DNA of 64,000 bases from Vicinamibacteria bacterium (GTDB lineage: Bacteria > Acidobacteriota > Vicinamibacteria > Marinacidobacterales > Marinacidobacteraceae). The notes under the pieces were generated by a model. The model did no database searches and was not told the origin of the DNA. It saw only the letters and a program-made list of their open reading frames with translations. The stretch covers positions 1,856,001-1,920,000 of the forward strand of contig CAXXLQ010000004.1 in the NCBI GenBank assembly GCA_963668695.2. The letters run 5' to 3'. A program made the position numbers and the translations under genes. This document shows, one piece after another, positions 1-64,000 of this stretch (the first letter of the stretch is position 1; every line of letters begins with the position of its first letter).

Positions 1-937
1 TCTCGGCGGGCCGCTCCGCGGCAGCCTGAACGTTCGTGACCGCGTGAACGCGGGCGAGATCCCCGGACCGCGACTCTGGATGAGCGGGCCGTGGCTCGCG
101 CGCCGGGTGGGCGTCTTCCCGCCGGACTACCAGATCGAGGTCACGAGCTCCGAAGGAGCGGCGCGGTCGGCGGAAGAACTCGCCGACGCCGGGGTGGATG
201 TGATCAAGGCCCACTCGGGCCTCACCCTCGAGGACTACCGGGCCATCGTCGAGGCCGCGCACCGGCGTGACCTCCGGGTCCACGCCCACGTCTACGCCCC
301 GGAGGACGTGCGGAACGCCTTGGAGGGCGGGGTAGATGTGCTGACCCACGCCGGCTCGGCAGGAACTCCGCCGTACCCTCCGGAGCTGTTGCGGGACATC
401 GTGGTGCGCGGAACCCCGGTGGTGATCACCGGAGCGCACCGGGTGTGGGTCTTCCCGGCCACGGTGGCCTTTCCCGAAAGGCTCCAGGACTCCCGCCTGA
501 CGGCCGATTTCCCCGCGGACATGTACGCCGAGGTCCAACGCTCGTTCGAGAACTTCCACACCCTGCGCTACTTCCGGACCACTCCCCGCCAGATGTTCTT
601 CGGCGACGCTTCGCTCGGACAGTTCATCGAGGCCGGTGCGGTCATGGGTATGGGTACCGACTCGGGGACGCCGATGAACTTCCACACCGAGGCGCTGTGG
701 AGGGAGATCAAGTCGCACGTGGATCTCGGGATGTCGCCCCAGCGGGCGATTTCCGCGAGCACCCGCGTCAACGCGGGGATCCTGGGGCGGGGCGCTGACC
801 TCGGTACGATTGAAGCCGGCAAGCTGGCCGACATCATCGTCGTCAAGGGAGATCCGCTCTTCAACATCACGGCCCTCGCCGATGTCGAAACCGTGGTCAA
901 GGGCGGACGAATCTTCAAGGGCGGCCCGGCTCGCTGA
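1..937 (+). CDS. Metal-dependent amidohydrolase (Amidohydro_1), 5'-truncated by window edge
   Basis: Frame is open from base 2 (LGGPLRGSLNVRDRVN...). Contains DVIK, HAH, GTDSG and GTIEAGKLAD motifs. Close paralog of 3281..4630. Confidence 0.85.
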   Translation, partial: LGGPLRGSLNVRDRVNAGEIPGPRLWMSGPWLARRVGVFPPDYQIEVTSSEGAARSAEELADAGVDVIKAHSGLTLEDYRAIVEAAHRRDLRVHAHVYAPEDVRNALEGGVDVLTHAGSAGTPPYPPELLRDIVVRGTPVVITGAHRVWVFPATVAFPERLQDSRLTADFPADMYAEVQRSFENFHTLRYFRTTPRQMFFGDASLGQFIEAGAVMGMGTDSGTPMNFHTEALWREIKSHVDLGMSPQRAISASTRVNAGILGRGADLGTIEAGKLADIIVVKGDPLFNITALADVETVVKGGRIFKGGPAR

Positions 938-972
938 TGCGCCGCGAACGGAACTGGGGAGCACACATCGGT

Positions 973-1005
973 CCATGACTCGACGATTGCCATGACTCGA
1001 CGATT
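973..1005 (+). repeat. 17-bp-period tandem duplication (CCATGACTCGACGATT x2) spanning the start codon of the next gene
   Basis: Identical 16-mers at 973-988 and 990-1005. Confidence 0.9.
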
Positions 1006-1549
1006 ACTGGTCCGCTGGGCCCTTTCCCTCCTCGCGGTCGCGCCGCTTGCGCGGGTCCGTCTCTTCGCCCAGGTGAGGAGCCTCGACGAGTCGGATGCGG
1101 AGACGCTCGGGGCGCTCGCGAAGGTGGCGCTCCCGAGTTCGCTCGGAGCCGAGGGGGCGGAGGGAGTGGCCCAGGACTTTCTCCGCTGGATCGGAGGCTA
1201 CCGCGCGGGAGCCGAGATGAGTCCCGGCTACGGGATCCCCCGCGTCCGCAGGACTCCGGACCTGGACATCTCAAGCTACCGGCCCCAGCTTCAGGCTCTC
1301 CGGGACGGCATGGATGCCCGCGGTTCCGACGCCGCCGTGAAGCAGCGGATCCGCGCATCTCTCGAGGAAGCCGGTATCGAGTCGCTTCCCTCCCGACCCG
1401 ACGGACGGCACGTGGTGGCCGATTTGCTCAGCTACTACCTGGGCAGCAGCGAGGCGCGCGACCTCTGCTACCAGGCCGAGATACGCCGCTACACCTGTCC
1501 CGGACTCTCCGGATTGGACGAGAAACCGGCGCCGCTGCGGCGGGCGTAG
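992..1549 (+). CDS. Probable Tat-exported small subunit (gluconate 2-dehydrogenase subunit 3-like) of the adjacent flavoprotein
   Basis: N-terminal MTRR plus hydrophobic stretch; lies 4 bp upstream of a GMC oxidoreductase that has no signal peptide. Confidence 0.55.
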   Translation: MTRRLLVRWALSLLAVAPLARVRLFAQVRSLDESDAETLGALAKVALPSSLGAEGAEGVAQDFLRWIGGYRAGAEMSPGYGIPRVRRTPDLDISSYRPQLQALRDGMDARGSDAAVKQRIRASLEEAGIESLPSRPDGRHVVADLLSYYLGSSEARDLCYQAEIRRYTCPGLSGLDEKPAPLRRA

Positions 1550-1553
1550 GAGA

Positions 1554-3173
1554 GTGGCGATGCAGACCTACGAGAGCGACGTTTGCGTCGTGGGCGGCGG
1601 CATCTCCGCGGCCCTGATCTCCCAGAAACTCTCCGAACTGGCGCCGGACGCCACGGTCACCGTTGTGGAAGCAGGGGACCGCTTCTTCGACCTCCGGGCC
1701 CGTAGCCGGAACCGGCGGCGCTGGCTCGACTATCGCGAGAACGCCTGGCCGGGAGACTTCATCGAAGACCAGGAGGCCGAGGGCATGATTTCCCGCACCA
1801 TGGCGGTGGGCGGGTCGGCCCTTCATTGGGGAGCGGTGTGCAACCGTTTCTCGCGGGAAGACCTGGAGTTGCGCTCCCGTTACGGGCTGGCGGTGGACTG
1901 GCCCATCGAATGGGCGGAGTTCGAGCGGTTCACCTGCGAGGCGGAGCGGCGCCTGGGAGTGCAGGGCGAAGAGGCGCCGTATCCCGAAGATCGGCCTTCG
2001 GCGCCCTACCCGATGCCGCCGATGCCGCTCTCCTACAACCTGCAGCAACTGAAAGGCTGGGCGCAAAAGAGCGGCATCCGGTTCCAGGGCACGCCGGAGG
2101 CCAAGAACACGGTTCCCTATGACGGCCGGAGCGTGTGCATGCGCTGCAACACCTGCTCGGTGTGCCCCACCGGCGCGCGCTACTCGCCCGACTTCACCTT
2201 CAAGAGGCTGCTGGACGAGAACCGGCTCACCCTGCACGACCGCACGCTCATCCGGAAGCTGATCCCGGACGAATCCGGTTCCCGGATCGTTGCTGCCCGG
2301 GGGCTCCACCGCGACCGGCCCGACGAGGAGGTGGAGTACCGGGCGCCGCTCTTCGTGATTGCCTCGGGCTACGTCTGGAGTTCCCACCTCCTGCTGCTGT
2401 CGGCGAATTCCCGTTTCCCGGACGGTCTGGCGAATCGTTCCGGTCTCGTGGGCCGGTACATGACCGGCCACGCGTTCATCAGCGCCTTCATGGAAACCGA
2501 CACCGAGCTCTATCCGGGCATGATGTCCCACAGCCTGGTCTCGCGCGAGTTCTTTCGCTGCCCGTCGGACAACCCGTTCGTGCGGCACGACCTGCGGGTA
2601 TGGGAGAACGAGCACGGGCAGGGACCGCGACTCCGCGACGACGCGGGATCGGTCTTGCTGGGGGATGAACTGCTGGACGACTGGAGATCCAGAACGGGGC
2701 GCGGGATGGCGCGCGTTCGCGCCTACTACGACGTGCATCCCGACCGGGACAGCGCGCTCACTCTCGACCCGGCCCGGCAAAACCGCTACGGGGATCCGCT
2801 GCCCCGCGTCGAGCATCGGCTCGACGAGCCCACCCAGGCCCGTGAGGCCGCCACCAAGGAACAGATTCTGGGTATCTTCGGCCGGCTCGCTGGCGGCGGC
2901 AAACTCCTCGACACGCAGTACAGCACCTACCTCGATCATCCCTGCGGCGGCTGCCGGATGGGAACGGACCCCTCCGACAGCGTCTGCGACAGCTTCGGAA
3001 GGACTCACGACCACGAGAACCTGTTCGTGGTGGGAGCCCCGACGCTGCCGACCGGCGGCTGCACGAACGGCACATTGACGTTCTCCGCGCTCACCCTCCG
3101 CTCCGCGGAGGAGATCGGGCGCGACCTTGGCTGGACACCGGTGGAGACGGAGCCGCTTTCGGGGGCGCCGTGA
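1554..3173 (+). CDS. GMC-family FAD oxidoreductase
   Basis: VVGGGISA FAD-binding motif, VGGSALHW, Cys cluster CMRCNTCSVCP, HPCGGCRMG and NLFVVG C-terminal motifs. Confidence 0.9.
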   Translation: MAMQTYESDVCVVGGGISAALISQKLSELAPDATVTVVEAGDRFFDLRARSRNRRRWLDYRENAWPGDFIEDQEAEGMISRTMAVGGSALHWGAVCNRFSREDLELRSRYGLAVDWPIEWAEFERFTCEAERRLGVQGEEAPYPEDRPSAPYPMPPMPLSYNLQQLKGWAQKSGIRFQGTPEAKNTVPYDGRSVCMRCNTCSVCPTGARYSPDFTFKRLLDENRLTLHDRTLIRKLIPDESGSRIVAARGLHRDRPDEEVEYRAPLFVIASGYVWSSHLLLLSANSRFPDGLANRSGLVGRYMTGHAFISAFMETDTELYPGMMSHSLVSREFFRCPSDNPFVRHDLRVWENEHGQGPRLRDDAGSVLLGDELLDDWRSRTGRGMARVRAYYDVHPDRDSALTLDPARQNRYGDPLPRVEHRLDEPTQAREAATKEQILGIFGRLAGGGKLLDTQYSTYLDHPCGGCRMGTDPSDSVCDSFGRTHDHENLFVVGAPTLPTGGCTNGTLTFSALTLRSAEEIGRDLGWTPVETEPLSGAP

Positions 3174-3280
3174 ACGCGGCGGGCGGGTCGCGGAGTCGGG
3201 ACCGCCCCCCCTGGCAACATGTTTCTTGGCTGCCGGCGTCGACAGATCGCCGGGAGCCCCCAAATTGGAGGGTAGGCGTC

Positions 3281-4630
3281 ATGGCGTTGCTTCGAACGAG
3301 GGCTGGCCGCCGTATCGGCCGGTTCGGTCTGATCGCGTTTCTCGCGCTCGCGGCGCCGGCGGCGGCGCAGAACAAACTCGCGCTGGTGGGGGGGATGCTC
3401 CTCGACGGCTACGAGGTGCCGCCGGTGCATCACGCCGCGGTGGTGATCGAGGGCAACCGGATCGTCGCGGTAGGCCCCGCCGCCCAGATCCAGATTCCGC
3501 CGGACGCCGAGGTCATCGACACCAGCGGGCGGGTGATGATGCCGGGGATGATCGACCTGCACGCCCATCTGGCGGTCCTTGGACACGGCTCCTACGGCCG
3601 CTGGTTTTCCTGGCTCGAGGAGGAGGGAATTTCCATTCAACAAGTAATGGAAATCTCGGCGAAGCAGCTCCTGCTCGCCGGAGTCACCACCGCCGTGGAT
3701 CTTGCGGCGCCGCTCGAAGCCAGTATCTCCGTGCGGGACCGGATCGCCCGCGGGGAGATCCCCGGCGCCCGGATGCTGATGAGCGGCCCCTGGATCACCA
3801 GCTCTGTCAGGTTCTGGCCGGAGGAGTTCCAGATCGGCGTCTCGTCCCCCGAGGAGGCGTCGGCGGCAGTGGAGCGGCTCGCTGAGGCGGGGGTGGATGT
3901 GATCAAGGCGTGGGCCGGGCTCACCCGGGACGACTACCAGGCGATCGCGGACACCGCGCACGAACACGGCTTGCGGGTTCACGCTCATGTCTATGGGCCC
4001 GAAGAGGTCAGAAACGCCCTCGAGACCGGCATTGATGTGCTCACCCACGCCGGCTCGGCGGGGACCCCGCCGTACGAGCCGGAGCTGATCCGGGACATCG
4101 TGGTCGCCGGCCGCCCGGTGGTCATCACCGGCGCCCACCGGGTGTGGGTCTTCCCGGCCACTGTGCAGTTCCCCGAACGGCTCCAGGACCCGCGGCTCCG
4201 TCAGGACCTGCCCCCGGCCATGTACGACGAGTTCCAGCGGAGCTTCGAGAACTTTCACACGCTCGGCTATTTCCAGACGACCCCTCGGCAGATGTTCTTC
4301 GGCGACGCGTCGCTCGGACAGTGGATCGAGGCCGGCGCCGTGATGGGGATGGGCACCGACTCGGGGACGCCGATGAACTTTCACACCGAGGCGCTCTGGC
4401 GCGAGATCAAGGCCCACGTGGACCTCGGGATGGCGCCTCTCGACGCCATCGCCGCCGCGACCCGGATCAATGCGCGGATTCTCGGGATGGGTGACGACCT
4501 CGGAACCATCGAGGAAGGCAAGCTCGCGGACATAATCGTGCTCGATGGAGATCCGCGGTTCGACATCACGGCTCTCGATGACCCCGTACTCGTGGTCAAG
4601 GACGGCCGGCCGTACCGCCGCGGCGAGTGA
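3281..4630 (+). CDS. Exported metal-dependent amidohydrolase (Amidohydro_1)
   Basis: Signal peptide ending AAAQ; MPGMIDLHAH metal motif; GTDSG. Start moved from ORF call 3170 to the ATG at 3281. Confidence 0.88.
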   Translation: MALLRTRAGRRIGRFGLIAFLALAAPAAAQNKLALVGGMLLDGYEVPPVHHAAVVIEGNRIVAVGPAAQIQIPPDAEVIDTSGRVMMPGMIDLHAHLAVLGHGSYGRWFSWLEEEGISIQQVMEISAKQLLLAGVTTAVDLAAPLEASISVRDRIARGEIPGARMLMSGPWITSSVRFWPEEFQIGVSSPEEASAAVERLAEAGVDVIKAWAGLTRDDYQAIADTAHEHGLRVHAHVYGPEEVRNALETGIDVLTHAGSAGTPPYEPELIRDIVVAGRPVVITGAHRVWVFPATVQFPERLQDPRLRQDLPPAMYDEFQRSFENFHTLGYFQTTPRQMFFGDASLGQWIEAGAVMGMGTDSGTPMNFHTEALWREIKAHVDLGMAPLDAIAAATRINARILGMGDDLGTIEEGKLADIIVLDGDPRFDITALDDPVLVVKDGRPYRRGE

Positions 4631-4643
4631 GGGAGTGAGGACG

Positions 4644-6566
4644 ATGAGGGGTGGAACGAAACGGCTGCGCATTGCGCTGGCGATGCTGTTGCTGCCGCTT
4701 CCCGGCGCCTATGGCCAGCAGGCGGACTGGGAGACCCACGGCGGAGATCCCGGAGGGATGAAGTACTCGTGGCTCGACGAGATCAACCGCGACAACGTCG
4801 GCCAGCTCGAGGCGGTCTGGACCTGGGAGACCGGGGAGCAACCGCTGCCGGCGGCGAGCACTCCCATTCGGGGCCAGCCGGTGGCGCCCGGCAAGTTCCA
4901 GGGGACTCCGGTCGTCCTGGACGGAGTCATGTACCTCAGCACCTCTTACAGCCGGGTGGTTGCGCTTGACGCGGTCACCGGGGAGGAGCTCTGGGCCTAC
5001 GATCCCCGCGCTTACGAGTGGGGAAATCTCCCGCGGGGTTGCCGCTTCTGCCACCGCGGCGTCGCTGTCTGGACCGACGGTGAGGAGCGGCGCATCTTCA
5101 TCAACAGCCGCTGGATGCTGGTCGCGCTCGATGCCGTGACCGGAGAGCCGATCGCGTCGTTCGGGAAGGGCGGGGTCGCGGATCTCACCGAGAACCTGGT
5201 GTGGGAGACGAACCGGCTCATGTACACGAACACCTCACCGCCGGTGATCTACCAGGACCTGGTCATCGTCGGCAGCGGCGTTCCCGACAACCGGATCTAC
5301 CGAAAGAACCCTCCCGGCGACGTGCAGGCGTTCAACGTGCGCACCGGGGAGTTCGTGTGGAGCTTCCACACGATCCCGCAGAAGGGTGAGTACGGCAACG
5401 ACACCTGGGAGGACGACTCCTGGTCCTACACCGGATCGGCCAATGTCTGGGCGCCGTTCACCGTGGACGCCGAGCGGGGGCTGGTGTATCTGCCCGTCAG
5501 CACCCCGAACAACGACTTCTACGGTGGCCATCGCAAGGGCGACAACCTCTTCGCCGAGTCCATCGTCTGTCTCGACGCCAATACCGGCAGGCGGGTCTGG
5601 CACTTCCAGACGGTGCGTCACGGAATCTGGGACTACGACCTCCCCGCGCCTCCGAACCTGATCACCATTCAGGTGGACGGCGAGACCATCGACGCGGTGG
5701 CGGTGGTGGGAAAGACCGGATTCGTCTACGTCTTCGATCGGGTCACCGGCGAACCGGTTTGGCCGATCGAAGACCGTCCGGTGCCGGGAAGCGACGTGCC
5801 CGGCGAGAGGGCCGCCCTGACCCAGCCCTACCCCACGAAGCCTCCGCCGTTCGGCCGTCAGGGGTTCAGCGAAGACGATCTGATGGACTTCACTCCCGAG
5901 CTGAAGGCGATGGCGCTCGAGGTCGTCAAGGAGTATCGGCTGGGCGCGCTGTTCACCCCGCCGTCCCTGGAGGGGACGCTCATGATGCCGGGGATCTGGG
6001 GCGCCGGGAACTGGGGAGGCGCGGCCTTCGATCCCGGCACCGGGACGCTGTACGTCAAGGCAACCAACTGGCCCTCGCTCTTCCGGGTGGGCAAGCCCGA
6101 CCGGAACCTGGTGGATGCCGACTACAGCGGCTCGGGCTTCGGGGCCCGGCTGGAGATCGCAGAAGGCGTGCCCGTGCACAAGCCTCCCTACGCCACCCTC
6201 ACCGCCATCGATCTGAACGCCGGCGAGCTGCTCTGGCAGATTCCCCTCGGCGATTCACCGGCCATCCGCAACCATCCGTTGCTGCAGGATCTGGATCTCC
6301 CCCAGCTCGGGGTGGGCCCGCCGCAGCACGGGCAATCCGCAGCGCTCGTCACCGAAGGAGGGCTGCTCCTCATCAGCGCGGCGAGCGATCATCTCTACAT
6401 CTTCAACAAGGCGGACGGCACGCTGCTCCACGAGATCGCGCTGGGCGGCGGCGGTTTCGGCAATCCCGTCACCTATCTCGCGGGCGGACGCCAGCAGGTG
6501 TCCATCGCCACCTCGCAGTCGGACGGATCGGGCGCGAAGATCCTCACGTTCAGCCTGCCTCGATAG
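4644..6566 (+). CDS. PQQ-dependent dehydrogenase (glucose/quinate dehydrogenase-like), exported
   Basis: DWETHGGDPGGMKYS..INRDNVGQLE, GTP, HRGVAVW, WHFQTVRHGIWDYD and PPYATLTAIDL motifs; signal peptide from ATG 4644. Confidence 0.9.
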   Translation: MRGGTKRLRIALAMLLLPLPGAYGQQADWETHGGDPGGMKYSWLDEINRDNVGQLEAVWTWETGEQPLPAASTPIRGQPVAPGKFQGTPVVLDGVMYLSTSYSRVVALDAVTGEELWAYDPRAYEWGNLPRGCRFCHRGVAVWTDGEERRIFINSRWMLVALDAVTGEPIASFGKGGVADLTENLVWETNRLMYTNTSPPVIYQDLVIVGSGVPDNRIYRKNPPGDVQAFNVRTGEFVWSFHTIPQKGEYGNDTWEDDSWSYTGSANVWAPFTVDAERGLVYLPVSTPNNDFYGGHRKGDNLFAESIVCLDANTGRRVWHFQTVRHGIWDYDLPAPPNLITIQVDGETIDAVAVVGKTGFVYVFDRVTGEPVWPIEDRPVPGSDVPGERAALTQPYPTKPPPFGRQGFSEDDLMDFTPELKAMALEVVKEYRLGALFTPPSLEGTLMMPGIWGAGNWGGAAFDPGTGTLYVKATNWPSLFRVGKPDRNLVDADYSGSGFGARLEIAEGVPVHKPPYATLTAIDLNAGELLWQIPLGDSPAIRNHPLLQDLDLPQLGVGPPQHGQSAALVTEGGLLLISAASDHLYIFNKADGTLLHEIALGGGGFGNPVTYLAGGRQQVSIATSQSDGSGAKILTFSLPR

Positions 6567-6572
6567 GACGCA

Positions 6573-8156
6573 GTGGTGGGCGCTTCGAGCCTCGCGCTCC
6601 TCGCGCTGGTTCTCGGGCCGGCCGCTTCGCAGGGCCCATCGTTCGAACTCCTGATCCGGGGCGGGACCGTCGTCGACGGTTCGGGATCGCCTCGGTTTCG
6701 GGCTGATGTCGGCATCCGCGACGGACGTGTCGCGCGAATCGCTCGGGATGGCATCAACGCCGACGAAGCGCGTGAAGTGCTCGACGCCGAGGGCCTCATC
6801 GTCACCCCGGGATTCATCGATAACCACGCCCATATTCAGTCCAGCATTCGCGAGCGTCCCCTCGCGGAGAATTTCCTGCGCCAGGGCATCACGACGATTC
6901 TGGCGAGCCTTCATAGCGGCGACCAGCCGTGGCCGCTCGATCAGTTCATGGCCAGTCTGGAGGTGGCCCCCAATGTGGGGTTCTTCGCCGGCCACACCTG
7001 GGTGCGGAAACAGGTTCTCGGACTTGAAGATCGGGAGCCGACCGCCGACGAACTCGAGGAGATGAAACGCCTCGTCGAGGAGACGATGCGGCAGGGCGCG
7101 CTCGGTCTCTCGACCGGGCTCCTGTATGTGCCGGCCAACTATGCGAGGACGGAAGAGGTTGTGGAACTCGCGAAGATCGCGGCGCGCTACGGCGGCATCT
7201 ACGTGTCCCACATGAGAGACGAGGGGCGAGGGCTCGTCGAGTCGGCCGACGAACTCATCCGGGTCGCGCGCGAAGCAGGAATCCCCGCGCAGATCCAGCA
7301 CCATAAGGCCATGGGCGTTGCCCAGTGGGGGCAGAGCACTGAGACCCTCCGCATGATCGACGAAGCGCGGGCGGCGGGGCTCGACATCAAACACGACCTA
7401 TACCCGTACGCGGCGGCGAGCACGGGCTCGAGCGTTCTGTTCCCCCCGTGGGCGCTCGCGGGTGGCAGCGACGAACTCGCAGCGCGGCTGGAGGATCCCG
7501 GCACGCGGAGACGGATCGAGATTGGCATCGCGGATCGGATGGAGCAGGAGTGGACCGGAGACGATCTGTCGAGAATCCAGTTTCGGGTCATTCGGTCGAT
7601 CCCGGACTACAACGGCAAGACGCTCGCCGATTTGGCGGCGGACCGCGGACTCCCGAACACGGTCGAAGCCGGGGTGCAGCTCGTCATCGAACTCCAGCTC
7701 GCCGGAGGGTTCAACGCCATCTACCATGTGATGTCGGAAGACGACCTCGAACGCATCATGCGGCATCCTCAAGCGATGTTCGAGACCGACGGCGATTCGG
7801 TCGGCCTCGGCCGTGGCTATCCGCATCCCAGAAGCTACGGAACATTTCCCCGCATCCTGTCTCGTTACGTACGCGAAAAGGGCGTGCTCACCTTGGAGGA
7901 GGCCGTTCACAAGATGACGTCCATGCCGGCGATGCAGTTCGGCCAGGACGATCGAGGTCTGGTTCAGGTCGGGAAGTTCGCCGACATCACGGTCTTCGAC
8001 GCGGACACGGTGCAGGATCGCGCGACGTACACCGATCCTCATCACTACCCGGTGGGGATCGTTCATGTGTTGGTGAACGGGATTCCCGTCATCAAAGACG
8101 GCTCCCTGACCGGCGCGAAGCCAGGGACCGTCTTGCGGGGACCGGCGCGGCGGTAG
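6573..8156 (+). CDS. N-acyl-D-amino-acid deacylase (D-aminoacylase)
   Basis: IRGGTVVDGSG, PGFIDNHAH, GLSTGLLYVP, SHMRDE, HPRSYGTFPR and KMTSMPA motifs. Confidence 0.9.
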   Translation: MVGASSLALLALVLGPAASQGPSFELLIRGGTVVDGSGSPRFRADVGIRDGRVARIARDGINADEAREVLDAEGLIVTPGFIDNHAHIQSSIRERPLAENFLRQGITTILASLHSGDQPWPLDQFMASLEVAPNVGFFAGHTWVRKQVLGLEDREPTADELEEMKRLVEETMRQGALGLSTGLLYVPANYARTEEVVELAKIAARYGGIYVSHMRDEGRGLVESADELIRVAREAGIPAQIQHHKAMGVAQWGQSTETLRMIDEARAAGLDIKHDLYPYAAASTGSSVLFPPWALAGGSDELAARLEDPGTRRRIEIGIADRMEQEWTGDDLSRIQFRVIRSIPDYNGKTLADLAADRGLPNTVEAGVQLVIELQLAGGFNAIYHVMSEDDLERIMRHPQAMFETDGDSVGLGRGYPHPRSYGTFPRILSRYVREKGVLTLEEAVHKMTSMPAMQFGQDDRGLVQVGKFADITVFDADTVQDRATYTDPHHYPVGIVHVLVNGIPVIKDGSLTGAKPGTVLRGPARR

Positions 8157-8371
8157 CAGCCGGTGGTGGAACCCGCGTGAGCGCCGAGGCCGGCGAGGCG
8201 CCCGGCTGACAAGGCGCGTGAGGGAGGAGCCCCCACCGGGAGAACTGGCCCGAGTGTCTTTCGACCGAAACGCAACGATGAGCGGCGCGAAGCGACGCGG
8301 TTCAGCCGGGATGGATCGCCGGCCGAGCCCCCACCGGGAGAACTGGGCCGCGCGGGTCCCACCACCGGCTG
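8157..8371. mobile_element. MITE-like element copy 1 (21-bp terminal inverted repeats)
   Basis: CAGCCGGTGGTGGAACCCGCG ... CGCGGGTCCCACCACCGGCTG, flanked by GTAG/CTAG; core shared with four other copies. Confidence 0.75.
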
Positions 8372-8388
8372 CTAGCAGGCGGGTCACC

Positions 8389-10521
8389 ATGAGCCAGCGA
8401 GCCGTCCTGTCCTGGGACCGGTTCAAAGAGGTCGCCCGCGTACAACGCTTTCGCTTTCTGGCCGGTTGCGCACTGGCAGGGGGTCTCGCCGGACCCGTCG
8501 CGGCGAGCGCGCAGGATGAACGGCTCGAGCGGCTCACGCCCGAGCACCGCACCTGGATCGAAGAAGAGGTCGTTTACATCAACACCGACGCGGAGAGGGA
8601 CTTTTTTCTCGCGCTGGAGACGCTTGAGGAGCGCCGGCACTTCATCGAAGCGTTCTGGCGGAAGCGCGATCCGAACCCGGCGACGCTGGTGAACGAGGGC
8701 AGGGAAGAGCACTACCGGCGTCTCGGTTTCGCGACTGGCTCACTGGCCGACGACACCACCCGACCCGGCTGGAGGACCGACCGCGGCAGGATGTTCATCC
8801 TGCTCGGAGAGCCCCGGGAGCGCCAGCGCTTTGACGGCCTGAACGAGATCGTCTCGACCGAACTGTGGTTCTACCAGGGTGAGTCCGGGGTGGGGCTGCC
8901 GTCCTTCTTCTATCTCGTGTTCTTCAAGCCGCGCGACATCGGCGAATACCGGCTCTACCACCCGGCGCTCGACGGTCCGAGAAGCCTGCTGCGGGGCCGC
9001 TACGCCTCGCTGGAAACAAACGACCCGAGAGAGATCCTCCAGACTCTCAATGACGTCTCTCCCGAGCTCGGCCGGGCATCGCTTTCCTTCGACCCCAGCG
9101 ACCCCGGAGACCTCCTCAACGGCCGGGCATCCCTGGGGACCGACATTCTGCTGGACCGCATTCTGGACGCTCCGGGCCGCCGCATCCGCACGGACTATCT
9201 CGATGCGGCCCGCCGCTACGGCGACCTGGTCACTGCCGACTATTCGTTCAACTTCGTCCCGAACCGCAGCGTTTTCCGGGTGCTGCTGGCACCCGATGCG
9301 AGTTCGCTCGTGCACTACTCGATCGAGCTCGATCCCCAGGACATGGCGCTCGAAAGCGATGAAGCGAGGTCGCGTTTCTACACCGTCGTGGACCTGACGC
9401 TCGATGTGCGGGACCGGGAGGGCAATCTCGTGTACACCGAGGACCGCGAACTCATCGTGGACCTGTCGGCGGCCCAGATGGAAGCGGTCCAGGCGTCGCC
9501 CTTTGCCTTCCAGGGCGCCTTTCCCCTCGTACCGGGCGACTTCGATGCCAGCGTCGTGCTCAGGAACCGCGTCATGAAGCGGTTCACGGTGGCCGAGGCG
9601 GCCATCACCGCTCCGGGATCAGGCCCGGGCGCTCCCATTGTGGGCGATCCCATCGTCGCCTTCGAAGTGGAAGCGCATCAAGAGGTGCAGACGGGGGCGT
9701 TCGCTGACGGGCGCCGTCGCTTCCGGCCGGCGGCGGACGATCTCTTCTCTTTGGGGGAGACGCTGCTGGTGGGCGTGCAGGTCGCGAGGGCCGAGCCCGG
9801 ATCGACGCTGCGAATGACGCTCGGCAGCGGCGACGCGGCCCTGCGGGAAGTGGTGCTTGCGACCGACGACTTCCAGGACGGATCGGACTATGCGGAGATC
9901 GAGTTGGGGGACCTGGAGGCGGGCGCCTACCTTCTCGACCTCGAACTCCGGGATCCGGGCGGGACGGTGACGGCGCGCCGAACTGCCCCGGTTCAGATCA
10001 TCCCCCGCCTGGTGGCGCGTGCGAGCTACGTCCACCGCGGTGGAGCGGAGGCGGCGACTCCGGGTCTGCTGGCCTTGACGCGCGGGAATCAATACCTGGC
10101 GCTGGGGCGGTTCGAGGAGGCGCGCGTGGAACTCGAGCGGGCGGTCGGCGCGGGGGGTCCCGATCTCCCCATGGCTCGCTGGAAGCTCGCCAACGTCTAT
10201 CTGCGAAGCGAGGATGCCGATCGGGCGTTGGAACTACTGAAGCCGCTCGAGGCGGAGCACGACAGTCAGTACGAAGTGGTCGCCGGGTTGGGGTTCGCCC
10301 ACTACTTCAAGCAGGAGTTTGCTGAAGCCGCGCGCCATCTGGGGCGGGCAGCCTCGCTCCGCCCGGCGGGCACGGCGTTGCTTAACGCCCTCGGCGAGGC
10401 CCGCGAACAGTCGGGCGACCTCGAAGCGGCCCGCGCTGCGTTCGAGCGCTCGCTCGCGCTGGAGCCGGATCAGAAGGTCATCGAAGAGCGGCTGGCGCTC
10501 ATCCGGGCCAGACTGCCCTAA
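8389..10521 (+). CDS. GWxTD-domain protein with C-terminal TPRs
   Basis: WIEEEVVYI, FWRKRDPNP and GWRTDRGRMFILLGEP motifs; TPR-like helices at the C-terminus. The ORF extension to 8218 lies inside the MITE. Confidence 0.88.
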   Translation: MSQRAVLSWDRFKEVARVQRFRFLAGCALAGGLAGPVAASAQDERLERLTPEHRTWIEEEVVYINTDAERDFFLALETLEERRHFIEAFWRKRDPNPATLVNEGREEHYRRLGFATGSLADDTTRPGWRTDRGRMFILLGEPRERQRFDGLNEIVSTELWFYQGESGVGLPSFFYLVFFKPRDIGEYRLYHPALDGPRSLLRGRYASLETNDPREILQTLNDVSPELGRASLSFDPSDPGDLLNGRASLGTDILLDRILDAPGRRIRTDYLDAARRYGDLVTADYSFNFVPNRSVFRVLLAPDASSLVHYSIELDPQDMALESDEARSRFYTVVDLTLDVRDREGNLVYTEDRELIVDLSAAQMEAVQASPFAFQGAFPLVPGDFDASVVLRNRVMKRFTVAEAAITAPGSGPGAPIVGDPIVAFEVEAHQEVQTGAFADGRRRFRPAADDLFSLGETLLVGVQVARAEPGSTLRMTLGSGDAALREVVLATDDFQDGSDYAEIELGDLEAGAYLLDLELRDPGGTVTARRTAPVQIIPRLVARASYVHRGGAEAATPGLLALTRGNQYLALGRFEEARVELERAVGAGGPDLPMARWKLANVYLRSEDADRALELLKPLEAEHDSQYEVVAGLGFAHYFKQEFAEAARHLGRAASLRPAGTALLNALGEAREQSGDLEAARAAFERSLALEPDQKVIEERLALIRARLP

Positions 10522-10540
10522 CTTCCTTCACCACAGGCTG

Positions 10541-12274
10541 TTAGCGCCGGCGGTTGAGCCGCTCGATCGCCTCTGCTGCAGGAGCGAATCCGGGCAGCAC
10601 CCGGAGGCTGTCCTCGAAGGCCCTTCGCGCCGCGGCCGGATCGCCGCTGGCTGCCAGGAAAACGCCCAGCCGGTAGTGGGCGTCCGCATCCGCTGGCCGT
10701 GCGCCAATGACTTGCCGCTGGTGCTCGATGGCGGCGCCGTGGTTCCCCGCAAGGTGATGAGTGCGGGCAACCTCGGAGAGGATTTCGATGTTTTCGGGAT
10801 ATTGGGCGAGCGCCCTTTCCAGGGTGGACAGTGCCTCGGCGAGTTCTCCGGTCTCCTGAAGAAGGAGCGCGAGGGTGTAGTGCGCCGTGCCGAGCAAATC
10901 GGCGTCGCCTGCCGCTTCGGCGAGGGCGATGGCTCGGCGTTCGTGGCCGATCGCCTCCGGGGTATCGCCGAGCCGGTGCAAAGCGACCGACAGGTAGTGA
11001 TGCGCCTCCCCCGACTCGGGCTCCAGTTCGACGGCCGTCGAGAGATGGCCAAGCGCTTCCTCAAGCCTCGCGTCGCCGCCGAGCAGCGTTCCGAGCCGAA
11101 CGTGCGCCCTCGCCATTCCGGGGTCGCGGGCCAGGGCGCCCTGGAACGCTGCGACCGCGTCCCGGCTACGGCCCTGTGCTTCGAACGCGACGCCCAGGGT
11201 GAAATGCGGTTCCGCCTGCCCCGGGTCGAGCCGAACCGCCGCTTCGAGGTGTTCGGTTGCCGCGTCGATCTCTCCGAGTCGGCCCAGGAGGGCGCCCAGG
11301 TTCCCTCGCGCCACCGCGAGGTCCGGCTCCAGCGCCACCGCCCGCTCGTAGTGAGCTCGCGCCTGCTCGAGATCCCGGGTTTGCTCGAACGCCGCCCCGA
11401 GGGCGTTGTGCGCATCGGCCGATCCGGGCTCCGCGGCCGCCGCCTCCCTCAAGGCAAGGAGGGCCTCGTCGTACTGGCCCCGCTCGAGCAGTTCCGTCCC
11501 CGTCGCCAGTGCGGCGCGCGCCCCCCGGCCGCGCAGGGCGAGGATCTCCGGCGGCGGTTCGATCGCGGGACGCCGGGCCGGGCCGCGCCGGGAAGCGGCC
11601 AGGTGCTCTTCGGCGCGTCCGGTCTCTCCCAGGCGCTCGAACGCGAGCGCCGCCGTGTAGTGCACGGTTGGATCGCCCGGGTCCACTGCGAGGGCCCGCT
11701 CCAGGAAACTCACGGCCTCGGCGAGATTCCCGCTACGCAACTCGAGCGTCGCCATTCCACGAAGGGCCGTGAAGTTGCCGGGTTCCCCTTCGAGCGCCGC
11801 CCGGAAGTGGGCGCGCGCTTCCTCCAAACGGGCGCGACGGAACTCGAGTTGCGCGAGCGTGGTGCGCGCCGGGACCGAGCCGGGATCGAGTTCGAGCGCC
11901 TGGAGCGCGTGTTCGAGCGCCTCGCCCTCTTCTCCGGCCTCGGCAGCCCGGTGTGCGTCCAGCCGGTGCCAGCGAGCTTCGAGGGGAGCAAGATCCTGGG
12001 CGCGCCCGTAGGAGGAAGAGGCCGCCTCCAGGAAACCCTGCGCGTGAAGCAGCAGCGCGAGCCGACCGTGGACTTCGGGATCGTGGGTGCCGCTACGGGC
12101 CGCCTGCTGGGCGGCTTCGAGATCGGTGCGGGCGGAAGGTTCGAGCGATTCGAGCTGCGCCGCCGTCAGGACCGGGACGCGGATTTCGTCCGGCTGGGCA
12201 CGACAGGCCTGCCCAACGAGACAGGCCTGTCCGGCGAGACAACCCGTCAACGCGAGGAGAAGGCGCGTCGTCAT
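10541..12274 (-). CDS. Tetratricopeptide repeat protein, probably exported
   Basis: Repeated A..ALELDP..A.AH..LG units. Confidence 0.88.
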   Translation of the reverse strand: MTTRLLLALTGCLAGQACLVGQACRAQPDEIRVPVLTAAQLESLEPSARTDLEAAQQAARSGTHDPEVHGRLALLLHAQGFLEAASSSYGRAQDLAPLEARWHRLDAHRAAEAGEEGEALEHALQALELDPGSVPARTTLAQLEFRRARLEEARAHFRAALEGEPGNFTALRGMATLELRSGNLAEAVSFLERALAVDPGDPTVHYTAALAFERLGETGRAEEHLAASRRGPARRPAIEPPPEILALRGRGARAALATGTELLERGQYDEALLALREAAAAEPGSADAHNALGAAFEQTRDLEQARAHYERAVALEPDLAVARGNLGALLGRLGEIDAATEHLEAAVRLDPGQAEPHFTLGVAFEAQGRSRDAVAAFQGALARDPGMARAHVRLGTLLGGDARLEEALGHLSTAVELEPESGEAHHYLSVALHRLGDTPEAIGHERRAIALAEAAGDADLLGTAHYTLALLLQETGELAEALSTLERALAQYPENIEILSEVARTHHLAGNHGAAIEHQRQVIGARPADADAHYRLGVFLAASGDPAAARRAFEDSLRVLPGFAPAAEAIERLNRRR

Positions 12275-12280
12275 CGCACC

Positions 12281-14029
12281 TCAGCCGGGGGAGCCGGCGC
12301 CCTCGACGAGCTCGTTCTCGCGGTCGACCAGGACATCGGAGAAGAATTCCGTTTCGCCGCCTGGCCACACAACCTCCACCCCGGAGACCTCCGTGTCGGC
12401 GTCGAGTCCGAAATGAACGCGGGGATCGCTCGCGCTTCCATAGCTTCCGTCGGTGCCCACCAGCTTCGCCAGCCGGTCTCCGCTGGTTCGGACGAGCGTG
12501 ACCCGGGCGCCGAGCGCGGCCGATCCACCCCGCGATCCACCCCGCGATCCACTTTGGTCCGGTTTCAGCCTCAGCGAGATCCAGTGACGGCGTGCTCCCA
12601 CCTGGTTGAGCAGGAGCCTCGCTGGCCCCTGGTTGTTGGAGACCAGGACATCCACGTCGCCATCGTTGTCCACGTCGCCGAACGCCGCCCCCCGGCTCAC
12701 CTCGACGAGATCCTCCTCCGGGTTGGAACCGATGGGAACCAGTTCGAACCGGGCGCCGTCGCTGCGGAAGAGTTGGTTTGACTCGGCGTAAGGAGATCCC
12801 TTCCTCAGTTCCGGCCGGCCAAGCGCCACGGCCCCGTTCGCGACGAACAGGTCCGAGAGTCCGTCGTTGTCGAAGTCGAGCCACTGGACCCCGAACGCGG
12901 TCGCAGAGAGACTCGGATATCCGAGGCCGCGGGGAAAGGTCGTGTCCTCGAAGAGGCCTTCACCCTGGTTCTCGTACAGGGTGTTCGTCTCGTCGCGGAG
13001 GTGCGTGACGAAGATGTCGGAGTCGCCGTCACGGTCGAAGTCGTCCACGGCGATACCCATGCCGGCTTCGGCCGCCCCGTCGCCGTTGAGCGCGACGCCG
13101 CCGAAGAGCGCGACATCCTCGAACGTGCCGTTCCCGCGGTTCCACCAGAGCTGGTTCTCGTTCCCGTCGTTCGCGACGTACACATCGAGCCAGCCATCCT
13201 CGTCGAAGTCCAGGACCGCGACCCCGAGCCCGCTTCCGTAGGCCCGGTCAATGCCCGCCGCCCTGGTGACGTCGGCGAATGTCCCGTTGCCGCGATTGCG
13301 GTAGAGAACGTCCACCTGCGGCTCGAAGTTGCTGGGATGGCAGTAGTCCCGCACCCCCGTGGGACGGCAGATCGTGTTCTCACTGACTCGAAAGTCCACG
13401 TAGTTGACGACGAACAGGTCGAGATGACCATCGCGGTCGAAGTCGAAGAAAGCCGCGCTCGTTCCCCAACGGGCATCGTCCACGCCCGCCGCGCGACCAA
13501 CCTCGGCAAAGGTGCCGTCGCCCTCGTTCCGGTAGAGAGCATTGCCGCCGAAGTTCGTCACGAACAGGTCAGAGAAGCCGTCGTTGTTGTAGTCGCCCGT
13601 GGCGACCCCCATCCCGTAGCCGCGGTCACCGACGCCGGCCTGATCGGTGACATCTTCGAATCTCGGCGCATTTCCCGCCCCGGCCGCGGAGAGAACATTC
13701 CGGTAGAGGCGGTTTTCCGTTGCCTCGCCTGACCCGAGCGAACCGCTCTGCACGAGATAGGCGTCGAGGTCACCGTCGTTGTCGTAGTCGAACAGGGCGC
13801 CGCCGCTTCCCATGATCTCGGGCAGGTAGAACTCGCCGGCGGCGCCGCTCCGGTGCACGAAGTCAAGCCCGGCCTCGGCCGAGACCTCACGAAAGATGGA
13901 CGCGCTGTCGCGGTCGGACGGCTCGCCCTTGGGCGACGATGGCGGGCCGCAGCGCCAAACGGCGAGGGCCAGGCACCAGACGGCGACGGCGCGACCCAAC
14001 CCGGCCCGTCTGCAACCCGCCCGGATCAT
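12281..14029 (-). CDS. CRTAC1/ASPIC-UnbV family FG-GAP (VCBS) repeat protein
   Basis: Repeated D.DNDG.LD motifs, FYLPEIMGSG, GSYGSASDPRVHFGL and VEVVWPGG. Start ~14029 inferred from the signal peptide. Confidence 0.9.
   Translation of the reverse strand: MIRAGCRRAGLGRAVAVWCLALAVWRCGPPSSPKGEPSDRDSASIFREVSAEAGLDFVHRSGAAGEFYLPEIMGSGGALFDYDNDGDLDAYLVQSGSLGSGEATENRLYRNVLSAAGAGNAPRFEDVTDQAGVGDRGYGMGVATGDYNNDGFSDLFVTNFGGNALYRNEGDGTFAEVGRAAGVDDARWGTSAAFFDFDRDGHLDLFVVNYVDFRVSENTICRPTGVRDYCHPSNFEPQVDVLYRNRGNGTFADVTRAAGIDRAYGSGLGVAVLDFDEDGWLDVYVANDGNENQLWWNRGNGTFEDVALFGGVALNGDGAAEAGMGIAVDDFDRDGDSDIFVTHLRDETNTLYENQGEGLFEDTTFPRGLGYPSLSATAFGVQWLDFDNDGLSDLFVANGAVALGRPELRKGSPYAESNQLFRSDGARFELVPIGSNPEEDLVEVSRGAAFGDVDNDGDVDVLVSNNQGPARLLLNQVGARRHWISLRLKPDQSGSRGGSRGGSAALGARVTLVRTSGDRLAKLVGTDGSYGSASDPRVHFGLDADTEVSGVEVVWPGGETEFFSDVLVDRENELVEGAGSPG
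12521..12552. repeat. In-frame 12-bp tandem repeat (CGATCCACCCCG x~2.7)
   Basis: Seen directly; encodes GSRGGSRGGS on the minus strand. Confidence 0.85.
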
Positions 14030-14400
14030 TCCGCATATCGTAGTGATGGCGGAGTTCGTGCTGGTCCCGCTTGGCCTTTCCGGTGCGGAAGCGGGCGGAT
14101 CGCCGAGGTGAGAGTCCCGAAACGGCGTTGTGGGCGCTCGTCTCCTCAGAGCTGGCCAGCAAATCCTTGCTGACCGAGCTGTCCAGTTTCGACGCCCACA
14201 TATGTCCATTGTCCGAAGTCCATCAACACCGCGAAAACCAACGAGCGGGCGCCGGCAACGCTCGGCGTCCTCTCCGAGTGTGCGCGGTCTTTGGCTGCTG
14301 GCAGTGACCAGTTTTCGGTGGTCATTGGACAGGGCCACGTACACAGACTCACACTCGCCGCACTGAGGGGCAATCCCACGAGATGACGTGCGAAGGGAGT

Positions 14401-17400
14401 ATGTGTTGGCAGCGCTACAGCCGTCATTGCTTCTCCGGCGGGCTCCTTTTGCTTGGCCTATGCCAGGCCTCAGGTTGTGGAGGCGGCGCATCGTCGGCGG
14501 GCCCGACTCCCCCGACTCCACCCGGGGTCGTCGCCAACCGCGCCCCTTCAGCCTCCGGAGCGATTCCCGAGCAGATACTGACCGTAGGAGGAAGCGTGGC
14601 GAGGGTGGGCGTGACGCCGTACTTTTCCGACCCGGATGGCGACACGCTTGCGTACGCAGTCGTCTCCAGCAATGTCGGGATCGTGGACGCCAGCGTTTCG
14701 GGCAGCACCCTGGTGCTCAGCCCCGTGAGTGCTGGGGCCGCGGTCGCCACGGTTACGGCCACGGACTCCGGCGGGCTATCCGCCACCCAACCGATCGCCG
14801 TCACGGTCCGCCAGGGCGACACCCCTGGCAGCCTCCCGGCCTGCAGGGTGGGCCTGGTGTTGCATATCGGCGAGTCGTGCACGGTTGACATTCCCAACAT
14901 CAGCGGTGGAGACAATCGGTTTCACGTCACATCGGATGGCCGCGGCTGCTACGGAATCATCTGTGCCGGTGACGCCATGAACCTGAGCGGGTTCAGGGCC
15001 AGCAGACAGAATGACGGCACGTGGCGGATTGACGCACTTCCCGATGGCGGCGGAGCGGCGCCGGATCTGGTCGTTGAATCACCCGAGGTCAGCAGCAGTA
15101 CGGTGGTTCCGGAGGGGTCCTTCACGCTGTCGGCCACCGTTCGGAACCAGGGCGCCGAACGGTCCGCGTTGACGACGTTGCGCTACTACCGTTCGTTGGA
15201 CTCGGCGATTTCGACGGGCGATACGGAGATGGGCACGGACTCCGTTTTCGGGCTGTCCGGCGGCGCGAGCGGGTTGGAGTCGATTCGCCTGACGGCACCG
15301 GTTTCGCCCGGGACGTACTACTACGGCGCGTGCGTGGAGCCGGTGAGCGGGGAGAGCGACACCGGCAACAACTGTTCGGCCGGCGTGCCGCTCAGGGTGG
15401 AGTCGGGCGGCGGGGCGGCGCCGGACCTGGTCGTCGAGTCTCCCGAGGTCAGTAGCAGTACGGTGGTTCCGGAGGGGTCCTTCACGCTGTCGGCCACCGT
15501 CCGGAACCAGGGCGCTGGTCGGTCCGCGTTGACGACGTTGCGCTACTACCGTTCGTCGGACTCCACGATCTCGACGGGCGATACGGAGATGGGCACGGAC
15601 TTCGTTTTCGGGCTGTCCGGCGGCGCGAGCGGGTTGGAGTCGATTCGCCTGACGGCGCCGGTTTCGCCCGGGACGTATTACTACGGCGCGTGCGTCGAGC
15701 CGGTGAGCGGGGAGAGCGACACCGGCAACAACTGTTCGGCCGGCGTGCCGCTCAGGGTGGAGTCGGGCGGCGGGGCGGCGCCGGATCTGGTCGTTGAGTC
15801 TCCCGAGGTGAGTAGCAGTACGGTGGTTCCGGAGGGGTCCTTCACGCTGTCGGCCACCGTCCGGAACCAGGGCGCTGGTCGGTCCGCGTCGACGACGTTG
15901 CGCTACTACCGTTCGTTGGACTCGGCGATTTCGACGGGCGATACGGAGATGGGCACGGACTCCGTTTTCGGGCTGTCCGGCGGCGCGAGCGGGTTGGAGT
16001 CGATTCGCCTGACGGCGCCGGTTTCGCCCGGGACGTATTACTACGGCGCGTGCGTCGAGCCGGTGAGCGGGGAGAGCGACACCGGCAACAACTGTTCGGC
16101 CGGCGTGCCGCTCAGGGTGGAGTCGGGCGGCGGGGCGGCGGCGGATCTGGTCGTTGAGTCTCCCGAGGTGAGCAGCAATACGGTGGTTCCGGAGGCGTCC
16201 TTCACGCTGTCGGCAACCGTCCGGAACCAGGGCGCCGAACGGTCCGCGTCGACGACGTTGCGCTACTACCGTTCGTCGGACTCCACGATCTCGACGAGCG
16301 ACACGGAGGTCGGCACGGATTTCGTTTCGGGCTGGCAGGCGGCGCGAGCGGGTTGGAGTCGATTCGCCTGACGGCGCCGGTTTCGCCCGGGACGTACTAC
16401 TACGGCGCGTGCGTGGAGTCGGTGAGCGGGGAGAGCGACACCGGGAACAACTGCTCGGTCGGCGTGCCGCTTGGGTGGAGTCGGGCGGCGGGGCGGCGTC
16501 GGATCTGGTCGTCGAATCTCCCGGGGTCAGCAGCAGCACGGTGGTTCCGGAGGCGTCCTTCACGCTGTCGGCCACCGTCCGGAACCAGGGCGCCGAACGG
16601 TCCGCGTCGACGACGTTGCGCTACTACCGTTCGTCGGACTCCACGATCTCGACGAGCGATACGGAGGTCGGTACGGATTTCGTTTCGCGGCTGTCAGGCT
16701 GGCGCGAGCGGGATGGAGTCGATTCGCCTGACGGCGCCGACCCTGGACGGGACGTACTACTACGGTGCGTGCGTGGAGTCGGTGAGCGGGGAGAGCGACA
16801 CCGGGAACAACTGCTCGGGCGGCGTGCCGCTTGTCGTGCAGTCGGGCGGCGGGGCGGCGCCGGATCTGGTTGTCGAGTCTCCCGAGGTCAGCAGCAGTAC
16901 GGTGGTTCCGGAGGCGTCCTTCACGCTGTCGGCTACCGTTCGGAACCAGGGCGGCGATCGGTCTGCGTCGACGACGTTGCGCTACTACCGTTCGGCGGAC
17001 TCCACGATCTCGACGAGCGATACGGAGGTCGGCACGGATTTCGTTTCGCGGTTGTCAGCTGGCGAGAGCGGGATGGAGTCGATTCGCCTGACGGCCCCGA
17101 CCCTGGACGGGACGTTCTACTACGGTGCATGCGTCGAGTCGGTGAGCCAGGAGAGCGACACCGGCAACAACTGCTCGGCGGGTGTACCGCTGGTCGTGGA
17201 GTCGGGCGGCGGGACAGCCCCGGATCTGGTCGTTGAGTCTCCCGCGATGAGCAGCAATACGGTGGTTCCGGAGGGGTCCTTCACGCTGTCGGCCACCGTT
17301 CGGAACCAGGGCGCTGGTCGGTCCGCGTCGACGACGTTGCGTTACTACCGTTCGTCGGACGCGACGATTTCGACGGGCGATACGGAGATGGGCACGGATT

Positions 17401-18851
17401 TCGTTTCCCGGCTGGTGGGCGGCGCGAGCGGGTTGGAGTCGATTCGCCTGACGGCGCCGAACTCGCCCGGGACCTACTACTACGGCGCGTGCGTGGAGCC
17501 GGTGAGCGAGGAGAGCGACACTGCCAACAACTGCTCAGCCGGCTTGCCGCTTACGGTGGAGTCGGGCGGCGGGGCGGCGGCGGATCTGGTCGTTGAGTCT
17601 CCCGAGGTGAGCAGCAATACGGTGGTTCCGGAGGCGTCCTTCACGCTGTCGGCAACCGTCCGGAACCAGGGCGCCGGTCGGTCCGACTCAACGACGTTGC
17701 GTTACTACCGTTCGTCGGACGCGACGATCTCGACGAGCGATCTGGAGGTGGGCACGGATTCCGTTTTCGGGCTGTCTGGCGGCGCGAGCGGGTTGGAGTC
17801 GATTCGCCTGACGGCGCCGGTTTCGCCCGGGACGCACTACTACGGTGCATGCGTGGAGCCGGTGAGCGGGGAGAGCGACCCCGGCAACAACTGCTCGGCC
17901 GCTGTGCCACTTACTGTGGAGGCGGTCGCCGGACCGGATCTCGTCGTTGAATCTCCCGAAGTGAGCACCAGTTCGGTGATTCCGGGGAAGGGCTTCACGC
18001 TGTCGGCCACCGTCCGGAACCAGGGCGGCAGTCGGTCGGCGTCGACGACGCTGCACTACTACCGTTCGTTGGACTCCACAATTTCGACGGGCGACATGGA
18101 GGAGGGCACGGATTCCGTTTTCGGGCTGTCAGCGGGCAGGAGCGGGTTGGAGTCGATTCGATTGACGGCGCCGAACTCGCCCGGGACGTACTACTACGGC
18201 GCGTGCGTGGAGCCGGTGAGCGAGGAGAGCGACACCGGCAACAACTGTTCGGCCGGCGTCTCGCTTACGGTGGAGTCGGGCGGCGGAGCGCCGGACCTCG
18301 TTGCTGAATCTCCCGAGGTCAGCCGGACGATGGTGGTTCCGGATGGTTTCTTCACGCTGTCGGCTACCGTCCGGAACCAGGGCATTGGTCCGTCCGGCTC
18401 GACGACGCTGCGCTACTACCGCTCGTCGGACTCGACGATCTCGACGAACGATACGGAGGTCAAGACGATTTCCCTCGAGGCGCTGACAGCCGGCGGCAGA
18501 GTGACGGCGTCAGTTCTCCTGAGGGCGCCGAGTTCGCGTGGAACGTATTACTACGGCGCTTGCGTCGATGCGGTCAGTGGGGAGAGCGACACCGGCAACA
18601 ACTGCTCGGCCGGGGTGCGGGTCGAAGTCGGATCCACGGGACCCGCCTGCACGGTCGGCCAGTTGTTGAGTCCCGGTGAGTTCTGCACGGTCGTCATTCC
18701 CGGTTTCAGCCTCACTGACAATCGGTTTCGGGTTACCTCAGACGGGCGAGGCTGTTACGAAGTCTTGTGTGTCGATGGCAGCCTGAGCCTGAACGGGTTC
18801 GTGGCCACCAAACAGAGTGACGGCAGGTGGCGGATCGACGCACTGCCCTAA
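14401..18851 (+). pseudogene. Large CARDB-repeat surface lipoprotein (Ig-like domain, Cys-rich domain, 10 CARDB-like units, Cys-rich domain) with three frameshifts (real or sequencing error)
   Basis: Lipobox-like ASGC; NRAP..YFSDPDGDTL Ig-like domain; PDLVVES...TYYYGACV...ESDTGNNCS repeats. The frame passes through ORFs 14383, 16353, 16409 and back to 16353. Confidence 0.8.
15061..18630 (+). repeat. Ten ~360-bp tandem coding repeats
   Basis: Unit starts at 15061, 15421, 15781, 16141, 16499, 16860, 17220, 17580, 17934 and 18291. Confidence 0.95.
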
Positions 18852-19067
18852 CAGCCTGTGGATAAAGTGGTGTGAGCGCCGAGAGCGGCCAGTTCTCCCG
18901 GTGGGGGCGAGGCGCCCGGCTGACAAGGCGCGCGAGGGAGGAGCCCCCACCGGGAGAACTGGCCCGAGTGTATTTCGACCGAAGCGCAACGATGAGCGAC
19001 GCGAAGCGGAGTGTTTCAGCCGGGATGCATCGCCGGTCGAACGCCGCATGACTTTGTCCACAGGCTG
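18852..19067. mobile_element. MITE-like element copy 2
   Basis: CAGCCTGTGGATAAAGT ... ACTTTGTCCACAGGCTG, flanked on both sides by CTAA (18848-18851, 19068-19071). Confidence 0.8.
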
Positions 19068-19132
19068 CTAAGGCGAGTAACCGGCTTCGGCGCCGAATCC
19101 GCCGCACCGGGGGCCGGCCGACAAGGCGCAGA

Positions 19133-20290
19133 TCAGGATCCCGGAGTCAGGTCGAGCGCCTCGACCACGTCCTGCCAGGACACGAACTTGAAGTTCTGGT
19201 TGGCCTCGGAGCCGTCCGCGGCTACGTTGACGCCGTCCTGCACCACGAGCAGGCCCATTGGATAGCTCGGCCCGAGCGGCGCGGACACGACATCCAGCCC
19301 GTCCGTGTCCTCAGTCCCGTCGACCGTTCCGCTGCCGTCACCCACGCGGAATGTCCCGCGGTAGGCGTGCGGCGGCGCACGGTCGTAGACGACGTAGGTG
19401 TTGTTCCCCTGACTGGACGCCACCAGAAAACCATCGAGCGGGCCGCCGTCCGGCGAAGCGTGGAGGGTCAGGCCTTCGACCGAGGCCGCCAGGCGTGCCC
19501 CCGGGACCTCACCGACCCCGGTGCGGTCAACCAAGAAGCGCTCGGTTGCCGCGGCGTCGGGCTCGGCGCCATAGCGCCAGATGCCCACCTCTTCCTCGCC
19601 AACGAACAGCCAGCCGTTCGCGTCGTCGGCAACGCACCCCTCCGTCTTGCTGCCGATCGCCCAGGAGCGCACCCGCGTGCCGGTCAATCCGCGCCCCCCG
19701 TCGCGATCCAGCCGCCACTGTTCTACCGCGCCTCCGAAATCGATGGCGAAGACGTACAGGTCACCGCTCGCCGCGCTGCGGTACATGCACAGACCGTAGG
19801 GCTCTTCCCGGAAGCCCGGCGTGATCGGAGCACTCAGCAGCGGCGACAGGCTGCCCGTCGCGGGATCAAGCGCGAAGACGTTGACCGTCCGGGCGGTGCG
19901 GTTCGTAGCCGCGACGACAATTGCCTCCTCCGGGCCGGCACCGCCAACCGCAGCGCGTAGATCGACGTTGTTGACCGGACCGACGTCGTTCGTCGAGACG
20001 ACTTCGCCGTCAAGCCCGTAGACGACCAACCCGCGTCGCTTGTTGGTCGCCACGATGAGACTCGCCTGCGGGTCCGCCGTGTTGACCCAGATCGCCGGGT
20101 CGTCCGCGGCGTCGCCGCCGTCCGCGACCGGTGGGGTTTCCGTGACCGCCACCACCGTCTGGGTATCAGCGGGTTGCGGAGGGGGTCCGGCGCGCAGGAA
20201 TTCCCTCACCCGACGGCCCGCCGTCCCACCGCACCCGGCGAACGCGAGCGTAAACGTTGTGACCGCGGTCAGAAAAACCCGGATCTTCAT
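19133..20290 (-). CDS. Beta-propeller 3-phytase, lipoprotein
   Basis: DAADDPAIWV, NNVDLR, EGCVADD, ASSQGNNTY, TDGLDV, LLVVQDG and QNFKFVSW motifs; lipobox FAGC. Confidence 0.92.
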   Translation of the reverse strand: MKIRVFLTAVTTFTLAFAGCGGTAGRRVREFLRAGPPPQPADTQTVVAVTETPPVADGGDAADDPAIWVNTADPQASLIVATNKRRGLVVYGLDGEVVSTNDVGPVNNVDLRAAVGGAGPEEAIVVAATNRTARTVNVFALDPATGSLSPLLSAPITPGFREEPYGLCMYRSAASGDLYVFAIDFGGAVEQWRLDRDGGRGLTGTRVRSWAIGSKTEGCVADDANGWLFVGEEEVGIWRYGAEPDAAATERFLVDRTGVGEVPGARLAASVEGLTLHASPDGGPLDGFLVASSQGNNTYVVYDRAPPHAYRGTFRVGDGSGTVDGTEDTDGLDVVSAPLGPSYPMGLLVVQDGVNVAADGSEANQNFKFVSWQDVVEALDLTPGS

Positions 20291-20303
20291 GCCGCCTTCT
20301 CCT

Positions 20304-21395
20304 TCACACTTTCAGGTAGATCCGCCGCCGGTCCAGAACCACCGCGATCGCCGTCCACACCGCCACGTTCGCGAGGGCGAACCCGAGGGATCCGTTCAGC
20401 GGGCCGAGCCAAGACGCGAAGAGCGTATCGTAGGTCCAGGTGTAGGCCGAGCCGTCGCCCCGCTCGGGAAAGAGCAGCATGGTCTTGATGACCAGCCCGG
20501 AGCCCACGAAGGCCAGGATGGAGTTCTTCCCGAGCGCCTCCAGGGGAGCGGTCCAGCGCGGCGGCTTCCGGAGGTCCATGATCAGGAAGAAGCGAGGCAG
20601 CAGGCAAAGCGCGATGCCCGCGGTGAACAGCACGTAGGAACTCGTCCAGAGGTTCTTGTTGATCGGCAGCCAGAAGCTCCAGATCCAGCCCGCGGTCAGC
20701 AGCGTGAATCCGGCGGTCAGCATGCCGGTCGTCTTCTGGAAGGGGGGGCTGGCCGACCGGAGCCACTGTCCACAGAAAATCCCGAGCAGCGCGCTTGCGA
20801 TCGCCGGGACCGTGGAGAGGACCCCCTCGGGGTCCCAGGTCCCCTGGTAGAGGGTCCCGGGCAGGAGGACGCGGTCCAGGAAGGCGGCGATGTTCGTTCC
20901 GGGGTCGAGGTCGCCCGCGACGCCGCCCGAAGCGGGGACGAACCGCATGACGGCGGCGAAGCCGATCAGGCAGGCGGCGGTGAACGCGGTGAGGCCCCGG
21001 CGGCCCAGCCACAGGAACGCCGCACCGACCACCAGATAGACCACCCCGATCCGCTGCAGCACGCCCGGCAGCCGGAGGCTCCCAAGGTCGACGAACGGCC
21101 AGGCCGCGAGCAGCAGGCCGAGCAGGATGAGGATCGAGCTGCGGCGCAGAACCCGGAGGAAGAGCGTCCCGCGCGGGTCTCCCGTTTCCATCCGCCGCCC
21201 CAGCGAGAACGGAATGGCCACGCCCACGATGAACAGGAAGAAGGGGAAGATCAGGTCCGTCGGCGTCCAGCCATGCCACGGCGCATGGAGCAGCGCCGGA
21301 TACACGTGGTCCCAGCTCCCCGGGTTGTTCACCAGGATCATCCCGGCGATCGTTGCCCCGCGGAAGGCGTCCAGGGAACGGAGACGTTTCGGCAC
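20304..21395 (-). CDS. HGSNAT/NagX-like (DUF5009) membrane acyltransferase
   Basis: RLRSLDAFRG, MILVNNPG, HAPWHG.TPTDLIFPFFLFIVG, GVLQRIG, DPEG and PINKNLWTSSY motifs; start inferred at GTG 21395. Confidence 0.88.
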   Translation of the reverse strand: MPKRLRSLDAFRGATIAGMILVNNPGSWDHVYPALLHAPWHGWTPTDLIFPFFLFIVGVAIPFSLGRRMETGDPRGTLFLRVLRRSSILILLGLLLAAWPFVDLGSLRLPGVLQRIGVVYLVVGAAFLWLGRRGLTAFTAACLIGFAAVMRFVPASGGVAGDLDPGTNIAAFLDRVLLPGTLYQGTWDPEGVLSTVPAIASALLGIFCGQWLRSASPPFQKTTGMLTAGFTLLTAGWIWSFWLPINKNLWTSSYVLFTAGIALCLLPRFFLIMDLRKPPRWTAPLEALGKNSILAFVGSGLVIKTMLLFPERGDGSAYTWTYDTLFASWLGPLNGSLGFALANVAVWTAIAVVLDRRRIYLKV

Positions 21396-21400
21396 GAGTG

Positions 21401-22975
21401 CTATGGATCCCGGATCGCGCCGATCGCCAGTTCGAGCAGTTCCTGATCGTAGGTCTCGAAGTTGGCGCGCGTCAGGGGCACGTAGATATCGGGCACCACC
21501 GGATTGCCCTCCAGGATCTCCGTATTGGGCCGGAGCGTGTGCCCGATGTTCCACATGAACTCGGCCACCGGCCGATCGGTACCGGGGAACGTGAGAACCT
21601 CTTCGTGTTCCCAGGTGTTGCTGTAACCGCCTGCCGGCATCCCCACGACCGGCGCGAGATCGTTGTCGGCGAACATGGACACGAACTGGTCCAGATGCGA
21701 ACCGCCGTGGGGTCCGGCGATGATCGCCACCCGCCCCCGGAAGTGCACCGGCGCCGGTTGCAGGATGCCGCCCGAGTCTCTCGGCAGGTGCGCGAGCTTG
21801 AAGGGCGTGGGCGGCGTGTAGTCGTCCCCCCGCAGGATCGCTTCCGCCGCATCGGTTCGCGCCCAGTCGCGGAGCCAACTGCGGCTGAGGTTCAGCCCGA
21901 AGATGTCCGGGGCGCTCTCGTCGATCTCCATGTTCTGGAACCGCTCGATCAACGCCTCTCCGGCGTCGCTCAGCCGGACATTCCCGTAGGTCGTGCGAAA
22001 CGCCCGATCCACCAGGCGCTGGATCGCGTAGGCCCCGTGCGAGCCTCCACTGCTCCCCCTGACGTCGATGACCACGTCGAAGTCCAGCACTTCGTCCCGC
22101 TCCGCCAGTTCCATGAGATCCATGACGTCCTGGATGAGTGAGAATTCGAAATCAAACCACTGCAGGAGGACGATCCGCTCGTCTTCGTTCACGTGGACTC
22201 GGAAGTTCTCCCGTTCCAGGACCATCTCGAGGTCCGGGTATTCCGGCTCGGGTCCCACGGTGTGCGTGTCCGGGTCCCCGTAGGGGAGGGACACCTCGTA
22301 ACGGTCGCCCGGAGTGCGCTCCAGCGTGAGGTTCAGGGTTTCCGAGTACAGGTCGAGCGGGACGCCCGGCACCAGCATGGGCAGCTCACGAGCCATGTGC
22401 CAGTAGAGCCCGGGCAACGAGGAGTGACGTATCCACGAGGTGAACTCCTCGACGTACTCCGCGATGCTCCGGCCGTTAACGGCGACGATGAGGTCCCCCG
22501 GTTCGGGGGAGGACAGGCCCATCCCCACCCTGGCGACAAAGAACGACGGGTTGTCGAGGTCGGAGTAGTCCGGCAGGACGTGGATCGGCGCGACGAGTTC
22601 CGGGGCGATGGGAACGTGCAGGCCGCCGTCCACCGGGTTTACCGACAGATGGCGGTCCCGCCGCGCGTTGCTGAGCTTGACCAGCGCGTAGTAGAGGTCC
22701 GCCTCGCTCTCCGCCGCGACGAACTCCGAGCGGAGAGCCTTCATGTCGGCCAGCGGGGAATAGGACAGGGCCTCCTCCTTGACTTCCGAAAAGGCCTCCC
22801 GCCGTTCGGTCTTTTCGATGATCTCGTCGAAGAGTTCCCCCAACTGGCCGGTGGACACCTCCAGCGGGATCTGGGGCACCTCCCGCATTGGAAGGCTCGT
22901 CTCGGGCATCCCGCAGCCTGCCGCCAATAACAGCCCGAGGAACAGACTGGGACAGACGGAACGCGGTCGGATCAT
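21401..22975 (-). CDS. S41 (tail-specific protease)-like lipoprotein
   Basis: Lipobox AAGC; PDZ-like PGDLIVAVNG; IDVRGSSGG, GS..DQF, VVGMPAGG and EGNPVVPD motifs. Confidence 0.65.
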   Translation of the reverse strand: MIRPRSVCPSLFLGLLLAAGCGMPETSLPMREVPQIPLEVSTGQLGELFDEIIEKTERREAFSEVKEEALSYSPLADMKALRSEFVAAESEADLYYALVKLSNARRDRHLSVNPVDGGLHVPIAPELVAPIHVLPDYSDLDNPSFFVARVGMGLSSPEPGDLIVAVNGRSIAEYVEEFTSWIRHSSLPGLYWHMARELPMLVPGVPLDLYSETLNLTLERTPGDRYEVSLPYGDPDTHTVGPEPEYPDLEMVLERENFRVHVNEDERIVLLQWFDFEFSLIQDVMDLMELAERDEVLDFDVVIDVRGSSGGSHGAYAIQRLVDRAFRTTYGNVRLSDAGEALIERFQNMEIDESAPDIFGLNLSRSWLRDWARTDAAEAILRGDDYTPPTPFKLAHLPRDSGGILQPAPVHFRGRVAIIAGPHGGSHLDQFVSMFADNDLAPVVGMPAGGYSNTWEHEEVLTFPGTDRPVAEFMWNIGHTLRPNTEILEGNPVVPDIYVPLTRANFETYDQELLELAIGAIRDP

Positions 22976-23183
22976 GGCCGCTCCTAGCGTACCGGGTTGA
23001 AGGAGCGCCGGGCTGCGCGCGTTCCGGATCCTGTTCCGGAACCCGCGCCGCCGACAGATCCCGTCCCAGCTACCGCATCAACTGCGTAACCCGCCTCCGG
23101 CTCACGCGCTGTACGCTCGCCGGCGCACCGGCACCTGTGATGGATACGACTCCGCCCTTCCGCACGCTCCGCAGGACCGATTG

Positions 23184-23768
23184 ATGCCGGCGTTTCCCGT
23201 TCTGGCCGGGTGGGTGGCTGGCGTGCTATCGCTGGCCGCGTTCGTCCCTTACATCGTGGCCATTCTGCGCGGCCAGACCCGTCCGAACCGGGCCACCTGG
23301 TGGATCTGGACGACCACCGGGCTGATCTTGGGCGCCAGTTACTACTTCTCCGGCGCCGAGACCACCATCTGGGTACCGGTGAGCTACATCGTCGGCCCCC
23401 TGGTGACCGCGGTACTCAGCATCCGCTACGGAGAGGGCGGATCGACTCCCCTGGACCGCGGCTGCCTCATGGGCGCCGGCAGCGGCCTCCTGCTCTGGTG
23501 GTGGTTCAACTCCCCGGTCGTCGCCCTGGTCATGACGCTCGGCGTTGATTTCCTGGGCGCGGTGCCGACCATCCGGAAGGCGTACCGCGCGCCGCACACC
23601 GAAGACCGCCTCGCCTGGGCACTCTTCATCGCCGGGAACACCTTCAATCTGCTCGCGGTGGAACGCTGGGATTTCGCCATCGCGGTCTACCCGGTGTACA
23701 TGTTCCTGGCGAGCGGAACGATCACGGCGCTCGTGCTGCGGCCGAGATCTAGGAGCCTGTCCCGGTAA
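23184..23768 (+). CDS. Uncharacterised multi-pass membrane protein
   Basis: About six hydrophobic segments; PYIVAILRGQTRPNRATWWIW and PTIRKAYRAPHTE motifs; stop codon supplied by the MITE end. Confidence 0.75.
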   Translation: MPAFPVLAGWVAGVLSLAAFVPYIVAILRGQTRPNRATWWIWTTTGLILGASYYFSGAETTIWVPVSYIVGPLVTAVLSIRYGEGGSTPLDRGCLMGAGSGLLLWWWFNSPVVALVMTLGVDFLGAVPTIRKAYRAPHTEDRLAWALFIAGNTFNLLAVERWDFAIAVYPVYMFLASGTITALVLRPRSRSLSR

Positions 23769-23922
23769 TCGCACGGCATTTGACGGGCGATGCATCCCGG
23801 CTGAACCGCTTCGCTCTGCGTTGCAAATCGGTCGAAATACACCCGGTATTCCTCCCGATTCGCGCCTTGTCAGCCGGGCGCCTCGCCCGTCTCGGTGCTC
23901 GCACCATTACCGGGAAAGACTC
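23753..23922. mobile_element. MITE-like element copy 3 (inverted, shortest, no 18-bp inserts)
   Basis: GAGCCTGTCCCGGTAAT ... ATTACCGGGAAAGACTC, flanked by CTAG/CGAG; core GATGCATCCCGGCTGAA...CGGTCGAAATAC...CGCGCCTTGTCAGCCGGGCGCCTCGCC matches the other copies. Confidence 0.7.
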
Positions 23923-23942
23923 CGAGTGATACAACCCCAGCC

Positions 23943-25223
23943 GTGACCCACCCCACCTTCCGTCGCATCCGCCCGCTCTGGCCCGACCACCTCGGCCTCG
24001 CCCGCGGCAAGGTCCTTCTTCCCAGCGCTGTCGCCACCGGGCACTGCCTCGCCACCTTCGCTCTCGGCTTCGACCGGGAGATGGACGCCTACCCGGGGTC
24101 CGGCCTCCTCGAGGGCCTCCCCGACATGCGCGCCGTCTTCGATCCGGCCGCGGTGCGGGAAGGCTGGACCGACGGCATCGGCGTGGTGGTTGCCGATCTG
24201 GAAGCGCACGGCAAGCCGCTCGAGCGTTCGCCCCGCCGCATCCTGAAGCGCGCGATCGCCGCGTACGAGGCCGACGGACGAGGCCCGGTGGTGGGCATCG
24301 AGCTGGAGGCGTTCCTGCTGCAACCTGACGGAGAGGGCGGCTTCAACCCGATCCACACTCCCGGCTCCCATGTCTACGGCTCGGGGCCGCTGATGGATCC
24401 CGACGGGATTCTGGAGGACGTGCTCGACGCCGCCGAGCGCGCCGGGATCGTGCTCGAGTCCTTCCACAGCGAGTACGAGGACGGGCAGTTCGAGCTGACC
24501 CTCGGCAAGAACGACGCCCTCACCGCCGCCGACGAGGCGTTCCTGTTCAAACTGCTGGCCCGCGAAGTAGCGGCGGAACGCGGCTACCACCTCACCTTCA
24601 TCGGGAAGCCGTTCACCGACCGCGGCGGGTCGGGGCTTCACGTCAACCTGAGTCTGGAGACGAAAGGAAAGAACCTCTTCGACGACCCGAAGGGCGATGC
24701 CGGCCTTTCGAAGCTGGCCTGGTCGGCGGTCGCCGGTCTTCTCCGTCACCACCGGGGGCTCGCCGGGGCGGTCGCCCCCACCGTGAACTCCTACCGCCGG
24801 CTGCGCCCGGGGCAGATGAGCGGCTACTGGGCCAACTGGGGCCACGACCACCGCGGCTGCACCGTGCGGATCCCCCGTGAGCGGGGCGAAGGGGCGCGAG
24901 TCGAGCACCGCCTCGCCGACGGCGCCTGCGGCCCCCACCTCGCGGTGGCGGCCACCCTGCTGGCTGCCCAGCTGGGGATCCGGCAGGAACTCACCCCTCC
25001 TCCCGAAGAGACCAGCGACTGTCTGGAAGGCGCTTCCACGGACGTCGCCGTGGCCGACGACCTCGCCCGCGCGCTGGATGATCTCGAGGCCGACGAGGAC
25101 CTCGTGGCTGCCTTCGGGGAGGAATTCGTGCGGATGCACGTCACGGTCAAGCGCCGCGAATGGGAGCGCTACCGCGCCCACACGAGTGACTGGGAGAAGC
25201 GCGAGTACCTTCCCTATCTCTGA
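23943..25223 (+). CDS. Glutamine synthetase-like gamma-glutamyl ligase (PuuA-like)
   Basis: GIELEAFL, HSEYEDGQFE, GSGLHVNLS, PTVNSYRRL and RVEHR motifs; start GTG 23943 inferred. Confidence 0.85.
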   Translation: MTHPTFRRIRPLWPDHLGLARGKVLLPSAVATGHCLATFALGFDREMDAYPGSGLLEGLPDMRAVFDPAAVREGWTDGIGVVVADLEAHGKPLERSPRRILKRAIAAYEADGRGPVVGIELEAFLLQPDGEGGFNPIHTPGSHVYGSGPLMDPDGILEDVLDAAERAGIVLESFHSEYEDGQFELTLGKNDALTAADEAFLFKLLAREVAAERGYHLTFIGKPFTDRGGSGLHVNLSLETKGKNLFDDPKGDAGLSKLAWSAVAGLLRHHRGLAGAVAPTVNSYRRLRPGQMSGYWANWGHDHRGCTVRIPRERGEGARVEHRLADGACGPHLAVAATLLAAQLGIRQELTPPPEETSDCLEGASTDVAVADDLARALDDLEADEDLVAAFGEEFVRMHVTVKRREWERYRAHTSDWEKREYLPYL

Positions 25224-25235
25224 GGACGCAGCCTA

Positions 25236-26465
25236 ATGAGCATGATTGCCCCTCCTCGAATCACGTCACTGAAAGTGCAGAACTACCGTGCCTTGCGCAA
25301 AGTTGTGCTACCCGACTTGACGCCGCTTACGGTGCTACTTGGCCCGAACGGTAGCGGGAAGTCGACCGTCTTCGATGTGTTCGCTTTTCTCTCGGAGTGC
25401 TTTACGGACGGAATTCGAAGGGCTTGGGATCGGCGTGGGCGCTTTCGTGAGTTACGCAGCCGGGCGAGCGACGGCCCGTTGGTGTTTGAACTCAAATACC
25501 GCGAGCGACACCGGACGCCCCTCATCACGTATCACTTGGAAATCGATGAGGAAAAGGGCCGGCCCGTAGTTACCCACGAGTTTCTGCGCTGGAAGAGGGG
25601 ACAGTGGGGCCAGCCGTTCAGATTCATGGAATACCGACGCGGTGAGGGAGAAGTGATTACGGGCGAGAGCCCGCAGCGCGACGACGTCCGAAGGCCACGC
25701 AGGTTGTCCGGCCCCGATGTTCTGGCCGTCAGCACGCTCGGAATGTTGGCGGAAAACCCTCGCGTGATCGCGTTCCGGGAATTCGTCACGAATTGGCATC
25801 TCTCCTATCTTTCCGCGGCCGCAGTGCGCGGAAACCCCGAGGCCGGGGGGCAGGAGCGGCTGTCGCCGACGGGCGACAATCTGGCCAATGTAATCCAGCA
25901 CCTGCGCGAACAACATTCCGACCGACTTGACGAGATCTTTCGGATCCTCCGCCGACGGGTGCCTCGAATCGAGAGGGTCCAAGCGGAGGCCCTGGCGGAC
26001 GGTCGCCTGCTTCTTCGGATCAAGGACGCCCCGTTTTCGACACCCGTGCTTTCGCGGTTCGCGTCGGATGGGACGTTGAAGATGTTGGCTTATCTAACGT
26101 TGCTGCACGATCCGGTCCCGCCGAAGCTGATCGGCATCGAGGAACCGGAGAACTTCTTGCACCCCAGGCTTCTGCCGGAACTGGCAGAAGAGTGTCGGGT
26201 CGCCTCGGAGAGCACCCAGTTGCTCATCACAAGCCATTCACCATTCTTCGTGGACGAACTACGGCCCACCGAAGTGCGTGTGCTTTGGCGCGACGAAGCG
26301 GGGTACACGCAAGTCCAGCGTGTCTCCGACAGCCGGGGTGTCAATGAATTCGTGGAAGAGGGCGCGCGTCTCGGCGACCTTTGGATGGAAGGCCATTTCG
26401 GCGCTGGCGATCCTCTCGTCAATCAAGGTGCACCGGCCAGAAGGCTGAGCGGTGGCGGTGAATGA
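25236..26465 (+). CDS. ABC-type ATPase (AAA_21)
   Basis: Walker A GPNGSGKS, signature-like SDGTLK, Walker [14 protein letters not shown]-loop ITSHSP. Confidence 0.9.
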
Positions 26466-27079
26466 CCCCGCGCCACCTGGAATTCCTCGTGGAGGAGCCG
26501 TCCGTGGAGGAATTCCTGCGAGTGTTTCTTCCCCGTGCACTGCCCGAACAGGGTACGTTTGATGTCCACTCCTTCGGAAGCAAGAACGTCTTGCAGCGGG
26601 AACTCAAGAATCGTCTCCGCGGCTATGCGCGGTGGCTACCCGAGGACTGGCGCATCATCGTTGTGATGGACCGGGACAGCGACGATTGCCACGCGCTCAA
26701 GAAAGAACTGGAGATGGCGGCGTCGGCTGCGGGGCTGCGTACACGGTCTCAAGGTGGCAAGAGCCCCTGGCAGGTGGTCAACCGTATCGCCATTGAAGAG
26801 CTCGAGGCGTGGTATTTCGGCGATTGGGAGGCCGTGCGCGAGGCCTACCCTCGCGTTCCCGCTACCGTTCCTCAACGGGCGCCATTCCGCGACCCCGATG
26901 CGATTCTCGGAGGAACTTGGGAAGCGTTCGAGAGGATACTGAGGCGGCACGGGTACTTCAGGACCGGGTTACGGAAGAGGGAGGCAGCCCGGACAATCGC
27001 GGCTCAGATACGTCACGATAAAAGCCGCTCGCGAAGTTTCGAGGTGTTTGTTGAGGCCATTCTTGAAGCAGCAGCGTGA
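26462..27079 (+). CDS. DUF4276-like (TOPRIM/RloB-related) protein
   Basis: [30 protein letters not shown] and SRSF motifs; ATGA overlap with the ATPase gene. Confidence 0.8.
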
Positions 27080-27203
27080 TACTCCTGGTAGCTAGGGAAC
27101 CGAACCGTTTCGGCGCTCACACCGGTGACCGGGACGAGCGACGATTCCCTTCCCTATGTGTCACGGCCTTTCCGTCGGATCCCGGTGTGCCGACTACCTT
27201 GCC

Positions 27204-28373
27204 ATGAGCTTCGCCGCGACGGTCACCGCCGAAGAACTCGACCGGGACCCGGATCCCATCCTGGCCCGCCTGCGCGAGGAGGAGCCGGTCGCCTGGATTC
27301 CCGCGCTCCAGATGTGGTTCGTGACCCGTTGGGACGACGTCCGGACGATGGAGGCTCAGCCGGAGATCTTCAGCGCCGCCACCGAGCCGAGCTTCCTGGC
27401 CCGGACCCTCGGCGAGAACATGCTCACCCTGGATCCGCCGGCCTGCACCCGGCTCCAGAAGGCCTGCAAGCCGCCCTTCCTGCGGGCCGGACGGAGCGGC
27501 TCCTTCGCGGAGAGTGAGCTCCCCGCGCTTTGCGACCGTCTCATCGCCTCCATGCGGGACGACGGCGAGGCGGACATCATCGCCGGCTATGCGGCTCTCG
27601 TCAGCGCCGGGTCGCTCGCCACCGTCCTGGGCCTCGACGCCTACGACTTCCGCGAGGTCTGGGACTGGTGCGAGGGCCTTTGCGTCGGGGTTGCGAATTT
27701 CGAACTGGAACCCGAGGCCTTCGCGGTCGGCCAGCGCGCCGCCGAGTCCGTCGAGGAGGCGGTGCTGGCCAGGCTCGGGGAGCTCCGCGAGCGTCCCGAG
27801 GCGTGCGGCCTCCTCCACCTCCTGCGGGCCGACCAGGACCTCTCCGCCGCCGAAATCGTGAACAACGTGCGGCTGATGATCTCCGGGGGAATCAACGAAC
27901 CCCGGGACGGAATCGGCCTCGTGGTCTGGACCATGCTCGCCGACGACGGACTCCGCGAGCAGGCGCTCGGCAGCCCGGCGGCGATGCGGCGCCTCGTGGA
28001 CGAGGTGCTCCGCCGCTACACGCCGGTGGGCACGATCACCCGCACCACCACCCGCGAAACCGAACTCGCCGGGGTCCGGCTCCCCGAGGGCGTCCTCGTC
28101 TCCGGCATCCTCCGCGCTGCGAACCTCGACCCCGCCCGCTTCCGGGACCCGGAACGTCTCGACCCCACCCGCATTGAGGGCGGGAACGCGGCCTTCGCCC
28201 TCGGCGTTCACCGCTGCCTCGGGGAATGGCTCGGACGGCAGGAGATCCGGGTCGGGGCCGAGCGCCTGTTCCGGAACCTCCCCGGGTTGCGCCTCCATCC
28301 CGACGAGCAGGTCACGCTGCGTGGTTTCGAATTCCGGGGTCCGAAGAGCGTTAGGGTGGTCTGGGACGCCTGA
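27204..28373 (+). CDS. Cytochrome P450
   Basis: Heme motif FALGVHRCLG, EVLR (ExxR), I-helix SGGINEPRD. Confidence 0.93.
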   Translation: MSFAATVTAEELDRDPDPILARLREEEPVAWIPALQMWFVTRWDDVRTMEAQPEIFSAATEPSFLARTLGENMLTLDPPACTRLQKACKPPFLRAGRSGSFAESELPALCDRLIASMRDDGEADIIAGYAALVSAGSLATVLGLDAYDFREVWDWCEGLCVGVANFELEPEAFAVGQRAAESVEEAVLARLGELRERPEACGLLHLLRADQDLSAAEIVNNVRLMISGGINEPRDGIGLVVWTMLADDGLREQALGSPAAMRRLVDEVLRRYTPVGTITRTTTRETELAGVRLPEGVLVSGILRAANLDPARFRDPERLDPTRIEGGNAAFALGVHRCLGEWLGRQEIRVGAERLFRNLPGLRLHPDEQVTLRGFEFRGPKSVRVVWDA

Positions 28374-28381
28374 GAACAAAG

Positions 28382-29176
28382 ATGACGACCGGTTTCCTCT
28401 TCCCCCGCACGCCCGCCGGCGACGCCTCCCTGCTCCGCTCGCCGCCGTGGTTCTACTCGGGCGAGATGCTGACCATCGAGTACCTCGCGGAACCCGGTGC
28501 GGTGGCGGCGCTGCTACCGGCCCCGCTCGAACCCGTCGCTGATCGCCCCGATGCGGTGGCCGCCATCTGGGCCGAATGGCAGTGTTGCAGTAGCTCGGGC
28601 GACGAGCTGCTCGACCCCGTGCGCGCCCAGTACAAGGAATGCCTGTTGGTGGTTCGCTGCCGCTACCGGGGCCGGGACTGGTCGCGCTGCGTCTTCATCT
28701 GGGTGGACAGCGACAGTTCGCTGGTGCGCGGCCATTTCCAGGGCTACCCCAAGAAGCTGGGCGAGATCTGGATGACCCGGCCGGCGCTCATCGGCCGGGC
28801 GGGACCGCGGCTCGCTGCGGGTGGGCGCTTCGGCGCGACCGTTGCCGCCGGCTCCCGCCGCCTCATGGAGACGGAGTTCACGATCACCGGGGAGGCCGAG
28901 TCAGCGGGCTTCGTGAATGCCCACCCCATGCTGCACCATCGCCTCATGCCAGGTGTCGAGGCTGACGGCTCGGACGCCCTTCACCAGATCGTCAAGGTAG
29001 CCTCGTCGGACGTGGAACTCGGGACCACCTACACCGGAAGCGCCACCTTGCGGGTGTTTCCTTCGCCCACCGAGGAACTCCTGACGTTGGCCCCCAGGGA
29101 GATTCTGGGCGGTTTCTGGCGGCGGGTCGGATTCACCTTCCGCGGGGGAGAGACCCTCGCGGGTACCGGGAAATAA
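28382..29176 (+). CDS. Acetoacetate decarboxylase-like superfamily protein
   Basis: PPWFYSG, LLPAPLEP, QYKEC and GHFQGYPKKLG (Schiff-base Lys) motifs. Confidence 0.88.
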   Translation: MTTGFLFPRTPAGDASLLRSPPWFYSGEMLTIEYLAEPGAVAALLPAPLEPVADRPDAVAAIWAEWQCCSSSGDELLDPVRAQYKECLLVVRCRYRGRDWSRCVFIWVDSDSSLVRGHFQGYPKKLGEIWMTRPALIGRAGPRLAAGGRFGATVAAGSRRLMETEFTITGEAESAGFVNAHPMLHHRLMPGVEADGSDALHQIVKVASSDVELGTTYTGSATLRVFPSPTEELLTLAPREILGGFWRRVGFTFRGGETLAGTGK

Positions 29177-29180
29177 CGAA

Positions 29181-30053
29181 GTGGCGGTCGTCGGCTTCGG
29201 CCTCCTCTCGCACGTTCCGACGATCATGCTGCCCGAGGAGGTTCGGCGGGAGCTGAACGAGGGCAAGGAGATCAGCCTGGTTCCCGGACTCCGCCGGCTC
29301 CGGGGCGAGGTGCTCGACGAGCTCGAGCCCGAGACGTTCGTCATCTTCGACACCCACTGGTTCAGCACCGTCGAACACCTGCTCACCGCGCAGGACCGCC
29401 GCCAGGGCCGTTACACCTCGGACGAACTGCCCCGGGGGATGCACGGCGTTCCCTACGACTATCCCGGCGATCCCGAACTGGCCCGCGCCGCCGAGGCCGC
29501 TGCCAAGCGGGCCGGGCAGCCGGCGCACGCGTCGGCGGACCCCTACCTCCCCGTCCACTACCCGACGATCAACCTGCTCCACTACCTCTGGCGCGGCGAG
29601 CGGGTGGTCTCGGTGAGCTTCTGCCAGACCGGAACCACCCCGGACTTCCTGGCGATGGGCCGGGCGATCGGCGAGGCCGTCGAGGAGACGGGCCGGCGGA
29701 CGGTGCTGCTGGCTTCCGGAGGCATGAGCCACCGGTTCTGGCCGCTCCCGGTGATCGCGCAGCACGAGCCGTCCGACCCTGTGCACGTCCGCACGCCGGA
29801 GGCCCGCGCCGCCGACGAAGCGCGGATTGAATGGCTAGAGGCCGGCGACCACCGCCGGATCATCGAGGCGATGGACGACTACGCGCGCTTCGCTCCCGAG
29901 GGCCGCTTCGGCCACTACCTGATGGCGGTCGCGGCGGCCGGCGGCGCGGACTGCACCGCCCCGGGCCGGCTGTTCTCGGACTACGAGAACGCCGTCGGCA
30001 CCGGGCAGGTCCACGTCTGGTTCGACCGCCCGGCGGCTGGCTGGACGGGGTGA
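29181..30053 (+). CDS. LigB/HpaD-type extradiol ring-cleavage dioxygenase
   Basis: SHVP, IFDTHW, YDYPGDPELA, HYPT and LASGGMSH motifs. Confidence 0.85.
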   Translation: MAVVGFGLLSHVPTIMLPEEVRRELNEGKEISLVPGLRRLRGEVLDELEPETFVIFDTHWFSTVEHLLTAQDRRQGRYTSDELPRGMHGVPYDYPGDPELARAAEAAAKRAGQPAHASADPYLPVHYPTINLLHYLWRGERVVSVSFCQTGTTPDFLAMGRAIGEAVEETGRRTVLLASGGMSHRFWPLPVIAQHEPSDPVHVRTPEARAADEARIEWLEAGDHRRIIEAMDDYARFAPEGRFGHYLMAVAAAGGADCTAPGRLFSDYENAVGTGQVHVWFDRPAAGWTG

Positions 30054-30159
30054 CCGGCGTACCGGAAGGGCCGACACACGGAGCCGTCGAACGCGCCGAA
30101 TACCGGAATCGGTGAACGGGTTGCACGATAGGTATGCTGCGCTGAACGGGAGAGCATCC

Positions 30160-31785
30160 ATGGACCGAAGAGCATTCCTACGCACAACCGCAGCCGGCGG
30201 CGCTGGCCTGACGGCGAACTTCGCGTGTTCCCCGTCCGCCTCCGAGTCGCCAGCGGCCGCAGGCGCGCAGGGCGAGATCCCGCCGTTCGAATTCGACGAG
30301 ATCACCGCCGACGACCTCCAGCGCATGATGGAGTCGGGCGAACACACTGCCCGCTCCATCACCGAGACATACATCGAGCGCATCGAAGCGATGGACCGGC
30401 AGGGCCCCGAACTTCGCTCGATGATCGAGATCAACCCGGACGCGCTCGAAATCGCCGATGAACTCGACGCGGAGCGCCGCGCTGGCGGACTCCGCGGACC
30501 GCTCCACGGCATCCCGGTCGCGCTCAAGGACAATCTCGACACCCACGACCGCATGACCACCACGGCGGGATCGCTCGCGCTCGAGGGCTCCATCCCGCCG
30601 CGCGATTCCTTCGTGGCCGAGCGCCTGCGCGCCGCCGGCGCCATCATCCTGGGCAAGGCCAACCTGAGCGAATGGGCCTACTTCCGCGGGGAGCGGGCGA
30701 CCAGCGGATGGAGCGCCCGGGGCGGCCAGTGCAAGAACCCCTACGCTCTCAACCGCAACCCGTGCGGGTCCAGTTCCGGCTCGGGAGTGGCGGCCTCCGC
30801 CAACCTGTGCGCGCTTACCGTGGGCACCGAAACGGGCGGCTCCATCATGTGCCCCTCATCCAGCAACGGCATCGTGGGCATCAAGCCCACGGTGGGGCTC
30901 TGGAGCCGCTCCGGCATTGTCCCCATCTCCCACTCCCAGGACACCGCCGGGCCCATGACCCGCACCGTGCGCGACGCGGCCATCCTGCTGGGTGGAGCCG
31001 TGGGCATCGACCCGCGCGACGAGGCCACGTCCTCGAGCGACGGTAACTTCCACGCCGACTACGCGCAGTTCCTCGATCCGGCAGGCCTCCAGGGAGCGCG
31101 CATCGGGGTGGCGCGCAGCTTCACCGGCTTCGATCCGCGGGTCATGGCGCTTTTCGAGGACGCGATCGCGGCGATGCGGGACGCGGGGGCCGTGATCGTG
31201 GATCCCGCGAACCTGCCTGAGTCAGCCTGGAACGACGAACTTCCCCTGCTCGTCCTCGAGTACGAGTTCAAGGCCGACCTGAATGCCTATCTGGCAACCC
31301 TGGGCCCCGACGCCCCCGTGCGCACGCTCGCGGAGATCATCGAGTTCAACGAGCAAAACGCCGAGTTGGAGATGCCCTACTTCGGCCAGGAGCGCATGAT
31401 CGCGTCTCAGGCCCACGGCCCCCTGACCGACGAGGTCTACCTGAACGCGGTGCGTACGATCCAGCGAGCCAACCGGGAGGACGGAATCGACGCCCTCGTG
31501 AACGAGCACCAGTTGGACGCCATCGTCGCACCCACCCGCGACCTGCCCTGGACCACCGACCACATCAAGGGCGACCGCCTGGACGGCGGCAGCAGCGCCG
31601 GACCGGCTGCCATCGCGGGTTACCCGGATATCAGCGTGCCCATGGGGTTCGTCTCAGGGCTGCCGGCGGGCATCTCATTTTTCGGGCGTGCGTGGAGCGA
31701 GCCCACACTGATTCGCATCGCCTACGCCTTTGAGCAGGCGACCCAGCACCGCAAGGCCCCGACCTTTGCGCGAACGCTGGGCTAG
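30160..31785 (+). CDS. Amidase signature family enzyme, Tat-exported
   Basis: MDRRAFL twin-arginine signal; GPLHGIPVALKD, GSSSGSG, GTETGGSI..P and GIKPT motifs. Confidence 0.92.
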   Translation: MDRRAFLRTTAAGGAGLTANFACSPSASESPAAAGAQGEIPPFEFDEITADDLQRMMESGEHTARSITETYIERIEAMDRQGPELRSMIEINPDALEIADELDAERRAGGLRGPLHGIPVALKDNLDTHDRMTTTAGSLALEGSIPPRDSFVAERLRAAGAIILGKANLSEWAYFRGERATSGWSARGGQCKNPYALNRNPCGSSSGSGVAASANLCALTVGTETGGSIMCPSSSNGIVGIKPTVGLWSRSGIVPISHSQDTAGPMTRTVRDAAILLGGAVGIDPRDEATSSSDGNFHADYAQFLDPAGLQGARIGVARSFTGFDPRVMALFEDAIAAMRDAGAVIVDPANLPESAWNDELPLLVLEYEFKADLNAYLATLGPDAPVRTLAEIIEFNEQNAELEMPYFGQERMIASQAHGPLTDEVYLNAVRTIQRANREDGIDALVNEHQLDAIVAPTRDLPWTTDHIKGDRLDGGSSAGPAAIAGYPDISVPMGFVSGLPAGISFFGRAWSEPTLIRIAYAFEQATQHRKAPTFARTLG

Positions 31786-32037
31786 CAGCCGGTGGATAAA
31801 GTGGCGAGAGCGCCGAGAGCGGCCAGTTCTCCCGGTGGGGGCGAGGCCCAGTTCTCCCGGTGGGGGTCCGGCTGACAAGGCGCGCGAGGGAGGAGCCCCC
31901 ACCGGGAGAACTGGCCCGGGTGTATTTCGACCGAAGCGCAACGATGAACGACGCGAAGCGGAGTGTTTCAGCCGGGATGGATCGCCGCTCGAGCCCCCAC
32001 CGGGAGAACTGGGCCGCGAGACTTTGTCCACAGGCTG
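31786..32037. mobile_element. MITE-like element copy 4 (carries four 18-bp-type inserts)
   Basis: CAGCCGGTGGATAAAGT ... ACTTTGTCCACAGGCTG, flanked on both sides by CTAG (31782-31785, 32038-32041). Confidence 0.8.
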
Positions 32038-32041
32038 CTAG

Positions 32042-32253
32042 CAGTCTGCGCCGCAGGAAGTTCTTGCGACTGAGTGGGTTGAGGGATTGTCAAGTTGTGG
32101 GAAGTGTGTTCTGGTACGGGTAGGAGGTTGAGGATGCCGACGAGATTTCGTGCGTATCAGCCGGGACAGATTCTGTTGAGGCCCCCCAATCTGAACGACT
32201 GGGTTGCAGAAATCCTCACTAACCCCACTGTCCAGGAATCGGGGTCCACCTCA
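32042..32253 (+). mobile_element. IS remnant: IS1182-like left end with transposase N-terminal stub, possibly fused to another IS end
   Basis: AGGAGG at 32122, then ATG 32134 MPTRFRAYQPGQILLRPPNLNDWV, resembling IS1182-family N-termini; the ORF stops at 32271. Confidence 0.6.
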
Positions 32254-32267
32254 CTGGATCGCTTCTC

Positions 32268-32672
32268 ATGAGATTGCGCGGAAACAACCTCTTTCGCCTG
32301 ACGCTATTCGGGCACAAGGCAGTGGAAGCTGGCGGCGTCTGCCTGCTGCTGATGGTGCAGGGCAACCTGACCGGGCTCACCCTGGGGCATGTCGGAATCG
32401 CCAGCCAGACGGGCTTGCTCGCAGTCATCCCCCTGGTTGGGGTGACCCTCACCAGATACGCCCGGCATTTGGCCAACCGGTGGACCTCGTCAGGACTGAT
32501 CGCGGTCTGCACGTTCGTCGCGGACGCAGCGATTCACGGATCGCACTATCCGGGCGCCTATACCGAAGCAGCGTTGACCGCCGCCGGCGCGTTCGTCTTT
32601 TCGGTCGTCGTCTCCTTCACACCGATTGGCAGGCGTATCGAAAGACTCGCCGAGACCCATCTGCGCCGGTAA
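32268..32672 (+). CDS. Small uncharacterised membrane protein
   Basis: 134 aa with about four hydrophobic segments. Confidence 0.7.
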   Translation: MRLRGNNLFRLTLFGHKAVEAGGVCLLLMVQGNLTGLTLGHVGIASQTGLLAVIPLVGVTLTRYARHLANRWTSSGLIAVCTFVADAAIHGSHYPGAYTEAALTAAGAFVFSVVVSFTPIGRRIERLAETHLRR

Positions 32673-32779
32673 CGGACTGGTAGCCCTGGACTCGTCGGCG
32701 CCAGGTTTCGTCCGCCGTCAGGGTCGAGGACGACAGTGGCCGCGAGAGTCGGCTCCCTGCCGGGTGTGACTTGACGTGG

Positions 32780-33634
32780 TCATCCCCGACCGACGATGAG
32801 CGTGACCGCGAGGGCCGCGCACGCCACCCCGGTGACCTGCCAGCCATTGAGGCGCTCGCCGAGCACGACCCGCGCGAGGATCACGGTGCTCGCGGGGTAC
32901 AGCGACAAGAGGGTGACGACGACGCTGAGCGGCCCGTAACGGGAGGCCAACAGGTACAGGGCGGTGGCGCCCACATCCACGGCGCCGCCGACGAGAGCGA
33001 TCCTGGCGACGGGCGCCGCCAGGCGCAACGGCCGCCCGCTGACCAGTGCGATGACGGTGAACAGCGTCACCGAGGCGGCGCGCGCCGCCACCAGAGGCCA
33101 CATACCTGCCCCGGCGTCCGTTTCGGCCAGGGCAAGAAAGAACAGGCCGATCGCCACGCCCGACACCAGCGCGAGGCCGACACCGGGCGGCAGCGCCCCG
33201 GCGCGGACCGAGACGGCCCCCGCCGCCGCCCGCTGCTGACTGACCAGCACGATGGCCACGATCGCCAGCGCGACCCCGAGCATGGTCAGCGATCCAAGCC
33301 GTTCCCCGCGCAAGACGCCGGTGGCGACCGCAATCAGCACGGCGCACACGGCCGTCGTCGGAGCCACGACCGCCATCCTCCCCACCGCAAGCGCCCGATA
33401 CAGCAGCGCCAACCCGACGCCGCCGATGAGTCCGGCCGCGCCGCCCCAGACCAGATCGCGCGCCGCCGGTGTGGCCTCGGGCAACAGCGGCAGACTAAGG
33501 AGCAGCAGCGTCAGGCCGCAGCCCTGCGACGTCACGACGACGGCGAGGGTGTTCGCTCGACGCGCGGCGAGGCCGCCAAGGAAATCGGCGGTGCCGTACA
33601 GCGCCGCCGCACTGAGAGCGAGTAGATAGGCCAT
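32780..33634 (-). CDS. EamA/DMT family transporter
   Basis: LYGTADFLGG, G.MAVVAP and SLYPASTVILAR.VLGERL motifs; about 10 TM segments. Confidence 0.88.
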   Translation of the reverse strand: MAYLLALSAAALYGTADFLGGLAARRANTLAVVVTSQGCGLTLLLLSLPLLPEATPAARDLVWGGAAGLIGGVGLALLYRALAVGRMAVVAPTTAVCAVLIAVATGVLRGERLGSLTMLGVALAIVAIVLVSQQRAAAGAVSVRAGALPPGVGLALVSGVAIGLFFLALAETDAGAGMWPLVAARAASVTLFTVIALVSGRPLRLAAPVARIALVGGAVDVGATALYLLASRYGPLSVVVTLLSLYPASTVILARVVLGERLNGWQVTGVACAALAVTLIVGRG

Positions 33635-33885
33635 GGAGACTCTGTGGCGGATCCCGCGCGTAGCAGGCGAGTGCCGTTCGAGGGCGAGAGCACCGACGGG
33701 AACGCACCCCGCCGCGTGCCGGCGGCTCGTCCGTGCTCATCGAAGCCCCACCCACGCCGGCACGCGAGGGCCGGGAAGATACACCCACGACGACCTTGGA
33801 TCGAGATGGAGGCAGCGCGGAATCGGCGACATTGGAGGGCGGGGCGAGCGCTTCTCGAGTATCAGCCGGCGCCCGAGGCCTCGAA

Positions 33886-33960
33886 ATGACCGTGAGCGCA
33901 CAACCTCCGATCGACTACAGCAGGTTTCGGCTCTCGCTAAAGCGCCTCCGGGAGCATGGC
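33886..33960 (+). pseudogene. Possible N-terminal stub of an HI0074-like (HEPN, nucleotidyltransferase substrate-binding) gene
   Basis: MTVSAQPPIDYSRFRLSLKRLREH resembles the starts of that family from memory; it runs straight into a REP-like repeat. Confidence 0.35.
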
Positions 33961-33962
33961 GG

Positions 33963-34038
33963 CTGCCCGCGGTTTCGCCGCGCTCTGCGCGGCGGTGCCG
34001 GTGTGAAGCCCCCACCGGGAGAACTGGCCGGCGGTCCC
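33963..34038 (-). repeat. Two-hairpin REP-like repeat with 18-bp insert
   Basis: Minus strand: GGGACCGCCGGCC[AGTTCTCCCGGTGGGGGC]TTCACACCGGCACCGCCGCGCAGAGCGCGGCGAAACCGCG. Confidence 0.7.
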
Positions 34039-34057
34039 GGGGACGCCCCGTTCCTCC

Positions 34058-36256
34058 CTATGGCACTTCCTCATCCCCGTAGCTCATGCCGAGCTGCATC
34101 ATCAGGAAGGCCGTCTCCATGGCCCGGTCGGGTACCCGGCTGCGGCCCCCGGCGTGGCCCGCGCGGGGCGCGTAGCGAAGGATCACCGGTAGCCCGGAGG
34201 AGGACGCGGCCTGGACCCGCGCCGCCATTCTACGGGCCTGGAGCGGCGGCACCCGGGTGTCGAGATCGCCCTGGGTGAACATCACCGCCGGGTAGTCGGT
34301 CCCGTCGCGCACCGCCTGGTAAGGCGAGTACTGGCGGAGGAACTCGAACTGCTCCGGGATCCCGGCGTTCCCGTACTCGAGCAGCGCCGGCATGTTGTTC
34401 GCGTGGGTGAACGTGTAGAACCGGACCATGTCGAGGTCGGGGAACCCGCAGAACACCGCGCGGTAGAGATCGGGCCGCTGGGTGAAGGAACTCGCCACCA
34501 GCAGGCCGCCGTTGCTCGTCCCCGTGATCGCGAGGCGATCCGGGTTCGTGTAGCCGTTTTCGATGAGCCATTCGGCGGCGGAGATGAAGTCGTCGAAAAC
34601 GTTTTGCTTGTTCTCCAGCATTCCGCCGCGGTGCCAGTCCTCCCCGAACTCGCCGCCGCCCCGGAGGGTCGCCACCGCGAAGACGCCCCCCGCTTCCACC
34701 CAGACCGCCGCCTGCGCGCGGAAGGACGGCGCGAGGCTCGAGTTGAAGCCGCCGTAGCCGTGGAGCAGGGTGGGCAGGTTGCCGTCCGGTTCCACCCCGC
34801 GCTGCCGCATGAGGTACATCGGCGCCTCGGTGCCGTCCTTCGAGGTGTACCAGACCTGCTCGACGACGATGTCGCTGCCGTCGTATTCCGGCCGGGACGG
34901 CGCGATCTGCTCCCGTTCGAACGTCTCGAGGTCCAGCCGGTAGCGGGTCTGCGGCACCGCGAAGGAGGACAGGGTGAGCATCGCGCCGTCCTCGCCCAGC
35001 TTGCTCAGGGAGGCGGTGTGATGGGGGGGCAGGGGGACCTCGTCCACCGCCTGGAGCGGCGCGCCCGCCTCTCCGACTTCGAACACCAGGACACGGGAGG
35101 CGACGTCCGCGAGCAGATTCACGTAGGTCCGCTCGCCGATGGTGGTGTAGCCCTGGAGCAGGTGCTCCTGCTCGGGAATCCAATCCCTCCAGCGCGAGCG
35201 GTCCGACCAGCGCGACGGGTCCACGCCCTCGGTGGGGATCGCGACCACCCGGTAAAGCGGGGCGTCAAGGTTGGTCGTGAGGAGCAGCCGGTCCTCCTCG
35301 TAGCGGGCGGTGGCGTGGGCGCGTCCGCCTTCGAGCACGGGATGGACCTCCCCGCTCCGCTGGTCCATGACGAAGATCTCGTTCCGCATCCAGCCGTGCT
35401 GGACGCCGAGCAGCAGTAGGCGTCCGTCCTCGATTTCCTCCAACCGGAGGAAGGTCTCCGGTCCGTATCCTTCCCCGAAAATCTCTTGGTCTTCGCTCAT
35501 CTCCGTCCCGAGGCGGTGGTAGCGCGCCCGCGGGCCGTCCTCCCGCGAGCGGTGGACGTAGAAGAAGCCCTCGCCCTTCCCGTCGAACGCGATGGTCCCG
35601 TAGAGCGCCTCCGGCAGCCGGTCGGGCCGCTCTTCGAGGGTTTCGAGATCGAGGAGGCGCACGCTGATCTCGTCGAGCCCCCCGTCCCGGATGCGGTAGA
35701 GCAGGAGCGATCCGTCGGGAGCGATGTCCACGATGTCGAGGCTCGCGAACTCGTCGAACCCGAGCTCCATGGCATCGAGGAGCAGTTCGTACTCGCCGCC
35801 GGGGTCCGGCCGCTCTCCGGTGTCTCCGTCCTCGCTCTTTTGCCGACGGTAGATGCGCGCCTGCGACTCCCCGGCGCGGCGTAGGGTGAAGATCTCGTGG
35901 TCGCCGGCTTCCCGCGGAGCCGAAACCGCCGGGACTTCCATGAGCTCCGCGAGGCGGGCCGCGATCCGGGCTTCGAGTCCGGTGTCGGACACGATCCGGC
36001 GCGCGTATTCGTTCTGGGCGTCGATCCACGCCCGCGTCTCCGGACTCTCCTGATCCTCGAGCCAGCGGTAGGGGTCAAGGATCTCGACGCCGTGGATCGT
36101 GTCGGTGACCACCTCCACCCGGGTTTCGGGCGGGGGCGGCCAGAGCCCCGAGCATCCGGAGGCCAGCAGGACCGCGGCCGATGCGGCCAACAGCCGCCAT
36201 GGACGCAGGGAAAAAGGAATGGATGAACGCACGGCGATCCCCCCTCGGCGGTTCAC
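34058..36256 (-). CDS. Prolyl oligopeptidase (S9A), lipoprotein
   Basis: DPYRWLED, SKDGT, HGYGGF, RGGGEFG, catalytic GTSNGG, DTRV and AGH motifs; lipobox ASGC. Confidence 0.93.
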   Translation of the reverse strand: MNRRGGIAVRSSIPFSLRPWRLLAASAAVLLASGCSGLWPPPPETRVEVVTDTIHGVEILDPYRWLEDQESPETRAWIDAQNEYARRIVSDTGLEARIAARLAELMEVPAVSAPREAGDHEIFTLRRAGESQARIYRRQKSEDGDTGERPDPGGEYELLLDAMELGFDEFASLDIVDIAPDGSLLLYRIRDGGLDEISVRLLDLETLEERPDRLPEALYGTIAFDGKGEGFFYVHRSREDGPRARYHRLGTEMSEDQEIFGEGYGPETFLRLEEIEDGRLLLLGVQHGWMRNEIFVMDQRSGEVHPVLEGGRAHATARYEEDRLLLTTNLDAPLYRVVAIPTEGVDPSRWSDRSRWRDWIPEQEHLLQGYTTIGERTYVNLLADVASRVLVFEVGEAGAPLQAVDEVPLPPHHTASLSKLGEDGAMLTLSSFAVPQTRYRLDLETFEREQIAPSRPEYDGSDIVVEQVWYTSKDGTEAPMYLMRQRGVEPDGNLPTLLHGYGGFNSSLAPSFRAQAAVWVEAGGVFAVATLRGGGEFGEDWHRGGMLENKQNVFDDFISAAEWLIENGYTNPDRLAITGTSNGGLLVASSFTQRPDLYRAVFCGFPDLDMVRFYTFTHANNMPALLEYGNAGIPEQFEFLRQYSPYQAVRDGTDYPAVMFTQGDLDTRVPPLQARRMAARVQAASSSGLPVILRYAPRAGHAGGRSRVPDRAMETAFLMMQLGMSYGDEEVP

Positions 36257-36335
36257 CCTAACCGATCAATCCCGAGTCCCGGTGCCCTCCGCCGGAACCC
36301 GGCACCACGTTCACGTAATCTACCGGGTCACCGTC

Positions 36336-36899
36336 ATGCCGTTCCGCCTGCCTTCCGATCTGGTTCTCGATCCCGAGCGGGGATTTCGCATCTACGAGGG
36401 CGTCGTCGTCCCCGACTGGACCGACCGGAACGGGCACATGAATGTCGTGTACTATCGGAGGGCTTTCGATCAGGCTACGCAACACATGCTGAGTCGTATT
36501 GGACTCTGGGATAACGACAACGATTACGGGTCCACTTTTGCACTTGAAGACCATGTGACTTACCAGCGCGAGTTACATCCGGGCCGCCCGTTTTTCGTCA
36601 CCTACCAGCTTCTCGACTTCAGCGACAAACTGATCCACGCCTTTCTCCGTCTCTTCGGCGAGCCGGAGGGCGAGGGTGACGAACCGGTGCTGGCCGCCAC
36701 CTGCGAGCACATCGGCGTCTATGTGGACATGCGAACCCGGCGGTCCGCCTCCATGCCGGCCGAGTACTACGAACTCCTTCAGGAGATCTCACGCCGCCTC
36801 GAGGGAACGCCGCAGCCCCCCGAGAAAGGCCGCGTCATCGGCATTCGCCACCGCGCTCCCGCGAAACCCATTCCCAGGCGCATCCCGGTGAGCGTCTGA
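36336..36899 (+). CDS. 4HBT-like hotdog-fold thioesterase
   Basis: WTDRNGHMNVVYY..FD and FALEDHVTYQREL motifs. Confidence 0.82.
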   Translation: MPFRLPSDLVLDPERGFRIYEGVVVPDWTDRNGHMNVVYYRRAFDQATQHMLSRIGLWDNDNDYGSTFALEDHVTYQRELHPGRPFFVTYQLLDFSDKLIHAFLRLFGEPEGEGDEPVLAATCEHIGVYVDMRTRRSASMPAEYYELLQEISRRLEGTPQPPEKGRVIGIRHRAPAKPIPRRIPVSV

Positions 36900-37084
36900 C
36901 CGTTGCCATGCGTTCAACCATCCAACCGGGAGTTTCCATGAAAACCCGCTCTCTGCGAGACCATCCTGATGGCGATGTTCACCGCCGGATAGACGGAGGG
37001 CCGCAAAGCCCCGACACTTTTTCGTTCCGGTCCGGTCACCTGACCGGGCCTCAGTCTGTCGCTTCCACAAGGAGGAACCCAGAC

Positions 37085-40015
37085 ATGGCCAGCAAGACCG
37101 CATTCAGCAGATTTGAGCGATTCCGGAGGTGTTCGGTCGCCCGGGTCTGTTCGGGGGCGGCGGTCCTGGTGGCCGCCCTCCTCTTCCTCGCGACGCCGGC
37201 CCTCGCCCAGTACGGGCAGATTGAGGGCCAGGTCATTGATGCGACGGGCGCCGTCCTTCCGGGCGCCACCGTCACCGCCGTGAACGAGGGCACCGGGGTT
37301 CCCCGGAGTTCGGTCTCCGACGCGGGCGGCGACTACCGCCTGCCGGGGCTGCAGCCGGGGACCTATACGGTCACCGCCGCACTCACCGGCTTCCAGACGG
37401 TACAGACGACCGGAGTCATCCTGACGATCCAGCAGACGATCGTCATGGACCAGTCACTGTCGCTCGCGCAGGTCGAGGAGACCGTCACGGTCACCGGGAC
37501 GGCGCCGCTGCTCGACACGCGGCGTTCGGACATCTCGACATCGGTTTCCGATCTGCAGATCCAGGATCTCCCGGTGGCCTCCCGCCGCTGGGTGGACCTC
37601 GCGCTGCTCACTCCGGGGACGAGCCAGGACGCGATCCGCGGCTTCTACTACCGCGGCAACGTGAACATGGGCGCCGGGGGCCGCTACTACGCGAACGCCT
37701 TCATCGTGGACGGGGTGAACAACACCTGGGCCGAGATGGGCGAGGCGCGCCAGAACTTCCCGATGGACGCCATCGGCGAGTTCCAGGTCACCACCAGCAA
37801 CTTCAAGGCGGAGTACGGGCTCGCCACCGGCGGCCTCATGACCGTGGTGACGAAGTCGGGCACCAACAACTTCGCGGGAAGCGCCTTCTGGTTCTTCCGC
37901 GACAAATCGTTGACCGAACTGACCTACCAGCAGAAGGAATTCGCGGAGAATGACCCGAGCTTCGAGAAGCCCGCGTACCGCCGGCACCAGTTCGGCGGCT
38001 CCTTCGGCGGCCCCATCGTGGAAGACCGCACCCACTTCTTCTTCGCCTACGAGCGAACGATTGAGGAACTCTTCTACGACATCAACACCAACGGAGTACA
38101 CCCGCAGTTTGAGGGAAGCTTCCCGAAGGACGAGTGGCGCTACATGTGGCTGGGCCGGTTGAACCACCAGCTCAGCGAAGACCACTCCGTCTGGCTGCGG
38201 ATCGCCTGGGAGAACGAGTACCGGCCGAACCTCACCGCCGGCGGCAGCCGGATCGACGGCTTCGACTTCGCGGTGCCGCGGAACGCCGAGGTGTTAGGGA
38301 TCACGTCGGTGACCGGCGCCAACTCCCTGAACGAGTTCCGCTTCCAGCGGGCCTTCTCCAAGTACGAAGTGAGCGAGGCATTCAGCCACGGCTCTTGGGA
38401 TCCCGGCGACTTCAACGCCGAGCGACTCGCGCTCTGTGAACAGGACATCCGCCGGCCCACCCTCCGGATGGGCTCCTGCAACGACCAGATGGGACCGGAG
38501 ACCCGCTGGCAGTTCAAGGACGACTTCACCTGGTTCACCCAGGGGATGGGCGGCGATCACCAGGTCAAGTTCGGGGTGGACTACAACTGGATCGATTTCG
38601 CGGCGGACAGCGTCGGCGGATATTCCGGCCGGTTCAACTTCGACACCGACGAGCCCTTCGATCCCAACAACCCGGACACCCACCCGATCCAGTACACCCA
38701 GAGGCAACCGGTGTTTGACCGCGTTCCGGTGCACCACTTCTCGATCTACACCCAGGACGACTGGACCAGCGAGCGCCTTACCCTGAACCTGGGGCTCCGC
38801 TATGACCTCCAGGTGGGCCCCATGAACGAGGACATCGGGGACATCCAGTTCCCGCTGCCGATCCCCTGGCACGAGGGTGCTGACGCCCGGGGCGACAAGA
38901 ACAACTTTGGTCCGCGGATCGGCTTCGTGTACGACCTCTCCAGGGACAACACCGGCCGAACCACCGTCAAAGGCGGCTACGGCAAGTTCTTCGAGAACAT
39001 CCGGACACTCACGAACTTCGGGGAGCGCTGGTGGCACCAGGGGCAGTCGATCGTCATCAACAACCCCGACTTCCTGGATCCGCTCGGCGGGCGTTCCCGC
39101 GAGGAATACCTCTCCTCGGCGCCGCCGAACATCACGGTCCTCGACAACGACTACGAGCAGCCCTACGCCCACCACTTCAACCTGGGCGTCGCGCATCAAT
39201 TCCGGGATGACATGGCGCTCTCGCTCGACTTGACCCGGGTGGCCACGAGAGCCGACGCGCAGCGGAACATCAACCTCAACTACGCGGTGGACGGCGTGCG
39301 CCCCTGGTCCCAGTTCCGGAATGTGAACGCCACGTATTCGCTCCTCGATCACGACTACCAGGCGTTCTACGCCAAGTTCGAGAAGCGCTATGCGGGCGGC
39401 TGGCAGTTCCTGGTCAGCTACACGCTGGCGAAGAGCGACACGACGGAGTTCTGGACCCGGAACGTCGATCCCTCGGGTTGGGACAGCCGTTTCCCTGGAT
39501 ACACGCGGGTGACGCATCCGGGCGGCACCGACCGCCGCCATCGGCTGGTGAGCAGCGCGATCCTGGTGCTGCCCGGCGACATTCGGGTCTCCGCGATCCT
39601 GGACTACCGCTCGCCGCTTCCCGTGCGGGTGACCTCCGGAACGAACCTGAACGGCGATGACTACTCCGGTGACCTGGCTCCGGGATTCAACGCGTCGAAC
39701 ACCTATGGGTGCCGCGGTCTGGATCTGGGTGTCGGGAACGCCTACCGCCAGTCCACGGGCCGGGCTCCGGTGACCGATTTCGCCTGCTCGAACTTCCTGA
39801 ACTTTGACTTCCGTGCTTCGAAGAACTTCTACCTGAGCGGAACCCACGGGATCGAGCTGGTTTTCCAGGTGCTGAACGCCTTCGACCGGGCCAACTTGGG
39901 GAATGCGAACGCCAACCTGCGTTCCGGCGCCTTCGGCAAGAACGACAGCTCCCTGGCGGCGAACATCAACGCCCCCTCCCGCCAGATCGAGTTCGCCCTC
40001 CGCTACTCCTTCTAG
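37085..40015 (+). CDS. Oar-like TonB-dependent receptor with carboxypeptidase-regulatory-like N-terminal domain
   Basis: GQVIDATGAVLPGATVT, EFQVTTSNFKAEYG, TKSGTN, LTLNLGLRYD, NNFGPRIGF and terminal RQIEFALRYSF; RBS AAGGAGG at 37069. Confidence 0.92.
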   Translation: MASKTAFSRFERFRRCSVARVCSGAAVLVAALLFLATPALAQYGQIEGQVIDATGAVLPGATVTAVNEGTGVPRSSVSDAGGDYRLPGLQPGTYTVTAALTGFQTVQTTGVILTIQQTIVMDQSLSLAQVEETVTVTGTAPLLDTRRSDISTSVSDLQIQDLPVASRRWVDLALLTPGTSQDAIRGFYYRGNVNMGAGGRYYANAFIVDGVNNTWAEMGEARQNFPMDAIGEFQVTTSNFKAEYGLATGGLMTVVTKSGTNNFAGSAFWFFRDKSLTELTYQQKEFAENDPSFEKPAYRRHQFGGSFGGPIVEDRTHFFFAYERTIEELFYDINTNGVHPQFEGSFPKDEWRYMWLGRLNHQLSEDHSVWLRIAWENEYRPNLTAGGSRIDGFDFAVPRNAEVLGITSVTGANSLNEFRFQRAFSKYEVSEAFSHGSWDPGDFNAERLALCEQDIRRPTLRMGSCNDQMGPETRWQFKDDFTWFTQGMGGDHQVKFGVDYNWIDFAADSVGGYSGRFNFDTDEPFDPNNPDTHPIQYTQRQPVFDRVPVHHFSIYTQDDWTSERLTLNLGLRYDLQVGPMNEDIGDIQFPLPIPWHEGADARGDKNNFGPRIGFVYDLSRDNTGRTTVKGGYGKFFENIRTLTNFGERWWHQGQSIVINNPDFLDPLGGRSREEYLSSAPPNITVLDNDYEQPYAHHFNLGVAHQFRDDMALSLDLTRVATRADAQRNINLNYAVDGVRPWSQFRNVNATYSLLDHDYQAFYAKFEKRYAGGWQFLVSYTLAKSDTTEFWTRNVDPSGWDSRFPGYTRVTHPGGTDRRHRLVSSAILVLPGDIRVSAILDYRSPLPVRVTSGTNLNGDDYSGDLAPGFNASNTYGCRGLDLGVGNAYRQSTGRAPVTDFACSNFLNFDFRASKNFYLSGTHGIELVFQVLNAFDRANLGNANANLRSGAFGKNDSSLAANINAPSRQIEFALRYSF

Positions 40016-40031
40016 CTACGCAACTTCCCTT

Positions 40032-40059
40032 CCGGGCAGGGACTCCGGTCCCTGCCCGG
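40032..40059 (+). terminator. 12-bp perfect stem-loop downstream of the TonB receptor (terminator or mRNA-stabilising hairpin)
   Basis: CCGGGCAGGGAC-TCCG-GTCCCTGCCCGG; no U-tract follows. Confidence 0.5.
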
Positions 40060-40111
40060 TCAGGGAATACGCAATGCGCAGGACTAACCTGCGTCAAGCG
40101 CGCGCGACAGC

Positions 40112-40239
40112 GGAGCGCCGGCCAGTTCTCCCGGTGGGGGCCTCCGACCGGCATCGCGGCCCACCGGGCCGCGAAACCGCGTACTGCTGCTCAGCCAGAC
40201 GGTGTCGCCCGCAAGGGAACGCCGACCTCCGGTCGGCAC
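40112..40239 (+). repeat. Two REP-like units, the first with an 18-bp insert
   Basis: GGAGCGCCGGCC[AGTTCTCCCGGTGGGGGC]CTCCGACCGGCATCGCGGCCCACCGGGCCGCGAAACCGCG, then GGGAACGCCGACCTCCGGTCGGCAC at 40215. Confidence 0.7.
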
Positions 40240-40310
40240 AGCCCGCCGGCAGGCGGGCGGAACTGCGTACGGCCGATCCGCGTGAACCGCGCCTCCACCG
40301 GACCCATCCC

Positions 40311-40677
40311 CTACTCCGTCCGGAACCCCGCCGCCTTGTGACTCCCGTCGCAGAACGGCGTCGTTCTCCGAGTCGCCGCAGCGGCAAGACGCTACCCGTG
40401 TATCGCAAAGGGCGATCTCCTTTCCCTCGGCGACTTCGATCTCCCCCGCCACGTAAAGCGGCCCGTTCGCCTGGACGATCGCCGTGTTGATCGGCGGTGT
40501 CTTCTCCACCGCGCCGTCCTTTCGCTCGAAATGGAGCGACCCGGTGGGACATGCCACGACGGTCTTGGCCAGCTCGTCGACTCCTCCGGCCCGATCGGGC
40601 AGGATCCACGGCCGCCGCTCCGGGTCGCAGACCGCCGGAAGGCGCTTCACGCACTCGGCCGCGTGGATGCAGCGTGG
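40311..40677 (-). pseudogene. Truncated, frameshifted (4Fe-4S)-binding/CDGSH iron-sulfur protein
   Basis: RCIHAAECVK..P...CPTGSL...NGPLYV...CRCGDSEN, then a +1 shift to PFCDGSHKAAGF; no intact start. Confidence 0.8.
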
Positions 40678-40734
40678 GATGGTTCGATCCGATGGGAGGC
40701 GAGCCCCACTGACTTCCGCCCAGTGTCTGGGACC

Positions 40735-41484
40735 TCAGGAAGTCGACGCTCGGACTACCACCACCGTCGCGTTGTCCTGGTACGGATGCCCCAGCTCTTC
40801 GATCCGGCCGATGATGGCTCCAGCGATCCTCCCGGCGTGCCCGTCGCAGACGGACGCAATCCCGTCCTCGCCCAGCGTCTCGACCCCGTCGGTCGCCAGG
40901 ATGACGAGATCGTCCGGTTGCAGCGGCAGGCTGCCTTCCGCCACTTCGTCGAGCGGGCCGCCCATGATTGCGCTGGTGATGATCGCCCGTCCCGGATCCT
41001 CGGCCGCCTCGTCGTGCGTGATCTCCCCGCGTCGCGCCATCTCGTCCAGCTCGGCCCCGAAGGTGTGGAGCGGGTTGATGCGTCGGATCCGGCCGCTCCG
41101 GTAGTGGAAAAGAAAGGAGTCGCCGACGCTCACCCAGTCGCAGCCACCGGAGTGGAAGAGGACCGCCACCAGCGTCGTGCCCATGTTGAAGAGTTCGGGA
41201 TGGGCCAAGACTGCCGCGCGAACCTGACGGTTGGCCGCATCGAGAGCGTGACGAAGTCGCTTCCGGGGCGGCCCGGCGGCGGCGGTGCAGATCTCCACGA
41301 AGGCGCCGCAGGCAATCCGGCTCGCTTCGTCGCCGGCGGGATGTCCTCCCATCCCATCGGCGACCACCGCAAGGAGCCGCGCGCCGGGTTCGTCGGGCGG
41401 GAGAACCTGGGTCGCCCACGCGTCCTCCTGACGTAGTCGCGCACCGATGGTCGCCGCGCCGCCGAATTGGAGGTCCGCAGGCAA
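40735..41484 (-). CDS. PP2C/PrpC-type Ser/Thr protein phosphatase
   Basis: RQEDA, VADGMGGH, MGTTL, SVGDS, LATDG and QDNATV motifs. Confidence 0.92.
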   Translation of the reverse strand: MPADLQFGGAATIGARLRQEDAWATQVLPPDEPGARLLAVVADGMGGHPAGDEASRIACGAFVEICTAAAGPPRKRLRHALDAANRQVRAAVLAHPELFNMGTTLVAVLFHSGGCDWVSVGDSFLFHYRSGRIRRINPLHTFGAELDEMARRGEITHDEAAEDPGRAIITSAIMGGPLDEVAEGSLPLQPDDLVILATDGVETLGEDGIASVCDGHAGRIAGAIIGRIEELGHPYQDNATVVVVRASTS

Positions 41485-41494
41485 CGGGGTCGGC

Positions 41495-41893
41495 CTAGAG
41501 CAACCGAGCGCCCGGAAGCGAGGCCATCCGGCGATCCAGCGTCAACACCTCAAGGCCGCCGCTCGCGTAGTCGTGGACGATCAGACGATCCATCAGACCG
41601 GGCGGGGTCGAAGCTTCGATCGAAGTCAGCACCTGCCGCCCGTTCAAGGGCGCGATCAGTCCGCTTTGCAGCACACTGAGCAGACCCGCGCGAGCGTCGG
41701 CCCGCGACACGCCGTAGTGGCGCTGCACAGCGGTGTACGCCTCGCCGATAACTTGATTTGAGGCCAGGATCAGCGCGTCCTCTGCCTTGATCAGGTGACC
41801 GAGAGCCTCCGCGCATCGGTCGAACTCTGCTGGCGGGTCGCCGGTCAGCAGCCGCAGGAGGACGGAAGTGTCAATCCCGAAGCGACGGATCAT
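41495..41893 (-). CDS. vapC: PIN-domain toxin (VapC)
   Basis: IDTSVLLR, VIGEA, MDRLI and TLDRR acidic PIN motifs. Confidence 0.85.
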   Translation of the reverse strand: MIRRFGIDTSVLLRLLTGDPPAEFDRCAEALGHLIKAEDALILASNQVIGEAYTAVQRHYGVSRADARAGLLSVLQSGLIAPLNGRQVLTSIEASTPPGLMDRLIVHDYASGGLEVLTLDRRMASLPGARLL

Positions 41894-42113
41894 GGGTTTG
41901 TTCGCGAAAGGCGTCGATGTCGAAACTCCCCTGGCCGCGCCGAAGCTTGTGACGCAGTGGCGCCAGACGGTCGGGATCTATGCGCCGCGGGCAAAGGAGA
42001 AACCCTTCCGGAGTCTCTTCAAGCAGGAGTCGGTCTCCCGGCTTCGCGCCCAATGCGTCGAGCACGCGCGCCGGGAAGGTCACCTGACGCTTTGATGTGA
42101 CTTTCACCAGCAT
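41871..42113 (-). CDS. vapB: AbrB/MazE/SpoVT-family antitoxin (VapB)
   Basis: VKVTSKRQVTFPARVLDALGAKPGDRL; overlaps the vapC start. Confidence 0.88.
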   Translation of the reverse strand: MLVKVTSKRQVTFPARVLDALGAKPGDRLLLEETPEGFLLCPRRIDPDRLAPLRHKLRRGQGSFDIDAFREQTHDPSLRD

Positions 42114-42128
42114 TCGAAGTCGTATTCT

Positions 42129-42155
42129 CCTTACTCAAAGTCTATTAAAGTAAGG
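42129..42155 (-). promoter_or_regulatory. AT-rich inverted repeat (CCTTACT-N13-AGTAAGG) over the vapB promoter/RBS; probable autoregulatory operator
   Basis: Seen directly, just upstream of vapB and overlapping AAGGAG; type II TA operons typically autorepress at such palindromes. Confidence 0.6.
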
Positions 42156-42293
42156 TTCATTCCGGATAGGGAGTCACGGGTCCGTTTCGCCCGCCGCTGA
42201 CCGACGATGCTGTGCCCCTACCGCGACAGCGGACGCCGGCGCCAGTTCTCCCGGTGGGGCCCCTGCCTGCGGCGCTATCCGGGTTGGCTGGCG

Positions 42294-44006
42294 TTACCCG
42301 CCCCGCTTGATGACGACTCCCGCGAGCGCCCCGGTGGACTGGCCGTCCTCGATGGCGATCTGCCCGTTGATGAGCACCCAGGGTATCCCCTTCGGCGCGC
42401 CGTCCGGGTTCATGATCGTGGAGTTGTCTTCGACCTTGTCGTAGTCGAACGCCACGATGTCGGCCTTGCAGCCGACCCGCAGGCAGCCGCGGTCCGTCAT
42501 CCCCACGATCGCCGCCGGCAGGCTGGACGAGGAGCGGACCATGAACGGCAGGCTGATGAGCCCCCGGTCCCTGGCGTAGTGGGCGATCTTGCGCGTATAG
42601 CTGCCCCAATAGCGCGGGTGCCGGCCGGGCGTCGCCTCGAGCGCGATGCCGGCATCGGTCGAGGTGGCGGTGAAGTCCTGCACCATGTAGGTCTCCACGT
42701 CGAACCGGTCCCCCGCGATCGGACGGATCAACACTCCGTGGAGTAGTTCCTCGTTGCCGGTGCGCGCGAAGTCGATCAGGGTCTCGGCGACGCTCTGGCC
42801 GCTGTCGCCCGCCACGGTGGCCACCGTCTGGCCGACCAAGGACGGATCCTCCGGGAAGAGCACGATGATCAGCCGGTCGGCGCCGCCGAAGAGGTCGATC
42901 TGCTGTTCGAGGTCGCGCATCAACTCGGCGCGGGTCGTGTCGTCAGCCAGGTTCGCCTCCAGGTTCTCGAGACTCAGGAGCCCGGGAGTCCGCCACATCG
43001 GATCGTCGAGCCCTCCGGAACGGTCGGTGCCCGGCGGTGCGAATCCCCAGATCGGGATCACCCCGACCGGCCCGCCGCCGAAGGTCTCGAAGGGGTACTG
43101 GTCCAGATAGACCTGAACCCCCCGCGCCCGGGCCTGGTTGATCGCGTGCACGTCCTTCGCCGAGTGCCCCCAGCTTGACGGCCCCTTCGCCTTGATGTGG
43201 GTTCCGACCACCCGGATCCCGGTCTCGCGGCCGATCCGGATCGTCTCCGCCATTCCGTCCGTCCCCGTCAGGGTCGGCCCGTCCACGATGCTCGGGACCT
43301 GCCAGCGCGGCATCGGGGACTGGCTGCGCTGGTGCGAGTAGTAGAAGCCGTCGTAGTCGGCGACCACGTGGGCCAGGGCAACGATCTCGCTGGTTTCCGA
43401 GAAGCGGGCCGGGCGGTATTCGGGACCGGCGCCGAGGCCCCAGGCTCCGTCCTCCATCCCCTCGCGCACCAGTTCGGCCATCCGGGCGACCTCATCTTCG
43501 GTGGCGGGCCGCTCATTGTCGTCTCCCATTACCTGGAGACGCACCGTCGAGTGGCCCACTACGGGCACCACGTTGAGTCCGACCCCGCGGCTCTCGTAGG
43601 CGGCGATCTCGTCGCGGATCGGCCAGACCGGGTTCCGCCCGTCCGCTCCCATCACCACGGTGGTGATCCCCTGGGCGACCAGGTTCAGGGCCTTCCGCTC
43701 TTCCATGTTGTCGCCGGCGAGCGACCGGTCGGCGTGCGAGTGGAGATCCACCCAGCCGGGCGCCAGGTACAAGCCGGCCACGTCGATCGTGCGGGCGGCA
43801 TCGTGACCCTCCTTCCCGGCCAGACGTCCGATGGCGACCACCTCGTCACCGCGAATGCCGACATCCGCCCGAACGGCCGGGTTGCCACTCCCGTCGAACA
43901 CCAGACCCCCGGCGAGCAACAGGTCGTAGGCGGGCTGCGCCAGACCCGGGACGGCCAGGAGGCAGGCCGCCGCCGTCAGGAGTGCTATTCCGGTGAATCT
44001 CTTCAT
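42294..44006 (-). CDS. N-acyl-D-amino-acid deacylase family amidohydrolase, exported
   Basis: GGLVFDGSG, PGWVDLHSHAD, QGITTVVMGADG and HPRYWGSY motifs; signal peptide MKRFTG...LAQ. Confidence 0.88.
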   Translation of the reverse strand: MKRFTGIALLTAAACLLAVPGLAQPAYDLLLAGGLVFDGSGNPAVRADVGIRGDEVVAIGRLAGKEGHDAARTIDVAGLYLAPGWVDLHSHADRSLAGDNMEERKALNLVAQGITTVVMGADGRNPVWPIRDEIAAYESRGVGLNVVPVVGHSTVRLQVMGDDNERPATEDEVARMAELVREGMEDGAWGLGAGPEYRPARFSETSEIVALAHVVADYDGFYYSHQRSQSPMPRWQVPSIVDGPTLTGTDGMAETIRIGRETGIRVVGTHIKAKGPSSWGHSAKDVHAINQARARGVQVYLDQYPFETFGGGPVGVIPIWGFAPPGTDRSGGLDDPMWRTPGLLSLENLEANLADDTTRAELMRDLEQQIDLFGGADRLIIVLFPEDPSLVGQTVATVAGDSGQSVAETLIDFARTGNEELLHGVLIRPIAGDRFDVETYMVQDFTATSTDAGIALEATPGRHPRYWGSYTRKIAHYARDRGLISLPFMVRSSSSLPAAIVGMTDRGCLRVGCKADIVAFDYDKVEDNSTIMNPDGAPKGIPWVLINGQIAIEDGQSTGALAGVVIKRGG

Positions 44007-44120
44007 GGCTTCCCTCCACCAGCGTGGTGTGCCCATCCTACCCGGAGGGGGGCCGGCCCCTTCGTTTCGCGACTTCCTCGACGGAGAAACGCGCGCCCGA
44101 CACCGCTTGGGAGGCTGGGA

Positions 44121-45161
44121 TCAAGTTCCATTGATGCGTTCCTCGACGGATCGGAGTTGATCCACGATCCATTCGAACTCAGGGGCGTCTCCGAAGAGCA
44201 TGCTCTCCATTGCCCGATAGTCGCGTCCAATCACCGTCTGCAACTCCCCGTTCGGCACCAGCTTCAGCGACCCGGGGACCGCTTCCTCGAAGCGCTTCCA
44301 TGCCTGACGGAATGCCGCCAGATTGTGATTTCGCACCAATTCCAGGATGTCCAGTCGCGCCAGCGCGGACCTGCCGACATCCGAAACGGTAAGCATCGCC
44401 GCATCGTAGTAGTGGCGTGAAATCCGATTTTTTTCCTTCGGGAGCCTCTCTTCGTCCCGGAAGCCGCAGTAGCGACCGTGAAGAATCAGAAGCTTCTCCC
44501 AGTACGTGCGCTCCGCGGAGATCACACGGATCTCACCCAATTCGGGGGCCATATCGCCGAGTTCGAGCGCGATGTAGGGAGCGACCGTGCGGAGGACACT
44601 CGGCTCTGTCGCTGAACGGGCTCCCCCCTCGATTTTCACTGTGGGAGACACGTAGGACTGCCCGGTTGGATACAGCGTTGGGTACGCGATCAGGAGCGTT
44701 TGCGAATCGGGGTCGTCTGGGTCCATGGAGACGGTGCAGCCCTCGGCCACTCCCGCAATGAGGTGGGCCAGTGCTGTCCGGAGCTCGCCCCCCATGTACG
44801 AGCTGCAACGGCTCCGCAGCTCCTTGAGAAGCGACTCCCGCTTTTTCTTCGTCATGCCCTCAGGCGGGAACGGATCCCGATCCCCGGTGAAATCCAGGTC
44901 ACGACGGTCGACTACCAGATCGATGTCCTCGGACAGCCGGTCGATCAGACCGAAGGCCTTGGACAGAGACGTTCCACCCTTCAAGAAGAAACCGGGATGA
45001 CCGTCCGGCAATCCCCCGAACACCAAGTCGAGAACGAGACAGACCCAGAAATCCTTTTCCACGTGGGACGGGAGGGTGTCGAGCCGACTCGCAGCGGCGC
45101 CGAAGACGTCACGGCGGTCCCGCTGCGGGAGTTGGAGGAAACCCCGGAAACTGCCAGTCAC
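44121..45161 (-). CDS. AbiEii/AbiGii-family nucleotidyltransferase toxin
   Basis: VEKDFWV, LKGGTSLSKAFGLIDRLSEDIDL, RTYWEK and SRHYYD motifs. Confidence 0.9.
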   Translation of the reverse strand: MTGSFRGFLQLPQRDRRDVFGAAASRLDTLPSHVEKDFWVCLVLDLVFGGLPDGHPGFFLKGGTSLSKAFGLIDRLSEDIDLVVDRRDLDFTGDRDPFPPEGMTKKKRESLLKELRSRCSSYMGGELRTALAHLIAGVAEGCTVSMDPDDPDSQTLLIAYPTLYPTGQSYVSPTVKIEGGARSATEPSVLRTVAPYIALELGDMAPELGEIRVISAERTYWEKLLILHGRYCGFRDEERLPKEKNRISRHYYDAAMLTVSDVGRSALARLDILELVRNHNLAAFRQAWKRFEEAVPGSLKLVPNGELQTVIGRDYRAMESMLFGDAPEFEWIVDQLRSVEERINGT

Positions 45162-45790
45162 CGGGTCGGCGTCGAGTCCGCCGTGATGTGCCGCGCGATC
45201 GGGACCATCCAGCCCGGCAGATGCTGACGTTCCCGTGCAAGGCTACGCTTGACGGCGTCAGGGAGTCGGCGCATCAACGTAAGGGCCACGCGTGGGTCGC
45301 TTGCGGCATCCGGCCCGAGCCACTGCAGGGCCAGTACCACCGGTGCAGCGGGCTTCCCTGACCAACGCATCTTGCGCGGAGACGCGTGACGTAGCCGGAC
45401 TGTATGACCGCCGATTCTCAGGGTCCTTGACGTCCCGTCCGTCAGGTAGTGCGGTCTGGCAGGAACGGCGTTGGTCAGACCGAGTTGATTCGCTGCAACA
45501 CTTCCGTCGGGGACGACCTTCACACCGTCACGCCGGGCCAGTGCGGCGATCGCGACATCGAGATCAGCGGGTGCCGGTCGGTTCAGAATCCAGCTCCACC
45601 GGGGGAAATCGTAGAGCCCGTGCCCGACCCGCCGGAGCTGGCCCGCCTTGACGAGACGGCTCAGAGCCTGATTCACGGCGTCGGGGCTCCCTAGATCGAC
45701 GAAGTCTCCGGGAATGCAGATCCACTGTCCCGCCTTCCGGCTTCGGACTCTTGCCATGATCCTGTCGGCGACGCTTTTCCCCTGGAGCAT
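45158..45790 (-). CDS. DUF6088/AbiEi-like antitoxin (winged HTH)
   Basis: DFVDLGSPDAVNQALSRL...LRRVGHGLY and AANQLGLTNAVPA...TDG motifs; GTGA overlap with the toxin; start ~45790 inferred. Confidence 0.85.
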   Translation of the reverse strand: MLQGKSVADRIMARVRSRKAGQWICIPGDFVDLGSPDAVNQALSRLVKAGQLRRVGHGLYDFPRWSWILNRPAPADLDVAIAALARRDGVKVVPDGSVAANQLGLTNAVPARPHYLTDGTSRTLRIGGHTVRLRHASPRKMRWSGKPAAPVVLALQWLGPDAASDPRVALTLMRRLPDAVKRSLARERQHLPGWMVPIARHITADSTPTR

Positions 45791-45885
45791 GGCGTCAGGA
45801 ATTCTATCAGAAACACTGACTCGCGGTTGTCGGGCGCACTGCGCGGTACTGCGCCCCCGTTTCCTCATTCGCCGCCCTCGGCAGC

Positions 45886-45911
45886 GATCCCGGCCGAAGG
45901 CCGGCAGTCCC
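45886..45911 (-). repeat. REP-like hairpin unit (no insert)
   Basis: Minus strand GGGACTGCCGGCCTTCGGCCGGGATC, similar to the copy at 56802. Confidence 0.55.
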
Positions 45912-46052
45912 CTGGCAACGCCCTCCGGGTGGGTTGCCCCGCTATCCACTGGATCCTCGGGGCGGACGGATGGAGGTCTCTTCCAACTCCCGTCCGTGAC
46001 GACTCGCTACGCTACGCGCCGTCGGTCGGCGCGCTGCTAACGTCCACCGGAC

Positions 46053-49000
46053 ATGCCGGATCGATACCCCACCCGTCTCGCTCTCTGGCTGGCCCTGGGC
46101 CTCCTGCCGCTGGTCCCGGAGGCCGTCCCCGCGCAGCCGGTTACCCCGGACCCCGCGCACCTGAGTGGTCTCCAGTGGCGCACCATCGGCCCCGACGGGA
46201 ACCGGCTGAGCGCCGCCACCGGGGAATGGGGCAACCCCGATGTCATCTACTTCGGGGCGGCTTCGGGCGGCATCTGGAAGAGCAGCGACCGCGGGATCAA
46301 CTGGGAGCCGGTCTTCGACGACCAGGATGCCGCCTCGATCAGCGCCCTGGCCGTGTCCCCTTCGCACTCCGGCCACGTGTGGGCCGGCACCGGGGAGACG
46401 TTCATCATCCGTCCGGCGCTCGCCATGGGGAACGGCGTCTACCGCTCCACCGACGGCGGCCGCTCCTTCCATCATCGGGGCCTCGAGGCCACCGGACGCA
46501 TCGCCCGCATCCTGGTCCATCCGGAAGATCCGGATCTGGTGTACGCCTGCGCGCTCGGCCACTCCTACGCGCCGCAGCCGGAGCGCGGCGTCTATCGCAC
46601 CCGGGACGGCGGGGCGAACTGGGAGTTGGTCCTTCACGTGGACGAGAACACCGGCTGTTCCGACCTGGCGATGGACCTCCGTCACCCCGAGCGGCTGCTC
46701 GCCGGGATGTGGCAGCTCCAGATCAACACCGGCGGCCTGCGAAGCGGCGGCCCGGGAAGCGGCGTGTACCGCTCCCGAGACGGCGGCGATACGTGGGAAC
46801 GGCTCTCCGGCGCGAAATCGAACGAGGAGGGCGCCACTGGCGGGGGTAGGGCACTGCCGGGCGGAGAGGCGCACCCCGTCGGCAAGGTCGCGGTGGGGAT
46901 CGCCCCGAGCGACCCCGACCGCTGGTACGCCCTGATCGAGGACGAGAGTCCCGGCTTCTACCGTTCCGATGACGGCGGCGACGCCTGGCGGCTCATGATC
47001 ACCCACCACGACCTCGCCGAACGCGCTCCCTACTACGTCCGGCTCGCGGTGGACTCGGCGGACGCCGACCGCGTCTACTTCGCCTCTGTGCTCTTCAGCA
47101 TCACGGTGGATGGGGGCCGCACCCTGGTCGAGACGTCATACCGCGCCGGCGGCGACAACCACGACGTCTGGGTGGATCCGTGGATGCCGGAGCGCATCCT
47201 GGTCGGCCACGATGGCGGCGGCAGCATCTCCGAGAACCGCGGGGAAAGCTGGCGCCGGGTGGTTCCGCCGGTCGCCCAGATGTACCACGTCACGGTCGAT
47301 GACCGGATCCCCTACCGGGTGTACGGAAACCGCCAGGACGGCTACTCCTACCGGGGGCCGAGCCGCACGAGCGGCGGCGGGATCCCGCTTGGGCTCTGGG
47401 AGGGGGTCGGCGGCTGCGAGAGCGGTTGGGCTACCCCGGAACCCCACGACGACAACGTCGTCTGGTCCGGCTGCTACGACGGTGGGCTGGAGGTGTACGA
47501 CGACCGCACCGGCCACGTCCGCGACGTGCGGGTGTGGCCGGAAGCCGGGTACGGCTGGGCGCCCGCGGACCTGAAAGTCCGCTGGCACTGGAACTTTCCG
47601 ATGGTCCTCTCGCGCCACGAGCCCGGAACGACCTGGGTCGGAAGTCAGTTCGTGCACGAGAGCAGCAATCGCGGCCAGTCGTGGAACACCATCAGCCCCG
47701 ATCTCACCACGAACGACAAGGCCCGCCAGCAGGACTCCGGCGGCGTCACCGTGGACAACCTGTACACCTTTGACGGTTCGGTGCTCTTCGCCCTCGCGGA
47801 GTCTCCCGGGCAGGCCGGTCGGCTCTGGGCCGGAAGCGTGGACGGGAAGGTTCACGTGACGACCGACGGAGGCGAGACCTGGCTCGACCGGAGCGGGAAC
47901 GTGCCGGGGCTCGACCAGGACGGTTGGATCAAGTTCATCGAGCCCTCCCACCACGATCCGGAAAAGGCCTACGTGGCGGTGAGCTGGCACCAGTCCGGCG
48001 ACTTCCGCCCGCACATCTTCCGCACCCGGGATCTCGGCGAGAGCTGGGAACGGATCAGCGGCGGGATCCCCGAGTCGCCCTTCTCGTTCGTCCACGTGGT
48101 CCGGGAGGACCGCGCACGGGCGGGTGTCTTGTTCGCCGGCACCGACAATCGGGTCTGGGCCAGCCTCGACGACGGAGCTTCCTGGTTCTCGCTCCAACTT
48201 GACATGCCTCCGGCCCCGATCTACGGAATCGTCATCCAGGAACGCTTCGACGACCTGGTGGTCGCGACCTACGGCCGGGGCTTTTTCATCCTCGACGGCA
48301 TCGGGCCGCTCCGGGGCCTTGCCGAGGCCTCCGGCGAAAAGCTCCGGGTTTTCGATTCGCCGGTTGCGTGGAGGTTCCTGCCCCGTCAGTCCATCAAGTC
48401 CGAACCCGGCAGCCTGGTGACCGGCCGAAACCCTCCCTATGGCGCCGCGATTTCCTGGTGGCTCGATGAGGATGCCGCGGCGGCCAGCGCCGAGGTGGCC
48501 ATTGTGGACGGCGAAGGCGAGGTGGTGCGCACCCTCCAGGGCCCCGGTGAAACCGGTCTCTCGCGGGTCACCTGGGATCTCCGCGGCGAGACTCCCGAAC
48601 GAGCGGTGCTTCGTACCCGGCCCCCCGACCGGGATTGGGTGGAACTCGGCGAGGACGGCGAGCGCCGGATACGGACCTGGGACCTCGATATCTTCCCCGG
48701 CTACCGCGGGCTGCTGCTGCCCCCCGGGTCCTACACCGCCCGGGTCACGGCGGGGGACCACACGGCCGAAACCACGCTGCAGGTGGAAGCCGATCCGGCG
48801 TCCGCCGCGACCCCCGACGACATCCTGGCCAAGTACGAGTTTCTGGACGCCATCCACGCCCAGTTGAACGAACTGGCGGAGATGGTGGACGAACTCGAGT
48901 GGGTGCGCCGGGAGATCGAGGGACTCCAGGAGCGCCACGCCGGCGATGAACGGTTCCGGGCCGTGCTCGAGAGCGCCGGGGAGATCGCGGGAACGGCCAT

Positions 49001-49274
49001 CGCCATCGAAGGGCGATTCTTCGACGTGGGGCTCACCGGGGCCCGCGAGGACGCCTTCCGGGCGCCGATGCGTCTCTTCGGGCGCCTCGGCGCCCTCGCG
49101 AACGACGCCGGCTGGGACGGCGCCGATTTCGCACCGACCGACCAGCAGCGGGAAGTCCACGAGATCCTCAGCGAGCGCTTCGAGACTGCCCGCGCGGAGT
49201 ACCGCCGGTTGATGGCGACGCAACTGCCACCCTTCTGGCAGGCGCTTGCCGAGGCGCGGGGAAGCAGCCCGTGA
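46053..49274 (+). CDS. BNR/Asp-box (VPS10/sortilin-like) repeat protein, putative glycosyl hydrolase
   Basis: LQWRTIGP, repeated S.DGG.TW Asp-boxes, DLVVATYGRGFFILD; stop codon lies inside the MITE end. Confidence 0.85.
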   Translation: MPDRYPTRLALWLALGLLPLVPEAVPAQPVTPDPAHLSGLQWRTIGPDGNRLSAATGEWGNPDVIYFGAASGGIWKSSDRGINWEPVFDDQDAASISALAVSPSHSGHVWAGTGETFIIRPALAMGNGVYRSTDGGRSFHHRGLEATGRIARILVHPEDPDLVYACALGHSYAPQPERGVYRTRDGGANWELVLHVDENTGCSDLAMDLRHPERLLAGMWQLQINTGGLRSGGPGSGVYRSRDGGDTWERLSGAKSNEEGATGGGRALPGGEAHPVGKVAVGIAPSDPDRWYALIEDESPGFYRSDDGGDAWRLMITHHDLAERAPYYVRLAVDSADADRVYFASVLFSITVDGGRTLVETSYRAGGDNHDVWVDPWMPERILVGHDGGGSISENRGESWRRVVPPVAQMYHVTVDDRIPYRVYGNRQDGYSYRGPSRTSGGGIPLGLWEGVGGCESGWATPEPHDDNVVWSGCYDGGLEVYDDRTGHVRDVRVWPEAGYGWAPADLKVRWHWNFPMVLSRHEPGTTWVGSQFVHESSNRGQSWNTISPDLTTNDKARQQDSGGVTVDNLYTFDGSVLFALAESPGQAGRLWAGSVDGKVHVTTDGGETWLDRSGNVPGLDQDGWIKFIEPSHHDPEKAYVAVSWHQSGDFRPHIFRTRDLGESWERISGGIPESPFSFVHVVREDRARAGVLFAGTDNRVWASLDDGASWFSLQLDMPPAPIYGIVIQERFDDLVVATYGRGFFILDGIGPLRGLAEASGEKLRVFDSPVAWRFLPRQSIKSEPGSLVTGRNPPYGAAISWWLDEDAAAASAEVAIVDGEGEVVRTLQGPGETGLSRVTWDLRGETPERAVLRTRPPDRDWVELGEDGERRIRTWDLDIFPGYRGLLLPPGSYTARVTAGDHTAETTLQVEADPASAATPDDILAKYEFLDAIHAQLNELAEMVDELEWVRREIEGLQERHAGDERFRAVLESAGEIAGTAIAIEGRFFDVGLTGAREDAFRAPMRLFGRLGALANDAGWDGADFAPTDQQREVHEILSERFETARAEYRRLMATQLPPFWQALAEARGSSP

Positions 49275-49479
49275 ACAAAGTCACGCGGCCCAGTTCTCCC
49301 GGTGGGGGCTCGAGCGGCGATCCATCCCGGCTGAACCGCCCCGCTTCGCGGGGCTCTGCGTTGCGCTTCGGTCGAAATACGCTCGGGCCAGTTCTCCCGG
49401 TGGGGGCTCCTCCCTCGCGCGCCTTGTCAGCCCGGCGCCTCGCCACTCTCGGCGCTCACGCGACTCTATCCACAGGCTG
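49265..49479. mobile_element. MITE-like element copy 5 (inverted)
   Basis: CAGCCCGTGAACAAAGT ... ACTCTATCCACAGGCTG; core is the reverse complement of copies 1, 2 and 4; target duplication not preserved. Confidence 0.75.
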
Positions 49480-49507
49480 CAGAGGAGGCGCCTCGCGCTG
49501 AGTCCCG

Positions 49508-51244
49508 ATGGCGGAAGAGCGCTCCCGTTTCGGGGTCTACAACCTGGCGGCGGCGGCCGCTCTTCTCGGTTACGGCTGGTTCGCCGCCGCCTACGGCCCC
49601 GATGGTTCCTTCCCCGGATCGGACTTCGGCTCGCTCGCCTACGGGCTCTCCCGGCAGGGACTCTGGCTGGTTCCGGTCGGGATCCTGATTCCCCTGGTTC
49701 TCCCCCGGGTGCGGAGCGTGATCACCGGGTTCTTCCTGGTCCTGCTCCCCTCGCTCGCGATCGGAGCCGTGCTGACCGCCCTGGTGGTGGCCGCACCGGA
49801 CGCCGCTCCCTGGCGGGTGCTGGAGAGCTTCGTGGTTCCGGACCTGGCGGCGCTCCTCGCGCCGCTGACCGGGATGTTCGTCGGCGTGCTGTTCGGCGCC
49901 GTCGTCGCCCGGGGACTCGGTTCGGCGCTGCTGCTGATCCCGGCGCTCATCGCGATCGCCGCCGTCCTTCTCGCGAGTGTCGCCGTGCTGCTCCTGGTGC
50001 TCACCGATCGGGTCGCGGTGACGGACCCCATCGGGCCCCCGGGATCGCCGGACGGGCAGTACCAGGATGCGTTCGCCGACTTCTATCGGCAGGGAGCGCC
50101 CGGCGCCGAGGCGACCCTGGGCGCCGCCACCTTCGCGGCCGGTTTCCGATTGGCGCTCGCGGCCGTTGGGGTGGAACCCGGAATGCGGCTCCGGGCGGCG
50201 CCGGCCGGCGATTCGATGGAAATCTCCGGGTCCATTCCGGTTTCGGTTCCGGTGTTCGGCGAACGCTTCCTGAACATCGCGGCGACGGCTCAGCCCACCG
50301 TCCAGGACGGGGAGTTCCGGGCCGGTTTCCGTTCCCTGCGGATTGGGGGGATCGAAGCGCCGTCGGTGCTCGTCCGACCCTCTTCGCGGATCCTGTCGCA
50401 CTGGCTTCGGCGTAGTGCCGCGGTGGCGGCCCTCCTCGCGCCCTTCGATGAGGTCCGGGTAGCGGATTCGACGATCGTCGTGCGCTGGAGCGAAGGGGCG
50501 GATACCACCGCGGGCGTCCAGTCCCGGGTGGGCAGCTACCTCACGCTGCTCGCCCGCGACGCTGACCTCCTGCGCAAACAGCCGGACCCGACGGCGGCGG
50601 TGTTGCGGCGCACGTTCGCCCTCGCCGCGGTCCGTTCGGTGGGAGGTAATGCGGCGGTCGAAAACCGTGCGGCGCTTCTCGCCCTCGGGGGTGCGTTCGG
50701 GCATCCCTCGCTGCTTGACCTCGCCCGGGTCCCCGGTGGCGGGGAAGAAGCCCGCGGGCTGTTGGACCGCCTCCCACTCAGCCTGCACGGGCGCCGGGAC
50801 TGGGCGCGGCATTTCTTCCTGAGCGCCGGAATCGTGCAGGTGGCGCCCGACGGGGTTTCCGGTGGGGCCGGACTCCTGAAGGAGCAACTCGACGCCGCGG
50901 CCGGGGGCACCGGGTTCTCGTTCGCCGATCTGCTCATGGATGCGGCGGGGACCCGCTTCGGGCTCGCCGCCACCGGCGACGCGGCTGGCGCCCGCTGGAT
51001 TCAGGTCCGGCTCGCCAACGGGGTCCGGGAAGACGACCTCGCGCCAGGCGACGCGGGCCTGCCCGAGGGGCTGAGCGCCGCCCGGCTGGAAGCCGAATTC
51101 GGCGGGGTAGGGGGAGAAGGCTTCCGGGTCGTCGAGGCGGAGATTTCCCGCCGGGTGGACGCGCTCCCGCTCTATCGAATGCGGCTTCCCGAGGCGGCGG
51201 ACGGCGTAGGCATCCCATCGGGTACGCTGCCCGGGACTCCATGA
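49508..51244 (+). CDS. Uncharacterised membrane protein (N-terminal TM domain, C-terminal soluble domain)
   Basis: About five N-terminal TM helices; RRDWARHFFLSAG...KEQLDA...GFSFADL..DAAG motif. Confidence 0.7.
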   Translation: MAEERSRFGVYNLAAAAALLGYGWFAAAYGPDGSFPGSDFGSLAYGLSRQGLWLVPVGILIPLVLPRVRSVITGFFLVLLPSLAIGAVLTALVVAAPDAAPWRVLESFVVPDLAALLAPLTGMFVGVLFGAVVARGLGSALLLIPALIAIAAVLLASVAVLLLVLTDRVAVTDPIGPPGSPDGQYQDAFADFYRQGAPGAEATLGAATFAAGFRLALAAVGVEPGMRLRAAPAGDSMEISGSIPVSVPVFGERFLNIAATAQPTVQDGEFRAGFRSLRIGGIEAPSVLVRPSSRILSHWLRRSAAVAALLAPFDEVRVADSTIVVRWSEGADTTAGVQSRVGSYLTLLARDADLLRKQPDPTAAVLRRTFALAAVRSVGGNAAVENRAALLALGGAFGHPSLLDLARVPGGGEEARGLLDRLPLSLHGRRDWARHFFLSAGIVQVAPDGVSGGAGLLKEQLDAAAGGTGFSFADLLMDAAGTRFGLAATGDAAGARWIQVRLANGVREDDLAPGDAGLPEGLSAARLEAEFGGVGGEGFRVVEAEISRRVDALPLYRMRLPEAADGVGIPSGTLPGTP

Positions 51245-51311
51245 GGCTGATCCGTCGAGCGCGCTGCCCGAACGAGAGTCGGGCGTATTCCCGTGCGGAG
51301 TAGGGTTGGGT

Positions 51312-52419
51312 GATGGCAGACAACACGGTGTCGCTGCTCGACAGTTGGGAGAGCGAAGTCCAGGCGGCGTGGCTCTACCTGGTTCTCGCTGAGGTCGAGA
51401 CCGGCGAGAACAAGCGCCTCTTCCAAGCGCTCTCGGTGGACGCGCTCGAGCAGAGCAAGGCGTGGGTCAAGGCGATCGAGGAGGCGGGCGGTTCGCCCCC
51501 GGGCCCCTACGAGGCGACTTTCCGGGTGCGGCTCGTGGGAACGCTGATTCGGCGCATCGGTCCGCGGTCCCTGCTGCCGGCGCTCGCCGCTCTCAAGGTT
51601 CGCGGTCTCTCGGTGTATCGCTCTGCGCCGTCCAGCCTCGAGGTGCTGCTCGCGCGCGAAACCGGCTCACCCGGGCGGGCGGAGTCCCGCGACCACCTGC
51701 TCGGCGAGGAGCAGCGCCACCTTTACACGCGCGGGGCGGTGGCGCTCCACGCGGCGATCTTCGGGGTCAATGACGGGCTGGTCTCGAACACGGCGCTGAT
51801 CCTGGCGGCCAGCGGGGCCGGCGCCGCTCCCGGGACCGCGTTGCTCATCGGCGCCGCCGGAATGCTGGCGGGGGCAGTGTCCATGGCGGCCGGGGAGTAC
51901 CTGGGAGTCCGTTCCCGTATCGAGCTCTTTGAGCGCCAGATCGCCCTCGAGGAAGAGGAGCTGCGGCTCTACCCGGACGACGAGGCCGAGGAACTGGCCA
52001 TGATCTTCGAGGCGCGCGGGCTTGAACGCGACACGGCGCGGGAGCTCGGGAAGCGTCTCATCAGCGAACCGGCGCGGGCGCTCGACCTCCTGACGCGCGA
52101 GGAGCTCGGGCTGAACCCGGATGACCTCGGCTCGCCCTGGGCGTCGGCGCTGGCCTCGCTCCTCAGCTTCGGGGGCGGAGCGCTGGTCCCGCTTCTCCCG
52201 CTTGCCCTGCTTCCGGCAGCCGGTCTGGGGAGCGGCGCTGCGCTGGCAGGCGCCGTGGCCCTGAGCGGGGTGGCGCTCTTCGTGTCGGGGGCCGCGACCA
52301 GTCTCTTCACCGGACGTTCCGGACTCCGCAGCGGGCTTCGGCTCGCATTGGTGGGTCTCGTGCTGTCGGGCGTTCTCTACGGCCTCGGGCTTGTCGCCAG
52401 GGCGAGCCTCGGCGCCTGA
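51312..52419 (+). CDS. VIT1/CCC1-family Fe/Mn transporter with N-terminal ferritin-like region
   Basis: AAIFGVNDGLVSN, AGAVSMAAGEY and REELGL motifs; N-terminal E..AA.LY..LA. Exact start uncertain (GTG/ATG near 51310). Confidence 0.85.
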
Positions 52420-52432
52420 CCCGGAGTCAGCC

Positions 52433-53329
52433 ATGGTTCGCGGTTCGCGGCGCGATTTCGGCCGCGCGGCGCTGCGGTGCGGTCTGGCGCCTCTCCTCCT
52501 GCTTGCGGTGGCGGCGGGGTGCGGGTCGGACGCCGATCCGGCCCCCACCATCCCGCCGCCTCCAGAGCCACCTCCGGTCGGGCCACCGCCGGACACGCTG
52601 GACCTTCCCGATGACCCCGGAGTGTTTTTTCTCGAGATCTGGGAGGGTCCGGGTTTCGTCCCCATCGAGTACCGGTGGGGGCGGCCGCCCCGCTACGCGC
52701 TGACCGTCGGAGGCGATTTCTTCTACGAGAGGCCGACGATCGAGATCTTTCCCGGTCCGCTCCTCCCGAACATTCAGCGTGGACAACTGACCGACGAAGA
52801 TCTCGGCTCGGTCATCGAAGCGACGGCAGCAACCGGGATTTCCGTGGTTGGGGAAGAGAACATTCAGCAACCCACCACCGGTCCCTTCATCGCCGATGCG
52901 CCGACCTACGAGATTCTGCTGCGCGACCGGCGGGGTTCGCACCTTCTGCGCATCGAGGCGCTCGGTTCCGAAGCGCACACCGATCCCCGGGTAGCTTCCG
53001 TCAAGGAACTGATGCAGCGGCTCGACCTCGCGACCGCGGAGACCGCCGCTGAGACCTATGACGGAGAGCGCCTGCAGGTGTACGCGAGCGCGACCCCGAT
53101 GCTGCCCGACCCGTCAGTGCTCGACGAGCGACCCTGGCCGCTCCCGGATCCGCCTCCCGCCGACGATGTGGAAGATTTCGAGTGCCGGGTGTACGAGGGG
53201 CAGGTCGCCGCCGGTCTGCTCGAAACCTTCAGCGACGCCAACCACGGAACGCGGTGGGAGTTCCAGGGAACCCTCCGTCAGCTCCTCGCCCGCTCCCTCC
53301 TCCCGCGCGAAGAACCCTGCGTCCGCTAG
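52433..53329 (+). CDS. Uncharacterised lipoprotein
   Basis: Lipobox AAGC, Pro-rich linker, GPGFVP, IFPGPLLPN, IADAPT and terminal RSLLP...C motifs. Confidence 0.75.
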   Translation: MVRGSRRDFGRAALRCGLAPLLLLAVAAGCGSDADPAPTIPPPPEPPPVGPPPDTLDLPDDPGVFFLEIWEGPGFVPIEYRWGRPPRYALTVGGDFFYERPTIEIFPGPLLPNIQRGQLTDEDLGSVIEATAATGISVVGEENIQQPTTGPFIADAPTYEILLRDRRGSHLLRIEALGSEAHTDPRVASVKELMQRLDLATAETAAETYDGERLQVYASATPMLPDPSVLDERPWPLPDPPPADDVEDFECRVYEGQVAAGLLETFSDANHGTRWEFQGTLRQLLARSLLPREEPCVR

Positions 53330-53694
53330 CCACGGTCGAGCGGATCGGAGGCGGCGTGGCGCCGCCGACGCCGTCCATGCTCCTTGGCTCCCGGTTCACG
53401 ATCACGGCGGGTGGCTCCTCTCATCGACCTCTACCAACTACTCGACCGCCTCGCCCAGCACGGAGAGAGCGAGCCCCACGCCGGCGAACGGATCGAGGTC
53501 TTCGTGGTGGGATATGCGGGCCCGCCGGCTCGGGGGGCCATACCTGCGACACTTACGAAGGCGAATCGGCTGCCAACCTGCGGTCGACTTTCGAAGAGGA
53601 GTTCAACAGCGCCCGATGGAACTACGAAGGAATCTGGTATCAGATCCTCGCGCGCTCGCTGTTGCCCGGGGAGGCGGGGTGCGGGCAGTGGTGA
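53326..53694 (+). pseudogene. Internally deleted, frameshifted paralog of the preceding lipoprotein
   Basis: Segments RRVAPLIDLYQLLDRLA...GERIEVFV and CDTYEGESAANL..TF...RWNYEG....ILARSLLPGEAGC align by eye with 52433..53329, in different frames. Confidence 0.7.
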
Positions 53695-55226
53695 CGTCCG
53701 GCGATCGCGTCCGGGTCTCAGCGGCGGTCCCGCTGCTCCTCGCGGCGGCCCTTTCCGCGGCGCCGCCCGTCTCGGGGGAGGAGACGTTCGACGCCGAAGC
53801 GTTCCACCGCTATGTCGAGCAGGCGGTCTCCGACTGGAAGGCCACGGGGCTGGCGGTCGCGGTAGTGCGGGGGCAGGAACTCCTCTTTGCGCGCGGCTAC
53901 GGCGTTGTCGAACTCGGGGAACCGTCAGCCGTGGACGAGGACACCCTGTTCGCGATCGGCTCAACCACCAAGGCGATGACCGCGGCCGCGCTCGGCATCC
54001 TGGTGGACGAGGGGAAACTGGACTGGGACGACCCGGTGCGCCGGCACATTCCCGAGTTCGAAGTCGGAGATCCCTGGGTGAGCGAGGCGATGACGGTGCG
54101 GGATCTCCTGACCCACCGGGGCGGCCTGCCGAACACCGACGTCTTCTGGTACGGCCAGCAGACCGACGTGGACGAGATGCTGTCGCGGCTGCGTCACGTC
54201 GAGCCGGCCTACTCGATGCGGTCGGGTTTCATCTACCAAAACGTCATGTACGCGACCGCCGGCGAGGTGGTGAAGCGCGTGTCGGGGATGCCGTGGCACG
54301 ACTTCGTGGACTCCCGCATCTTCGACCGGTTGGGGATGGATCGGACGGTGCCGCTGATTTCCCTTACCCGGGGCCGTGACAACGTCGCCTCGCCCCACCA
54401 CGTCGTGGACGGTGAAACCGTAGTCATCGAGAACGCTCCGGTGGACTCGGTCGCCGCGGCGGGATCGGTATGGAGTTCGGTCCGCGAGATGTCCCTCTGG
54501 TTGCGGATGCTGCTCGCCTCGGGAGTGGCGGCCGACGGAACCCGGATCCTGAGCGAAGACGTCGTCGAGGAGATGTTCCGCCCGCAGTCGCTCGTGGACC
54601 GTGCCGGGTTCTATCCGACCCAGCGCCTCACGAAGCCCAAGTGGGTGACCTACGGATTCGGCTGGTTCCAGCAGGATTACGACGGACACGCCGTGGACTT
54701 CCACACCGGGAGCATTGACGGGATGGTGGCCATCGCCGGACTCATCCGCGACGAGGGGGTCGGGGTCTATGTCCTCGGGAACCGCGACCATGTGGAGGTT
54801 CGGCACGCGCTCATGCTGCGGGCCTTCGATGCGCTCCTCGGATCCCCGTCCCGCGATTGGAGCGCCGAACTTCGCGAGCTCTACGACGGCCTCGCCGCAG
54901 CCCAGCAGAAGGCCCTGGAGGGGCTGCGCGCGGCGCGGGTCGAGGGCACCCGTCCTCATCTCGATCCGGCGGGCTACGCCGGAACCTACCGCCACGAGGT
55001 CGGGGGCGAGATCGTCGTGAAGGCGGACGGTGAGGGTCTCCGGCTCGATTACGGCCCGGGCCTTCGGGGCCCGCTCACCCACTGGAGCCACGAGACGTTC
55101 CGGGTCGCCTGGGACGCCCGCTGGCGGGGCGAGGCGCTGATCACGTTTCATCTCGACCCCGCGGGAAACCCGGCGGCCCTTTCCCTCGGGGAAACGCGCT
55201 TCCGGCGGATAGCCGATGCGCCTTGA
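53691..55226 (+). CDS. Serine hydrolase (beta-lactamase/AmpC-like family) with DUF3471-like C-terminus
   Basis: IGSTTK (SxxK), DLLTHRGG, YQN (YxN) and HTGS motifs; start at GTG 53691. Confidence 0.9.
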   Translation: MTSGDRVRVSAAVPLLLAAALSAAPPVSGEETFDAEAFHRYVEQAVSDWKATGLAVAVVRGQELLFARGYGVVELGEPSAVDEDTLFAIGSTTKAMTAAALGILVDEGKLDWDDPVRRHIPEFEVGDPWVSEAMTVRDLLTHRGGLPNTDVFWYGQQTDVDEMLSRLRHVEPAYSMRSGFIYQNVMYATAGEVVKRVSGMPWHDFVDSRIFDRLGMDRTVPLISLTRGRDNVASPHHVVDGETVVIENAPVDSVAAAGSVWSSVREMSLWLRMLLASGVAADGTRILSEDVVEEMFRPQSLVDRAGFYPTQRLTKPKWVTYGFGWFQQDYDGHAVDFHTGSIDGMVAIAGLIRDEGVGVYVLGNRDHVEVRHALMLRAFDALLGSPSRDWSAELRELYDGLAAAQQKALEGLRAARVEGTRPHLDPAGYAGTYRHEVGGEIVVKADGEGLRLDYGPGLRGPLTHWSHETFRVAWDARWRGEALITFHLDPAGNPAALSLGETRFRRIADAP

Positions 55227-55263
55227 TCGGGGTGCCACCTGGAAATAAGCTCCCGGGAAGAAC

Positions 55264-55416
55264 ATGGAATCCGATACCAGCTTTTGGCAGCGTTTGCCCG
55301 GCGCGGACAGCCGCATCGTGCAGCGATTGGCCGGCGCGGCCTTCTTCTTCTTCCTCATCAAGGGTCTGATCTGGCTCGGCATCGTGGCCGTCGCGGCATG
55401 GGCTGTCATCCGGTGA
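55264..55416 (+). CDS. 50-aa single-TM small protein missing from the ORF track
   Basis: MESDTSFWQRLPGADSRIVQRLAGAAFFFFLIKGLIWLGIVAVAAWAVIR*; GTGA overlap with the heme oxygenase frame. Confidence 0.75.
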   Translation: MESDTSFWQRLPGADSRIVQRLAGAAFFFFLIKGLIWLGIVAVAAWAVIR

Positions 55417-55421
55417 GCGTC

Positions 55422-56063
55422 ATGGCGGACGGGCTGGCGGACGGGCTGGCGGACGGGTTGGCGGACCGGCTCAAGGCGGCCACCGCGGACCAGCACGCCG
55501 CGGCGGAAAACCACGTGTTCCAGCGCGGCTTGGTTCGCGGGCAGGTCTCCCGCACGGCGCTCGCCGAGCACCAGTGCGGGCTGCTCGGGCTCGTTCGCCT
55601 TATCCAGGCGCAGCTCCTCGCTCAGGGGCCCGACTGGCTCTGCTTCGCCGACGCGATGGGCGGCCACGCCGAAAGGCTGGCGCTCGATCTGAAGAGTCTC
55701 GGCGCCGGTCTCCCGCGGTCCCCCTCCCGGGCGGTTCTCCGCTTCGCGGAGGCGCTGGGCGCGTCCTGGAGTCCGGAAGCCGCCCTCGGCGCCTTCTACG
55801 TGATCGAAGGCTCGATGAACGGCAACCGTTTCATCGGGCGGGCGGTGGCCGAAGAGCGCCCGGACCTGGCGGAGAGTCTTCGCTACTTCGACCCCTACGG
55901 TAAGGACCAGCGGGCGCGCTGGCGCGAGTTCCGGAGCGCCATCGACCGCATCGGGCGCACGCTCCGCTTCCCGGACGAAGCCGTTCGTGCCGCCCGGCAG
56001 ACTTTTATCGTGGCGGGAGAGCTGGCGGGCGAAGCCCAGGCCGCCGAGGTGGCGGCTGCCTGA
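55422..56063 (+). CDS. Biliverdin-producing heme oxygenase
   Basis: RLKAATADQHAAAE (proximal His), LGAFYVIEGSMNG, YFDPYG and W.EF motifs. Confidence 0.85.
   Translation: MADGLADGLADGLADRLKAATADQHAAAENHVFQRGLVRGQVSRTALAEHQCGLLGLVRLIQAQLLAQGPDWLCFADAMGGHAERLALDLKSLGAGLPRSPSRAVLRFAEALGASWSPEAALGAFYVIEGSMNGNRFIGRAVAEERPDLAESLRYFDPYGKDQRARWREFRSAIDRIGRTLRFPDEAVRAARQTFIVAGELAGEAQAAEVAAA
55423..55466 (+). repeat. In-frame 12-bp tandem repeat (TGGCGGACGGGY x~3.7; ADGL)
   Basis: Seen directly. Confidence 0.85.
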
Positions 56064-56092
56064 GCCGGCGGGGAACTGCGGGCAGGCCGGCG

Positions 56093-56461
56093 ATGGCCGA
56101 TTGCTGGATTGCCCTGACAACGCTCGCGACCCGCGACGAGGGCGAACGTCTCGCCGCGATCCTCGTCGAGGAGTGCCTCGCTGCCTGCGTCAACGTGATC
56201 GGTCCGATGATCTCCATCTACCAGTGGGAAGGCAAGGTCGAACGGGACACGGAGGTCCTCCTCCTCATCAAGACCACCGCGGCGGGCGTCGAGCCTCTCA
56301 AAGAGCGGGTTCTCGATCTCCATCCCTACGACACCCCCGAATTCCTCGCTTTCGAGGTGGGCGCCGGATCGTCCGGCTACCTCGACTGGGTGGTGGATTC
56401 GGTGGCGCCGGCAGGCCCCGATGGAACCCCCGATGGAACCCCCGATGGAACCCCCGTCTGA
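56093..56461 (+). CDS. cutA: Divalent-cation tolerance protein CutA
   Basis: LAACVN, SIYQWEG, LLIKT and HPYDTPE motifs. Confidence 0.92.
   Translation: MADCWIALTTLATRDEGERLAAILVEECLAACVNVIGPMISIYQWEGKVERDTEVLLLIKTTAAGVEPLKERVLDLHPYDTPEFLAFEVGAGSSGYLDWVVDSVAPAGPDGTPDGTPDGTPV
56416..56456 (+). repeat. In-frame 12-bp tandem repeat (CCCCGATGGAAC x~3.4; PDGT)
   Basis: Seen directly. Confidence 0.85.
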
Positions 56462-56558
56462 CTGCTCTCGCCGGATCTGATCGGCGAAACCCGTAGCCGG
56501 GCGGGCATCCGTCGTCGACGCCCGACAGCCGAGCCCGGTAGCGTCGGCCGGTTGCCGG

Positions 56559-56798
56559 ACCACCTCAAAGGACCCTCGCCTCTCCGCGGCGCTCACCACC
56601 TTCAAGGTGGGCGACGTGCCGGTGGACAACATCGCGAAGGGCGTTATGGACCTTGAGCGCATCTTCATCCGCACGGTGGAGAAGCCCGATCTCTCCGCGG
56701 CTCGTTCTTCGGTCCACTTCTGCAACATGCCGGGCGAGGTGGACGGCCTCCTCCGGGCTATCCGCGACATCGCGGCCCACCAGTCCGACTACCTGTAG
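56559..56798 (+). pseudogene. Orphan C-terminal fragment of a class V PLP aminotransferase-like gene
   Basis: TSKDPRLSAALTTF...RIFIR...ARSSVHFCNMPGEVDGLL resembles the R.S.H.YN...EVD end of that family; no N-terminus. Confidence 0.55.
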
Positions 56799-56801
56799 CC
56801 T

Positions 56802-57003
56802 GGGACCGCCGGCCTTCAGGCCGGCATCGCTCCCCGCAGGGGAGCGAGAAGCGTGTTTTGGCTACCCGTGTGAAGCGCGCGGCGTAAAGAAGGGCGTATC
56901 GCCGGTCTGCTCGAAGAGCGCAGCGGGCAGGGAACGCCGACCTCTGGGCAGTTCTCCCGGCGGGGCCCGGCATCGCTCCCCGCAGGGGAGCGAGAAGCGT
57001 GTT
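56802..57003 (+). repeat. Direct pair of two-hairpin REP-like units, one empty (56802-56857) and one filled with an 18-bp insert (56930-57003)
   Basis: Both share CCGGCATCGCTCCCCGCAGGGGAGCGAGAAGCGTGTT; the second has an extra GCAGTTCTCCCGGCGGGG. Confidence 0.85.
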
Positions 57004-57090
57004 CTGCGGACCCGCGTGACGGGCGGATGCCCCCAGGGACACAGTTGCGGCAAACCGCCGCCCGCCCCCACAGTGTTGGCACTGGAGGCG

Positions 57091-59979
57091 ATGGGAATGA
57101 AGCACAGGAACTGGTGCGCTCTTTTGTTGTTTTCCGCGGGTCTCGGTTGCGCGCTCTGGACGGCGCCTGGGTGCGCCCCGCCGGGCGACGGCCCGAGGAC
57201 CCGGCTGCTCATGGACGAGGGGTGGCGCTTCTTCCGCGGCCGGGCGGAAGGGTTCATTCCGTTACCCCGCGGCAACACCATCGAAACCTGGCGCTGGAAG
57301 ATGAGCGCGACCGGCGAGGAGGAAGCGGAAGCGATGGCGGCGCCCGGGCTCGACGTGTCCGGCTGGGAGGAGACGGCGGCGGGCAGGGACGTGTTCGATG
57401 GGCAGGCAGGACTGGCCTGGTTCCGTGCGGAACTCGGAGCTTTGCCGCCTGGTCCGACCGGGAGACCCCGGATCTACTTCCAGTCCGTGGATGACAACGC
57501 CACCGTCTTTCTCAACGGGACCAGGCTCGTGTACCACGAGGGAACTGACGTTCCGTTCGAGGTCTCTCTGGATTCGAGCGGCGCCTGGAACCTGGGCGGG
57601 CCGAACGCCCTGGCCGTGCTCGTGGAGAACACCGGCGGCCCCGGGGGAATCGCCGGTGCGTCCGTCTACAACCGGCCGGCACTCTGGCAAGACGATCCGG
57701 GAATGCGCTCCGTCGAGACGGCGGCGGTGGATTTCGACGACAGCGGCTGGGAGGAGATCCGGGTCCCCCACGACTTCGTGGTGGGGGGAGAGTTCGATCC
57801 CAAGGGAGCCGACAAGCCCGGTGGGAAGAGGCCCGGTTTCAACGAACTCTGGTACGACCGCGACCACGGCTACAAGCCCAAGGGCGTCGGCTGGTACCGC
57901 CGCACCTTCGAGCTTCCGGCCGCCGACCGGGGCAAACGGATCTGGCTGGAGTTCGACGGGGTCTACCGGAACAGCGACGTATGGATCAACGGTCAGTGGC
58001 TGGGGCACCACTGGAGTGGCTACACCGGCTTCCACTACGACATCACCGACGCTGCGAACTTCGGTGGAAGGAACGTGGTGACGGTGCGCGCCGACGCCGA
58101 CTGGGACGAGGGCTGGTGGTACGAGGGAGGGGGCATCTACCGCCACGTCTGGCTCACGAAACTCGATTCCCCGCACGTCGGTCATTGGGGAACGTTCGTG
58201 ACCACGCCCGAGGTCTCCGGGGAGGTGGCCGAGGTGAACGTTGAGACGACGGTCGTCAATGAAGGCGGGGAGCCGGCGGAGTGCACCCTGACGAGCGCCG
58301 TCATCGATCGGGAAGGGAACCGGGTCGCGGCCGCCGCCGCCACCGAGAGCATTCCGGCGGGTCAGGAATTCGCATTCAGCCAGAGCATCGAGATTTCGGC
58401 CCCGACCCTGTGGTCCCTGGAAGATCCTTATCTGTACACGGTGGAGACCATGGTCGAAACCGGCGGACGGGTTACCGACCGCTACGAGACGCCCTTCGGG
58501 GTGCGTTCCTTCCGCTTCGACGGGAGTGGGTTCTCGCTGAACGGGACGCGCGTGAAGATCAACGGGGCCAACCTCCATCACGATTTCGCCGGCGTGGGGG
58601 TGGCCCTTCCGGACCGGGTCAACACCTACCGGCTCGAAAAGCTCAAGGAGATGGGAGCGAACGCCATCCGCACCTCGCACAACCCACCCACGGCCGAGGT
58701 CCTGGACGCGGCGGACCGTCTCGGGATACTGGTTCTCGTCGAAAACCGCCACCTGGGCACCTCGCAAGACGTGCTCGGCACGGTCGAGAGCATGGTCCGG
58801 CGCGACCGCAACCATCCGAGCGTCATCGGGTGGAGCATGAACAACGAGGGGCTGCGGCAGGGTTACGAGGAGGCCGGCCGTCAGTTGCGCGCGATGCACA
58901 GCACGATCAAACGGCTGGACCCCGCCCGGCCCACGACCGGGAACGTGGGCCCGCTGACCGGCGCCACCTCTCCCGGCGAGATTTCCACGGTGCGGGATCT
59001 CATCACTCTGGCGGACGTGATCGACGTGAGGGGATTCGATCCCCGGAATTACGACGCGTATCACGCCGCAAATCCGGACCGGCCCATGCTGGCGCTCGAG
59101 ACCGGCTACGACCTTACGACGCGCGGCGTCTATGTGGACGACGAGGAGAAGGGCTACCACAGCTCGTATGACACCTCGGCCGCGGAGACCTGGCGCCGGA
59201 TCGCCGAAACCGACTATGTCGCGGGCGGCTTTGTCTGGAACGGAATCGACTACCGGGGTGAGCCGTTCCCCTTCGACTGGCCGGTCATCACCGCCCAGTA
59301 CGGCTTCATGGATACCTGCGCCTTCCCCAAGGACAACTACTACTACTACCAGTCGAGCTGGAGCGACGAGACCGTGCTCCATCTGTTCCCGCACTGGAAC
59401 GAGCCACCGCTCACCGAAGACGGGACGGTCGAGGTCCGGTCCTTTACCAACTGCGAGAGCGTGGAGCTGTTCCTGAACGGAGCAAGCCAGGGACGAAAGG
59501 ATCGGGAGCCGTACGCCGGCCTTTCCTGGCAGGTTCCGTGGGAGCCGGGAGTCCTGGAAGCCAAGTGCCACCGCGACGGTGAGGTCGTTGCGGAGACCAG
59601 GCGAGAGACGACCGGAGTGCCGTCCGGCATCGCTTTGGCGCCGGATCGGTCGAGCGTCCACGCGGACGGGGAGGCCGTTTCCCTGGTCAGGGTGTCCATC
59701 GTGGACGCGGCGGGACGAACGGTACCCACCGCCACGAACGAGGTGCAGTTCCGCCTGGAGGGGCCGGGAGAGATCATCGGGGTGGGGAACGGCGATCCCT
59801 CGAGCCGCGAAGCGGACCACGGAGAGCGGCGCCGCGCCTTTGGAGGCTTGGCACTCGTCATCGTCCAGGCCGGGAAGCAGCCGGGTGCGATCACGCTGAC
59901 CGCCGAGTCTCCGGGCCTCGCGACAGCCGTCGTGGAAATCACCGCCGAGCCGGCAGACATCCGGCCGCGAGTTCCCTGA
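57091..59979 (+). CDS. GH2 beta-galactosidase (GalA-like), probable lipoprotein
   Basis: GWYRRTF, LEFDGVY, WWYEGGGIYRHV, GANAIRTSHNPP, RDRNHPSVIGWSMNNE (acid/base) and WNGIDYRGEP motifs; RBS GGAGG at 57084. Confidence 0.9.
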   Translation: MGMKHRNWCALLLFSAGLGCALWTAPGCAPPGDGPRTRLLMDEGWRFFRGRAEGFIPLPRGNTIETWRWKMSATGEEEAEAMAAPGLDVSGWEETAAGRDVFDGQAGLAWFRAELGALPPGPTGRPRIYFQSVDDNATVFLNGTRLVYHEGTDVPFEVSLDSSGAWNLGGPNALAVLVENTGGPGGIAGASVYNRPALWQDDPGMRSVETAAVDFDDSGWEEIRVPHDFVVGGEFDPKGADKPGGKRPGFNELWYDRDHGYKPKGVGWYRRTFELPAADRGKRIWLEFDGVYRNSDVWINGQWLGHHWSGYTGFHYDITDAANFGGRNVVTVRADADWDEGWWYEGGGIYRHVWLTKLDSPHVGHWGTFVTTPEVSGEVAEVNVETTVVNEGGEPAECTLTSAVIDREGNRVAAAAATESIPAGQEFAFSQSIEISAPTLWSLEDPYLYTVETMVETGGRVTDRYETPFGVRSFRFDGSGFSLNGTRVKINGANLHHDFAGVGVALPDRVNTYRLEKLKEMGANAIRTSHNPPTAEVLDAADRLGILVLVENRHLGTSQDVLGTVESMVRRDRNHPSVIGWSMNNEGLRQGYEEAGRQLRAMHSTIKRLDPARPTTGNVGPLTGATSPGEISTVRDLITLADVIDVRGFDPRNYDAYHAANPDRPMLALETGYDLTTRGVYVDDEEKGYHSSYDTSAAETWRRIAETDYVAGGFVWNGIDYRGEPFPFDWPVITAQYGFMDTCAFPKDNYYYYQSSWSDETVLHLFPHWNEPPLTEDGTVEVRSFTNCESVELFLNGASQGRKDREPYAGLSWQVPWEPGVLEAKCHRDGEVVAETRRETTGVPSGIALAPDRSSVHADGEAVSLVRVSIVDAAGRTVPTATNEVQFRLEGPGEIIGVGNGDPSSREADHGERRRAFGGLALVIVQAGKQPGAITLTAESPGLATAVVEITAEPADIRPRVP

Positions 59980-60028
59980 CGTCCGCGGAGCACACCTCCG
60001 CGGACGCCGGCCAGCGGGAGAGCGCCCT

Positions 60029-60994
60029 CTACTCGGCCACCCGTACCGCCGCCAGTTGGGCTCTCAACTCCTCGTTCCCGGGTGCCTCGATAAACGTGTC
60101 GAACTCCAGGAAGTAGTTGCCCGGGTCGTAACCGACGAAAACCTGTACCCGGTCGCTCTCGCTGACGATTTCGGTGCGCGAGCGATAGCCCTCGGATGCC
60201 TCGAGATGTTGGTACCACGGCTCCACGTCATCCACGAAGAAGCTCACCGTGACCGCCTTGTCCTCGGTGAAGGAGTGCATGCCGCGGGTCGAATCCACGA
60301 GGCCGACGAAGCCGGCGTACGAAGTGCGGAGGACCTTCACCCATCCCTGATCCAGGGTCTCGGGAAACCCGAACGTCGTCTGCCAGAAGTCGAGCATCTC
60401 CGGGATGTTGGGGTAGTAGAGCCAGACGATCATGGCCTCGAACCCCATCCCGGGCCCCGCCGCCGCATCATCCCCGCCGAGCGGCTCGGTGGTGTCCAGG
60501 ATCGGCATGAGATCGACGTTCTCCGCGTGGGGCAGGAACCGTTCGAACTCCAGGATGTAGCCCCCGGGGTCGAAGACCGTGAAGCCGTGGTGGGGGGCTT
60601 CCGGATCGGCGGCGTCGGGATCGAAGCGACTCCGGAAGTTCGCGCCCGCCGCGTCGAGGCGCTCCTGCCAGGCGGCGAGGTGATCGGTGATCAGCGCGAA
60701 GGCGACCGTCTTCGGTTCGTCGGCGCTGTGCATCCCCTCGGCCTCGTCCACCAGGGTCAGATACGCCGACTCGGCGACCTGGAACATCTTGGCGAAACCG
60801 AAGTCGGCGGCGAGCGGCAGCCCGAGCGTGTCGGCGTAGAAGGTCTCCGCCTCGGCCAGATCGCTGTAGTACAGGAAGGCGTTCTGCGCCAGGATGGGTG
60901 GCAGGTCGCCGGCCGGTTCCGCCGCCATTTCCGGGGTCTCGGGAGGCGGCGAGCAGGCGGCGGCAAGCAACAGGGCGAGAACGGTGCGGCGCAT
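60029..60994 (-). CDS. Two-domain VOC/glyoxalase-family lipoprotein
   Basis: Lipobox AAAC; two repeats of FLYY..L....FY...LGL ... GMHS...K ... DPG.Y.LEF. Confidence 0.8.
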   Translation of the reverse strand: MRRTVLALLLAAACSPPPETPEMAAEPAGDLPPILAQNAFLYYSDLAEAETFYADTLGLPLAADFGFAKMFQVAESAYLTLVDEAEGMHSADEPKTVAFALITDHLAAWQERLDAAGANFRSRFDPDAADPEAPHHGFTVFDPGGYILEFERFLPHAENVDLMPILDTTEPLGGDDAAAGPGMGFEAMIVWLYYPNIPEMLDFWQTTFGFPETLDQGWVKVLRTSYAGFVGLVDSTRGMHSFTEDKAVTVSFFVDDVEPWYQHLEASEGYRSRTEIVSESDRVQVFVGYDPGNYFLEFDTFIEAPGNEELRAQLAAVRVAE

Positions 60995-61050
60995 GGACCG
61001 GAAGGTACCACCGCCGGAGAGCGGCGTCGGGAGCGCCGCGCCTCGAAGGT

Positions 61051-62724
61051 TCAGGACCCCTTCTCGTAGAGGACGCGGCCCCCCACGATCGTCATCTCCA
61101 CTTCGACGCCCAGCAGCGCTGCCGGCGCGACCGTGCGGGGATCGTCCGAAAGGACCACCACGTCGGCGAGCATCCCGGGCGCAAGTGTCCCCTTGATTCC
61201 CTCCTCGCGGGTCACGAAGGCTCCGTTCCTCGTGTAGCCGACGAGCGCCTCCTCCATGGAGATGGCTTCCTCCGCCCCGTAGACCTCTCCGGACATCCCT
61301 TTCCGGGTGGTCGCGGCGTAGAGCCCCACGAACGGCCCGATGGGCAGGATGTCGCTCGAGAGGACGACGAATACCCCGCGGTCCATCGCCGAGCGGACCG
61401 GGTTGTTCCGCTCCACCCGGTAGCCGTCCAGGTATTCGCGGTAGCGGCCCTCGAGCGTGTAGGTGAAGTTCGGCTGCTGGATGACGAGGATCCCGAGTTC
61501 AGCCATCCGGTCCATGGTCTCGTCGGACGGTGGCACCGTGAAATGGTTCAGGGCGTGGCGGTGGTCCGGCCGGGGCTCCTCGGCCAGCGCTTCGGCGAAG
61601 GCGTCCACCGTGAGTTCGATCGCTGCGTCCCCGATGGCGTGGAAGGCGAACTGCCAGCCCATCCGGTGCGCCTCGCCGACGATGGCCCGGAACTCCTCCT
61701 CGGGACGGACCAGACTCCCGCGATAGGACTCTTCCCCCCGGTAGGGGGCTTTGGTGTAGGCCGCCGGCCCCGTGAACCCGCCGTCCACGAAAACCTTGAG
61801 CGGTCCCACCCGGAGGCGTTCGTCGCCCTCGCCGCTCAGGCGTCCGAACGCCTCCATGGCGTCCGTCCCCGCCCAGCGGATCTGCACCGCGGCGCGGGGC
61901 AGTTCCTCCCCGAACTCGGCATACACGGACTCCCATTCACCGAATCCATCCGGCGAAACGCCCGCGTGGACGATGCTCGTGATCCCGAGCCGCAGGAGAT
62001 CCCGGAGGGCGATGACGAAACTCTCCCGCAGTTCTTCGCGCGTAGCGTCGGGGACCAGGCGCGAGACGAGATCCTGCCGTTCCCGGATGACCCCGTTCAG
62101 TTGCCCGTCCGGGCCGCGCTCGATCACCCCGCCGTCCGGTTGCGGCGTGTTCCGGTCCACCCCGGCGAGCGAGAGCGCGAGGCTCGAGGCCACCGCGCTG
62201 TGGCCGCCAGCCCGGGTGAGAATCACCGGGTTCTCGGGAGCGGCCGCGTCGAGATCGGCGCGGAGCGGTCGCCGCTCTTCCCGGACCTCGTCTTCGGACC
62301 ACCCATAGCCGGTGATCCATTCCCCCGGGCCGAGTTCTTCCGCCTTCGCGGTCACCAGATCCTGGAGCTCCTCGATGGACGCGATGCCGGCCAGGGGGAT
62401 GTGACGCCGCGCCCGGCCGCGGATGTGGATGTGGGCGTCGTTGAAGCCGGGCATCGCCGTCCGTCCGGCGAGGTCCACCTCCCGCTCCGCGGCGTAGCGA
62501 TCCCGCAACTCGTCGCCGCCTACCGCAACCACCTTGCCCTCCCGAATCACGAGCGCGGTCCCGGTGGTTCCGGCTTCATCGAGCGCCAGGACGACGCCGG
62601 AGTGCAGCAGCAGGTCTACCGGTTCCGGGGTGCTGCAGGCGGCGGCCAGAGCGAATCCGGCGGCGACGCAGGCTAGACCGGAACGCCAGAGGGCGGCCCG
62701 GCCGGCCGGCGCGACCCGACTCAT
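61051..62724 (-). CDS. YtcJ-like amidohydrolase (Amidohydro_3), lipoprotein
   Basis: PGFNDAHIH, KVFVDGG, HAIGDAA, SSD and GTLAPGMLAD motifs; start at ATG 62724 (ATGA overlap). Confidence 0.9.
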   Translation of the reverse strand: MSRVAPAGRAALWRSGLACVAAGFALAAACSTPEPVDLLLHSGVVLALDEAGTTGTALVIREGKVVAVGGDELRDRYAAEREVDLAGRTAMPGFNDAHIHIRGRARRHIPLAGIASIEELQDLVTAKAEELGPGEWITGYGWSEDEVREERRPLRADLDAAAPENPVILTRAGGHSAVASSLALSLAGVDRNTPQPDGGVIERGPDGQLNGVIRERQDLVSRLVPDATREELRESFVIALRDLLRLGITSIVHAGVSPDGFGEWESVYAEFGEELPRAAVQIRWAGTDAMEAFGRLSGEGDERLRVGPLKVFVDGGFTGPAAYTKAPYRGEESYRGSLVRPEEEFRAIVGEAHRMGWQFAFHAIGDAAIELTVDAFAEALAEEPRPDHRHALNHFTVPPSDETMDRMAELGILVIQQPNFTYTLEGRYREYLDGYRVERNNPVRSAMDRGVFVVLSSDILPIGPFVGLYAATTRKGMSGEVYGAEEAISMEEALVGYTRNGAFVTREEGIKGTLAPGMLADVVVLSDDPRTVAPAALLGVEVEMTIVGGRVLYEKGS

Positions 62725-63338
62725 CGCTGTATTTCGACCTCGGCGGCCTCGCCGAGCCCGAGGTAGATCCGGACCCGGACGAGTTCGCCGCCCCGCACCC
62801 GCAAAAACGCGGCTCCCGGGATGTGCCAGCGGGTTTCGTCGTCGCGGCGCGTGCCCGCGATCGTGAACTGCACGGCGATAAGCGGCCCTCCCCAGGGCCC
62901 TTCTGCTTCCGTCCACACCGTCTCGGATACCTCGCCGGCGGTCGCCACCTCGGGAAAGACGGAGTGGTCCTTCCATTCGCCGAAAAGCCGGTCCAGGAGG
63001 AGCCCGACCTTCTCCCGCCCCCAGTAGGTCGCGGTTCCGCGCTGGTAGTCGCCCGTAGGCCCCTGGATGTGGAGCGCGTCCTCGGCGTAGAGGGCGAGGA
63101 ACGCCGCCCGGCTCTCGTCGCTCCCGTCGAGATCGTCGAGCAGCCGGAACCACCTTTCCGCGATGTGCCGTCCTGTGACTTCCGCTTCGGCTTCCTGCGC
63201 GACTCCGGAACCGCTGGGGGCCGCCCACGCTGACCCGATGACGGCGAGCCCGATCGCCAGTACGAGGAACACGCGACGCCCGGGACTCACGGGTTCGGAG
63301 CATATCCCCGGAAGGATCATCCGCGTGCGAAAGCTCAC
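62721..63338 (-). CDS. Exported NTF2/SnoaL-like protein
   Basis: FLALYAEDA..., G.....FLRVRGGELVRVRIY; signal-like segment; start uncertain. Confidence 0.7.
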   Translation of the reverse strand: MSFRTRMILPGICSEPVSPGRRVFLVLAIGLAVIGSAWAAPSGSGVAQEAEAEVTGRHIAERWFRLLDDLDGSDESRAAFLALYAEDALHIQGPTGDYQRGTATYWGREKVGLLLDRLFGEWKDHSVFPEVATAGEVSETVWTEAEGPWGGPLIAVQFTIAGTRRDDETRWHIPGAAFLRVRGGELVRVRIYLGLGEAAEVEIQR

Positions 63339-63365
63339 AGCACTAGCGGCGATGGTCTCACGTCC

Positions 63366-64000
63366 CTACCGCGCTGCCGCACAACGGGCGATGAAGTGTT
63401 CCTGCTCGTCGCTGAGCGGCGCGTTTTCGGCGCAGCGCGCGAGGGCCACGGCAGCTTCGTCGAAACGGTCGAGGGCGGTGAGCGCCTCGGCGCGGTACCA
63501 GTGCGCCCGCGCCTCATGGGCCCGATGCGGACGTCCGACGCCGAGATTCTCGGGATAGGTGAGCGCCCGGTCGAGGTGGGTGAGAGCCGTTGCCGCATCA
63601 CCCTCAGCCAGCGCCCTGCGGCCCAGTTCCACCTCGGCCCGCGAGAAGAGGCTCCATACCGTCGCGTCCCCCTCCCGGAAGTTGATTCGGGTGGCCTGCA
63701 GCATCGCGATGGTCTCATCGAAACGACCGGTGGCGTTGAGCGCCCGGGCCAGTTCGATCGTCACGTCGTGGCGCCGGCGAGCGTCGGCCGGAACCATCCC
63801 GAGCGCGTCCACGGCGTCTGCGGGCCGCCCCTCCGCGAGCAGCAACCGGGCAAGGTCGCGGTAGAGGGTCTGGTCGGCGGGCCGGGCCGCGATCGCCTGG
63901 CGCAGGCGGCTTTCAGCCTCCGCCGACCGGCCGGCGATCTTCCAGTGGACCATCGCGAGGGCCCGATGGGCGGTCGAGAGCTGGGGATCCAGTGCAGTCG
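63366..64000 (-). CDS. TPR-containing protein, C-terminal part (truncated by window edge)
   Basis: TPR-like helices and ALTYPENLGVG; frame continues to the window end. Confidence 0.75.
   Translation of the reverse strand, partial: TALDPQLSTAHRALAMVHWKIAGRSAEAESRLRQAIAARPADQTLYRDLARLLLAEGRPADAVDALGMVPADARRRHDVTIELARALNATGRFDETIAMLQATRINFREGDATVWSLFSRAEVELGRRALAEGDAATALTHLDRALTYPENLGVGRPHRAHEARAHWYRAEALTALDRFDEAAVALARCAENAPLSDEQEHFIARCAAAR

Follow-up and report, generated by a model that had tools for sequence, protein, structure and literature searches.

Does a sequence of 18 bp that recurs inside otherwise unrelated repeats move on its own and, if it does, how is it installed? The question is raised by the window, a stretch of 64,000 nucleotides from a sponge-associated acidobacterium. 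The first-pass annotation listed 14 copies of a short motif in the window, and our search agreed with its coordinates to within 3 bases. We found 13 exact matches to the 17-mer CCCCACCGGGAGAACTG (8231, 8329, 18890, 18945, 31824, 31849, 31897, 31995, 34010, 40123, 42243, 49291 and 49389) and one match with a single mismatch (56949). Allowing three or fewer mismatches gave 15 matches in total, and dinucleotide shuffles of the window gave a background mean of 0.44 matches with a maximum of 3. The 15th match (54701, three mismatches) lies within coding-looking sequence and was taken as chance. The annotation's statement that all copies are intergenic is consistent with the ORF map of the window taken as a whole. 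Searching Rfam at the gathering score returned no match within the window, and we found no paper containing the 17-mer and no literature under 'Marinacidobacterium'.

The annotation had placed the copies in MITE-like and REP-like elements, and these placements held. Units occupy positions S1-S4, in both orientations, in four MITE-like elements (with 2, 2, 4 and 2 units respectively), and a fifth element carries none; all element ends given here are approximate. Element 1 (8153..8376, plus strand), which has terminal inverted repeats (TIRs) and the marker GGCTGACAAGGCGCG at 8204, holds units at S1 (8231..8248, plus) and S2 (8329..8346, plus). Element 2 (18850..19071, plus) holds units at S4 (18889..18906, minus) and S1 (18945..18962, plus), and its S2 is empty, with CGAACGCCGC at 19038. 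The unit-free element (23750..23935, minus) has an empty S1 that reads GGAGGA-ATACC-GGGTGTATTT. Element 3 (31782..32042, plus) holds units at S4 (31823..31840, minus), at S3 (31848..31865, minus, 25 bp from the S4 unit), at S1 (31897..31914, plus) and at S2 (31995..32012, plus), and in a single-strand fold its S1 unit and the inverted units form a 22-bp stem. Element 5 (49264..49481, minus) holds units at S2 (49290..49307, minus) and S1 (49388..49405, minus). Copies in REP-like hairpin units are those matched at 34010 (34010..34027, plus), 40123 (40122..40139, minus) and 56949 (56948..56965, minus), the last being the degenerate copy with one mismatch. At 34010 a variable hairpin is followed by GTGCCGGTGTGAAG, the unit and GCCGGCGGTCC. 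An empty REP-like unit (56800..56850, plus), consisting of GCCGGCCTTCAGGCCGGC and a second hairpin, shows what the site at 56930-56990 looks like when empty, and folds as two clean hairpins (z -3.4). The remaining copy (42242..42259, minus), whose context had been left unclear, has two flanks that are unique in the host genome, G000. At the syntenic locus there is a one-mismatch unit in the sister species G001, no unit in G008, and a different unit-bearing REP-like sequence in G004.

Across the 4.1 Mb of G000 we counted 1317 exact copies of CCCCACCGGGAGAACTG, a number that takes in ~100 copies sitting on duplicated haplotype contigs. Head-to-tail pairs occur at a spacing of exactly 18 (n=148), giving a repeating unit of 18 bp, CCCCACCGGGAGAACTGG, with a conserved footprint of 20-23 bp around it. 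The unit is too short to encode anything. It is not a palindrome, since its self-complementary arms in a direct reading are 3 bp or shorter, and in folds it pairs only with its flanks or with an inverted second unit. With 18 bp and no inverted ends, it is not itself a MITE, a class marked by TIRs, a length of ~100-400 bp and derivation from an IS. One locus, G000:C4:1947198, is a possible 'master copy' in which a one-mismatch unit is followed by an inverted partial copy. The unit is also very uniform: its core deviates from consensus at 0.4% of positions, versus 4-14% in the surrounding MITE backbone, which is a ~10-30-fold difference. Among 271 one-mismatch copies, 169 share an A13G change, and this variant is also present in other genera. 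Because the A13G variant occurs in 37 context types, we conclude that existing copies are themselves used as templates, the alternative being a pair of masters.

The main host family in G000 is MITE-like, with 641 copies of 175-275 bp, inverted ends and five sites (S1-S5). We found no full-length IS with the inverted ends of this family; 19 long pairs were present, of mixed lengths. Using the flanks of 854 filled copies to define site types, we obtained 35 that occur both filled and empty; some of these are variants of one site, and we estimate ~12-15 independent sites. The gap between matched flanks was 23 in filled sites (103152 flank pairs), 5 (87907 flank pairs) or 4 (15599) in empty sites, and 41 with two units, and these values cluster with no broad spread. 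The net differences of +18 and +19 read earlier from a few pairs within the window are thus confirmed genome-wide. The differing flanking bases noted at the same time were also correct and proved to be systematic. In the typical event a 20-mer, consisting of (G/A/C)C and the unit, replaces ~2 target bases, for a net gain of 18 and sometimes 19. The 20-mer was not found in viral_contigs.

Filled and empty sites could exist without any mobility if the motif had been part of the MITE and REP-like repeats from the start and had been deleted wherever a site is empty, or if the motif were an adapter or assembly artefact. In favour of such a reading, 1429 of 1587 copies have two flanks that both recur in other parts of the genome, and ~80% of copies occupy a handful of fixed MITE sites. 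We nevertheless consider it highly improbable, because it is contradicted by derived insertions in two unique genes. An AcrB-type transporter gene (ACR_tran, E 1.8e-84) carries an in-frame unit in both copies in G000 and in the sister species G001. Exactly 18 bp are missing at this site from 19 other aligned family genomes, including the next relatives G004 and G008 (22 of 30 loci were aligned). In an Mfd-like gene the arrangement is reversed, with the unit present in the relative G012 and the 18 bp lacking in G000. Each insertion is an in-frame gain of 6 codons, and both are, as judged from the aligned sequences, derived. Clean gene insertions total only two, with one more that is ambiguous. 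Gene calling by ORF and codon-position GC places 569 of 1588 units inside ORFs and over-calls; 74 of the 569 lay at least 400 nt from either end of the ORF, and inspection of these left one clearly genic locus, that of the transporter, with its two copies. Genic loci number ~1-3 of the 1588 copies in G000.

Comparison with relatives also argues against an immobile motif. The exact 17-mer was found in 20 of 24 other sampled family genomes, across 5 genera whose host repeats differ, and all unit-bearing genomes belong to the Acidobacteriota (Vicinamibacteria). The number of units among relatives ranges from 1 to 1317 and is decoupled from the number of MITEs: MITE markers versus units were 52 versus 1 in G020 and 104 versus 6 in G010, as against 22 versus 224 in G018 and 642 versus 1317 in G000. 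In low-copy relatives S1 is empty and reads ATACC, and in G018, which belongs to another genus, units are held by a different REP family and by a new MITE site. Among the 641 MITEs of G000, 39 of 48 possible occupancy haplotypes were seen (odds ratios 1.1-3.4). An artefact is contradicted by the presence of the motif in 21 of 41 independently assembled genomes and in public-run contigs (Logan) from 7 studies. The annotation's central claim, that the unit is independently mobile, is supported by the in-frame gene insertions, the 35 filled and empty site types, the decoupling from MITEs and differences at orthologous sites, both between species and between haplotypes. Pneumococcal BOX elements, which are modular MITE-like repeats with a variable number of boxB modules, resemble the MITE-like hosts in that these carry 0 to 4 or more short modules, tandem copies included. 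They differ in that the unit also occurs outside the MITE, in unrelated REP-like units, in the repeats of another genus and in genes.

Turnover of the unit is fast. At syntenic loci of the sister species we found 13 presence/absence differences versus 11 shared units. Between 99%-identical haplotypes of the assembly 94 units were shared, 7 sites differed by a clean 18 bp and 2 more differed in part, each event being either a gain or a loss. These events are a large share of the indels of at least 6 bp between strains (30 gap segments were listed, several per event). Backbone variants lying 10-45 nt from S1 were not associated with whether this site was filled or empty. The bases adjoining the unit at MITE sites are site-specific and recurrent; at S3 an A precedes the unit, and at S1 ATA is swapped for GC...C. 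Recurrent adjoining bases of this kind are expected from exchange between homologous copies rather than from repeated fresh insertion, and for this reason the fast turnover may be a poor guide to how often de novo insertion occurs.

Taken together, we think it probable, on balance, that the 18-bp unit is a non-coding, non-autonomous mobile micro-repeat that spreads in two layers. The data demonstrate the first, de novo copy-in of a fixed sequence. Such events are rare and place the sequence at new sites, mostly in GC-rich palindromic or hairpin-forming repeats and occasionally in a gene. In the second layer, which we infer from the patterns above, filled sites would multiply with their hosts (the ~640-copy MITE-like family and the REP-like units), and homology-driven exchange would move filled and empty alleles between copies, yielding ~1,300 copies and fast turnover. 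Most copies are secondary. They go back to the amplification of a single MITE-like family and probably also to exchange of alleles, filled or empty, among its members. Hundreds of separate de novo insertions are not the source of the copy number.

How, then, is the first copy at a site made? Junctions were heterogeneous, with 0 to 7 target bases replaced across site types. The modes were 20-for-2 (8 site types), 20-for-1 (4), 23-for-4 (4) and 19-for-2 (3), and only 4 site types were clean insertions, whose junctions show 1-4 nt of microhomology. This heterogeneity looks more like repair than like the work of a precise recombinase. Targets are palindromic, namely REP-like stems and CCCGCGCGGG in the transporter gene. 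The hairpin preference proposed by the annotation stands to the extent that sites are mostly palindromic repeats; on the other side, folding indicates that insertion breaks the REP-like palindrome and does not lengthen it.

The annotation had further suggested RNA-templated or recombinase writing, and our profile searches count against both. RVT_1 (PF00078) had 0 matches in G000, so the reverse transcriptase expected of a retron, DGR or group II intron product is lacking there; elsewhere in the family just three genomes (G001, G002 and G022) exceeded the cut-off for this profile, and G017 gave a match below it. Y1_Tnp (PF01797, HUH/RAYT) likewise had 0 matches in G000 and was absent from the high-copy genomes G004 and G018. 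Neither profile tracks unit number across 28 family genomes. The TnpB-type PF07282 gave only a sub-threshold 21.7-bit match in G000. The lone IS110 of G000 was rejected, as its ends do not match the unit and its target is another sequence, a REP-like one; the IS110 copies of G000 and G008 both sit in GGAGGTC^GGCGTTCC of a REP-like unit, and the unit is found neither at IS110 ends nor as IS110 target, which sets it apart from a bridge-RNA product. G000 also has Cas1 and a CRISPR array, whose repeat is unrelated to the unit. No mobiliser was found among these candidates.

Generic repair with no dedicated factor is one candidate. Fork stalling or breakage at hairpin repeats would make new copies when a free end primes by microhomology on an existing unit, copies ~20 nt and returns, through template switching or through end-joining with templated fill-in. 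The remaining copies would come from amplification of the MITEs and from gene conversion. The variable loss of target bases, the microhomology in clean cases, the palindromic targets, the absence of RT, Y1 and TnpB from G000 and the copying of A13G into 37 context types all fit, as do partial events bounded by CCGG (13 bp and 15 bp between haplotypes, and a 13-bp partial duplicate in G018). Ku, present in 27 of 28 family genomes, would be at hand, but it has no discriminating power because it is equally present in MITE-bearing genomes with almost no units or none. Templated insertions made by end-joining or by template switching at forks come from various sources and have various lengths. They share with the unit short copied inserts at breaks, few target bases lost, microhomology and the presence of Ku, whereas the unit is the same 18-20-mer with the same ends at every site. 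Among the site types examined, the inserted piece always had identical ends, with no donor-flank carry-over and no broad length distribution, and the 17-mer has stayed identical between genera, unlike their REP and MITE sequences, which have diverged. We regard generic repair as possible but rather unlikely.

We instead suggest, tentatively, that a trans-acting activity recognising the unit ends may deliver a copy of defined length (18-20 nt) where the target is broken or replication stalls, and that host end-joining or repair would then seal it. The activity would be neither a canonical reverse transcriptase nor an HUH/Y1 (RAYT, IS200) transposase. A bolder version, which we hold to be unlikely, is an undescribed DNA-writing activity that installs 18-20 nt in place of ~2 bases at GC-rich palindromes, free of canonical RT or HUH enzymes. 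Its donor or template might be a small nucleic acid produced by processing, and the small dispersed repeats (SDRs) of cyanobacteria could be a second instance.

The uniformity of the unit could also be explained by function, if it were a recognition sequence such as a protein binding site or uptake signal that is kept by selection or drive and spreads by recombination of favoured alleles. Consistent with this are the exact 17-mer in 20 of 24 family genomes despite differing host repeats, the low divergence relative to the MITE backbone, and fast allele turnover between near-identical haplotypes. Units are also equal in number on the two strands, with no strand or replichore bias. ComEC is present, but it occurs in most bacteria and does not discriminate. 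DNA uptake sequences (Neisseria DUS, Haemophilus USS) are 9-12 bp long, common inside genes and preferentially taken up by way of a specific receptor, and they are thought to arise in place by point mutation. They resemble the unit as exact short sequences at ~1 copy per 3 kb with equal strands, conserved across a family's genera and often in inverted pairs between genes; the unit differs in being 18-20 bp, in entering as one 18-bp block, in being nearly absent from genes and in varying thousand-fold in copy number among relatives. A recognition sequence leaves the entry of an identical 18-mer into new sites as one block unexplained. The ~1-3 genic loci also count against it, a needed site would hardly be expected to vary from 1 to 1317 copies among relatives, the uniformity can be accounted for by high turnover alone, and there is no known binding protein. 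We therefore consider this reading improbable.

By described features, the closest known counterparts of the unit appear to be the cyanobacterial SDRs, a resemblance the annotation had pointed out and our comparison supports. SDR4-6 of the Nostocaceae, reportedly described by Elhai et al. in 2008, are very short non-coding high-copy repeats of 21-27 nt. To our knowledge they are the only comparable case, their mechanism has gone unexplained since 2008 and they have no known mobiliser. Both systems combine a very short, non-coding, high-copy repeat with filled and empty sites, including orthologous loci, and no mobiliser is known for either. The unit differs in its length of 18 bp, slightly below the SDR range, in its documented in-frame gene insertions and in occurring in a genome that lacks RT and Y1 genes. 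We found no SDR literature on Acidobacteria. The available extract of one paper reports that SDR5 inserts into the HIP1 palindrome at one precise point, between bases 3 and 4 (PMC4390886), and that of another reports no SDR outside Nostocaceae (PMC5861425). As far as these extracts go, SDRs and the unit are alike in nesting within other repeats or palindromes (here MITE sites S1-S5 and REP-like palindromes), and unlike in phylum, the unit being from Acidobacteriota, and in that the unit usually replaces ~2 target bases whereas SDR5 insertion is precise. REP/REPIN elements, in the extract of Bertels and Rainey (2011, PMC3116915), are mobilised by RAYT. By that account they share with the unit the form of short extragenic repeats in hundreds of copies disseminated within a genome, with frequent inverted pairs able to form hairpins. 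The unit itself, unlike the REPs so described, is not palindromic, has no RAYT/Y1 gene in G000, G004 or G018, and inserts into REP-like palindromes, disrupting them.

An SDR-like micro-repeat in a new phylum, the Acidobacteriota, provides a second, independent system beside the SDRs and makes the mechanism testable, through its very high copy number and a turnover visible between 99%-identical haplotypes. Mobile DNA is usually explained by an encoded or borrowed transposase acting on ends of tens of bases. Such schemes do not accommodate a unit of 18 bp without inverted ends that enters unrelated sites, some of them genic, as a block, in a genome with neither a reverse transcriptase nor an HUH transposase. 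Those relatives in which the host repeats persist and the unit is nearly absent offer a contrast for phylogenetic profiling of the responsible gene. There are practical effects as well, as six residues are added to proteins and short-read assemblies are broken; Logan contigs break at the MITEs within 30001-50000 of the window.

We found 13 exact copies of the 17-base core of the unit, CCCCACCGGGAGAACTG, and one copy with a single mismatch in the window, at the positions listed by the first-pass annotation; the chance level for such matches was a mean of 0.44 in dinucleotide shuffles. A fifteenth match (window 54701-54717), with three mismatches and inside coding-looking sequence, was taken as chance rather than as a copy of the unit. 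The source genome (4.10 Mb in four contigs, 67% G+C; the window is C4:1856001-1920000) holds 1317 exact, 271 one-mismatch and 51 two-mismatch copies. This count takes in about 100 copies from stretches present twice in the assembly, so the non-redundant number is nearer 1,200. Exact copies use the two strands evenly (651 and 666), and a reversed control pattern had no match in this genome. The conserved footprint is G-C-[17-mer]-G-S-C-C, and the spacing of 18 in 148 head-to-tail pairs indicates a repeating unit of exactly 18 bp. Units deviate from their consensus at 0.4% of positions, compared with 4-14% for the backbone of the MITE-like elements that hold most of them. One change, A13G, accounts for 169 of the 271 one-mismatch copies, spread over 37 context types; it is the commonest variant in other genera too, and is thus propagated as such.

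The exact core was present in 21 of the 41 related genomes searched, the source genome included, with 1 to 1317 copies per genome. It occurred in all 15 other genomes of the genus, in 5 of nine from other genera of the family, and in none of 16 genomes representing two further families of its order. Across prokaryotes, we scanned a single genome for each species; among the 83 matches listed, most holders were Acidobacteriota, Vicinamibacteria or 'Candidatus Marinacidobacterium', and Actinobacteria and a few others gave single matches at chance-level frequency. The 20-mer, (G/A/C)C plus the unit, was absent from the viral contig collection searched. Contigs containing the window were recovered from public runs of seven studies, several labelled sponge metagenome; the host organism is uncultured. 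With the core in 21 genomes and the window in contigs of these public runs, we exclude an adapter or assembly artefact. Literature searches found no paper with the 17-mer or the name 'Marinacidobacterium', and of six papers on small dispersed repeats none dealt with Acidobacteria.

The strongest evidence for independent mobility is insertion into unique genes. At C4:394435 (with a second copy on C1), a unit lies in frame within an AcrB-family transporter gene (ACR_tran, E 1.8e-84). We aligned 22 of 30 matching loci; of the eight outside the alignment, seven are their genome's best match and fall short of the query span by 12-18 bp, and one is a weaker second match in G024. The closest relative at this locus, G001 (96% identity), has the unit. 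Exactly these 18 bp are missing from all 19 other aligned family genomes, among them G004 and G008 (91-92% identity) as well as genomes from four other genera, which shows that the insertion is derived. The empty sequence reads GAGCCCG-CG-CGGGATG and the filled one GAGCCCG-GCCCCCACCGGGAGAACTGG-CGGGATG; the insertion point is the centre of a 10-bp palindrome, and the protein changes from E-P-A-R-D to E-P-G-P-H-R-E-N-W-R-D. A second, independent case is an Mfd-like gene (UvrB_inter domain) of G012, whose orthologue in the source genome is without the 18 bp. In G010, a unit in a variable linker of another gene is ambiguous. In-frame insertion, which the first-pass annotation had suggested looking for, does occur; in the source genome, at most a handful of the 1588 copies with up to one mismatch are located within genes.

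The numbers of units and of MITE markers do not track one another across genomes. There are 52 markers and 1 unit in G020, 104 and 6 in G010, 55 and 5 in G007, 642 and 1317 in the source genome, and 22 and 224 in G018, which belongs to another genus. Units of G018 occupy a different REP family (GCCGGACTCCAGTCCGGC), where some of them form 44-bp composite arrays, as well as a MITE position not used in the source genome. These arrays, seen at about 1500-1800 of a G018 locus (C1:60593-63609), combine half of the REP palindrome with the unit, and a partial duplicate, 13 bp long and bounded by CCGG, follows some of the units there. Low-copy relatives carry their units mostly in REP-like units, with MITEs that are empty (ATACC) at the first insertion site, S1. 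Derived gene insertions, filled and empty sites, and this decoupling from the host repeats bear out the proposal of an independently mobile element. We conclude that the unit is a real, independently mobile 18-bp micro-repeat.

The 1588 copies fall into 577 clusters. About 80% lie at a few fixed positions (S1 to S5 and one reverse-oriented) of one MITE-like family, whose members have inverted ends, measure 175-275 bp and number 641 by a 15-base marker. Most of the rest sit within REP-like units, in which a variable hairpin precedes a conserved palindrome, e.g. GCCGGTCTkmAGACCGGC. Among 328 matches to the REP-like half-site, 85 are followed by the unit and 140 by ACCGGC, the latter equal to about 70 empty units since the palindrome is scored on both strands. 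Both flanks are unique in the genome for 24 of 1587 copies, and one flank for 134. Copies number 2, 2, 0, 4 and 2 in the five MITE-like elements of the window, and one in each of its three REP-like units. The S2-bearing MITE end is also found repeated in tandem as 71-bp modules (109 unit pairs genome-wide have a spacing of 71; for example, C4:1273661-1274412), so parts of the MITE themselves make arrays, with up to 15 units per cluster. Folding gave two clean hairpins for an empty REP-like unit (z -3.4) and no second hairpin for filled ones (z -0.2 to -1.4), and inverted units within one MITE pair as a 22-bp stem. Unit insertion does not lengthen hairpins.

Pairing left with right flanks for all copies in the genome gave flank-to-flank distances of 23 bp at filled sites, 5 or 4 bp at empty sites and 41 bp with two units, with few values in between, so the net differences of 18 or 19 bp reported for the window hold genome-wide. 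The main MITE sites each have hundreds of filled and empty copies (303 and 290 at S1). Filled/empty pairs were seen for 35 flank-defined site types, some of which are variants of one site, giving an estimated 12-15 independent sites. Clean insertion was rare. Most commonly the 20-mer replaces two target bases (8 site types), followed by 20 for 1 and 23 for 4 (4 each) and 19 for 2 (3). Clean junctions of 18 or 19 bp, with microhomology of 1-4 bases, were found in only 4 site types, in line with the earlier remark that a few flanking bases differ and no clean target duplication forms.

Within the MITE family, 39 of 48 possible occupancy patterns of the five sites occur among the 641 copies, and the sites are weakly associated with one another (odds ratios 1.1-3.4). 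The S1 states behave as cassettes, with ATACC in 286 of 323 empty and GCCCCCACCGGGAGAACTGGCCC in 280 of 315 filled copies, and neither state showed an association with variants in the backbone at a distance of 10 to 45 bases. For a comparison between species, we used 400-kb syntenic stretches from three sister species with about 90% identity. Where flanks aligned, there were 13 presence/absence differences and 11 shared sites; 271 sites with non-aligning flanks and 3 unclassifiable ones were set aside. At one differing site (cluster 29), a REP-like remnant has gained a clean 18 bp, and all three relatives are empty there; another (cluster 43) falls within a MITE with otherwise identical flanks.

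Second haplotypes are present in the assembly as well, with about 255 kb aligned in total at 97.6-99.7% identity: C1 with C4:304-421 kb, C3 with C4:3505-3538 kb, and the two ends of C4 (13.6-130 kb with 3783-3904 kb). Most likely, a co-occurring strain contributed haplotype contigs and one chromosome end was over-assembled, which fits the 9.3% 'contamination' reported for the assembly; it may follow that the small contigs are not plasmids. Haplotype pairs shared 94 units and differed at 7 sites by a clean 18 bp, five of these with 0-3 mismatches within 90 bases, and at two by partial events, one of 13 bp and one of 15 bp. Unit sites thus turn over about ten times faster than bases diverge.

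At both the species and the haplotype level, the frequent MITE-site events always reproduce site-specific neighbours, an A before the unit at S3 and a replaced ATA at S1. This fits what exchange between homologous copies, atop MITE amplification, predicts; the present data fit repeated site-specific insertion and short-tract conversion alike. Taken together, the data are consistent with two layers. Block insertion de novo is real but rare, and accounts for the gene insertions and for the large number of site types; MITE amplification with exchange between homologous copies would produce the frequent MITE-site events. A large part of the high copy number comes from secondary amplification.

Profile searches of the source genome for a mobiliser found no RVT_1 or Y1_Tnp match and only a sub-threshold TnpB-type match. 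Across 28 family genomes, a reverse transcriptase passed the cut-off only in G001, G002 and G022 (sub-threshold in G017), Y1 matches were absent from the high-copy G000 (the source genome), G004 and G018, and Ku was present in 27, unit-free genomes included. IS110-type genes occur in all five genomes with at least 200 units and in six others. We rejected the IS110 element as mobiliser, as it inserts at a different target, GGAGGTC^GGCGTTCC of the REP-like unit, and its ends are unlike the unit. This element (C4 about 482106-483890; also 13480-15260 of a G008 locus, L166) is single-copy in the source genome, and 10-11 matches in each of G004, G008 and G014 indicate a REP-targeting IS active in relatives. 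The genome also has Cas1 and a CRISPR array, but these were rejected as mobiliser, being unrelated to the unit in sequence. The array, in C4:3274001-3294000 at 6875 to about 9600, has 45 repeats of GGTCCATCCCCGCGCGTGCGGGGGAAGC with period 61 beside a weak Cas1 match; nearby (2737-4132) are about 25 copies of CAGCGTGGAGTTCC... with a 53-bp period.

At unrelated sites the ends of the inserted block are constant, which argues for a defined donor or recognition of the unit ends. The number of target bases lost varies from 0 to 7, which points to general repair as the sealing step. We therefore tentatively favour a sequence-specific trans-acting step that would install the block, with host repair sealing it, and regard purely generic template switching as somewhat less likely.

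REP/RAYT, MITE, uptake sequence, IS110 product and retroelement product were each rejected as the identity of the unit on their defining tests. The nearest precedent is the small dispersed repeats (SDRs) of Nostocaceae, which by description are likewise very short and nested, with filled and empty sites and no known mobiliser. One paper describes SDR5 insertion as precise within the HIP1 palindrome (PMC4390886), and another reports SDRs from Nostocaceae alone, with none outside (PMC5861425). The unit differs in size, phylum and junction, and has documented gene insertions. We conclude that it belongs, as a variant, with the 'very small mobile repeats', a poorly understood kind, and extends them to a new phylum; the phenomenon itself has a precedent.

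Two further features of C4 were observed. At 385-440 of C4:1946801-1947600, a one-mismatch unit and the inverted partial copy that follows it (CCGGTTCTCCGG) can pair as a hairpin; an open reading frame begins just downstream, and relatives carry units at this locus too. Self-alignment also revealed a tandem array of about 23 kb (C4:2803874-2826790; period about 351 bp, copies 91-94% alike) that may be a giant repetitive gene.
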